Below, piece after piece: positions 1 through 32,943 of a stretch of DNA of 32,943 nt. The number at the start of each line of letters is the position of its first letter. The first letter of the stretch is position 1. Source of the DNA: a virus (lineage: Duplodnaviria; Caudoviricetes). The notes below the pieces were generated by a model that had not been told where the DNA came from, searched no databases, and was given only the letters and a program-made list of their open reading frames with translations. Both the position numbers and the translations under genes were made by a program. The DNA is taken from the IMG/VR virus record IMGVR_UViG_3300033153_005598, positions 1 through 32,943 of that record. One strand, written 5' to 3'.

Positions 1-14
1 CTGCACCTTTTCGT

Positions 15-209
15 TCATTTCTTTCTCCACACCATTATATATACCGACCAGAAAAGCCATGAGAGCTCGATTTCGATAGTGTAATCACTCATAGTAATGT
101 AGTAGTCTCTGATAACAATGATATTTAGGCATGGTAATAAGATAATGACTCCCTCACCTTTAGCCCCTTCAGACTCACCTTTATGCCAATTGACATGAGC
201 ACGTATCAT
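15..209 (-). CDS. small hypothetical protein with hydrophobic C-terminus
   Basis: ORF track 15..251; more plausible ATG at 209 (MIRAHVNW) after a purine-rich GAAGGAGAAAG. Confidence 0.45.
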   Translation of the reverse strand: MIRAHVNWHKGESEGAKGEGVIILLPCLNIIVIRDYYITMSDYTIEIELSWLFWSVYIMVWRKK

Positions 210-264
210 TTCTTTCTCCTTCCGCTTTAACCGCTTCATGAGCGATCTCAATTAAATTGATATT

Positions 265-423
265 GGCGGCATCGACGGCATAGGCGACGGCATAGGCGGC
301 GGCATAGGCAATAGAGGTAGCATCAACGGCAGCAGCGGCATCGATGGTATAGGTGGCGGCACAGGTAGCATAGGTGGTATCGACGGCAGCAGCGGTATGG
401 GCGGCACGAGCGGCATCGGCGGT
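265..423. repeat. low-complexity GCC/GCT-rich degenerate repeat encoding an Ala/Tyr/Asp/Thr tract
   Basis: Recurrent ggcataggcg and atcgacggca units; translates as AARAAHTAAAVD...AYAAAYAVAYAVDAA. Confidence 0.75.
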
Positions 424-719
424 CCTATCTTTTCTGCTTAACCAACCATTCGCCCATTTATTCCATTTCCTATCTTTGCATACTTTCTTTGCACAGAGAA
501 TAGCAAACCGTATCCGTTGCTCTATCGTTATCCGTGGCATATCTATGCGTTTTATCGTGGTCAGTTTTTTACATCCAACCTTCCGATCCCCGTTCCTCCT
601 ACCTATCTCGCCCTCACACTCCCACATGTGTCCTGTGTATGTATCATATTTGCCATGTATGGGATTCATCAGCACCGCCAAAATTGGGTCAGTATAAGCA
701 TGTATCCAATGCTTGGTAC

Positions 720-802
720 ACAACCTACCCTTTCCGTCTGCCGTGTGGGTCACGCCCTCTCCCCATTGACAGCCCCCGTAGGTCTGATCGTTTTTATCAG
801 TC
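720..802. repeat. 83-bp perfect inverted repeat, left arm (partner 32861..32943)
   Basis: Reverse complement of 720..802 equals gactgataaaaacgatc...aagggtaggttgt at the window end. Confidence 0.95.
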
Positions 803-1085
803 TTAGCCGCTTGATTTCATCTTGAATCGCTTCTTTACGTTGAATCATGATTGTTTTGTTAGGCGCTGATAATATGAGCATTATCGCTTGCATAATCCTA
901 GCTGCCTGGTCTCTGGAAACTGTCTTTTCTTTTAGGCGCTGCTCTTCTGCTTCTAGATTGGCAACATACAATTCCATACCCCCGGGAACGTTTTGGCATT
1001 CAAGGAAATGCCACGGTAATGTTGCACGACACATCTCACAACGCTTTTTAGTTTTGGGCCGGGGGAGGTCTATCATTTCTTTCAT
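750..1085 (-). CDS. hypothetical protein with CxxC/HxxxC; last ~16 codons read out of frame through the inverted repeat
   Basis: ORF track; ATGA overlap with the upstream gene; CEMC...HFLEC motif. Confidence 0.6.
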   Translation of the reverse strand: MKEMIDLPRPKTKKRCEMCRATLPWHFLECQNVPGGMELYVANLEAEEQRLKEKTVSRDQAARIMQAIMLILSAPNKTIMIQRKEAIQDEIKRLRLIKTIRPTGAVNGERA

Positions 1086-1798
1086 TCTCTTTTCCCGTTC
1101 GCTTTATCATACAAATATCCATACACATTGCCAAAAGATTTCTCAAAGTCATAAATTGATGTCTTTGTCCGCCCTGGAGTCTCAAAAAACGCCTTCATCA
1201 CCCCCTTGATAGCTCTAGGCTTATATGTTTTAAGCAGCCGTTTAATCACCGAACCCCAGGCTCCATAATTGATTATCAAGGGGAAGTTCCGATAAAATTC
1301 ATGTAGTTGTGCAAAATGATGTGTGAGTTCTGTAACTCGACTATCTCCAACTTCCGAGTTCTTCCGAGTCCGTTGAGGCTTCTGTGTCTTATCAATAAGA
1401 ATGTCCAATTTCTTGTCTATTTCCCCTAGTACTAGATATATATATAAATCTAGGTTTCCTTTATCTATATTTCCCTTTGTCTTATTATATATACTAGTAT
1501 CTAGTTTCCCACTGGTAAACTTATTGGATATGGTATCTTTATCTCTAGTATTGGCTTTCTCATCACTCCTAGTGATAAGCTCCCCGGTGTGCAAATTCAA
1601 CACTTTGAACACTTTGCAAAGTTCCTGAATGACAAGAAAAAGAACCTGCTCTCGTCTCTCAATTTCAGGGACCGATACCCCCTGTTCCCATTTAGCATAA
1701 GCGGAAGAGCTGATCTTGAGCAAACTCCCCATTTCTCGCTGAGAACGTGATAGGGTGTTTCTTGCTAGTTTAAGGATCTTGTCAAATATATTTGCCAT
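1082..1798 (-). CDS. putative replication initiator with N-terminal XRE-type HTH
   Basis: SQREMGSLLKISSSAYAKWEQGVSVP is an XRE/Cro HTH. It is followed by a low-complexity linker on AT-rich palindromic DNA and a helical C-terminal domain, the architecture of lambda-O-like initiators. Confidence 0.6.
   Translation of the reverse strand: MANIFDKILKLARNTLSRSQREMGSLLKISSSAYAKWEQGVSVPEIERREQVLFLVIQELCKVFKVLNLHTGELITRSDEKANTRDKDTISNKFTSGKLDTSIYNKTKGNIDKGNLDLYIYLVLGEIDKKLDILIDKTQKPQRTRKNSEVGDSRVTELTHHFAQLHEFYRNFPLIINYGAWGSVIKRLLKTYKPRAIKGVMKAFFETPGRTKTSIYDFEKSFGNVYGYLYDKANGKRE
1421..1575. other. candidate replication origin inside the initiator gene
   Basis: AT-rich; seven CTAG (1426, 1432, 1450, 1494, 1501, 1545, 1569); perfect palindromes CTAGTACTAG (1426-1435) and ATACTAGTAT (1491-1500). 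Confidence 0.45.
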
Positions 1799-2084
1799 AA
1801 TTTCTTACCGGGTTCTCAACCTTTCCGTTTTTAACAAGAGTTTGATATTTAAATCTCATATTAGGCCCTGTCGAATAATACAGATCAGCAATAGCCTCCC
1901 AATTCATGCCAGATTCAACTAGCTCAATTAACTTCTGCTCTTTTTCAGGTGTCCAGTCCACGATCATCTCAGAGCCCATTCCTTGCTCTGTTGGCGGAGG
2001 CAGACTAGCAAATGCCCACTTGGTATACCCATCCCCTGTGATTCTCATATGAAATTGCCAATAACAATCTGCATACATATACAT
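1782..2084 (-). CDS. Myb/SANT-like HTH protein (one repeat)
   Basis: WTPEKEQKLIELVESGMNWEAIA motif; likely ATG at 2084 just past the upstream stop; shares RITGDxY...SLPP with the neighbouring gene. Confidence 0.6.
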   Translation of the reverse strand: MYMYADCYWQFHMRITGDGYTKWAFASLPPPTEQGMGSEMIVDWTPEKEQKLIELVESGMNWEAIADLYYSTGPNMRFKYQTLVKNGKVENPVRNYGKYI

Positions 2085-2085
2085 T

Positions 2086-2856
2086 CTATGCAATCCTCTT
2101 TCCTGATATAACAGCACCTTTTTTAAGCGCAATGATCAGCGAGGCATCCTCGTTCTGTTCCCTCTCATTTTGTACCCAGGTCCATAAAATGTCAAGAAGA
2201 TTCGAAAATTCCGGTTGCTTTTTACCTGTTACAAAATCAAAATCCCCGTGCCAGGGCGATGTCTTTTTTCGAGATGTATGATTTTTCATACCTTTTAAAG
2301 TAAGAAAACCAAGGGTATATGCTTTGCCTCTTATCGCTGCCAGAGAACGTCCTAAATGCTCGGCACAATATTCTATCCCCTTGTTAGCGAGGTTTTTCTT
2401 CAAGTATTCTTCTTCTTCGGGTTTCCAAGAATTAGTAGGTAATTTTTTTGTGTGTGTTAGGCCCAATTCTTTGATCTTGGCCCATATAGTGGTCTCGTGT
2501 TTATCTAGGGCGGCTACAAGAGACTTATAGGGATCATTCACGTGCGTCCTCAGATATTCGATTTGTTCTTCGGTCCATTCCCTCTGCTTGCTTAGAGGAG
2601 GGGCTAGGCCACGCCTAACCAATAATCTATAATGAACCAATACTGAGGATGAGGTTGTTATAAAATGATCTGCTAGTTCTTTCCAGCTTTTGTTAGGCGC
2701 CAAAGAAATAAGCTCTTTATCTTTTTCCGCTGTCCATTTAACCCGAAACCGTTCTTCGTTCTTTGTCGGGGGCAGAGACCTGCCAAAGTTGAACAACTCG
2801 TAAGAATCTCCTGTTATGCGTTGGGGTGGATCTTTGCAGCCCTTGTATCTATACAT
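2086..2856 (-). CDS. Myb/SANT-like tandem HTH repeat protein (three repeats)
   Basis: WTAEKDKELI, WTEEQIEYLR and WKPEEEEYLK repeats, each followed by an HTH-like segment (e.g. AEHLGRSLAAIRGKAYTLG). Confidence 0.65.
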   Translation of the reverse strand: MYRYKGCKDPPQRITGDSYELFNFGRSLPPTKNEERFRVKWTAEKDKELISLAPNKSWKELADHFITTSSSVLVHYRLLVRRGLAPPLSKQREWTEEQIEYLRTHVNDPYKSLVAALDKHETTIWAKIKELGLTHTKKLPTNSWKPEEEEYLKKNLANKGIEYCAEHLGRSLAAIRGKAYTLGFLTLKGMKNHTSRKKTSPWHGDFDFVTGKKQPEFSNLLDILWTWVQNEREQNEDASLIIALKKGAVISGKRIA

Positions 2857-2857
2857 T

Positions 2858-3079
2858 TCAATCGTCCAGTGTTATACCTAATTCCTCCATCCTCTCGTGT
2901 ACCCGGTCCCATACTCCCTCTGCAAACTCGGTATTCTTCTCATCATCACCATGTTTCCATACAGGACGAAGGATCTCCCAGTAGAGCCCCCATATAACGC
3001 TTTTCCATTTCCAGCCATTTATTGCATCTTGGTGCTCTATCCTCTCCCTGGGTAAAGAAAACTCAAGTATTGCTTTCAT
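2858..3079 (-). CDS. hypothetical phage protein
   Basis: ORF track; GGAG RBS; TAATG coupling with the upstream ORF. Confidence 0.7.
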   Translation of the reverse strand: MKAILEFSLPRERIEHQDAINGWKWKSVIWGLYWEILRPVWKHGDDEKNTEFAEGVWDRVHERMEELGITLDD

Positions 3080-3240
3080 TAATCTTCTCCTACGGGTTTT
3101 CGGGCTTCTTTAAGACATTTTGTACAGATAACAATATTGTAAAAATGCTTCTTTAGGCGTTTGTGAAACAACGGCTTATCACGGAATCGTACAGAAGCCT
3201 GGGCCTTCCCGCATAGATCACAAACGCCATATTTAGCCAT
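3079..3240 (-). CDS. 53-aa zinc-finger-like protein (not in ORF track)
   Basis: Hand translation MAKYGVCDLCGK...VICTKCLKEARKPVGED*; two CxxC; fills the gap with overlapping ends. Confidence 0.7.
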   Translation of the reverse strand: MAKYGVCDLCGKAQASVRFRDKPLFHKRLKKHFYNIVICTKCLKEARKPVGED

Positions 3241-3607
3241 TTAGTTTCTCCTGGTATTCTCTGATCATTTCTTCAAGTTCAGCGTTGGAAAATTTACGCA
3301 GATTCTTATACTTAGCATGAAGGCGATCATAAGCTGTTTTTCCGAACGTCCCCAAAAACCAGTTAGTGAGGGGATAGGGATCGTATTCATGCTTCAGATT
3401 GCACGATGAGCATTGTGCGAAAGCGTTATCGGGGTCCCACCGGGTACTGTAACTCTGCCTACTGAACAGATGTCCACACTGCAAGTTGTCTCTTGATCCA
3501 CAGGTTACACACCGTTCGTCTCGCTGCCTAATAAACCGGCTAAATACATTATCCAATCTTCCTACTAGGCACTTTCTTTTAGATTTTTTCAACGATTTTA
3601 CCCGCAC
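3233..3607 (-). CDS. ninG: NinG/Rap-family HNH-type structure-specific endonuclease
   Basis: FSRFIRQRD..CVTCG...CGHLFSR...TRWDPDNAFAQCSSCN signature. Confidence 0.85.
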   Translation of the reverse strand: MRVKSLKKSKRKCLVGRLDNVFSRFIRQRDERCVTCGSRDNLQCGHLFSRQSYSTRWDPDNAFAQCSSCNLKHEYDPYPLTNWFLGTFGKTAYDRLHAKYKNLRKFSNAELEEMIREYQEKLNG

Positions 3608-4052
3608 TGAATGTCCTCCATTGCAAAATTATGTCTTGAATGTCTGTTTGAGCATCAAGACACTCGTTGATTGTTCCCCGAATCAGGTTGTACATCTCGT
3701 TTACAGACAGCTCGTTTGTGCTTACTACAAATAAGAATTTTCCATCGGGGGTTTCTACTATCTGGCCATGTCTTTTGCTAGTTAGGCCGTGCTCAATAGA
3801 ATACACAACCCCATGGCGTAGCTTAAAATCCATTTTGACCTTTTCTCGGGAAAGATTGTTTTCTTTGCGGTAAGCATCAACCAGGGCATGAAATAGACGA
3901 AAAGCTTCTTCGCTTCGTTTGGCTGGAAGGGGCTCAATGGTCATGCGGAGTCTGATCCCTTCGGTGAGATTATTCTTATACATTGCCAGATCACCGGGAG
4001 AATCGGGGATGATTAATCCCCTCTTAAACGTAGCGGCTCCTACAAATTTCAT
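3579..4052 (-). CDS. NinB/Orf-like recombination accessory protein
   Basis: RSEEAFRLFHAL...VKMDFK...STNELSVNEMYNLI pattern; adjacent to ninG; ATG 4052 is in ATGA overlap with the upstream gene. Confidence 0.55.
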   Translation of the reverse strand: MKFVGAATFKRGLIIPDSPGDLAMYKNNLTEGIRLRMTIEPLPAKRSEEAFRLFHALVDAYRKENNLSREKVKMDFKLRHGVVYSIEHGLTSKRHGQIVETPDGKFLFVVSTNELSVNEMYNLIRGTINECLDAQTDIQDIILQWRTFSAGKIVEKI

Positions 4053-4810
4053 ACTATCCGTACCTCGCCATGCCATTTACCTATCTTGTTTTTTACCCCC
4101 CAACATTCATCACGATAGCCGCAGTAACTACAATTCCAATCCCCTTTGTATTCACGGCCCTTGTGTTGAAACTTGTCCTTGATTTTTCCATCAACGATAG
4201 ATGCTACATATTCCCTAGGGGGAAGCTCGTTGTCAGACAGATAGTGCTCTACAATTTGGAATCTCATAAGCAGATTCCTGAATCTATGCTCGGTCTCATC
4301 GTTTTTCTGGATTGTGAAAATAGTACGATAGGCGTTGTCACGGCCAAGATAAAAAAGATATCCTTTCCTGCAATCGGACATGTGGAGATAAAGGACTAGT
4401 TGGTTATAATGATCTTCTTTAGGCGCCCCGCTTTGCTGGATGTTCTGAATTCCCCGCCCGTAGGAGCTTTTTACTTCCAATATCTCCCAGGGAGCTTCCC
4501 CGTCCCTAAATCGCACATCAATTCGTCCCTTGATGGGGTATTTCAAAGCTGGATGCTCAAGGAATACTTCAACTTCTTCTTCGACTTCATAACCCGCGCC
4601 CCGGAGCAGATCGGGGATGATCTTGTGGATAGAATTCCCCATGCCCATTTTCCAAAGTGCTCCGGCTTCAATAGGGTTTGAAGGTTCTCGGCCCTTCCAC
4701 TTGTACCAGGCTTGTCTCGCACAAGCAGTACATTCGGAAGGATAGTGGTTAGTCTTTTCCCGCTTCTCGTGTTGTAGCAACACCTTGTCGAGCTCATCTA
4801 TCAGGTCCAT
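4049..4810 (-). CDS. Cas4-like PD-(D/E)xK exonuclease (solo, no CRISPR context)
   Basis: N-terminal CARQAWY, GRID, EVKS, QLVLY and C-terminal CSYCGYRDEC, giving a four-Cys Fe-S arrangement. Confidence 0.85.
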   Translation of the reverse strand: MDLIDELDKVLLQHEKREKTNHYPSECTACARQAWYKWKGREPSNPIEAGALWKMGMGNSIHKIIPDLLRGAGYEVEEEVEVFLEHPALKYPIKGRIDVRFRDGEAPWEILEVKSSYGRGIQNIQQSGAPKEDHYNQLVLYLHMSDCRKGYLFYLGRDNAYRTIFTIQKNDETEHRFRNLLMRFQIVEHYLSDNELPPREYVASIVDGKIKDKFQHKGREYKGDWNCSYCGYRDECWGVKNKIGKWHGEVRIV

Positions 4811-4826
4811 TACGTTCTCCTTCTAC

Positions 4827-5048
4827 TTATGAGAGATTAACGTGTTTACCAAGTCCCGCTTCAAACCAAGAACAATCATTATTTTTATTAATATCTTTAG
4901 GACTATTTTCGAAAAGATCAGCCTTTGCCCGATATGTATCTTTTCTGTTTTGTGGTGCCCGACACCATTCTCGGTAACTGCCTAAAACGCCTATAAAAGT
5001 TTTGAAATATCTACAATTTATGCAAAAGATCTTCTCATTCTTTGTCAT
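4827..5048 (-). CDS. small Cys-rich hypothetical protein
   Basis: CINCRYF...C...NKNNDCSWFE; GAGGGG RBS. Confidence 0.7.
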   Translation of the reverse strand: MTKNEKIFCINCRYFKTFIGVLGSYREWCRAPQNRKDTYRAKADLFENSPKDINKNNDCSWFEAGLGKHVNLS

Positions 5049-5059
5049 GTCATCCCCTC

Positions 5060-5761
5060 TTAATCTCCTTTAACGGCTTTGTAAGCAATCTCGACTAAAT
5101 TGATATCGGCAATATTGGAAGCATAGGAGGCGGCAATGGCAGTGTCGTCCGCGGCATCGCCTGCATAGGCAGCATAGACGAGATCGGCAACATAGGCCGC
5201 ATCAGAGGCATGAGAGGCGGCCTCGGCCACAGCACCCGCCGCATCAGAGGCATGAGAGGCGGCCTCGGCCACAGCACCCGCCGCATCAGAGGCATGAGAG
5301 GCGGCCTCGGCCACAGCACCGCCGTTGTAGATACTGCAAGCGGCGATGCAGGCGACACGGCTGTTTCTATTTTCCCCATTTAACCAATCATTCGCCCATT
5401 TGGTCCATGTTCTGTCTTTGCATACTTTCTTTGCACAGAGAATAGCAAACCGCACCGTCTGCTCTATCGTTATCCGTGGCATATCTATGCGCTTTATTGT
5501 GGTCAGTTTTTTACATCCAACCTTCAGGCCCCTGTCATTTCTGCCGATCTCGCCCTCACACTCCCACATATGTCCTGTGTATGTATCATATTCGCCATGT
5601 ATGGGATTCATCAGCACCGCTAAAATCGGATCAGTATATGCATGTATCCAGTGCTTAGTACACAACCTACCTTTCCCATCTGCCGTGTGGGTCACGCCCT
5701 CTCCCCATTGGCAGTCTCCATAGGTCTGGTCGTTTTTATCAGTCAGCTTGTACAGTTTCAC
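5060..5761 (-). CDS. Ala-rich-tail paralog family protein (copy 2, intact)
   Basis: GTG at 5761 after AGGAG; KLYKLTDKNDQTYG...WIHAYTDPILAVLMNPIH; Ala-rich C-terminus. Confidence 0.8.
   Translation of the reverse strand: MKLYKLTDKNDQTYGDCQWGEGVTHTADGKGRLCTKHWIHAYTDPILAVLMNPIHGEYDTYTGHMWECEGEIGRNDRGLKVGCKKLTTIKRIDMPRITIEQTVRFAILCAKKVCKDRTWTKWANDWLNGENRNSRVACIAACSIYNGGAVAEAASHASDAAGAVAEAASHASDAAGAVAEAASHASDAAYVADLVYAAYAGDAADDTAIAASYASNIADINLVEIAYKAVKGD
5196..5320. repeat. 42-bp tandem repeat x3 (GAVAEAASHASDAA)
   Basis: Unit gccgcatcagaggcatgagaggcggcctcggccacagcaccc starts at 5196, 5238 and 5280. Confidence 0.95.
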
Positions 5762-5898
5762 TTCTCCTGTTCCTTTCCCCAATACCCAGTTGATATATTA
5801 ATGTCAATGTTATAATATAATGCGCCGCTACCCACTGGCCTCTTTAACAGCGGATGTATGCTTTTTCATACATATTAAAGTATACGCGCGGCGCCTAA

Positions 5899-6138
5899 TT
5901 AAAATATATCGTCTTGTTGGTGTGTCTGTTGTCGGGGTTGTCCTTGGGGCTGAGCGGGCTTTGAAATAAACACACTCATATCGGGTGATTTGTCACTCCT
6001 TTTTTGTTTGTTCCTAAACACCACAACCCGTATTTCCTGCCCCCCAACATTAATGATACCGGACATATACCGGGTACCACCCTTGCTCGTTTTTACCCAC
6101 AAAGAACCTATGCGATTGTTGCTGTCTTGGTCGCTCAT
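5899..6138 (-). CDS. small SSB-like (DUF736-like) protein
   Basis: IGSLWVKTSKGGTRYMSG...FRNKQKRSDKSPD, Q/P-rich linker and acidic-aromatic tail DDIF; ATG 6138 after AGGAGG. Confidence 0.6.
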   Translation of the reverse strand: MSDQDSNNRIGSLWVKTSKGGTRYMSGIINVGGQEIRVVVFRNKQKRSDKSPDMSVFISKPAQPQGQPRQQTHQQDDIF

Positions 6139-6146
6139 ATTGCCTC

Positions 6147-6392
6147 CTATACTTCCTCCCAAATGGGATCTTGGTATACACAATTATAGTTATAATGCCT
6201 TTTGTATGTTTTGCATACTGCATCTACAATATCTTCCACTACGCCATCTTTAAGATGCTCAGCGATGTTTTGATCCCCATTTGTTGAAATTATTAAGTGC
6301 CAGCCTTCTTCGGTTAGAGGGTTAAGTTTTCCTGCCACTTGATATTTAATACCATCAACATCAACAGAACCAATCGAAAAGCTTACTTCCAT
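6147..6392 (-). CDS. hypothetical protein
   Basis: ATG 6392 (MEVSF) after GAGGT. Confidence 0.6.
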   Translation of the reverse strand: MEVSFSIGSVDVDGIKYQVAGKLNPLTEEGWHLIISTNGDQNIAEHLKDGVVEDIVDAVCKTYKRHYNYNCVYQDPIWEEV

Positions 6393-6405
6393 AGCTACCT
6401 CATAA

Positions 6406-6490
6406 TAAAAATACCCGATGCGTCCCAACGGGGCACACCGGGTATAAGGAGGGTGATCATCAACACTTGCGCTATTCGCTCAATTTGCAT
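6406..6490 (-). ncRNA. candidate ~85-nt small RNA or leader carrying an anti-Shine-Dalgarno
   Basis: Bounded by a consensus promoter and a terminator; contains GAUCACCCUCCUUA. Confidence 0.45.
6407..6445 (-). terminator. rho-independent terminator
   Basis: Minus strand ATACCCGGTGTGCCCC-GTT-GGGACGCATCGGGTAT (two G-U pairs, one mismatch) followed by TTTT. Confidence 0.75.
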
Positions 6491-6496
6491 ATTCAA

Positions 6497-6525
6497 ACCA
6501 TATCACAAAACAATTAAATTGTCAA
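6497..6525 (-). promoter_or_regulatory. sigma70-type promoter
   Basis: TTGACA-N17-TATGGT with extended -10 TG. Confidence 0.75.
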
Positions 6526-6544
6526 GTAGTTTCTTTAAGTTTTT

Positions 6545-6973
6545 TTAGTGTCTGTCCTGCACTCCTTTGAACTTTTCATATGTTCTCATACCGGCCAAGC
6601 CCAACATTCCAAAAAGTAACGTCATTAAAGGGGCCATGTCTATAGGGGGCATAGTTAGGCCCACTATTTGTGATAGCAGGGGTGCTATCAAAAAATGATA
6701 AGCTAGGGCAATTCCACACACCCATAAAATAAAGGGGCGAGCCCCGGCTACAAAGAATCGTGCTGATCTCGCCGCCGCTGCATTTACTTCTGCTTGTGCT
6801 TTTGCTATATCAACCTCCATCTGGGCCAAGGCCATATCAAATTTTGCTTGTTCGTCCGGGGGAAGATTCTTTGCAAAAGTGTTGCGGATATTACGGGTTG
6901 CGCCTGACAAAGTAGTAATCGTTTCTCCCACAACCTTAGCGCCGCCGGCGCCTAACCACGAAAAAATCCCCAT
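6545..6973 (-). CDS. holin (3-TM, GTA-holin-like family)
   Basis: FFVAGARPFILWVCGIALAYHFLIAPLL...LLFGMLGLAGMRTYEK signature. Confidence 0.85.
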   Translation of the reverse strand: MGIFSWLGAGGAKVVGETITTLSGATRNIRNTFAKNLPPDEQAKFDMALAQMEVDIAKAQAEVNAAAARSARFFVAGARPFILWVCGIALAYHFLIAPLLSQIVGLTMPPIDMAPLMTLLFGMLGLAGMRTYEKFKGVQDRH

Positions 6974-7080
6974 ACTTTCCTCCAGATTCTTATTATATTA
7001 TCCCACAGAAAGATGATATATGTCTCCAAAAATACACCTATCACCCACAACCACCAAAAAACGATCCTATATCGTTTCAT
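6952..7080 (-). CDS. 42-aa hydrophobic peptide (not in ORF track)
   Basis: MKRYRIVFWWLWVIGVFLETYIIFLWDNIIRIWRKVWGFFRG*; ATGA overlap with the upstream gene. Confidence 0.5.
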   Translation of the reverse strand: MKRYRIVFWWLWVIGVFLETYIIFLWDNIIRIWRKVWGFFRG

Positions 7081-7397
7081 TCCTCTTTCTCCTTCAATTC
7101 ACGATACCGCTTCAACGCCGTAGTGGAGCATACTCCTAATAGTCTAGCCACTTCTGTATGCTTCTTGATCGGCCAATAGCGAAGCAGTAAGACGTCTTTC
7201 TGTGGGGTCCAGTCAATTTCAGCAGGTCCCTTTGCGGAAGGCAGAGCATCAAAGGCTTTAAGGGTTTCTTCGTCAATCTCAACCTGAATTATATGGTTGG
7301 AATTTCGATGCGTTGGTCCAAATGGGATAATATTATTCTGTTTCCCATTTCTTTTAGGTTGCTTCTTTCCCCAAGATGTATGTCTAATCTCGTCCAT
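7077..7397 (-). CDS. protein with C-terminal Myb-like HTH
   Basis: WTPQKDVLLLRYW...HTEVARLLGVCSTTALKRYREL; ATG 7397 after AGGGGG. Confidence 0.6.
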   Translation of the reverse strand: MDEIRHTSWGKKQPKRNGKQNNIIPFGPTHRNSNHIIQVEIDEETLKAFDALPSAKGPAEIDWTPQKDVLLLRYWPIKKHTEVARLLGVCSTTALKRYRELKEKEE

Positions 7398-7405
7398 GTT
7401 TCCCC

Positions 7406-7912
7406 CTATGCTTCTACCCATCTTCGGATCTCATCAAGACCAACTGGGTAATAATCCCATGAATCCACACCTATGTCTAAAACTCTATCAGGAGGATTTG
7501 TTAGGCGGCCGTGACTGTGGCCGTGTAACATGATGCTACCATAATGAGATCGGGGCCAGCTTAACATCGGATAATGACAAACAACAACATATACATCCCC
7601 TATCTTCCGCTCCCAGAGGAAGGGTAAGTTTGTGCCCCATTTGTCATGCGAGCCTTGTAGAAACACATGATATCCATTAAGCTGCTCGATAATCTCCCCC
7701 ACTTTCTTCTTGGCTGCCAGGGCAAAATCACCGGCGTGAATTACGGTATCATTCTTGCCCACTACTTCATTATGCCGCCTAATTAATTTTTCATTCATCT
7801 CTTCAACTGTAGTAAACGGTCTTTGAGTATATTTAAGAATGTTCTGATGAAAATAGTGCTCGTCGGCTGTAAAAAAGTAGTTAGGCGTCGCGCTGCGACA
7901 CTCTGGTTTCAT
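7406..7912 (-). CDS. calcineurin-like metallophosphoesterase
   Basis: FTADEH, AGDF, GSHD, CHYP and HGHSH motifs; start re-assigned to ATG 7912. Confidence 0.85.
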   Translation of the reverse strand: MKPECRSATPNYFFTADEHYFHQNILKYTQRPFTTVEEMNEKLIRRHNEVVGKNDTVIHAGDFALAAKKKVGEIIEQLNGYHVFLQGSHDKWGTNLPFLWERKIGDVYVVVCHYPMLSWPRSHYGSIMLHGHSHGRLTNPPDRVLDIGVDSWDYYPVGLDEIRRWVEA

Positions 7913-8081
7913 ATTTTTTCTCCGCATCTCGGCAGGCGCGGTCGGCATCATCTTCTTGGTCAAAATAACCGACGTATATTTGCCTTCCGTCAACCCAGAT
8001 TCGGCCCTGCCATTTCTTATCGCGATAGTGCCAACAGACGCCCCTGTAGATTGAGCTTCCATTTCTCCCAAGCCCCTCCAT
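7881..8081 (-). CDS. stand-alone AP2 DNA-binding domain protein
   Basis: SSIYRGVCWHYRDKKWQGRIWVDGRQIYVGYFDQEDDADRA is the AP2 signature; no HNH domain attached. Confidence 0.8.
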   Translation of the reverse strand: MEGLGRNGSSIYRGVCWHYRDKKWQGRIWVDGRQIYVGYFDQEDDADRACRDAEKKYETRVSQRDA

Positions 8082-8095
8082 GATAGTTTCCCCCT

Positions 8096-8857
8096 CTATA
8101 TAACTTTCTCGTATTCCCTCTTGACTACAATTCTTAGGGGCATTATAAACTTCTGAATATCTACCTTCTCTTTAGAGACCTCAAACAATAACAAGCCTAT
8201 ATCATAATAGAAAGGTCTGCATTTCCGCCCAAACACGTTTAGGGGCACCTGGAAACATGGTGTGGAGATAGCCACCTTATTCGCGCTTTCCATGCGGGTA
8301 AAATAGTGAATGTGACTCCGCACTGTAAAATCTGCCGCCTCCCTATCCTCAAAGGTGGCCCTCATCATGTCCCGGACGGCTTCCTTAAATAACTGCGTAC
8401 CTTGTCCATAGGGAGTGGTGCTATTACCTACGACGTGTCTAAAATTAAATTTCCATTCTTCTATATGCAATAATTGTGTGTCTTTGATAGATCCGTTTAA
8501 AGCGTCGGCTAAGGGTTCCTCATAATTATAAGAACCTACAGAATGAAAAGGCGAACCAAATGTGAGATACCAGCGGTTTGTCTTGATTTTTTCAAACACG
8601 GTTTCGGCGATTTCTACCTGTTTCATCGTATCGGTCGTTAACTGCTCGATATCTTCTCTTTTGCCTTCTCCGTCTAGGCCGTCACCATTTAAGACGGCCA
8701 CATCCACCGGGCCTATGTCTTTTATCGTTTTCTCGTACCAGTCCCACATCGGTTTTAGTACCATAGCCGTATCGGGAGGTATCCATTCGGGGGGTGTTAG
8801 ACCCAACCGACTACCTATATGGGTATCTGCTATCACCAATATCCGTTTTGTTTTCAT
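8096..8857 (-). CDS. metallophosphoesterase-fold protein
   Basis: IADTHIG, NGDGLDG, GSPFH, FRH and RSHIH motifs. Confidence 0.75.
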   Translation of the reverse strand: MKTKRILVIADTHIGSRLGLTPPEWIPPDTAMVLKPMWDWYEKTIKDIGPVDVAVLNGDGLDGEGKREDIEQLTTDTMKQVEIAETVFEKIKTNRWYLTFGSPFHSVGSYNYEEPLADALNGSIKDTQLLHIEEWKFNFRHVVGNSTTPYGQGTQLFKEAVRDMMRATFEDREAADFTVRSHIHYFTRMESANKVAISTPCFQVPLNVFGRKCRPFYYDIGLLLFEVSKEKVDIQKFIMPLRIVVKREYEKVI

Positions 8858-8866
8858 GTACGCCTC

Positions 8867-9286
8867 CTATCGGAGAAGTTTGAATATCCTCTTACTAATT
8901 AGGCGCCCTTCTGTCACGGCCCTGCTCACGCCCCAAGGGTCGTAAGCCACATGGCCTTTCCCGTCTCCCGTTACAAAATGCCTCCAACCTCCTTTTTTGA
9001 ACATGAGAATCTCTATTTCGTCTTTTTTGCAATCTTGGTTAGGCGGCAAATGCTGGTCATAATAATACACGGGTAGACCCATGAAATCGAATATTGCCGC
9101 TGGATCTCGAATATAGGCATCCTCTTCCATGAAACCCCGGTCAATTAGAATCTGGAATATTTCGTTGATCATCCCCGTGCTGATCTCGCAATTGGTATAT
9201 TTATTGACAAGGAAAAGGATAGATAGCAAATAGCAACCGTAACGCCGGATGGTAGGATTTAGGCGTGGGTCACGCTGGAGTATCAT
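8867..9286 (-). CDS. DUF261-like papain/C39-type Cys peptidase, candidate endolysin
   Basis: ILQRD...RYGCY, HFV and YDP give a putative Cys-His-Asp triad; located directly after the tail genes. Confidence 0.6.
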   Translation of the reverse strand: MILQRDPRLNPTIRRYGCYLLSILFLVNKYTNCEISTGMINEIFQILIDRGFMEEDAYIRDPAAIFDFMGLPVYYYDQHLPPNQDCKKDEIEILMFKKGGWRHFVTGDGKGHVAYDPWGVSRAVTEGRLISKRIFKLLR

Positions 9287-9299
9287 AATCGTACCTCTA

Positions 9300-9328
9300 T
9301 TTATAACATAGATTTATCTTTTTGTCAA
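9300..9328 (-). promoter_or_regulatory. sigma70-type promoter
   Basis: TTGACA-N17-TATAAA upstream of 8867..9286. Confidence 0.75.
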
Positions 9329-9333
9329 GACGT

Positions 9334-9537
9334 TTATTCCTGTAGGGTTTCAACCAAGGATTCAATATTATTTACTTTTTCTTCTATCCTATATAATATC
9401 GGGATGATTTGATCTATTAGGCGCTCGGTTCGGTTCAACCGGGCATTAACCTGGCCAAAGGCAAAACCGCCTAACAAAACAACTAAGGCAAGAACAATAG
9501 TAAGAATTTTAGGTAGTACACTTGGCTTCTCGTTCAT
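9334..9537 (-). CDS. single-TM coiled-coil protein (lysis accessory candidate)
   Basis: ILTIVLALVVLLGGFAFG then heptad-like C-terminus. Confidence 0.65.
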   Translation of the reverse strand: MNEKPSVLPKILTIVLALVVLLGGFAFGQVNARLNRTERLIDQIIPILYRIEEKVNNIESLVETLQE

Positions 9538-9562
9538 TTATTTTCCTTATCTTTTCCAGATT

Positions 9563-9811
9563 TCATTTTGTCATTTTCGCCTCTATCATTTTGTTTTCCA
9601 ACTTCGCCAACCTGGACTCAAGCTTGGCTATTTTCACGTCTCTCGGATCAAGGGACTCTACATAATCTTTGCCCCCGGGTTCCATGTCTCGGATGTGCTG
9701 CGGAATCTTATCAACGATAACAAATCCGGCATCGAGCTTAGCTTGGTCCACCTTCCGCCCCACAGGGCTGTATTCAACTCCGTCTGGATATTCTTTCAAG
9801 TAAAATCTCAT
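9563..9811 (-). CDS. hypothetical protein downstream of tail fibre (possible assembly chaperone)
   Basis: ATGA overlap with the tail fibre stop; C-terminal coiled coil. Confidence 0.65.
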   Translation of the reverse strand: MRFYLKEYPDGVEYSPVGRKVDQAKLDAGFVIVDKIPQHIRDMEPGGKDYVESLDPRDVKIAKLESRLAKLENKMIEAKMTK

Positions 9812-10977
9812 AATAAGTACTCCACGGGATAAGCGACATAGATATCTGTGCCGGTATCTGTGACAGCGAACTGAGCCTTATAGCCACTGCTTAACCAAAT
9901 TTCCATCAATCTGCGACCACCCCAGCCAATCTGATGAGACTCCTCACCGCTCGCGCCAGGTGTATTGGAGATGTTAGTATCGCCAGATTTCCGATAAAAT
10001 AAATAACTTGCTACTGTTAGTTGCACGATGTTTACCCGCACCGCCTTCGTCCCGACAGGCACCACGCTGGAAAAGTCTACTTCCAGCCCACCTGGGGTAA
10101 ACTGATCTGCTGTCCACCCGCTGGTTTTAATGGCAAGCCAGCCGGTGGGGGGATCGGCTATTTTTACCCAACCAGTTTTCCCTGGTCCCGATATCTCGCT
10201 TCCTAACCAAATTGTTCCGTCCCCTTTAGCTGTCAAAATGAGGTCTTTGAGTGTATCAATACCGGCCGAACCTACCCATTTTTGGCCAACGGCAGCGTGG
10301 TCTTTCATCTCAGTCAGTTGATAATTAGTTGAGTTTGTAATATAGGCCCAGTCGTCAATACATGCACCGTCTTGCAGATGAAAGTGCAAAGAACTTCCGG
10401 TGGCTATTGGATGGGCAGCTATATTCACCTCAGTGCTCCAACCGTCAACTGTAAATCCCCATTTTTGTTGACCACTTACATCTCGAACAGTAAGCCCGAT
10501 ATGATGATATTGCTCAGAAAGTGCCGCTCGGTCTTGAATGGGGGAATCAGCTCCCACGATCAAACGATACCCAGTAGACGTATTGTACAAGCGCATTCCC
10601 GAGAGAGAAGAGGTCATTACACGGTTATTAGTGCCGGAACTTGCTACAGCACAAAATAAGCCTAACTCGGGAGACCAGCACACAGAATACCAAATATTAT
10701 CAGCAGCACTAGATCGAGTAGTCCAGTTAATTCCATCTGGGGAAGTCATCACCCGGTTGCCGGTACCACTATAAGCAACAGCACAAAATAAGCCTAGTTC
10801 AGGAGACCAATAAACACTAAGCCAGTTATTATCAGCAGCACTAGATCGAGTAGTCCAGTTAATTCCATCTGGGGAAGTCATCACCCGGTTGCCGGTACCA
10901 CTATAAGCAACAGCACAAAATAAGCTCAATTCGGGAGACCAGCATATAGAACTCCAAGAATTATCAGCAGCCTCCAA
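9808..10977 (-). CDS. tail fibre/receptor-binding protein, C-terminal part (after frameshift)
   Basis: Three 43-aa WSPELxLFCAVA repeats continuing those of the upstream ORF, then a beta-rich domain. Confidence 0.7.
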   Translation of the reverse strand: MEAADNSWSSICWSPELSLFCAVAYSGTGNRVMTSPDGINWTTRSSAADNNWLSVYWSPELGLFCAVAYSGTGNRVMTSPDGINWTTRSSAADNIWYSVCWSPELGLFCAVASSGTNNRVMTSSLSGMRLYNTSTGYRLIVGADSPIQDRAALSEQYHHIGLTVRDVSGQQKWGFTVDGWSTEVNIAAHPIATGSSLHFHLQDGACIDDWAYITNSTNYQLTEMKDHAAVGQKWVGSAGIDTLKDLILTAKGDGTIWLGSEISGPGKTGWVKIADPPTGWLAIKTSGWTADQFTPGGLEVDFSSVVPVGTKAVRVNIVQLTVASYLFYRKSGDTNISNTPGASGEESHQIGWGGRRLMEIWLSSGYKAQFAVTDTGTDIYVAYPVEYLL

Positions 10978-11405
10978 GAATTATCAGCAGCACTAGATCG
11001 AGTAGTCCAATTAATTCCATCTGGGGAAGTCATCACTCGATTACCGGTACCGCTATTGGCTACGGCGCAAAATAGTTCTAATTCTGGACTCCAACACACA
11101 GATTGCCAATCCTCAGCAGCAGCTGATGTCCGAATAGTCCAGTCAATCCCGTTGGAAGAGGTCATCACCCGGTCGTTTGTGCCAGTGTATGCGACTGCAC
11201 AAAATAATCCCAAGTCTGGATTCCAACACACAGAAGACCAGTTATTATCAGCAGCACTAGAGCGAGTAGTCCAGTTAATTCCATCTGGGGAAGTCATCAC
11301 TCGATTACCTGAGCCAGTATGAGAAACAGCACAAAATAAACTTAACTCAGGTGACCAGCATACAGAATGCCAATTATTGTCGGTAGCACTAGTACGAATA
11401 GTCCA
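10606..11405. repeat. six ~129-bp (43-aa) tandem repeats, beta-propeller/BNR-like blades
   Basis: WTxRxSAxDNxWxSVCWSPELxLFCAVAxSGxxNRVMTSxDGIN repeated six times. Confidence 0.9.
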
Positions 11406-12989
11406 ACTATCGCCCCCCTTAGCAATTGATAGTAATAGCTCATTGTCAGCTACGGGGGGCTTATAATGCCAACCAGCGATTCCAAAATCATTATTAGTAA
11501 TTCCTAAAGCTCCATCCTCTCTAAGCATTCCAGTCTTGCCGGTTGCGTTGGTCAGCGCCCTAGAGCCATACTTGGAATCAGCACTAAAGGCGAGATTATT
11601 CTTCGTATCCCAGGGGTCATTATCATCTTGATCTTTGTAGTCATCTTCAAAATCGAAAAACTTACCGTTTGAGAATATCTTATCTCCGAAATCAAACCCC
11701 GAGATGTCTGCCCCAGTTTTAATCAAACCCCTTGCTTGCAAATACCATTTTAACTCATCATCCCCACCGAATCGTAAAATAGTCTGCCATTCAGTCCCAT
11801 TCCATTCTTCTAATCTGAGTTCGTTCTCATCAATTATTATCCGTTGTGCCCCAGTGGAAAGAGTTGTTGAAGTTCCATCTACAGCAGTATCAAAAGAAGT
11901 AAACCCGGTAAGAGAGGCAAACAAGTCTGTTCCAGTTATTCCTGCTGCCAAAGCGATAGAAGATCCGGTTCCTTTTGTCACTGAAGTACAGCGCAAGTCG
12001 GTTCCGACTATATGCCACGCACAGTCTTGGTGGTTACTCTCTAGGAGAGATAGTAATTCACCGTAAGTTGGGGCAGTACTCGTAGTAATTGAGTATTCAG
12101 TTTGGCTTCCACCATTAACTGTTACCTTGTAATAATAAGTTGTAGAAGCTGACAGCCCACAAGCTAAAGTTTTATCAGCATCTGTCAAACCGCATTCTTG
12201 ATATCCCGCCGTATCTCCATAAGATTGAGTAACTAACCCCCCAGCTCCTACAGTAAGGCGGTCACTCACATTGGCAAAGAGTGCCTGTAGCACACTAACG
12301 GCAATTTTTGCCGTTGTGACTGCGGCGGCATCAAGTTTGGCCGTAGTAACAGAACCTGCGAGTATTTTATCCGCCGTGACAGCATCAACGGCGATCTTAT
12401 CACCGGACACTGCTCCATTCTTGATTTTATCTTCTTCTACAGCATCGTTTATAATTTTGGCCGCCGTTACCGCATCATCAAGCAGTTCGGTAGTTGTAAT
12501 AGCACTGGCTTGGATTTTATCCGTGCTTACCGAATCATCATTAAGCTGGTATTCGGATATATAAAGTTCGTCAACCTTGGCTGTAGCAAATGCATAGTCT
12601 ATTGTATTATTGTCGTCAATATGAAACTTACCTAGACATCTGTAATTATTATATTGGGGATGATAATCTGCATGGTGGGATGAATTATAGTTAGGCGCCA
12701 AAGCATCAACATGAAATATACCCGCCTCATCAAGATATACATAATAAGCACATCCCGCTACCCTGCTGTGAAGAAAATCCCCGTCTACAATAGTATAGGT
12801 TGCATCTTGAACAACTTGCTTTCCCTTTATATTGGCAACAAGAGGATCAATATCAACGTGCTCACCTGCATCTTCTTCTACAAGAGTAAGTTTCCCCCCG
12901 GAAATATACCCCAGGGGCAGCCCCTGAATTTCGCTATCTCGGCGGCTCCCGGCCCGCAGGTCCATTATGTCTTCATAGGTTCTTGCCAT
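10926..12989 (-). CDS. tail fibre/receptor-binding protein, N-terminal part
   Basis: 10-aa AVTxxKI repeats, beta-rich domains and three 43-aa repeats; ends in an out-of-frame tail after a 20-bp duplication. Confidence 0.8.
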   Translation of the reverse strand: MARTYEDIMDLRAGSRRDSEIQGLPLGYISGGKLTLVEEDAGEHVDIDPLVANIKGKQVVQDATYTIVDGDFLHSRVAGCAYYVYLDEAGIFHVDALAPNYNSSHHADYHPQYNNYRCLGKFHIDDNNTIDYAFATAKVDELYISEYQLNDDSVSTDKIQASAITTTELLDDAVTAAKIINDAVEEDKIKNGAVSGDKIAVDAVTADKILAGSVTTAKLDAAAVTTAKIAVSVLQALFANVSDRLTVGAGGLVTQSYGDTAGYQECGLTDADKTLACGLSASTTYYYKVTVNGGSQTEYSITTSTAPTYGELLSLLESNHQDCAWHIVGTDLRCTSVTKGTGSSIALAAGITGTDLFASLTGFTSFDTAVDGTSTTLSTGAQRIIIDENELRLEEWNGTEWQTILRFGGDDELKWYLQARGLIKTGADISGFDFGDKIFSNGKFFDFEDDYKDQDDNDPWDTKNNLAFSADSKYGSRALTNATGKTGMLREDGALGITNNDFGIAGWHYKPPVADNELLLSIAKGGDSWTIRTSATDNNWHSVCWSPELSLFCAVSHTGSGNRVMTSPDGINWTTRSSAADNNWSSVCWNPDLGLFCAVAYTGTNDRVMTSSNGIDWTIRTSAAAEDWQSVCWSPELELFCAVANSGTGNRVMTSPDGINWTTRSSAADNSWRLLIILGVLYAGLPN
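10952..10991. repeat. 20-bp perfect tandem duplication causing frameshift
   Basis: ctccaagaattatcagcagc at 10952-10971 and 10972-10991. Confidence 0.95.
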
Positions 12990-15900
12990 TACAATCCTAA
13001 CCTCTTTTGGCGCTTGATACTGCGCTTGATATATTCCGCCTTTCTCTTGGAATATCCAGGTAATCTTTTCATCTGTTTGTATCGCTCTTCTTCGGCTGTT
13101 TTCAATACATCCCGAGCCTCGTATTGGCGCTGTTCCTCGATATCCAACGTCTTCATTTTGACGCCTAAATAGAAAGAAAGTATCTGAAATACTTCTTCTA
13201 TCTGCTCATCCGCCTTCTCGTAATCTCCTACCGCACCGGCTTTGTTCTTCACTTCCTGCAAGGCGGGAAATATAGCTTCGGGTAGGTCAAAGTATTGCGG
13301 GATTCGTTTCAGAAACAGGACGTTGTTTTCGAGTGCTTTCACAACTAGGGGATTGAGAGTCAATTGGCCCTCTTCGTTTACATCCGGGTCAAGCCCCCGC
13401 TCCCATCCGGCCAGACGTAAAAATCCGTCAAGCCAAGTTAAAATCCTGGCATCTCCGTCTTTGCCCGCCAAAATACGCATCAGACGCGGAGAGGAAAGGT
13501 TATCATCAAGGGGAGTACCTTTAAACACATCACGCCTACCCACCATTTCAACGGCCGTCTTGATCAAAGGATGGGCGTTTGAGACAACATCTCGCAATAT
13601 TTCATCCCCGCCCCATTTCGGTACAGGAATCCCCCCGGTGCTCATCTCAAACTTCAAGGGGATCTTGTTAACGTCCATATAAGGGGTGTTGGGCCAGAAC
13701 ATCTTGGCCTCGCCCTCTTCCACCTCAAAAGGAATATACCCCAAATCCCGCATCCAGTTCGGCATCTCTGATTTCTCTACCCCGGGAGCCCCTTTGCTAA
13801 GCTTGGGGATCATACTATACATTTCTCTAAAGTCAAACATGCCCTGAATTTGGTTTGCTAGGTTGAGGCGAATCCAACTGTAGAATGGGATTATGTTTTT
13901 CATTACCTTTTGCTCGAAGGGACTAAGATCATCATAGTCCAAGAACCATTTCTTCGCCTGCAAAGATGCGTATTCCATAGCAGTCTCCGGGGCACTGCCT
14001 TGCTTGAGGGCTCGTTTGTAATCAAGCATGAAGGAATGAAACCTTGCGGTATTTTCAACATACATAGAAAGGGCATAACTACCCTGCAAAAGACCAAACT
14101 CTTTGCTCATAGGATTTATTTTTTTAAAGGCATCACCTTGTTTTAGTACGCCCTCTAGTGTTTTAGGCGCATCAAACCCCATGACATGGCGAGCGATAAC
14201 CCCCTTGCGGGTAGCATATGCTGCCAATTCTTCCAGGCTTTTCCCCCCATATATCCGGGACAAAATGCCTGTTGCCGTGGCCTCGTCAACTCCTTCGGCA
14301 ACAAGTTTCTTGAAAGCATTTTTTCTTTCAAGCCCCGCTATGGTCCCGGCCCATGCTTCAAAATTATCTCTTGGATTAAACCATTCCGCACCGTGTTTAA
14401 GAATTCCCGTGACGTTGTTCGAATAATGGTTTCTCCAGTGAAACCCCGGAGAGGCAGTCGCCCATGCTTTCCACCAAGCGGTAAAAGACCCAATCCACTG
14501 TGCGGCGGTTCGCAAAGTCTCGTCACTTGCTGTAATTTTTATAGCCTTTCCCAATATTTCGGATGTTTCCTTGTCAAACAAGTATCCTTCTAGCGCATCA
14601 TCAGGGATTGCTTGTAGGCCAAACTGTTGCAAAACGGTTTGATTATTAACCATGATCCGGGCAAGCTCGTCATCCATTTCAGCAGCCTGTTTCAGATTAA
14701 AACCCATTTCCCGGATTTGTTTTATGATAGAAGCTCTTTGTTCTAGGCGCGCTTGGGCCATGCCACGACCTAACAACATTTGATAAAGGTCTGTTTGGAG
14801 ATCTCCCGCTCCTTCCCTTACCAGTGATTGAGCTGCTTCGTCGCTGATCTCGGGGAAAATAAACTTGAGTTTGGCCGCCTCGCTAGCAATATTCTCTTCA
14901 AATCCTGCGGTACGGGCAAACAAGAATCCGGGATGCCTGGCTGTAATTGGGGTAGGCGCTTTTTTGTAGAACCCCGTGCCTGTTCTACGGACCGGAAGGT
15001 AATTCTCAATCTCCCCAACCTCTTTGATAATCCCGTCTTGCACGAGTTCTTCCAGTCTTTTGCGCCACATGGCCGTTAGATTATTGATAGAAGCGACAGT
15101 CTCTACCACAAGATCAATCTTGTCCGTCGCTACTCCCATTTCAAGGGCCATTTTGCGAAAGTCTACCGCCTCCCCCTGAGCCGTTATTAACAACTCTCGT
15201 ACCGCCCGCATACTGTTTTCATCTAAGGGCTTTAATAGATCCACCAAACCCTGTTGTGTACGAGCTATGGTATCGGTTGTAGCTGCTTTAGCGTCCTGGA
15301 CCGTGCGGGCTAAGATTTCCTGGTAAGGATTGCGGATATTGAACATCTTTTTCAGCTTCCCTACCACGCCTTTGTTCATCATAGCCCACCAGGCATCAGA
15401 GAAATACCCACCTATCTTGCTTTTCTCAGTCCACCATTTACCTAGATTATCCCAGGCTTTCAGTATTTCTGGATACCGTTCACTTATGGCAAACTCTTTC
15501 CGCATGAATCGGGCCGCCCTGGTTCCCGCACCGGCATATGCACCTTTCTGCACTGACTCGGCTAATTCGTCTAGATATTTCAAACCGGTAACAGCTTCCT
15601 TTTTACTTACGTAACCGGCGACATGCTCATTAATCAGATCAGAAAGTCCTTTTGCGGGTCCATAGTCTGCATATTCTTTCGCCAGGTTTCTGATCTGGCG
15701 CTGTATACCCTCCTGCACTTTCTTGGCCGGGACTATCCGGGCCTCTGTTATCCTGCCTAGAGCTTTCTCTCGCAACTCTTTCTCGGGCAATCTTAGAGCT
15801 TCTTTCTTGGCCGCCTTTGTCACCTTTGCCATATGTTGAGAGATATCAACACCTACATTCTTTTGGAGTAATCGTAAGGCTTCTTGGGGATTTTTTATAG

Positions 15901-16564
15901 CTAGGCGCTCGATACGTTCTGCAAGCTCGGACCCGCCCTTGCGGGCAAGTTTGGCTAATGTCTCGGGATTTTTGACAAATTGTTTTATAGTTAGGCGCGC
16001 AACGTCGTCGGCATACTTTGTCGCGGCAGCACGGGCTGCGGTAGTAGGTCCAAAACCTATATATGTAGTAGGATCTAAAAAGATGTTAGCAGCAAGTCCG
16101 GCCAGGCCCCGGCCCGTTGCCCCAATGATGGGTTTTCCTTTAGCCCATTTGCCAAGAACGGGCTTCTCCCATCTTTCTTTGTCTATGTCTTTGAAAAGCC
16201 CCTCGAATTCTTCTCCGCCTACATCCTTGCCGCCAAACAGAACATTCTCCCAGTCACCTTTCTCTTTGCCTGTTAGGCCCTCCCATGCTTCCCGAGCCAC
16301 ACCTTTCAGTGCGGGTTCACCCTCCCGGAGGTTGCGGATAATTTGTTCTGCGGTATTGGCGGTTACATATTGCCCCCTTTGAAGGAGGTCAAAGATCGCT
16401 TCAATGGGCTTGAGCCAGTTTCGCTTACGTTCTCGTTTGGCTTGCTCTGCCCGTACGTAAGGGATTGTCTCCCGTTCGGCCTGAGTCAAATTGCGCCGAG
16501 CGGTAGGAGATGTGTATCTTTTTATTCGTTCGTGGATCTTTGATAGGGGACTTACATAGTACAT
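12989..16564 (-). CDS. large internal virion / DNA-ejection protein
   Basis: 1191 aa, helical; SPGFHWRN and IPFYSW motifs typical of large podophage internal proteins; lies between nozzle and fibre. Confidence 0.65.
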   Translation of the reverse strand: MYYVSPLSKIHERIKRYTSPTARRNLTQAERETIPYVRAEQAKRERKRNWLKPIEAIFDLLQRGQYVTANTAEQIIRNLREGEPALKGVAREAWEGLTGKEKGDWENVLFGGKDVGGEEFEGLFKDIDKERWEKPVLGKWAKGKPIIGATGRGLAGLAANIFLDPTTYIGFGPTTAARAAATKYADDVARLTIKQFVKNPETLAKLARKGGSELAERIERLAIKNPQEALRLLQKNVGVDISQHMAKVTKAAKKEALRLPEKELREKALGRITEARIVPAKKVQEGIQRQIRNLAKEYADYGPAKGLSDLINEHVAGYVSKKEAVTGLKYLDELAESVQKGAYAGAGTRAARFMRKEFAISERYPEILKAWDNLGKWWTEKSKIGGYFSDAWWAMMNKGVVGKLKKMFNIRNPYQEILARTVQDAKAATTDTIARTQQGLVDLLKPLDENSMRAVRELLITAQGEAVDFRKMALEMGVATDKIDLVVETVASINNLTAMWRKRLEELVQDGIIKEVGEIENYLPVRRTGTGFYKKAPTPITARHPGFLFARTAGFEENIASEAAKLKFIFPEISDEAAQSLVREGAGDLQTDLYQMLLGRGMAQARLEQRASIIKQIREMGFNLKQAAEMDDELARIMVNNQTVLQQFGLQAIPDDALEGYLFDKETSEILGKAIKITASDETLRTAAQWIGSFTAWWKAWATASPGFHWRNHYSNNVTGILKHGAEWFNPRDNFEAWAGTIAGLERKNAFKKLVAEGVDEATATGILSRIYGGKSLEELAAYATRKGVIARHVMGFDAPKTLEGVLKQGDAFKKINPMSKEFGLLQGSYALSMYVENTARFHSFMLDYKRALKQGSAPETAMEYASLQAKKWFLDYDDLSPFEQKVMKNIIPFYSWIRLNLANQIQGMFDFREMYSMIPKLSKGAPGVEKSEMPNWMRDLGYIPFEVEEGEAKMFWPNTPYMDVNKIPLKFEMSTGGIPVPKWGGDEILRDVVSNAHPLIKTAVEMVGRRDVFKGTPLDDNLSSPRLMRILAGKDGDARILTWLDGFLRLAGWERGLDPDVNEEGQLTLNPLVVKALENNVLFLKRIPQYFDLPEAIFPALQEVKNKAGAVGDYEKADEQIEEVFQILSFYLGVKMKTLDIEEQRQYEARDVLKTAEEERYKQMKRLPGYSKRKAEYIKRSIKRQKRLGL

Positions 16565-16574
16565 TAGTTATCCC

Positions 16575-17525
16575 TTATCGCCTACCCCTTCCCGGAGTTT
16601 GCACCCCTTCCCGTGCTGTTTCTGCCAGTGTTTGAGTATATTTATCTATAATATCCATAATCTGGGGTGCTATCTCGGCAAGTTTCATACGTTCGTCGGG
16701 AGTAAGACCACCCTTCATATAATCGTTGAAAGCATCTATCACATATCGTTCGTTTATATTCATCCCTGGATAATATTTGATCTTATTTCGGTTACGAAGA
16801 AGCTCATCAATGGGATCTTGTCTATAAGTGGGTTCGGAAACAGGCGTTTCTACAATGGCTTCTCCTTGTTCCTCGGTTATTTCTTGAGCGGCTACGCGGA
16901 TTGAATTGATATAGGCATCAATTTTATCTTCCGTGACATTGGGATGCATTACCCTCATATATTCCCTAAATTGCGCCCACCCCTCATCGGGGATGTCGTA
17001 TCCTATAACGTCGCCTAGCTCGTCTTTAATGAACCAACCGGGGCTTTGCGCCGAAGCTTTTTCTAACCAGCTTTCAAATCCCCTGTCAAATGCTTCTTGT
17101 AATTCCTGTCCGCCAGCGTAAATATTTTGTTCGGCTCTGCTTGCCTTTGCGCGTCGCTCCAGGGAAGGAAGTTCGTGCTCTATTGTAAATCGTCTCGCTT
17201 TTTTTTCTTCTTCGCTCTCCCATTTGCGTTCTTTGGCACTCTCTTTGGTTTCAAACCTCTCTCTGCCCCAACGCTCACTCGTTCCCCAACGACGCTCTTT
17301 CTCCGCTTCGCTCATTTGCCAATCCCGCTCTTTCTTAGCCTCGCCGGCCTTCCATTTGCGCCCACCTAGCTCCATAAATATGTTAGCCAAATCTTGGGAA
17401 GCCCGCTGTCTGCGATCTTTTTCGGCTTGGCGGATATCGGCGATTTTCCCCGCTTGCCGACCAATATTCCCGGTAATGTCAGCAATATTGCGCCGCCTAG
17501 CTATATTTGCTTCTAACCAACCCAT
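16575..17525 (-). CDS. probable internal virion protein
   Basis: Charged 11-aa E-x-E/K-x-x-R-x-W repeats; position in the ejection-protein cluster. Confidence 0.6.
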   Translation of the reverse strand: MGWLEANIARRRNIADITGNIGRQAGKIADIRQAEKDRRQRASQDLANIFMELGGRKWKAGEAKKERDWQMSEAEKERRWGTSERWGRERFETKESAKERKWESEEEKKARRFTIEHELPSLERRAKASRAEQNIYAGGQELQEAFDRGFESWLEKASAQSPGWFIKDELGDVIGYDIPDEGWAQFREYMRVMHPNVTEDKIDAYINSIRVAAQEITEEQGEAIVETPVSEPTYRQDPIDELLRNRNKIKYYPGMNINERYVIDAFNDYMKGGLTPDERMKLAEIAPQIMDIIDKYTQTLAETAREGVQTPGRGRR

Positions 17526-17541
17526 ATTATCCTCCCCAAAC

Positions 17542-18774
17542 CTATATTATTATCCCAATCACTGTTGCTGTTATAATGGCTATGTTCTTCAAAAAATCCC
17601 AAAAGCCTCCTCCATCTTCTTCTAATGTTTGTCCCGCCAGCCAGGCGTTATAACTTTGAAGGTCCATTTCAAACTTGTCTAAAGCAGGAGTCACATATGC
17701 TTCATAAGCTTCTGCGGCCATCTCCATAGTATGAGCATCAAAACCCATATCAGCCATAATTGAGTTATACATTTGCTGAGAATGTTGTTTGTACAGATCA
17801 ATATATTGACTGTTCTGCTGAGCCAAGGTGTCTAATTGTTGAGCATATCCTTGCAGGGCTCCCATTCTGTTATTCACAAGCATATCTGCATATTGTCCTG
17901 CCGCTCGGGTACCTGCGGCAACCATCCCTTCATAACGACCTTGCAAGGCTTGAAACTCTACCTGAGATCGTAAGAGGTTGCCTTCCATGTATTTCAATTT
18001 GCCCTGAACATACATGTCTGCAATTTGACTTGAGATTTCATCAGCTTTGTAAAAAGCCGCAGAATGACGACCAGAAGCCTGTAAAGCTTCCATCATCTTC
18101 ATGTTCTCTTCCCGCACCATTCGTACATCATTGGATAATGCTATGCGCTGATCTTCGGTGAGTTGACCTGAAAAATCTATTTGGGTTAGGCGCTGGTTAA
18201 GTCCAGAAAGAGCATCGGTCATTTCCTGTTGAGTACCGAATCCAAGGGCCTGAGCTGCATATTGCCCGCCCGCTCCTATATCCTGCTGCATCCGATTCGG
18301 ATCTTGCCACTGCTGAATCAAGCTCGTTAATCCCTGATAAGGTTGGCTCTGTTCAAGATCCTGGTAATTATATCCTTGTTGTGCCCACCATTCTTGTGGA
18401 TTTTCGGTACGTAATCTATAAAGATTATACGCTTCAGGATATACTTTCCCAACTTGCCAATCCCCCTCTCCCTCTTTGTACATTTGAGCTAAGGGGGTTC
18501 CAGCATATACCCCATAATCAAAATCGGCTTGCCCCTCAGGATTTAAAATGCTAGCATATTGATCCCACCAATTCCCTTCCTGGCCTGTTTGGGCCCACCA
18601 ATCAGCTAATTGTTGACCCGTCCAGGTCTCGTAAGTTCGTTCCGGGGGGGCGTAATCTTCCCATTGGGGTGCTTCTGGTTCTTCAGAAGGATCTCCCCAT
18701 ATACTTTTCCCTAGGTCTTTTTCTATGTCTCCGTCGCCTCTTATCCAATCCAACCAATCTTTAAACCAACCCAT
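17542..18774 (-). CDS. probable internal virion/pilot protein
   Basis: Q/A-rich helical body with hydrophobic C-terminus (FWDFLKNIAIITATVIGIII); follows the nozzle. Confidence 0.6.
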   Translation of the reverse strand: MGWFKDWLDWIRGDGDIEKDLGKSIWGDPSEEPEAPQWEDYAPPERTYETWTGQQLADWWAQTGQEGNWWDQYASILNPEGQADFDYGVYAGTPLAQMYKEGEGDWQVGKVYPEAYNLYRLRTENPQEWWAQQGYNYQDLEQSQPYQGLTSLIQQWQDPNRMQQDIGAGGQYAAQALGFGTQQEMTDALSGLNQRLTQIDFSGQLTEDQRIALSNDVRMVREENMKMMEALQASGRHSAAFYKADEISSQIADMYVQGKLKYMEGNLLRSQVEFQALQGRYEGMVAAGTRAAGQYADMLVNNRMGALQGYAQQLDTLAQQNSQYIDLYKQHSQQMYNSIMADMGFDAHTMEMAAEAYEAYVTPALDKFEMDLQSYNAWLAGQTLEEDGGGFWDFLKNIAIITATVIGIII

Positions 18775-20696
18775 TAATATCTCCTTAACTCATAGTCCAG
18801 CGCAAATCCAGCTACCTTGGCGGCGCCTAGCTGATTGTGCTGAATCTTGAATCCTATTGCTTTTCCATCTAGTTCGTAAGGCACAGATACATCCGTAGAC
18901 CACCATCCTGAACCAACCGCTGCGGTCATGGTTGTAACCGCACTTGAGGTTCCATCCTGCCCATATACTGTTAATACGTAGGCGGCCCCAGTCGTACTTG
19001 CTACCTCTCCAACTTTGGGTTTTACCCTCCCAAAATGTTTAATCTTTTCAAAGTTTCCCATGGAATAATAAGGAGTCTGCACTTGCATGTCTATTGCTAC
19101 AGTACTTGAAACGCTGTCATCTGTGCCGTTATCACATCGCTGTAACATTGGGGAGCCAAAATTAGCAGCAGCGACTAAATATCCGGTATCACCGGCCCCA
19201 CCGTGATAGGCAAAAATATCCGCCCTGTAATTATCGAACTTCCAAAAACTTACCCTTCCATCACCCATATCGTCCTCGCGGAAAGTATCCGGGTCAAAGA
19301 TCAGCGTTGTCGAGTTGGAAGGAAAAGACATATATACCCAACCCTTATATATGATCGAAGCCACGTTAGAGGTTACCCAAGAATCTATATCGGATTGGAT
19401 ATGCTTACTTATCTTTAGGCGTTGGGCACCGTCCCACCGATAAATTCCGTCCCGGTCCATCATAAATAAGTCTCGATCTCTTACGACAACAGACCTTCCG
19501 CTCACCGTTCCGCCATCTACAAGGTATTTTTGATAAAAGTTAGCGAAAGAGTTTCCAAACAACCCATGAATCCCCCCATCTTTCACCGCCGCCAAATATT
19601 CGCCATGAGAAACTAGGGCCTTAATCTCGCGCCCTCCTTCTTCAAAATAGTACACATCTCCTGCCCGCCAATTGCTAGCAGAATGATAGGGTGAATGATT
19701 CAGCGTATTCTCAAATCCCAAAAAGTAATGATTTTTGTGCACCTTGACCGTTTTAGGTCTTTCGTCATCGAAAATCTGTGTCAAATATTGTGTATGTTTG
19801 ACTGTCAAATAATCACACACCGCCGTTGTCGAGGGGGCTGTAGTGAAGTACATCCTGAACACATATCTATTGTCAAGCTGGTCGATACTCAAATCCGAAT
19901 CTGCCACCGTCCAGTCTGTAGGATAATTCCATTCAACCGTCAAAGTTCCGGTAGCCGCCCCCAAGGCCAGACTCGTGACCATGCTACAGGTCCCCCAGGT
20001 GTCACTACCCTTGTAGTATTCATAGTTGAGCGCCAAATCAGAAGCCAGAGTATCTACTTCCGTGAATTCTATTTTATTAAATGTATAATCACAAGCAACC
20101 CATATACCATCGCTTGCGGTTGCCTGATTTAAATCAAAGTCATCAGTTCCTTCATCCCGGGCGTCTGTTGAGTCATCAATATATAAACTTGCAACATCCG
20201 ATCCGCTTTTGTCAAAATATCCCGCAAACCAATTCGTTGTGGCCCGTACTCTTGTGTCGTGTATTTCTAGATCATCTATGATCCAACCAGATCCATCATG
20301 GTACAGAAAAGCTGGTTTATCTACACCGTTAACCGCAATCACTTCCCCGCCTATTGCGTCCATCTCCACCTTGTTACCTGTTGTCCAGGTATACGAGGAA
20401 TCAATTGCGCTTACTCCTGTACCGGTAGAAGAATAGAACCCCACGGTAGACCCATCATCAACAGCCAAAATGGTCAACCAGGAAGTTGTTGTCGGTACAT
20501 AGCATCGGAAATATCCTTGTATCACGTCCGAGGCGGCCCAGGAATTGGTAGCATACATCCCTATCCCGTTGCGCTTTTCTAGAGTAGTATCCCAATAACA
20601 ATTTAAAGCGGTCAATAATTCATTTGGCTTGAGATGTTCGGAGGGTACGTTTGTGAAATACCCACCCCGAAAATCATCAATCGCTATAGTTCTCAT
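18774..20696 (-). CDS. tail nozzle / stabilisation protein (P22 gp10 / T7 gp12-like)
   Basis: N-terminal DDFRGG...LNC...LEKRNG; beta-propeller-like body; KISKHI; follows the adaptor. Confidence 0.7.
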   Translation of the reverse strand: MRTIAIDDFRGGYFTNVPSEHLKPNELLTALNCYWDTTLEKRNGIGMYATNSWAASDVIQGYFRCYVPTTTSWLTILAVDDGSTVGFYSSTGTGVSAIDSSYTWTTGNKVEMDAIGGEVIAVNGVDKPAFLYHDGSGWIIDDLEIHDTRVRATTNWFAGYFDKSGSDVASLYIDDSTDARDEGTDDFDLNQATASDGIWVACDYTFNKIEFTEVDTLASDLALNYEYYKGSDTWGTCSMVTSLALGAATGTLTVEWNYPTDWTVADSDLSIDQLDNRYVFRMYFTTAPSTTAVCDYLTVKHTQYLTQIFDDERPKTVKVHKNHYFLGFENTLNHSPYHSASNWRAGDVYYFEEGGREIKALVSHGEYLAAVKDGGIHGLFGNSFANFYQKYLVDGGTVSGRSVVVRDRDLFMMDRDGIYRWDGAQRLKISKHIQSDIDSWVTSNVASIIYKGWVYMSFPSNSTTLIFDPDTFREDDMGDGRVSFWKFDNYRADIFAYHGGAGDTGYLVAAANFGSPMLQRCDNGTDDSVSSTVAIDMQVQTPYYSMGNFEKIKHFGRVKPKVGEVASTTGAAYVLTVYGQDGTSSAVTTMTAAVGSGWWSTDVSVPYELDGKAIGFKIQHNQLGAAKVAGFALDYELRRY

Positions 20697-21658
20697 TAGT
20701 CCTCACTAGAAAACGTTACTTTGGGTACCAAAACAGGCTCGTGTCTCGGGAACATAGCCGGGTTTTGGTTATTATACAATCGGTTGTATTTTCGCACCTG
20801 GTCAAGATATCTTGAATACAGACGTTGTGCCCTTAGCTCTTCAAAGTTCATCTCTGCCTGTAGGGATGCTGCAAAATACAAGGGCATTAGCTGGTGCTCT
20901 GTATCGATGGTCATATCTACACTGCCTTGTGTTGCCGCATCCACCCAATCGGTGGGATAGTATTTATAAAAGATATGTAGACTTTTTTGGCTTCCGGGGG
21001 CTGGATATAGGCGTAGTCTCTTGCCATATACATGATATTGAATGGGCGTTCCCGTATATTCCGGAGAAACAAACAGCCCGAAGGGGGCAGGAGAAAGAGC
21101 GTTGTCGTCCCATTCAACCCGATACATCTGCAAGAAATTGTCAGGCAGCGAAACCTCAACCGCACAATCCAGGGGAAAAGACCCCGTACAGGTAGGTGCG
21201 GTGAAAGAAGCCGCACCCCCGAGAATGAGATTAAGGGCGTCAATATGCGTCGGAGCGGTAGGTTCCGCAAACACCGCCGAGCTTACCGTTGCCTCGAATG
21301 TTAAGGTGAAATACCAGCTCGCCGAGGCCCAGGAGATCGTACAAGTAGCGGCTTGAGCGGTTAGTGCGGTTGTAAGCTGTGTTGCCACCGTACCGGCCGT
21401 TGCGTTGATGTAATCCATGGTCGTAATCACCACATCGGTAGCCGTGCCACCGTTCAGCGCCAAAGAGAAAGCAAAGTCTGTCTGAAGATCAAACAAGGGC
21501 GTGATAGTCAGATAGTCTTCGGTTATCATACCATAGGCGTCTTTGGCGAACTCACGCTGTCCTTCGTTAATAAGCTGCATGATAGCAGTATCACTGGCAC
21601 CGCTTGAGTTTGTACGTGATAGTTCTCGCACCTTGGTAATTGCTTGAGATAAAGTCAT
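20696..21658 (-). CDS. head-tail adaptor protein with inserted domain
   Basis: MTLSQAITKVR...LINEGQREF and LPDNFL...LRLYPAP...Y motifs. Confidence 0.7.
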   Translation of the reverse strand: MTLSQAITKVRELSRTNSSGASDTAIMQLINEGQREFAKDAYGMITEDYLTITPLFDLQTDFAFSLALNGGTATDVVITTMDYINATAGTVATQLTTALTAQAATCTISWASASWYFTLTFEATVSSAVFAEPTAPTHIDALNLILGGAASFTAPTCTGSFPLDCAVEVSLPDNFLQMYRVEWDDNALSPAPFGLFVSPEYTGTPIQYHVYGKRLRLYPAPGSQKSLHIFYKYYPTDWVDAATQGSVDMTIDTEHQLMPLYFAASLQAEMNFEELRAQRLYSRYLDQVRKYNRLYNNQNPAMFPRHEPVLVPKVTFSSED

Positions 21659-21678
21659 TATTTACCTACTCTAAAATA

Positions 21679-21702
21679 GTTAGGCGCCCGAGGACGCCTA
21701 AC
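21679..21702 (-). terminator. hairpin built from two opposed TTAGGCG motifs; probable terminator
   Basis: Minus strand GTTAGGCGTC-CTCG-GGCGCCTAAC followed by TATTTT. Confidence 0.65.
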
Positions 21703-21704
21703 CT

Positions 21705-22034
21705 TTAATATCCCGTATATCCCGTAAATCCAAATAGCGCATAATGCGTGGCATCTATTATTGCATATAGGGTTGCGCCTGAGTCAATCTTGAGCCCTCT
21801 ATCACCAAAATTGATGTTCTGCAACCCTATGGCCGTTGCATCAACAGACCATATCACCGTTGTCGAAGATCCGGCACAGATATTGATCTTTTTACCCGTT
21901 GTGATGCCGCACACATTCACAAACCCATAGCACAGGTATACACAATCGCTTCCCGGAGGGTTCATTAGAGTAGTAGTTCCCGTGGTCGTAAGAGCCCCGT
22001 ACGTAGCCCAATACGCCTGATTGCTAATACTCAT
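21705..22034 (-). CDS. small virion-associated protein
   Basis: Beta-rich T/G-rich ORF in the head gene cluster. Confidence 0.6.
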   Translation of the reverse strand: MSISNQAYWATYGALTTTGTTTLMNPPGSDCVYLCYGFVNVCGITTGKKINICAGSSTTVIWSVDATAIGLQNINFGDRGLKIDSGATLYAIIDATHYALFGFTGYTGY

Positions 22035-22382
22035 TTAGAATCCCCATGCAAAGAATGTTACCGCAGATACTGTTGCCATCGAGGTATCAGTCGGTACTTC
22101 GGTCATCGGTTCCGCCACGGTCATAGTGGCAGATGCATCCAACTGACCGATATAATAAGCTTTCAGCTTACCACTTACATACCGAAAGGTGTATCCGTTG
22201 GCGGGTTCGGCAAGCACTCCTTTTACGGAAGCTAACTGCGGGATAGTGAACGTCGCCCCCCCATCGGGATAGGTCGCCGCATAATCAAAAGAACCGTACA
22301 CGATTTTAAGGTTTTGGCCTGCGTGAGAGTTCAAATCATACGCATTAAACGCATATCCGTCTGGTACTACTGTTGCTGCCAT
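22035..22382 (-). CDS. small virion-associated protein
   Basis: YPDGG...GYTFRY...KLKAY...FFAWG; GGAGG RBS. Confidence 0.65.
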   Translation of the reverse strand: MAATVVPDGYAFNAYDLNSHAGQNLKIVYGSFDYAATYPDGGATFTIPQLASVKGVLAEPANGYTFRYVSGKLKAYYIGQLDASATMTVAEPMTEVPTDTSMATVSAVTFFAWGF

Positions 22383-22403
22383 GTTCTTTCCTCCATTTTA
22401 TAA

Positions 22404-22428
22404 TTAGGCGCCCAGGGGGGGCGCCTAA
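22404..22428. promoter_or_regulatory. intergenic inverted repeat of two TTAGGCGCCC arms
   Basis: TTAGGCGCCC-aGGGG-GGGCGCCTAA, perfect 10-bp stem; no clear U-tract. Confidence 0.6.
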
Positions 22429-22431
22429 CTC

Positions 22432-22884
22432 TTAGTCTGCACCGTCAATGCGGACCGGGAAGAGAAGAATGTCATAGGTAGCTGTCGAGCCCGTGGTCTG
22501 GAATACTCCAAACTCGTTGTCGCCTCCCGCCGGGGCTGCTCCCGCTGTCACAATCGCATCTGAAGCGAGTTTAACCGCATGTCCTACCGTGCCCGTGGTT
22601 GTGGTGATAACGGCATCAGAGCAGTAACCGCCAATCTGGAACCACCCATAGTCGCCAGACGAATAGGTTGATTTTGCAATACCAACGTACTGTAACATCT
22701 GCACATCGCTGGTATCGGCAACCGCTGTAGCGGTCCAACCATATTGCCCGAACATAACCGCATAGGCATTCTTCTTGGTGGCGCCGGCCGTTGCGTAAGC
22801 ATATAGCCATACGCTACCATCACCGTCGTATTTGGGCTGTAGGGAACCGACACTCCCTCTTTTTCTATCCTGTAACCAAGCCAT
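22432..22884 (-). CDS. capsid decoration/cement protein
   Basis: Directly after the major capsid gene; GIA....SGDYGWFQIGG motif. Confidence 0.65.
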   Translation of the reverse strand: MAWLQDRKRGSVGSLQPKYDGDGSVWLYAYATAGATKKNAYAVMFGQYGWTATAVADTSDVQMLQYVGIAKSTYSSGDYGWFQIGGYCSDAVITTTTGTVGHAVKLASDAIVTAGAAPAGGDNEFGVFQTTGSTATYDILLFPVRIDGAD

Positions 22885-22895
22885 GCTACACCTCC

Positions 22896-23840
22896 TTAAC
22901 TAGCGTAATTCAACGCCGTAAACTTCCCAGAAGTTCGGCGCATCTTACACGCGAGGTTCAGGGCTACCGTCATAACACGAGCCATCGCGTTCGGAAACCC
23001 GGCCTGTTCCAGTTCAAACCAATCCTTCAGCTTGAAGTTAAAGTCCGGATGGACCCAAAACTCGTACTGATTGATATCCAAACCGTACCATGCACTCGTG
23101 GGAGTGAATGAATCCGGTGTAATTGTTGCACCCAGAAATTTACAGTTATCAAATCCCGCTTCTGCCAGGGTGTTGTCTTTGTAGACCTTCTGCCCCTCAA
23201 ACAGAGACATGAACTTGCTGTAGAGATCACGGGTGGTGATGTGAAAGTCCGGTCTGTTTTTGCCGAATGTGCAGTCGTTTATCATCTTGGAAATGCTGGT
23301 AGAACCATAAAGAGACAGAACCGTAGCGGTCGCGTCATTGAATGGAGAGTACCAGGTAGAGGCATCCCCGTCGTCGAGTCCGGCATATGTTCCGGTTCCC
23401 ACAATAGTAGAAAGCGTTTCAATACCTTTCCCATTCGGGTTCGAAGTCCACAGGTCCGTGGCGAATCTGTAGAAAATGTCCTCTTTCATTTCAACTGCCT
23501 TGTTGGCCAACAGATCAACAACCTTTTGTTTGCCGGAGTTCTTAACACGTTCATCCCAAGAAATTAAAGCCTGAGCATAATAATACACCCAGTCCAACTC
23601 GGGAGAAGTGCGAGTCTCCAACTGTTCGTAGCTAAGCTGTTCCCGTGCACCAACCGCATCGGCCTTGTCCAATCTCTTGTATCGAATGGGCCAACGCAAT
23701 TTTGTTCCGCCCTTAACCTTTACCAAGTTATTTTGCTTCATCTTCGTCCACAGGGCATGATCGTCATACGCCTGTTGGGTCAGGGGGGTATCATAATAAT
23801 ACCGGGATACAGCATTCGCTTCCTCTATGGAAAGAGCCAT
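22896..23840 (-). CDS. major capsid protein (HK97 fold, inferred)
   Basis: 314 aa after the scaffold; GGTKLRWPI, NSGKQKVVDLL, GTYAGLD, PDFHITT and AEAGFDN motifs. Confidence 0.85.
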   Translation of the reverse strand: MALSIEEANAVSRYYYDTPLTQQAYDDHALWTKMKQNNLVKVKGGTKLRWPIRYKRLDKADAVGAREQLSYEQLETRTSPELDWVYYYAQALISWDERVKNSGKQKVVDLLANKAVEMKEDIFYRFATDLWTSNPNGKGIETLSTIVGTGTYAGLDDGDASTWYSPFNDATATVLSLYGSTSISKMINDCTFGKNRPDFHITTRDLYSKFMSLFEGQKVYKDNTLAEAGFDNCKFLGATITPDSFTPTSAWYGLDINQYEFWVHPDFNFKLKDWFELEQAGFPNAMARVMTVALNLACKMRRTSGKFTALNYAS

Positions 23841-23843
23841 CTG

Positions 23844-24629
23844 TTATCCTCCTTGAGCATCTCTTAGAGCTGCCAACCTCCCTTCCTCAATAGATTTGAA
23901 CTTTGTTTCAGAAGGTGGCGCACCCTTGGGCGAGGTCGTTTTTACCCCACCCTTTTGTTTTAGTTTGTCTGTTATTTTTCTCTCCACTTCCAGGGGTGAT
24001 TTCTCACCTCTTTCGGCGTGATATAACAGACGGGCAAGGACCTCGAAATCAGCATCGCGCAAACTGGCAAGTCGTTCTTCAATCGTCTGGGGGTTGAAAT
24101 CAGGTAATTCTTGTGCAAGCCGGGAAAAAACATCGCCTTTTTCCCGCTCGATTTCCTGTTGTTTCTTCCACTCTTCAAACTCTTGAAGTTTCTTTTCGAT
24201 CTCGCCTGTTTTGTCGTTCACCAAACTTTCCGCCCTTTGATACGCAACTTCGGGAGATGGAGGTTGGTTCAACATCCGCTGCAAGGTTTGATATGCATCG
24301 GGCCGTGATTTCAGGAAATTGTCATAATGTTCATATTCCTTAACCTTGGCCTGAAACTCCTTTTCACGGTTCTCAATCTCCTTCATCTTTTGGTCATACT
24401 GTTTGCGTAGCTGGGCGACGCTCTGGGTTTTCCGGGTGTAGTCATCTTGGCGCAGATAACTATCCTTCCAGGCTTTTTCAAGTTCCTCTTTTGTTTTGAA
24501 CTCCTGATCCCCTAATTTGAGGGGAGTCCATGTGTTCGTTTGCCCTCCCATGGGGGGCACGGCTTGTCCCACTTCGGGGGCCGGTGCAGCTTGTCCCGGA
24601 TCGGGGGCTACTACTTGTTCGTCAGCCAT
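23844..24629 (-). CDS. capsid scaffolding protein
   Basis: YLRQDDYTRKTQ motif and coiled coil, upstream of the capsid gene. Confidence 0.8.
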   Translation of the reverse strand: MADEQVVAPDPGQAAPAPEVGQAVPPMGGQTNTWTPLKLGDQEFKTKEELEKAWKDSYLRQDDYTRKTQSVAQLRKQYDQKMKEIENREKEFQAKVKEYEHYDNFLKSRPDAYQTLQRMLNQPPSPEVAYQRAESLVNDKTGEIEKKLQEFEEWKKQQEIEREKGDVFSRLAQELPDFNPQTIEERLASLRDADFEVLARLLYHAERGEKSPLEVERKITDKLKQKGGVKTTSPKGAPPSETKFKSIEEGRLAALRDAQGG

Positions 24630-24639
24630 TTAAGGCTCC

Positions 24640-24981
24640 TTATATGTTTTTTAAAAGACCACTCATCCCAGGCGTCGGGGGGGCTACGCCACCTCCGGGT
24701 GCCTGCGGTAGTTGTCCTCGGGGTGGGCCGCCCATGGGGGGGCCTCCCGCAGGGCTACCGGCAATAGCCTTCATTTTGTTTAGAGGATCACCTTTTTGCA
24801 TCTGATCTTTCGCCAAATCAACCAGTTGCGTTATCGGGCCCTCTACATCCACACCCAACTTTGCGAAATATTCTCTCACCGTCATGTTGGCACTGATTTC
24901 CCCTTCTTGTTTCATCATTGCCATATCTGTAGGATTGAAAATAGATCGGTTCTGTTTCAGTGTGTTCATTGCATCACTCAC
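24640..24981 (-). CDS. hypothetical protein with Pro/Gly-rich tail
   Basis: GTG after GGAGGT; between portal and scaffold. Confidence 0.65.
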   Translation of the reverse strand: MSDAMNTLKQNRSIFNPTDMAMMKQEGEISANMTVREYFAKLGVDVEGPITQLVDLAKDQMQKGDPLNKMKAIAGSPAGGPPMGGPPRGQLPQAPGGGVAPPTPGMSGLLKNI

Positions 24982-25166
24982 TTGATACCTCCCGGCTGTA
25001 GTACTAGATTAATATAGCAATTACAAATTGCCATAGTGTTAAAAGATTTATGCACCATCATTGTTGTAATTAACTATGATAAATACAATTAAATTTTAAT
25101 ATGTTAATTATCCCATGAAACCATTTGCAAAAAATGGATTTGCTTTCAGTATGTCCATTGCATTAC

Positions 25167-26993
25167 TTATTTGGCACCTCCCGTTGGTAGACCTATTGGA
25201 ACACCGGGTCCAGGTGGCCCCATTGGGGCAGGGGGTAAGCCCGGAGGTCTACCTTTCCCCGGCGGTCCCATCATCATTTTCTTCTCTTTTCTTTTCAAAA
25301 TCTTATCTTTCGCCGGAAACCTCAAAATATCCAATATCGCCTCATCGTCAATAACGCTTGCCGGGGTTACCTGTACTTCCCCAAGACGCAAAGCCAAATT
25401 TGCCAGAGACTGTTTGTCCATCGGCAATGTTGAATTAGTTTGAACTTCAATATCAAAGGCTGCATATATCTGATCTTCGCCCATCATCTTTACAACTTTC
25501 TGATAATCCTCATCCTCGGTTATGCGTTTTTTATATTCTTCCGGATCTTCTCCTTCTTGGGGTTCAGGTCTGCTAACTTCTTGTAGAAAACCCGGGGAGT
25601 TGCTAATCGGCATGAACTCAATCTCTTCGTCCTTCCGCATGGAAAAAGTTCTCGGTTCGTTATAATATTGCTGCATAAGCTCAAGCATTAAATAGGCAGC
25701 TCGTTTTATACTGGCTTCAAGATTCCTTACCCTTTGCCGGGTACGGGTGTAAGATGATTCGATTAAGATACTTACCTCGGAAGCACTTTGGCGTTGCTTT
25801 TTCGAGGCCATACCTTTAGAGATATCTGTTACTCCAGATACCTCTTCTATTAGGCCGGCAATACCTTGCATCAAATCACTGTGGACCTTGTCGAATGGGG
25901 CTACTTTGATGGGCCTAACTGGTTCGTCTGTTGCGCTCATATTCGCCAAGAATACATTATCACCCTCGGCGAGATCCTTCTTGATGGTCTCTACATCAAG
26001 TCCAGTCGTCTCGTCGACCATATAGTTAGTCCGGGCGTGTTTGCGGCAATGATGCACCATGTCTTGCAGGCGGGCGTTAAATTCACGGTTTAAGTTCTCG
26101 ATCTGTTGCGGTTCACAAATGCCCCAAAATGAATGTGGCACCTGGTAGTCATAAAATGCAACCCAGGGTGGTTTCCCGTGAGAAAAAGGCGAAGATTCAT
26201 CTTGGAGTTTCACTCCATTCTTGGAAAATACCACATACCTACCGTTAGGATATTTCTTTCGGGTACCCTTCTTTTCTTCGGGATTCCCGTCTTTATCCAG
26301 TTCTTCGGTTATATATTCTTCAATCCTTTCGTCTTGCATCCAAATCTCATAAATAGTGACCTTTCGGCCCTGGAGTTCAAAATCCTCCATCTCTGACATA
26401 TTTAAGCGTTTTTCTACATCATCGTCCGGTGTTACATCTTTATACTTATCTGGATAATTGGATTTTACCCACATCATAGTACGCTGCTTAACCGTACCAC
26501 AATAGTGACAATTCCATAGATCATCATCTCCCGGAGAGATGAAAAAAGTCCGGGGATCTTCCAGGTCAACAGCAACTTCGCCGCCAAACTCGGCGTTTGG
26601 ATCAAATCGAATCTTCCACAATCCAACAGGCCAAATTTGCGAATCCTTAACAACACGATAAGTTTTGACATCGAGTTCGAGTTTATCCCAAAGATAATCT
26701 AACGCTTTGCTATACACATTGATATAGTCTTGCATATAAGATTCCCGAGCCCGAACATTCCAAATAGGCCGATTGTCGGTCAACAGGGGGGCATTTGTTT
26801 CTACCGTGGCGAAAATATAATTACAGAATACGGCGGAATCGTTGGTTTTTAAGTTTTTCTTATCCCACCATTCCCCGTTATATTCTCTTAACCATCGGTT
26901 CATGTCCTTTCGCCGGCTCTTGTAGGACTCGCTCTCCCATATCTTGTCGATCTCGTTCTGTAATTTCTCTATAAATCTATCTTTTTTCATCAT
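25167..26993 (-). CDS. portal protein (P22-like)
   Basis: 608 aa; NYIFATVET, DPRTFFISP, SPFSHGKPPW, SFWGI, VSGVTDIS and FDIEVQTNS motifs. Confidence 0.85.
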   Translation of the reverse strand: MMKKDRFIEKLQNEIDKIWESESYKSRRKDMNRWLREYNGEWWDKKNLKTNDSAVFCNYIFATVETNAPLLTDNRPIWNVRARESYMQDYINVYSKALDYLWDKLELDVKTYRVVKDSQIWPVGLWKIRFDPNAEFGGEVAVDLEDPRTFFISPGDDDLWNCHYCGTVKQRTMMWVKSNYPDKYKDVTPDDDVEKRLNMSEMEDFELQGRKVTIYEIWMQDERIEEYITEELDKDGNPEEKKGTRKKYPNGRYVVFSKNGVKLQDESSPFSHGKPPWVAFYDYQVPHSFWGICEPQQIENLNREFNARLQDMVHHCRKHARTNYMVDETTGLDVETIKKDLAEGDNVFLANMSATDEPVRPIKVAPFDKVHSDLMQGIAGLIEEVSGVTDISKGMASKKQRQSASEVSILIESSYTRTRQRVRNLEASIKRAAYLMLELMQQYYNEPRTFSMRKDEEIEFMPISNSPGFLQEVSRPEPQEGEDPEEYKKRITEDEDYQKVVKMMGEDQIYAAFDIEVQTNSTLPMDKQSLANLALRLGEVQVTPASVIDDEAILDILRFPAKDKILKRKEKKMMMGPPGKGRPPGLPPAPMGPPGPGVPIGLPTGGAK

Positions 26994-27328
26994 TATGCCT
27001 TGATCCGGCTAGCCTCTTTCTGGGCCAAATAAGCCATCTTTCGCTCTCGGGATTCGGGCATGGAACGACCTTCATGACCGCTTATATCTTTATCCTCTGA
27101 TATTCCCTGTTCGGCCATATAATTATCTCTTTCTCGTTTGGTGTCAAAATGGCGACCAAGGCCGACATCAAATCCGGGCCGCCAATCTATAATAACAGCC
27201 CCCGGAGCTGCAAACTTGTTTCGGGCTATCTTGCCACACTTACAAGGAATTTCTTTGGGATATGTCCCAAAAAAAAGTTCTTCTGTTTCTTCGCCACAAA
27301 ATGGACATTTATATAAGCGAATGGGCAT
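26993..27328 (-). CDS. FmdB-like zinc-ribbon protein
   Basis: MPIRLYKCPFCG...PCKCG. Confidence 0.75.
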   Translation of the reverse strand: MPIRLYKCPFCGEETEELFFGTYPKEIPCKCGKIARNKFAAPGAVIIDWRPGFDVGLGRHFDTKRERDNYMAEQGISEDKDISGHEGRSMPESRERKMAYLAQKEASRIKA

Positions 27329-27542
27329 TCCAACCTCCTATTTTAGGTGGTCTCAAGGGTCTACCTGGCAAATTATTAGGCATCCCCTTGGTGAGTGCGG
27401 CTAAATTACCGCTTTGTCCTTTGCGTTTTTGACCCATTAACTTCGGTTGTGGGGAACGTCTCTGGGTATTCATAAGCGCCCATAACATCCTCAACCTTTT
27501 AGGATCATAAAGGGCTTGTGTTTTTACCAAATCAGTGAACAA
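27309..27542 (-). CDS. hypothetical basic protein
   Basis: ORF track; AGGAG upstream of a TTG start. Confidence 0.5.
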   Translation of the reverse strand: MFTDLVKTQALYDPKRLRMLWALMNTQRRSPQPKLMGQKRKGQSGNLAALTKGMPNNLPGRPLRPPKIGGWNAHSLI

Positions 27543-27566
27543 ATCTAGCTCCTTTGAAATATCACT

Positions 27567-29132
27567 TCATTTAACGAATCTATCCTCCCAGTTTGGTCTT
27601 GAGGGTTTGAACATACCCGCTATCGTGTTAGGATCTTCTGCGGGTATCTCGATCCCTCCATGCCGCGCAAACGTTTCTATACAATTAAACAACATGCTTG
27701 CGGCATCTAACAGGTCGTCTTCATCCGCTTCTCGACCTGTATATAGATCCATCTGCTGCAATAAAGGAATACAGCTTTCTAGAATCTGGCATTTTCCAGC
27801 TCGGCAAAAAGCGCCTAACGTATCAGCTATCTTCTGAGCTTTGGATTTTGTTCTAGGCGTTTTTATCGGAAAAATGGGAAATCCTAGCCTTGTTTGATGG
27901 ATTCTGTTGTATTCGCTTAATTTCAACTGAATCACATATTTCAAATGTTCCTGCTGCCCGAATTCGATCCCTACCCTCTTGGGATTGTACTGGATCGCCT
28001 TTTGGATCAGCAAATCCGCCAATCGGTCACCGCTCATCTTCACTTTTATCGATTCGATGATGTATAGGCGATTAGCTTCACATACCGCACCTATCACAAT
28101 ACCTGAATGATCGCTCCATCTCTTTGTGGTAGCCGCTGGATCACAGGCTACGTAATATGTATACTCTCCCGGAGGAAGTCCAGAAATTGTCGGATGCGGC
28201 GGGGGAAAGATTTTCTCTTCCGTTGGCGTCGGGTTAAGAAGATACTGACACGAAAATTTATAATCATCTCGCATCATCCTCTTCCGTCGCATCAGTGCTT
28301 TAAGCGAAAAGTACTTATAGATCGGTTTTCCATTTTGAATTGCAGGTCGCTCAAAAATATGATCAATAAGCTTTTCTCTTTTAATTACTGCATATAGGTC
28401 TGCATAATGATAGGGAGTACCTATTGCAGTAATCTCGGCTTTGGTATCCAACATGGGTTGTAAATAACCCCACCAATCTATCGCCTTCGCTATTTGATCC
28501 GCTGTGGTAACTGATTTTTCGTCAATCACATCATCCAAGTAAGCTTTTTCAAAGTGAAAGCCAGTGATCTTTGCCCCTACGCCCACTGCTAAAATCTGCG
28601 GTCCTTGGGGAATATATCCTCTCTCCGGATCTCTTTTCAGCGTTAATTCTTGTTCGGTGGCCTTTTCCCATCCATTATATTCTTTCCCAGGATCAGGAAT
28701 AATTTCTGGAAACAAGCTACGCAAAATGGATGTTGAAAATATCCGTTTAATATCCGTCAATTCTTGTACTACAAGGCGTTTGGTAGCAGAGGCTAACAAG
28801 ATCCTGATATTAGGATTGTTTAGGATTTCTTGAACAATCTTTAGCTTTACCCAGGTAGATTTCATATGGTCCCTGGGAACCAGGATCAGTTTATCTCCGG
28901 GTCTATCGAGCAGCCGCACGAGCCACCGGTGAAATTTCGGATCTATCCGCCTTTTCCCTTCTCTTGTTTTATCCCATCCTAGAACCTCGGTCGCTAAATA
29001 ATATAGATCGGTTAGGCATTTCCACTTGATATACAAGCGCGATGCTTCAAGTTCATTCCCGTCAACTAGTTCGAGGATTTCTTCAAGTTTACGTTGTTCG
29101 CTCGGCTTGCGTTTAGGTGCGATATCGGACAT
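27567..29132 (-). CDS. terL: terminase large subunit
   Basis: Walker A-like PRDHMKST, Walker B LDDVID, coupling motif IGTPYH, nuclease CDPA...DEDDLLDA; ATG 29132 in TAATG overlap (track start 29174 is TTG). Confidence 0.92.
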   Translation of the reverse strand: MSDIAPKRKPSEQRKLEEILELVDGNELEASRLYIKWKCLTDLYYLATEVLGWDKTREGKRRIDPKFHRWLVRLLDRPGDKLILVPRDHMKSTWVKLKIVQEILNNPNIRILLASATKRLVVQELTDIKRIFSTSILRSLFPEIIPDPGKEYNGWEKATEQELTLKRDPERGYIPQGPQILAVGVGAKITGFHFEKAYLDDVIDEKSVTTADQIAKAIDWWGYLQPMLDTKAEITAIGTPYHYADLYAVIKREKLIDHIFERPAIQNGKPIYKYFSLKALMRRKRMMRDDYKFSCQYLLNPTPTEEKIFPPPHPTISGLPPGEYTYYVACDPAATTKRWSDHSGIVIGAVCEANRLYIIESIKVKMSGDRLADLLIQKAIQYNPKRVGIEFGQQEHLKYVIQLKLSEYNRIHQTRLGFPIFPIKTPRTKSKAQKIADTLGAFCRAGKCQILESCIPLLQQMDLYTGREADEDDLLDAASMLFNCIETFARHGGIEIPAEDPNTIAGMFKPSRPNWEDRFVK

Positions 29133-29542
29133 TATCTTGTAATCGCTGTCATCCCTCCGGGATTCTTTTTCCAAGGAAGATCTCTTACCCTGGCAATATC
29201 TTGCGACAACTTAGGTCGGTTTTCCCACAAGATTCTCAGCTTTTCGCCAATGGTTGGAGCAGAACGCTGCATACCTTGTTCTTGCATCTTGTTGATATAC
29301 TTATTGATATCGAATGGTTCCTCTTGGGGAGCGGGCTGTTCTGGAGGCTGGAGTGATTCCAGATAATCTAGGATCAAATCATAATCTATTGTCGGTGTTT
29401 TCCCACTCCACTGTTCTCCCATGGCTTCATATGCCTCGGGCGCTAAATCCACCATAGCCTCGTGCAATTCCATATCAGGTTCGAATCGTCCCCATTTTTG
29501 ACGATTTGCTTGTACTCTTGTCCATAATTCAGTTAGGTCCAT
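29132..29542 (-). CDS. hypothetical protein, first gene after the late-region terminator
   Basis: AGGAGG RBS; coupled to terL. Confidence 0.7.
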   Translation of the reverse strand: MDLTELWTRVQANRQKWGRFEPDMELHEAMVDLAPEAYEAMGEQWSGKTPTIDYDLILDYLESLQPPEQPAPQEEPFDINKYINKMQEQGMQRSAPTIGEKLRILWENRPKLSQDIARVRDLPWKKNPGGMTAITR

Positions 29543-29552
29543 CAGTCCTCCT

Positions 29553-29606
29553 AAAAAAAATAAGGATATACGAATTCCGCATAACTTTTACGGATTCCGC
29601 ATATCC
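29553..29606 (-). terminator. long hairpin plus U-tract upstream of the packaging/structural operon
   Basis: Minus strand GGATATGCGGAATCCGTA-loop-TGCGGAATTCGTATATCC then TTATTTTTTTT. Confidence 0.8.
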
Positions 29607-29630
29607 TCTGATATTCAGTTGGATATTAAA

Positions 29631-29786
29631 TTATTTGTCTGTTTTTGTCTGCTGTACTATCGCTTTATCTATTCTCGCTAATTCCCCATTTATTATGATA
29701 AAGTCTATTGTGAGTCTTCCATATCGTATCCCTGGTAGATGGTCTACGATAAACGCCGTGACAGAGGCGGGGATAGCCTTTATCAT
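29631..29786 (-). CDS. 51-aa protein resembling YezD/DUF2292 (not in ORF track)
   Basis: MIKAIPASVTAFIVDHLPGIRYGRLTIDFIIINGELARIDKAIVQQTKTDK*. Confidence 0.5.
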   Translation of the reverse strand: MIKAIPASVTAFIVDHLPGIRYGRLTIDFIIINGELARIDKAIVQQTKTDK

Positions 29787-29834
29787 ATTGAAAACCCGTT
29801 TTGCGCTATACCCATTTTGCCTTACAAAGTAACC

Positions 29835-30635
29835 CTACTCGGGTCTTTCCCGGTTCAAATCCCGAAGATGTTCTTTCGCCACTTTGTACTCTTCGCGCCT
29901 TCTATTGAAGATCTGGTCTGTTTCTATAATGCCCTTGATCGCAGGTAGAATATCAATAACTTGTACCGCATAAGTCCCATCTATCAAGGAGACATATCCA
30001 GCCATGGTATATACAACCGCGTAAGCTGCTACATTAATCCCTACGATCTCTCCCCGGTCGTTGAACAAAGGCCCGCCAGAGGAACCCTGGTTTGACGATG
30101 CACTGTGAAGTAGATACCCAGCGCCTATATCATAATCATATTTTTGATCAATCAACTTTCCCCAGGATATATAATAAGGTCTTCCAACCGGGGTACCTAT
30201 AGCAAAAATTTCATCCCCAACCTCTGGTATGACTTCGGCAAAAGACGAATACGTCCAAATACGTTCTGCGGAAATCTTGTAAATTGCTATATCAAGCTCT
30301 TTATGCATGAAAACTAAGGCAAGTTCTTCGTACTTTACTATCAAGGGTATGTCCATGTCGTCATAGTAGCGCAGGGCATACATAAACTTAGCGCCGCCTC
30401 CATGAGCGCAAGTCAAAATGTATCCATCCTCGGAGATCAATACACCGCTCGTCATGCCGTGATCATGAATAAGTATCACGACAGAATCACTAGCAGCTTC
30501 GTAATTGGGTGACACGGGCGGCGATTCATTAATTTGAAGTACAGCGATAAATAGCAAAACCGATAGAACCCCAACAGCTATCAACTGCCCGTGATTTTTT
30601 AGAAACTTTCCAACCTCTTTCAATAGCCTCTTCAT
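29835..30635 (-). CDS. membrane-anchored trypsin-like (S1/HtrA-type, no PDZ) serine protease
   Basis: N-terminal TM; GVLISEDGYILTCAH, DIA and NQGSSGGPL catalytic motifs. Confidence 0.9.
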   Translation of the reverse strand: MKRLLKEVGKFLKNHGQLIAVGVLSVLLFIAVLQINESPPVSPNYEAASDSVVILIHDHGMTSGVLISEDGYILTCAHGGGAKFMYALRYYDDMDIPLIVKYEELALVFMHKELDIAIYKISAERIWTYSSFAEVIPEVGDEIFAIGTPVGRPYYISWGKLIDQKYDYDIGAGYLLHSASSNQGSSGGPLFNDRGEIVGINVAAYAVVYTMAGYVSLIDGTYAVQVIDILPAIKGIIETDQIFNRRREEYKVAKEHLRDLNRERPE

Positions 30636-30757
30636 CTCAATCCTCTTCGATCTTTTCCCCCTTTCTTATTCCCCCATGTATGCCAAATCAAATAGGCCAG
30701 TCTCCAAGATAGCATGAATAGCGCAATTGCAACAAGTACCCAATAACCAGTATCCAT
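30632..30757 (-). CDS. 41-aa single-TM peptide (not in ORF track)
   Basis: MDTGYWVLVAIALFMLSWRLAYLIWHTWGNKKGGKDRRGLR*; ATGA overlap with the protease. Confidence 0.55.
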   Translation of the reverse strand: MDTGYWVLVAIALFMLSWRLAYLIWHTWGNKKGGKDRRGLR

Positions 30758-30799
30758 CTCAGCTTAGTAGGCTTCTATTAATGACATCTCAGTCTTATC

Positions 30800-31159
30800 C
30801 TATGCTATTTCGATATCCCATTGAATTAGCTTTGTTTTTAAATTGTAATATTCATGGTTTGCTTGATCTTTCGTTAAAGATTTAATATTAAATTCTTCGC
30901 CGATACCAAATGTTTCAAAACGATACAAAAAATATCTTCCTTTTGCAGTTTTATAAACTCCGATAAAATCCGTACACAAATAAGTCCACCAGCATCCCAG
31001 TTCTCCAGAACCTACGCGCGTATTTAAAAGTGAATAAGCTATTAGATTACTTTTGGAAGTGTCGTATAAAAGTCCATTATAAACATCGCTGAATTGTGGA
31101 ATTTCTTCAAGCTTGCGATATCGACCAGAAATATGTCCCGTTAATTGTTTGAATGGCAT
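30800..31159 (-). CDS. AT-rich moron-like hypothetical protein
   Basis: Own promoter; YDTSKS...VYKTAKGRYFL...LTKDQA pattern. Confidence 0.65.
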   Translation of the reverse strand: MPFKQLTGHISGRYRKLEEIPQFSDVYNGLLYDTSKSNLIAYSLLNTRVGSGELGCWWTYLCTDFIGVYKTAKGRYFLYRFETFGIGEEFNIKSLTKDQANHEYYNLKTKLIQWDIEIA

Positions 31160-31186
31160 CAGTCTAAATTCTCGTCACCTTTCGGA

Positions 31187-31215
31187 AGTATATCATAATT
31201 CATAACTTCTGTCAA
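31187..31215 (-). promoter_or_regulatory. sigma70-type promoter
   Basis: TTGACA-N17-TATACT with extended -10 TG. Confidence 0.8.
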
Positions 31216-31493
31216 GTACTGCGGGAATCAGTAAAAGAAACAGGCGCGATTTCTGGATAACGAAAGAAATATTCTGTCATAAATTCCGGTACCCGCGAGA
31301 GCGGGGTCTTTTTCGGCCGAGCAGACTCCCCCTTATGTAATTCTCTAGTAATTTTTTTTACGTCGGCTTCTATGTCTTCAACAAATAGCTCAATCCAGCC
31401 GATCCTCCTGCGAATGCGCCCTATTTCTTCTTCCACTTTAACTCCCCTTATTGAAAATGCGCCGTGGGGTCGGATATGACATATAGCACGCAC
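31212..31493 (-). CDS. hypothetical protein
   Basis: ORF track; start uncertain. Confidence 0.45.
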   Translation of the reverse strand: MRAICHIRPHGAFSIRGVKVEEEIGRIRRRIGWIELFVEDIEADVKKITRELHKGESARPKKTPLSRVPEFMTEYFFRYPEIAPVSFTDSRST

Positions 31494-31503
31494 AGTACCG
31501 GGC

Positions 31504-32121
31504 TCAGTCCCCCCTCCCCCGCCGGAGATGGGCGGAACCGGAGGGTAGCCCCTGCCTATGTATCAGTTTAAGCAGCTCCTTATCCTTGGCCAGGTCCACT
31601 GCCGCCTTGGCCGCGTCGCGTATGCCAGTCACTCTAAAATACAGATCCGCAGCCTTGATAACATCGGCCGGCCGGGGGGAAGTCTCCGTAGACGCGCATA
31701 CCTTGCCGTCCTTATCCTTGGTGGTTGAGGTGATACGATAGGAGCCCTTGAGGATTTGTGCGAGGCGTGCGGCGACTACCACTCTGTCCATACCTTGAGA
31801 AGCGAATACGGCTTCTATTTCGGATCTTATAGTGGGATTTTGTAGGTAATCATGTCCAGCTACTTTGGCTGTATTTTGGTTAGCGTTGGGATGGGATAGG
31901 GCATAGCTACGAGAAGCGTTTTTGTAGGATGGGCCTGTAGGGTCGCAATAGCGGATTACGAACTCTTGTTGTTTAGGGTTGAGTTTAGGTTTAGTTAGGC
32001 GCCCAGAATTCGAGCTCTTGTTTCGGTTGTTCTCAGCCTTTTTTTCTGGACTCGCCTGATCCCTTTCTGCCGGTGCAGAATCCCTTTCTGAGCCGTTTAT
32101 GAGCCCATTATCAGTATTCAT
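31504..32121 (-). CDS. terS: terminase small subunit
   Basis: LNPKQQEFVIRY...NASRSY...TAKVAGHDYLQNPTIRSEI HTH; IKAADL oligomerisation helix. Confidence 0.75.
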   Translation of the reverse strand: MNTDNGLINGSERDSAPAERDQASPEKKAENNRNKSSNSGRLTKPKLNPKQQEFVIRYCDPTGPSYKNASRSYALSHPNANQNTAKVAGHDYLQNPTIRSEIEAVFASQGMDRVVVAARLAQILKGSYRITSTTKDKDGKVCASTETSPRPADVIKAADLYFRVTGIRDAAKAAVDLAKDKELLKLIHRQGLPSGSAHLRRGRGD

Positions 32122-32280
32122 TTATTTGCTCTTTTTGTTAGGCGCCTGGCTTTTTGATGCTTCACCTTTTTGATAACTTTGGCCTGTACTTTCCTGGCAA
32201 ATCTTGATTGCTGTTACTTTATCCCAACCCTGAGCAATCAGAGATTGTACGCATCGATATACTCTTGTTCCTTTAGGCAT
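32122..32280 (-). CDS. 52-aa basic protein (not in ORF track)
   Basis: MPKGTRVYRCVQSLIAQGWDKVTAIKICQESTG...; TAAGGAG RBS. Confidence 0.7.
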   Translation of the reverse strand: MPKGTRVYRCVQSLIAQGWDKVTAIKICQESTGQSYQKGEASKSQAPNKKSK

Positions 32281-32282
32281 TT

Positions 32283-32429
32283 TTACTCCTTATTGGGCGG
32301 GTCGAGCTCCGCCCAGCTATCAGGATCGCTCTCCATCATATCCATCATATGATCCCGTATATCATCTATCTCGCAATCAATAGCTATATATTCGGCTAAT
32401 AGCTCTACCCAATAATCTATCGCATCCAT
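32283..32429 (-). CDS. small acidic protein
   Basis: MDAIDYWVELLAEYIAIDCEIDDIRDHMMDMMESDPDSWAELDPPNKE; track start 32465 lies inside the -10 box. Confidence 0.5.
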   Translation of the reverse strand: MDAIDYWVELLAEYIAIDCEIDDIRDHMMDMMESDPDSWAELDPPNKE

Positions 32430-32460
32430 AGTTGCCTTATCATAATAGTACTCCTTGCCT

Positions 32461-32489
32461 ATCATACATCATTCACAACAAATTGTCAA
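32461..32489 (-). promoter_or_regulatory. leftward sigma70-type promoter
   Basis: TTGACA-N17-TATGAT. Confidence 0.8.
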
Positions 32490-32566
32490 GGGGAGTGTAT
32501 ACTATACAATCGTTAAGCTAGTTAGGCGTTTTTTCTGTCTTTTTTCATCTTTTTTTCGTTTTTCGC

Positions 32567-32595
32567 TTGACAGGCTAATCTATCCGTGATAGTAT
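32567..32595 (+). promoter_or_regulatory. rightward sigma70-type promoter
   Basis: TTGACA-N17-TAGTAT with extended -10 TG. Confidence 0.7.
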
Positions 32596-32647
32596 CTATT
32601 ATAGATGATTCGCCAAAGCGAACCAAATAACAAATACGGAGGGTGTT

Positions 32648-32791
32648 ATGAAAAGCTACGAGGTTATCGGCTATGCGCGGGATGGGGCTATGTATTGCCT
32701 TATGTGTGCGGAGGAAAAAGGTTGTCCTGCATCGGAGACAGATCAAAAAAATACTGATTGGTATATTACTATGACTGTGGGATACGTTTAG
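32648..32791 (+). CDS. 47-aa protein with CxxC (not in ORF track)
   Basis: GGAGGG RBS; MKSYEVIGYARDGAMYCLMCAEEKG... Confidence 0.55.
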   Translation: MKSYEVIGYARDGAMYCLMCAEEKGCPASETDQKNTDWYITMTVGYV

Positions 32792-32840
32792 GATTAGTTA
32801 GGCGCGCTTTTGCGGTCTAATCAAGTATAAAAGGAGCAAA

Positions 32841-32943
32841 ATGACCAAATTATACAAGCTGACTGATAAAAACGATCAGACCTACGGGGGCTGTCAATGG
32901 GGAGAGGGCGTGACCCACACGGCAGACGGAAAGGGTAGGTTGT
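32841..32943 (+). CDS. Ala-rich-tail paralog family, copy 3 (5' end only, runs off window)
   Basis: AAGGAG RBS; MTKLYKLTDKNDQTYGGCQWGEGVTHTADGKGRL. Confidence 0.85.
   Translation, partial: MTKLYKLTDKNDQTYGGCQWGEGVTHTADGKGRL
32861..32943. repeat. 83-bp perfect inverted repeat, right arm (partner 720..802)
   Basis: Exact reverse complement of 720..802; may extend beyond the window. Confidence 0.95.

What the first reader, a model, noticed from the sequence alone, without database searches (positions are those of the whole stretch)
859..32804. Genome-wide, strand-biased TTAGGCG motif (extended TAGTTAGGCGC): stoperator-like site network
Seen: by eye I count at least 31 TTAGGCG. Plus strand (22): 859, 932, 2693, 3153, 4419, 7501, 7881, 8899, 9039, 9259, 9417, 12691, 14163, 15991, 18186, 19415, 21680, 22404, 31995, 32138, 32522, 32798. 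Minus strand (9): 2612, 5892, 6949, 7776, 9468, 13162, 21695, 22422, 27812. A rough base-composition estimate gives only about 3-4. The 10-mer TAGTTAGGCG occurs 7 times, all on the plus strand (7878, 12688, 15988, 21677, 31992, 32519, 32795). Copies fall in different reading frames (APN, RL, LGA) and between genes, so codon use does not explain them. Sixteen lie in the first 9.5 kb and four in the last 1 kb; one sits between the divergent promoters. Established: mycobacteriophage L5/Bxb1 stoperators are dispersed, asymmetric, oriented repressor sites, and Chi, KOPS, uptake and HIP sequences are host-driven alternatives. Inference: a dispersed protein-binding code for regulation, packaging or protection.
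Basis: partly seen in the sequence, partly recalled or inferred. Interest (0 to 1): 0.85.

Follow-up and report, generated by a model that had tools for sequence, protein, structure and literature searches.

The report
Chi-like polar motif in uncultured phages
A small group of uncultured bacterial viruses carries a short one-way DNA word about once per thousand letters, at different places in each relative, and it likely serves as a stop signal for the unidentified host's DNA-end-degrading repair enzyme rather than as a viral gene switch.

Summary
The window is a P22-portal podo-like phage. Two relatives carry the motif at the same density (42 in 44.9 kb; 37 in 38.4 kb) but mostly at different positions (3 of 28 shared). 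More distant family members lack it. The full element is an invariant core with graded flanks, about RCGCCTAAC(W)AWWAA. It fails the stoperator test: 24 of 31 sites are inside genes, and its polarity follows the genome strand even where transcription reverses (p=2e-4, one block of one relative). No integrase was found. Best reading (0.4): a Chi-like signal for the host RecBCD/AddAB-type enzyme. The motif-rich complete genome has no detectable recombinase, while three complete motif-poor relatives encode RecT or Erf. Sites crowd the non-structural half, and an A-rich 3' tail parallels E. coli Chi. The host was not found, so the decisive test is open. Rivals are a phage-coded DNA-binding or packaging protein (0.27) and an uptake-signal-like drive (0.13). 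An unrelated phage shows a related polar motif, GTTAKNYG.

The parts
859..32804 (.). 31 dispersed TTAGGCG/CGCCTAA sites; full element about 5'-RCGCCTAAC(W)AWWAA-3' on the minus strand for the 22 majority sites; invariant core TAGGC/GCCTA
803..9807 (-). non-structural block (replication, nin-like, lysis genes); with 29175-32943 it holds 20 sites in 12.8 kb (1.57/kb) against 11 in 19.4 kb (0.57/kb) of structural genes
   Evidence: p=0.006
21679..21702 (-). inverted pair of sites forming a hairpin after gene 21705-22034; same place in G001, G002 (GTTAGGCC arms) and L241
   Evidence: -19.7 kcal/mol, z -4.2
22404..22428 (-). second inverted pair (hairpin) after gene 22432-22884; a hairpin at the same place in G001 and G002
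   Evidence: z -3.3
31995..32804 (+). four same-strand sites at the 5' end of terS and in the divergent-promoter region; G002 has five same-strand sites at its terS start
32461..32595 (.). divergent sigma70-like promoters (TTGACA-17-TATGAT leftward, TTGACA-17-TAGTAT rightward) with one site between them
31504..32121 (-). terminase small subunit; 34% identical to the G002 orthologue
27567..29174 (-). terminase large subunit
25167..26993 (-). P22-like portal
   Evidence: PF16510, E 6e-26
22896..23840 (-). major capsid protein; no site
1082..1798 (-). XRE-HTH protein with a conserved C-terminal domain shared with a G066 protein, likely the replication initiator; contains an AT-rich repeat region without the motif
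2086..2856 (-). Myb/D5-like repeat protein, a candidate phage-coded reader; related proteins at 1782-2132 and 7077-7421
3233..4810 (-). NinG/Rap, NinB/Orf and Cas4-like exonuclease genes, without a recognisable annealing recombinase
8867..9286 (-). DUF261 protein; nearest atlas clusters are viral or mostly Spirochaetota (weak host hint)

Best explanation
The motif is likely a Chi-type signal of the unidentified bacterial host, which this phage clade would accumulate because it appears to lack its own recombinase and would depend on the host RecBCD/AddAB-type enzyme. Shown: enrichment, site turnover, genome-fixed polarity, bias to the non-structural half, an A-rich tail 3' of CGCCTAA, and no RecT/Erf/Sak/Sak4 match in the complete motif-rich genome. 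Inferred: free DNA ends (after the terminase cut, or on rolling circles) are entered by the host helicase-nuclease; on meeting 5'-GCGCCTAA(C)-3' on the 3'-ending strand it stops degrading and loads RecA, which saves phage DNA and makes the concatemers needed for packaging. Any copy in a tolerated position helps, so sites arise and decay freely.
For: Turnover: 3 shared of 28 7-mer positions in 17.7 kb aligned between G001 and G002, against background 7-mer conservation of 0.10; 5 of 58 broader sites in 21 orthologue pairs. Polarity: in the leftward-transcribed block of G002 the orientation stays 11:3 in the genome-wide direction (22:54 elsewhere), p=1.7e-4 against a transcription-coupled model; within 5 kb upstream of terS it is 24:3 against 83:41 elsewhere, p=0.033, window chosen after the fact. 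Density is 1.7-3.5-fold higher outside structural genes (p 0.09, 0.0007, 0.006 for G001, G002, window), like Chi in lambdoid phages (PMC3784561, passages). Recombinase pattern: G001 has 0 matches to PF03837, PF04404, PF13479, PF04098; complete motif-poor relatives G004 and G347 have RecT and G343 has Erf with 2, 1 and 2 sites; PMC3784561 reports the strongest Chi excess in recombinase-less phages. A at nucleotides 3-7 after CGCCTAA: 149 of 280 (background 0.30) and 46 of 115 (background 0.25) on the two strands; E. coli Chi is boosted by A or G at nucleotides 4-7 (PMC5041463, passages). The consensus is nearly the same in both lineages while TerS is 34% and the Myb-like protein 44% identical, which points to a reader outside the phage.
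Against: No host genome with the motif was found. The excess (7-mer 42 against 3.6; 8-mer 27 against 0.7) is far above the median 2.4-4.8 reported for Chi in lambdoids. The sequence resembles no Chi listed in PMC8022716. A graded matrix, conserved inverted pairs and an AT-rich flank reaching tens of bases look more like uptake signals or a protein footprint. G is depleted, not enriched, in the 3' tail, and small control words were not all A-poor (CGCCCAA 0.48, n=5). G066, which shares 87-95% identical stretches with G001, has only 4 sites. G341 (rated 90% complete) has no RecT or Erf match yet only 3 sites; it looks like a shorter contig of the G004 phage but I did not align them. The recombinase contrast rests on one motif-rich complete genome. 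The polarity test rests on one block, which overlaps the near-terS window. The related motif in G332 has the opposite polarity relative to its terminase and portal genes.
Confidence: 0.4

Rival explanations
1. A phage-coded sequence-specific DNA-binding protein (TerS, a Myb/D5-like protein or an unannotated small protein) reads the motif to mark, coat or select phage DNA for packaging; genome copies with more sites win inside the infected cell.
For: The motif is confined to the close clade (capsid at least 89% identical) and absent in 18 of 18 more distant capsid loci. Graded matrix and one-sided AT-rich flank. Same-strand clusters at the terS start: 5 against 1.4 expected in G002 (p=0.016), 3 against 1.0 in G001 (p=0.07). 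One site between divergent promoters. Three Myb-like proteins in the window. G066 is hardly enriched despite gene sharing.
Against: TerS is 34% and the Myb-like protein 44% identical between lineages with the same consensus, and the predicted recognition helices differ. Motif-poor G004 has a homologue of the Myb-like protein. The likely initiator gene has its own repeats without the motif.
Confidence: 0.27
2. The motif is a DNA uptake signal of a naturally competent host, and it accumulates in the phage by biased uptake and recombination.
For: Invariant core with graded flanks and an A/T tract. Inverted pairs at gene ends, as uptake sequences form in terminators (10.1101/2025.10.24.684340, passages). 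Density of about 600 8-mers per Mb is in the range reported for USS in prophages, up to about 750 per Mb (PMC6776037, passages). More sites in less constrained genes.
Against: USS builds up in temperate phages and is low in likely lytic ones; no integrase was found here, and the provirus G066 is not enriched. Genome-fixed polarity is not expected. A metagenome scan for the hairpin form gave 120 loci, none with motif-rich cellular flanks.
Confidence: 0.13
3. Another host-read polar signal, such as a KOPS-like translocase motif, a nucleoid-protein site or a methylation-linked repair drive.
For: Asymmetric, genome-polar and position-free; a related polar motif occurs in an unrelated phage.
Against: No orientation switch as at ori or dif around the complete genome. 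A graded matrix is unlike a methylase target. It does not explain the recombinase contrast.
Confidence: 0.12
4. [quoted passage not shown]
For: More than 20 asymmetric dispersed sites; an XRE-HTH protein is present.
Against: 24 of 31 sites are intragenic, 9 of 31 are reversed, polarity is not tied to transcription (p=1.7e-4), positions are not conserved, and no integrase was found; stoperators are described as 13-mers in short intergenic spaces, oriented with transcription (PMC9283540, passages).
Confidence: 0.04

Closest known systems
Chi sites in recombinase-less lambdoid, P1-like and T5-like phages (RecBCD; PMC3784561)
   Same: Short asymmetric motif, over-represented in a phage without a detected recombinase, denser outside the structural genes, rare in relatives with RecT or Erf; A-rich 3' flank as for E. 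coli Chi (PMC5041463).
   Different: New sequence (C-rich on the predicted active strand), a much larger excess, a graded matrix, conserved inverted pairs; host and enzyme unknown.
DNA uptake sequences (DUS/USS) in Pasteurellaceae and Neisseriaceae and their phages (PMC6776037; 10.1101/2025.10.24.684340)
   Same: Core with graded flanks, A/T tract, inverted pairs at gene ends, about one site per 1-2 kb.
   Different: Genome-fixed polarity, no integrase found, no host with the motif found.
Mycobacteriophage Cluster A stoperators (PMC9283540)
   Same: More than 20 dispersed asymmetric sites.
   Different: Here mostly intragenic, not oriented with transcription, positions unstable, no sign of lysogeny.
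Cluster O mycobacteriophage 17-bp repeats (PMC4351075)
   Same: About 30 dispersed copies of a 7-bp word of unknown function in an integrase-less phage.
   Different: Those are invariant inverted pairs, mostly at the same positions across genomes; here sites are mostly single, polar and turn over.

Membership tests
Chi site | Over-represented beyond composition and codon use | tested here: met
Chi site | Polarised on the replicon independently of transcription | tested here: met
   one leftward block of G002
Chi site | Excess in recombinase-less phages, scarce in phages with their own recombinase | tested here: inconclusive
   Pattern holds for G001 against G004, G343, G347, G066; one motif-rich complete genome; G341 is an unresolved exception
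Chi site | Enriched and leading-strand polarised in the host chromosome | not testable with these tools
   Host not identified; searches gave no candidate
Chi site | Changes RecBCD/AddAB nuclease activity and stimulates recombination | not testable with these tools
   needs biochemistry
Stoperator | Sites in short intergenic spaces | tested here: not met
   7 of 31 intergenic
Stoperator | Orientation follows transcription | tested here: not met
Stoperator | Temperate phage with an immunity repressor | tested here: inconclusive
   No PF00589 match in complete G001; serine integrases not searched by family; the XRE-HTH protein looks like an initiator
DUS/USS | Inverted pairs at gene ends | tested here: met
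   two conserved hairpins
DUS/USS | Hundreds of copies in the host chromosome and build-up in its prophages | tested here: inconclusive
   No motif-rich cellular contig among 120 hairpin hits; G066 has 4 sites, shared host not proven
Integron attC core sites (GTTRRRY; pattern recalled) | Inverse core and core flanking an intergenic hairpin | tested here: not met
   Sites are intragenic and the two pairs have the opposite order

The most novel reading that the evidence does not exclude
A previously undescribed class of polar DNA signal with sequence dialects (RCGCCTAAC in this clade, GTTAKNYG in an unrelated phage), read by a machine that is not RecBCD, such as a phage packaging or genome-marking protein or a new host uptake or translocation system. 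It drives position-free accumulation to half of all synonymously available places in non-structural genes.
Probability: 0.25. Interest if true: 0.8.

Novelty: new variant of a known kind. Interest (0 to 1): 0.55.

Why it matters
Chi-type motifs are known from only a handful of taxa (PMC8022716). If this is one, a phage reveals the recombination signal of an uncultured, possibly spirochaete, host, and the motif becomes a host-assignment tag: the host would be the genome with a polar excess of GCGCCTAA(C). It would extend the trade-off between own recombinase and host Chi beyond enterobacterial phages, at an unusual strength (17 of 33 available places used in non-structural genes). If a phage protein reads it instead, it is a self-marking code with free site turnover, which I did not find described in my searches.

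Tried and rejected
Codon or peptide bias: rejected. Stoperator and attC readings: rejected (see membership). Initiator iterons: the likely rep gene has other repeats and no site in the window. No annotated phage record is near the window; the terminase has only hits below 35% among the 20 listed of 121. Host search: the genome-contig scan gave one weak Turicibacter hit; its genome has 30 GTTAGGCG against 44 control; 61 relatives and 301 genomes of that phylum show no excess, and this is probably the wrong group. The metagenome hairpin scan gave 120 loci, none motif-rich apart from short or repeat-type loci; L241 is a clade member. Five DUF261 viral loci are not enriched. The MptE-like gene had no plasmid match. 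No sequencing run was listed, so read ends and the 802/803 junction were not tested. The Myb-like model was low confidence (mean pLDDT 51) and its fold search gave nothing at E<=0.001. The wide search with the XRE-HTH protein had not finished at my last try. A Mu-Gam search rang nowhere, controls included, so it is uninformative; lambda Gam and Abc2 were not searched by family. Of ten hairpin-bearing viral records checked whole, G332 has a true dispersed motif; G336 has an intergenic repeat element instead; G331 and G334 are weak. Paper searches for GTTAGGCG or CGCCTAA as a motif (listings only), for dispersed same-orientation phage motifs and for spirochaete Chi found nothing relevant. Supplementary tables of PMC3784561 and PMC8022716 were not read and may list further Chi counts or candidate octamers.
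Full report
Observation. CGCCTAA/TTAGGCG and its overlaps are the top 7-mers under Markov models. Of 64 places in window genes that could hold the 7-mer by synonymous choice, 24 do: 17 of 33 in non-structural and 7 of 31 in structural genes.

Context. The window is a tailed-phage record with TerS, TerL, a P22-like portal, capsid, holin, NinB, NinG, a Cas4-like exonuclease, Myb/D5-like proteins and DUF261. Nearly all genes are on minus; a divergent promoter pair lies at 32461-32595. G001 (44.9 kb, complete, about 95% identical) shows that the window lacks about 11 kb and that bases 1-802 are joined in inverted form. G002 (38.4 kb, capsid 89%, about 69% nucleotide identity) and G003 are further clade members.

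Distribution. G001 has 42 sites (control word 6), G002 37 (control 2), G003 6 in 10.5 kb and G004 (capsid 54%) 2. All 18 more distant capsid loci have 0-2, and eight of the records behind such loci, searched whole, have 0-3. Between G001 and G002 only 3 of 28 site positions are shared, about the background for any 7-mer; in codon-aligned orthologues 5 of 58 broader sites are shared, and amino-acid identity at sites is 62.5% against 68% overall. Between the window and G001, 28 of 31 positions are shared. Density is kept while positions are not. The exception is two inverted pairs after genes 22432-22884 and 21705-22034, which fold as hairpins in all clade members seen; they lack a clear U-tract on the coding strand in most.

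Anatomy. TAGGC is invariant and the flanks are graded. On the other strand the element reads about RCGCCTAAC(W)AWWAA. A is enriched at nucleotides 3-7 after CGCCTAA on both strands. Beyond the motif, the 30 bases on that side are AT-richer (0.60) than the other side (0.52-0.54); the permutation null has sd 0.011 against an observed difference of 0.067.

Polarity. The window's 22:9 is weak once codon constraints (about 60:40) are allowed; pooled G001 and G002 give 56:23 (p=2.6e-4 against 0.5, 0.051 against 0.6). The informative test is the leftward-transcribed block of G002, where GC skew reverses but the motif does not: 11:3 in the genome-wide direction, p=1.7e-4 against transcription coupling. 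Polarity is strongest in the 5 kb upstream of terS (24:3 against 83:41); this window was chosen after the fact and overlaps that block.

Who reads it. Stoperators are described as 13-mers in short intergenic spaces, oriented with transcription (PMC9283540, passages); these features fail here, and no tyrosine integrase was found. Phage candidates diverge while the consensus stays nearly fixed: TerS 34%, Myb-like 44%; motif-poor G004 also has a Myb-like homologue. Bobay et al. (PMC3784561, passages) report that phages without a recombinase over-represent host Chi, concentrated between replication genes and terminase. Here the complete motif-rich G001 has no RecT, Erf, Sak4-type or Sak match (and PHROG scans), whereas complete motif-poor G004 and G347 have RecT and G343 has Erf. 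The unrelated provirus G066 shares 87-95% identical stretches with G001, encodes Erf and has 4 sites, all on one strand, three of them GTTAGGCG (0.4 expected; 63 of 4317 comparable 8-mers reach 3). From my own knowledge of lambda and P22, the free end left by the terminase cut upstream of terS is entered on the strand that here carries GCGCCTAA in the majority orientation, and the A-rich tail then sits where E. coli RecBCD prefers A or G (PMC5041463, passages). The pac position is assumed, not shown.

Against this reading: no host was found; the excess is about 12-fold for the 7-mer and 40-fold for the 8-mer, well above lambdoid medians; the hairpin pairs and graded matrix fit uptake sequences (passages); G341 has no RecT or Erf match and few sites; and the same-strand clusters at the terS start also fit a packaging signal. 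DUF261 clusters are viral or mostly Spirochaetota, a weak host hint only.

A second case. The viral hairpin scan led to G332, an unrelated 35% GC head-tail phage fragment with GTTAGGTG 10 against 0.5, GTTATGTG 10 against 0.9 and GTTAGGCG 5 against 0.3; the class GTTAKNYG, defined from that genome itself, is 62 against 10, with 51 on the coding strand. Its polarity relative to its genes is opposite to this clade's. It suggests dialects of one kind of signal, or convergence.

Verdict. The motif is real, strong, limited to one clade, position-free and polar along the genome, and it is not a stoperator network. It works most like Chi (0.4); a phage-coded reader (0.27), uptake drive (0.13), another host signal (0.12) and stoperators (0.04) remain. 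Membership in the Chi family is unproven until the host chromosome and enzyme are tested. Papers were seen as passages (PMC3784561, PMC5041463, PMC8022716, PMC9283540, PMC4351075, PMC6776037, 10.1101/2025.10.24.684340) or as listings only.

Noticed in passing
window 720-802, 802/803 and 32861-32943: The window's last 83 bases are an exact inverted copy of 720-802. Against complete G001, bases 1-802 are joined to 803 in inverted form and about 11 kb is missing: an assembly or amplification chimera, or a real inversion.
   Followed up: partly
G332 (L274, L275): Unrelated low-GC phage fragment with a dense polar motif GTTAKNYG (62 against 10; 51:11).
   Followed up: partly
G001 20307-29075; G002 2749-10004: Both motif-rich genomes carry NeuB, B12-radical SAM, MptE/MAF-like, DegT aminotransferase and SDR genes, not detected in motif-poor G004; possibly virion or host-surface glycosylation with a nonulosonic acid.
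   Followed up: partly
window 10926-10990: The tail-fibre gene is split by a short tandem duplication inside its repeated units (ORFs 10926-12989 and 9808-10977), possibly an assembly artefact.
   Followed up: no
L058/L059 (G336, about 15.6-26.9 kb): An intergenic element with telomere-like GGTTAG(G) repeats followed by a GTTAGGCG...CGCCTAAC hairpin recurs between small genes of a 60% GC phage.
   Followed up: partly
L135 12720-12830 and 13205-13295: A repeated element of about 85 bases with short inverted repeats precedes leftward early genes in G002.
   Followed up: no
whole window, G001, G002, G004, G066: CGCG, AGATCT and CATTG are under-represented in all four records counted, and CAGCTG in three of four, suggesting shared restriction pressure.
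   Followed up: no
window 181-753, 5060-5782, 32841-32943: Ala-rich DUF7666-like genes without any motif site; close copies occur in the unrelated provirus G066, which fits recent acquisition.
   Followed up: partly
G331 (L273): A 6.3-kb Microviridae-like circle has 5 TTAGGCG (2 of them the selected hairpin) against 0.4 expected.
   Followed up: no

Follow-up and report, generated by a model that had tools for sequence, protein, structure and literature searches.

A 16S rRNA 3'-end-like element between a predicted promoter and terminator of an uncultured phage: a possible cis-acting leader of the recombination operon

Background

Between the holin gene and the recombination genes of an uncultured phage lies what looks like a short transcription unit, with a promoter, a near copy of the 3' end of 16S rRNA and a terminator, 12 nt upstream of an operon. 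Does such a unit act on the operon behind it, does it give off a small RNA that acts elsewhere, or does it only start and stop transcription? An initial annotation of the DNA had left the choice between a trans-acting sRNA and a cis-acting attenuating leader. The cis leader is the better supported of these two, and the trans sRNA is left without decisive support.

We analysed the entire virus record of 32,943 nt, which is called the window in the following. The phage is of podovirus type, encodes P22-like portal, terminase, capsid and tail genes, and has all its annotated genes on the minus strand. The holin is the final gene of the structural/lysis block and the recombination block lies downstream of it. 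Judged from sequence and predicted folds, there is about an even chance that the unit is an attenuator-type leader gating the recombination/replication operon in cis. The coordinates of its parts are given in Table 1.

Table 1. Features of the leader and its neighbourhood in the window.
Feature	Position	Strand	Remarks
Holin (GTA_holin_3TM)	6545..6973	-	PF11351, E 1.8e-14; phrog_3427
Sigma-70-type promoter consensus, TTGACA-N17-TATGGT with TG extension	6497..6525	-	Predicted; same in G001
Putative leaderless upstream frame, 31 codons	6395..6490	-	ATG at predicted +1; no PHROG or Pfam hit
16S-3'-end-like 14-mer GAUCACCCUCCUUA	6445..6458	-	One insertion (extra C) relative to the canonical 13-mer
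Long terminator-type hairpin, 3-nt loop	6411..6445	-	Arms 6445-6430 and 6426-6411; 15/16 pairs
U-rich tract, 8 U in 10 nt	6404..6413	-	Predicted 3' end of the ~86-nt RNA
Shine-Dalgarno GAGGU of the first operon gene	6397..6401	-	Predicted to be hidden in read-through RNA
First putatively gated gene, 81-aa protein without family	6147..6392	-	Acidic relatives
DUF736-like small protein	5899..6138	-	Atlas feature score 0.95
Recombination genes: Cas4-like/PD-(D/E)XK exonuclease, NinB/Orf-like, NinG/Rap	3233..4810	-	PHROG/Pfam annotation

Search for homologs

One homolog of the locus was found, in the complete record G001 (44,911 nt with terminal repeats), which is about 95-97% identical to the window and has ~10.7 kb that the window lacks. 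A 17-mer search of IMG/VR gave three matches, namely G001 and two unrelated ones, and G001 was the only syntenic locus obtained with the holin, the 81-aa protein, the Cas4-like exonuclease and the 8096-8857 protein as queries. One locus, L005, was read among 19 other holin loci and has no such element. The metagenome scan returned a single 2-kb contig, which ends short of the element, and no match to a GenBank phage spanned more than 13% of the 301-nt query. Searches with terminase, capsid and DUF261 did not identify the host. Thorarchaeota were not adopted as host, as this label rests on the source annotation of one DUF261 relative.

Architecture of the leader

The minus-strand promoter described in the initial annotation was located, with TTGACA at 6525-6520, a 17-nt spacer and TATGGT at 6502-6497, matching the consensus at 10 of 12 positions and placing the predicted +1 at about 6490. 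Promoter-like matches as such are not above chance in this DNA (10 were found in 4000-10000 with 12.2 expected), and the weight therefore rests on position: the consensus is intergenic, 20 nt past the holin stop, like the other TTGACA-N17 sites of the phage.

No credible open reading frame had been seen between promoter and terminator, and this did not hold. An ATG at 6490, 7 nt past the -10 box, opens 31 codons that run through the hairpin to a TAG at 6397-6395; this stop overlaps the GAGGU and is separated by 2 nt from the AUG at 6392. An AUG at +1 with an open frame arose in 2.1% of 20,000 leader shuffles. The 31 codons include no Cys, and neither a polycysteine run nor a run of any other sensing codon is present. 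The single change of G001 in the gap switches one codon of the frame from Pro to Ser while improving the stem, and thus no constraint is visible on the peptide.

The likeness to the 16S rRNA 3' end, with one extra C, was confirmed. Taking as reference the canonical 13-mer quoted in the initial annotation, TAAGGAGGGTGATC at 6445-6458 is the sole one-edit match on either strand of the window, where 0.015 such matches are expected by chance per strand (200 Markov runs), and shuffling the leader 200,000 times produced a likeness of this kind 7 times. In the fold of the terminated 86-nt RNA the 14-mer is predicted to be mostly unpaired, with values of about 0.9 for CCCUCCUU and 0.5-0.9 for GAUCA. 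On the plus strand no ATG follows at the distance of a ribosome-binding site (RBS), as had been noted before; only GTG (spacing 0), ATC (spacings 3 and 6) and TTG (spacing 13) occur there. An rRNA fragment or an attachment site was considered and rejected, as the likeness does not extend past the 14-mer and neither an Rfam hit nor a tRNA was found.

The hairpin has a predicted energy of -23.9 kcal/mol (z -4.44), a stability reached by none of 200 shuffles, and is followed by UAUUUUUAUU. Its position and strength were as first described; of the 16 pairs then assigned to the stem, 15 are formed in the window. The remaining C-A mismatch becomes a U-A pair in G001 (6433), which gives 16 of 16. The whole 86-nt RNA folds at z -2.63. 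By sequence the site has both elements of an intrinsic terminator, a stable GC-rich hairpin and a U-rich tract, and termination is predicted, although a simple terminator scan did not report it. It is the first strong terminator-type site past the holin: between the holin stop and the unit, the terminator list for G001 holds no strong hairpin with a U-tract. The element had no match to an Rfam covariance model with an E value of 1 or below. A bidirectional terminator of a convergent type I toxin was also rejected, the plus strand having neither a U-tract nor a toxin-like gene led by a Shine-Dalgarno sequence (SD).

Predicted gating of the operon

The GAGGU begins 3 nt past the U-tract, which leaves no room for another promoter, and polymerase can therefore enter the operon only by reading through. 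For the read-through transcript, pairing is predicted between GAGG and the CCUC at 6452-6449, which belongs to the 14-mer, and the SD is left unpaired with a probability of only 0.02-0.05. The pairing probability is 0.95 in the G001 copy, which agrees with the pairing to the RBS of 6147..6392 that had been suggested at the outset. Two observations have to be set against this. An SD hidden to an unpaired probability of at most 0.05 is also found in 16% of 200 shuffled leaders, and the cis pairing engages just 4 of the 14 bases, so that ten unpaired 16S-like bases remain unexplained by a cis gate.

We propose that the leader would have two locks. The hairpin would halt, at about 6405, most of the transcription that comes from the leader promoter and from the late operon, and the ~86-nt RNA would be the prematurely terminated product. 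In those transcripts that read through, the CCUC would pair with GAGG and conceal the ribosome-binding site. The key would be a ribosome initiating at the leaderless AUG: it would cross the hairpin, block its folding and terminate 2 nt short of the following AUG, and in passing it would open both locks and couple translation of the frame to that of the operon. A refolding of the RNA alone, as in a riboswitch, was rejected, since no antiterminator fold competes (the best terminator-free fold has -17.6 kcal/mol versus -33.5), and opening the gate would therefore fall to a ribosome, a protein or a nuclease. A phage antiterminator, or cleavage of the long stem by RNase III, could serve as key instead of the ribosome, and these are not separable here. 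If the cis model is true, entry into recombination and replication would be tied to host ribosomes translating a leaderless mini-frame through a terminator.

The first gene behind the putative gate gave eight hits, among them three relatives of full-length type at 33-47% identity. Relatives of this 81-aa protein carry very acidic tails; that it is a DNA mimic or a counter-defence factor is a guess only. The clusters matched by the DUF736-like protein have PF05284 in 23-33% of their members, and the protein itself has no direct Pfam hit.

A second unit in G001

In the part of G001 that the window lacks, a second unit is found at 24669-24795 (L029 14669-14795). Its TTGACA-N17-TAGTAT is followed by an ATG, again at the +7 offset, which opens a 38-codon frame across a long hairpin; after a U-tract come GGAGG and then the AUG of an HNH gene, behind which lie glycan-synthesis genes. 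Pairing is predicted between GGAGGUUUU and an upstream AAAACCUU, a hiding of the SD matched by 9% of 200 shuffled leaders, which again counts against the cis gate, and the unit has no 16S-like match. A +1 AUG with an open frame occurs in about 2% of shuffles here, as for the unit of the window, and none of four other intergenic TTGACA-N17 sites that were read has an ATG at this offset. The layout shared by the two units is the main reason why the cis reading is preferred, and it is a pattern noticed after the fact. The cis model, if true, would describe a protein-free sensor of the translational state of the host, used twice in a single genome.

A third site lies at 29563-29607 (minus strand) of the window, where a long hairpin and a U-tract precede AGGAGG and the AUG of gene 29542-29132. 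No promoter-like site is listed ahead of it, and for this reason long hairpins before genes may be ordinary punctuation of this phage. The glycan-synthesis cluster of G001 extends over 20300-29100 (L029 10300-19100), with genes for NeuB, a PAPS-reductase-like protein, a B12 radical SAM protein, an MptE-like protein, a cytidylyltransferase, a DegT aminotransferase and a short-chain dehydrogenase.

Recurrence of the layout in IMG/VR

IMG/VR was scanned for the promoter consensus followed, within 15-45 nt, by an anti-SD 10-mer or a permuted control. This gave 90 loci with the canonical 10-mer, 29 with the extra-C 10-mer and 51 with the control; after clustering, and with the G001 copy dropped, 82 anti-SD and 28 control clusters were obtained. 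When a hairpin with a U-tail was required, the counts at three cut-offs were 12 versus 1, 10 versus 0 and 8 versus 0, none of them significant (p 0.18, 0.062 and 0.11). Dropping the U-tail, a looser test that was chosen afterwards, a strong hairpin was found in 20/82 anti-SD clusters and 1/28 control clusters (p 0.013). The test is confounded: an anti-SD word is in many cases the RBS of a gene on the other strand, and thereby flags intergenic DNA. Nor is it a test of conservation, since the loci were picked by the motif itself. The analogous loci have too few relatives for a non-circular test of conservation. Among 401 genomes in an unrelated phylum sample, one locus (L202) matched the pattern.

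Of the 20 hairpin clusters, four have a downstream SD-led ORF, with pairing to the anti-SD predicted for three. Opposite-strand ORFs of at least 40 aa are present in six, one of which has both kinds, and at a longer spacing in one more (L057); ten have neither. The complete series of promoter, anti-SD, hairpin and paired downstream SD with an ORF is seen in the unrelated phage clusters L035, L037/L052 and L145 (3/82 clusters). An opposite-strand SD and AUG with a frame of 3-8 codons occur in L094, L100, L037 and L052, and L037 and L052 each have an opposite-strand AUG with a frame of 3-4 codons to the same stop. This shows that the layout is not unique and that it is put to at least three uses. 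At 20 chosen loci, comprising 19 analogues and the G001 copy, no Rfam gathering score was reached, and PHROG gave no hit for three proteins encoded downstream at analogous loci.

Promoter consensus, anti-SD and strong hairpin are found at about 400-520 (match orientation) in the unrelated phage loci L036, L069, L094, L100, L104, L126, L128 and L142, which, having no explanatory flanking gene, are candidates for stand-alone anti-SD RNAs.

Comparison with known systems

In lambdoid leaders (pR'-tR', N/nut, HK022 put) a promoter is followed by an intrinsic terminator, which gives a short abortive RNA and is subject to antitermination. Promoter and intrinsic terminator ahead of an operon are common to these leaders and our unit, but here neither a nut, qut or put element nor an antiterminator gene was identified, and the unit has a putatively leaderless frame and an anti-SD in addition. 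C-rich anti-SD sRNAs such as RsaE/RoxS and cuckoo have their own promoter, an exposed pyrimidine-rich seed and a terminator. In contrast to these, the single linear seed of the unit directly abuts an operon on the same strand, and there is no Rfam match. Compared with attenuators of the trp/vmlR type, a frame overlapping the terminator is present and a mutually exclusive antiterminator helix is absent.

Leaderless short ORFs of mycobacteria, of which Ms5788A is an example, are reported to govern an RBS-hiding structure (bioRxiv 10.1101/834739; also PMC9031893). Their leaderless AUG, short upstream frame and RBS-hiding structure have predicted counterparts in the phage leader. Measured against this type, the phage leader has its AUG 7 nt after the -10 box and a predicted pairing of 0.95, but the SD is hidden in 16% of shuffles as well. 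It differs from the type in having no polycysteine tract and a terminator within the frame, and its gate would be opened by a passing ribosome, not by a stalled one. In T4-type phages, hairpins that sequester the RBS precede I-TevI, segB, mobE, soc and e, the RBS being freed by a late promoter that lies within the structure (PMC2988022). As there, the leader described here would hide the SD of the next gene, and the second unit of G001 precedes an HNH endonuclease gene; unlike there, no late promoter is recognisable and a terminator lies between anti-SD and SD. In function, the unit would be most like the mycobacterial leaderless attenuators together with the RBS-hiding hairpins of T4-type phages.

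P22 sar and P1/P7 c4 are short phage antisense RNAs that block a ribosome-binding site (PMC5415839 and PMC12197685). Our unit differs from these in lacking a gene with a standard start on the other strand, a long complementary target within the phage and a match in Rfam.

Alternative explanations

The unit could also be an ordinary promoter beside the terminator of the late operon, passed by leakiness or by a phage antiterminator, with the 16S likeness and the frame due to chance or left as a relic, which we consider somewhat unlikely. In the form of a relic, the likeness or the frame may have been left from a lost plus-strand ribosome-binding site. This explanation is consistent with the hairpin being the first strong terminator-type site after the holin, and with the finding of a single near-identical homolog in the collections searched. 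At 3.5e-5 per leader, several chance cases of the 14-mer would moreover be expected over some 250,000 windows. Against it stand the local rarity of the match and the repetition of the layout in the second unit of G001. Conservation speaks for both sides: the 152-nt gap differs from G001 only at 6433, with 1/152 differences against 45/994 nt in other intergenic DNA (p 0.023), but as 33% of all 152-nt windows differ at no more than one position, we regard this as weak evidence and the gap as not special. If neither a cis nor a trans role is true, an ordinary promoter and terminator is what remains. It is highly unlikely that the RNA is a cis-antisense RNA of the Sok/sar type, directed against a plus-strand mRNA with the RBS TAAGGAGG and an AUC-started frame of 29 codons (6459-6548). 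The plus strand does read as a near-perfect RBS, with ATC 6 nt past GGAGG and the 29 codons open, and analogous loci carry an opposite-strand ORF of at least 40 aa in 6 of 20 cases as well as the short opposite-strand frames of L037/L052. However, AUG, GUG and UUG are all missing at usable spacing, the promoter-like sites of the plus strand include none in 5820-6445, and no annotated gene of the window is on that strand.

With only 4 of the 14 bases engaged in cis, a role in trans for the terminated RNA is conceivable. The open 16S-like tail of the ~86-nt RNA would pair with strong SDs and dampen translation, the targets being host or late phage mRNAs, possibly alongside a cis role; we judge this to be unlikely. 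In its favour, the predicted fold of the terminated RNA leaves the seed accessible, the 14-mer is far longer than the cis pairing requires, hairpins are enriched in the IMG/VR clusters by the looser test, half of the 20 having neither a downstream SD-led ORF nor an opposite-strand ORF of at least 40 aa, and an attenuator RNA able to act in trans is known from rnTrpL (PMC6614838). On the other hand, the enrichment loses significance once the U-tail is required and is confounded, with anti-SD words marking intergenic DNA; the extra C disrupts the canonical register; and the second unit has no 16S-like match. Pairing with RBSs of the phage, which had been put forward as a check, revealed no convincing target among 38 genes of the window or in G001. 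RBS-region duplexes of the former reach at best -12 to -13 kcal/mol. The best non-self duplex in G001 has -25.1 kcal/mol, against -22.8 +/- 1.0 for 11 shuffled queries of which none reached it, and its site consists of internal codons of an HTH gene that differ in the window. That the leader is a cis gate whose 86-nt product also serves in trans as a general SD decoy mimicking the 16S tail is a doubtful extension, and equally doubtful is what it would add, an uncatalogued phage RNA class of promoter, anti-SD and terminator with about ten unrelated stand-alone candidates in IMG/VR. Should the trans role be true too, a copy of the 16S tail could blunt the translation of strongly SD-led mRNAs in general. 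Literature searches in an open-access collection, which does not extend to subscription journals or supplements, gave no phage RNA described as a 16S-tail mimic of this kind.

Other observations in the two genomes

A three-way-junction RNA is predicted after the DUF736-like gene (window 5821-5895, minus strand; G001 14283-14360), which in G001 directly precedes the Cas4-like gene. In one 8-pair helix, all five differences between window and G001 keep the pairing; four pairs change, one of them on both sides, which in a comparison of two sequences is not above shuffles. The RNA has no Rfam match, and at the corresponding place in L027, which is a more distant relative, another kind of multibranch fold is predicted. 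Thirty nt of it (5853-5882) recur with 90% identity at 2273-2302, inside gene 2086-2856.

The 8-mer CGCCTAAC/GTTAGGCG has 27 copies in G001 with 1.1 expected, and GCGCCTAAC has 12 copies in the window with 0.2 expected. Copies of the repeated 8-mers occur in both orientations, within and between genes, and two form hairpins, at ~21683 and 22407-22420; the repeat is possibly a protein-binding site.

Finally, the 1-kb segment 4811-5820 of the window, with a 73-aa ORF and a DUF7666 gene, lies between the DUF736-like and Cas4-like genes and is absent there in G001. The DUF7666 gene is found in three pieces in the window (in the regions 4811-5820, 181-802 and 32847-32943), and 720-802 is an exact inverted copy of 32861-32943. 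These pieces point either to mobility of the gene or to mosaic assembly at the left end.
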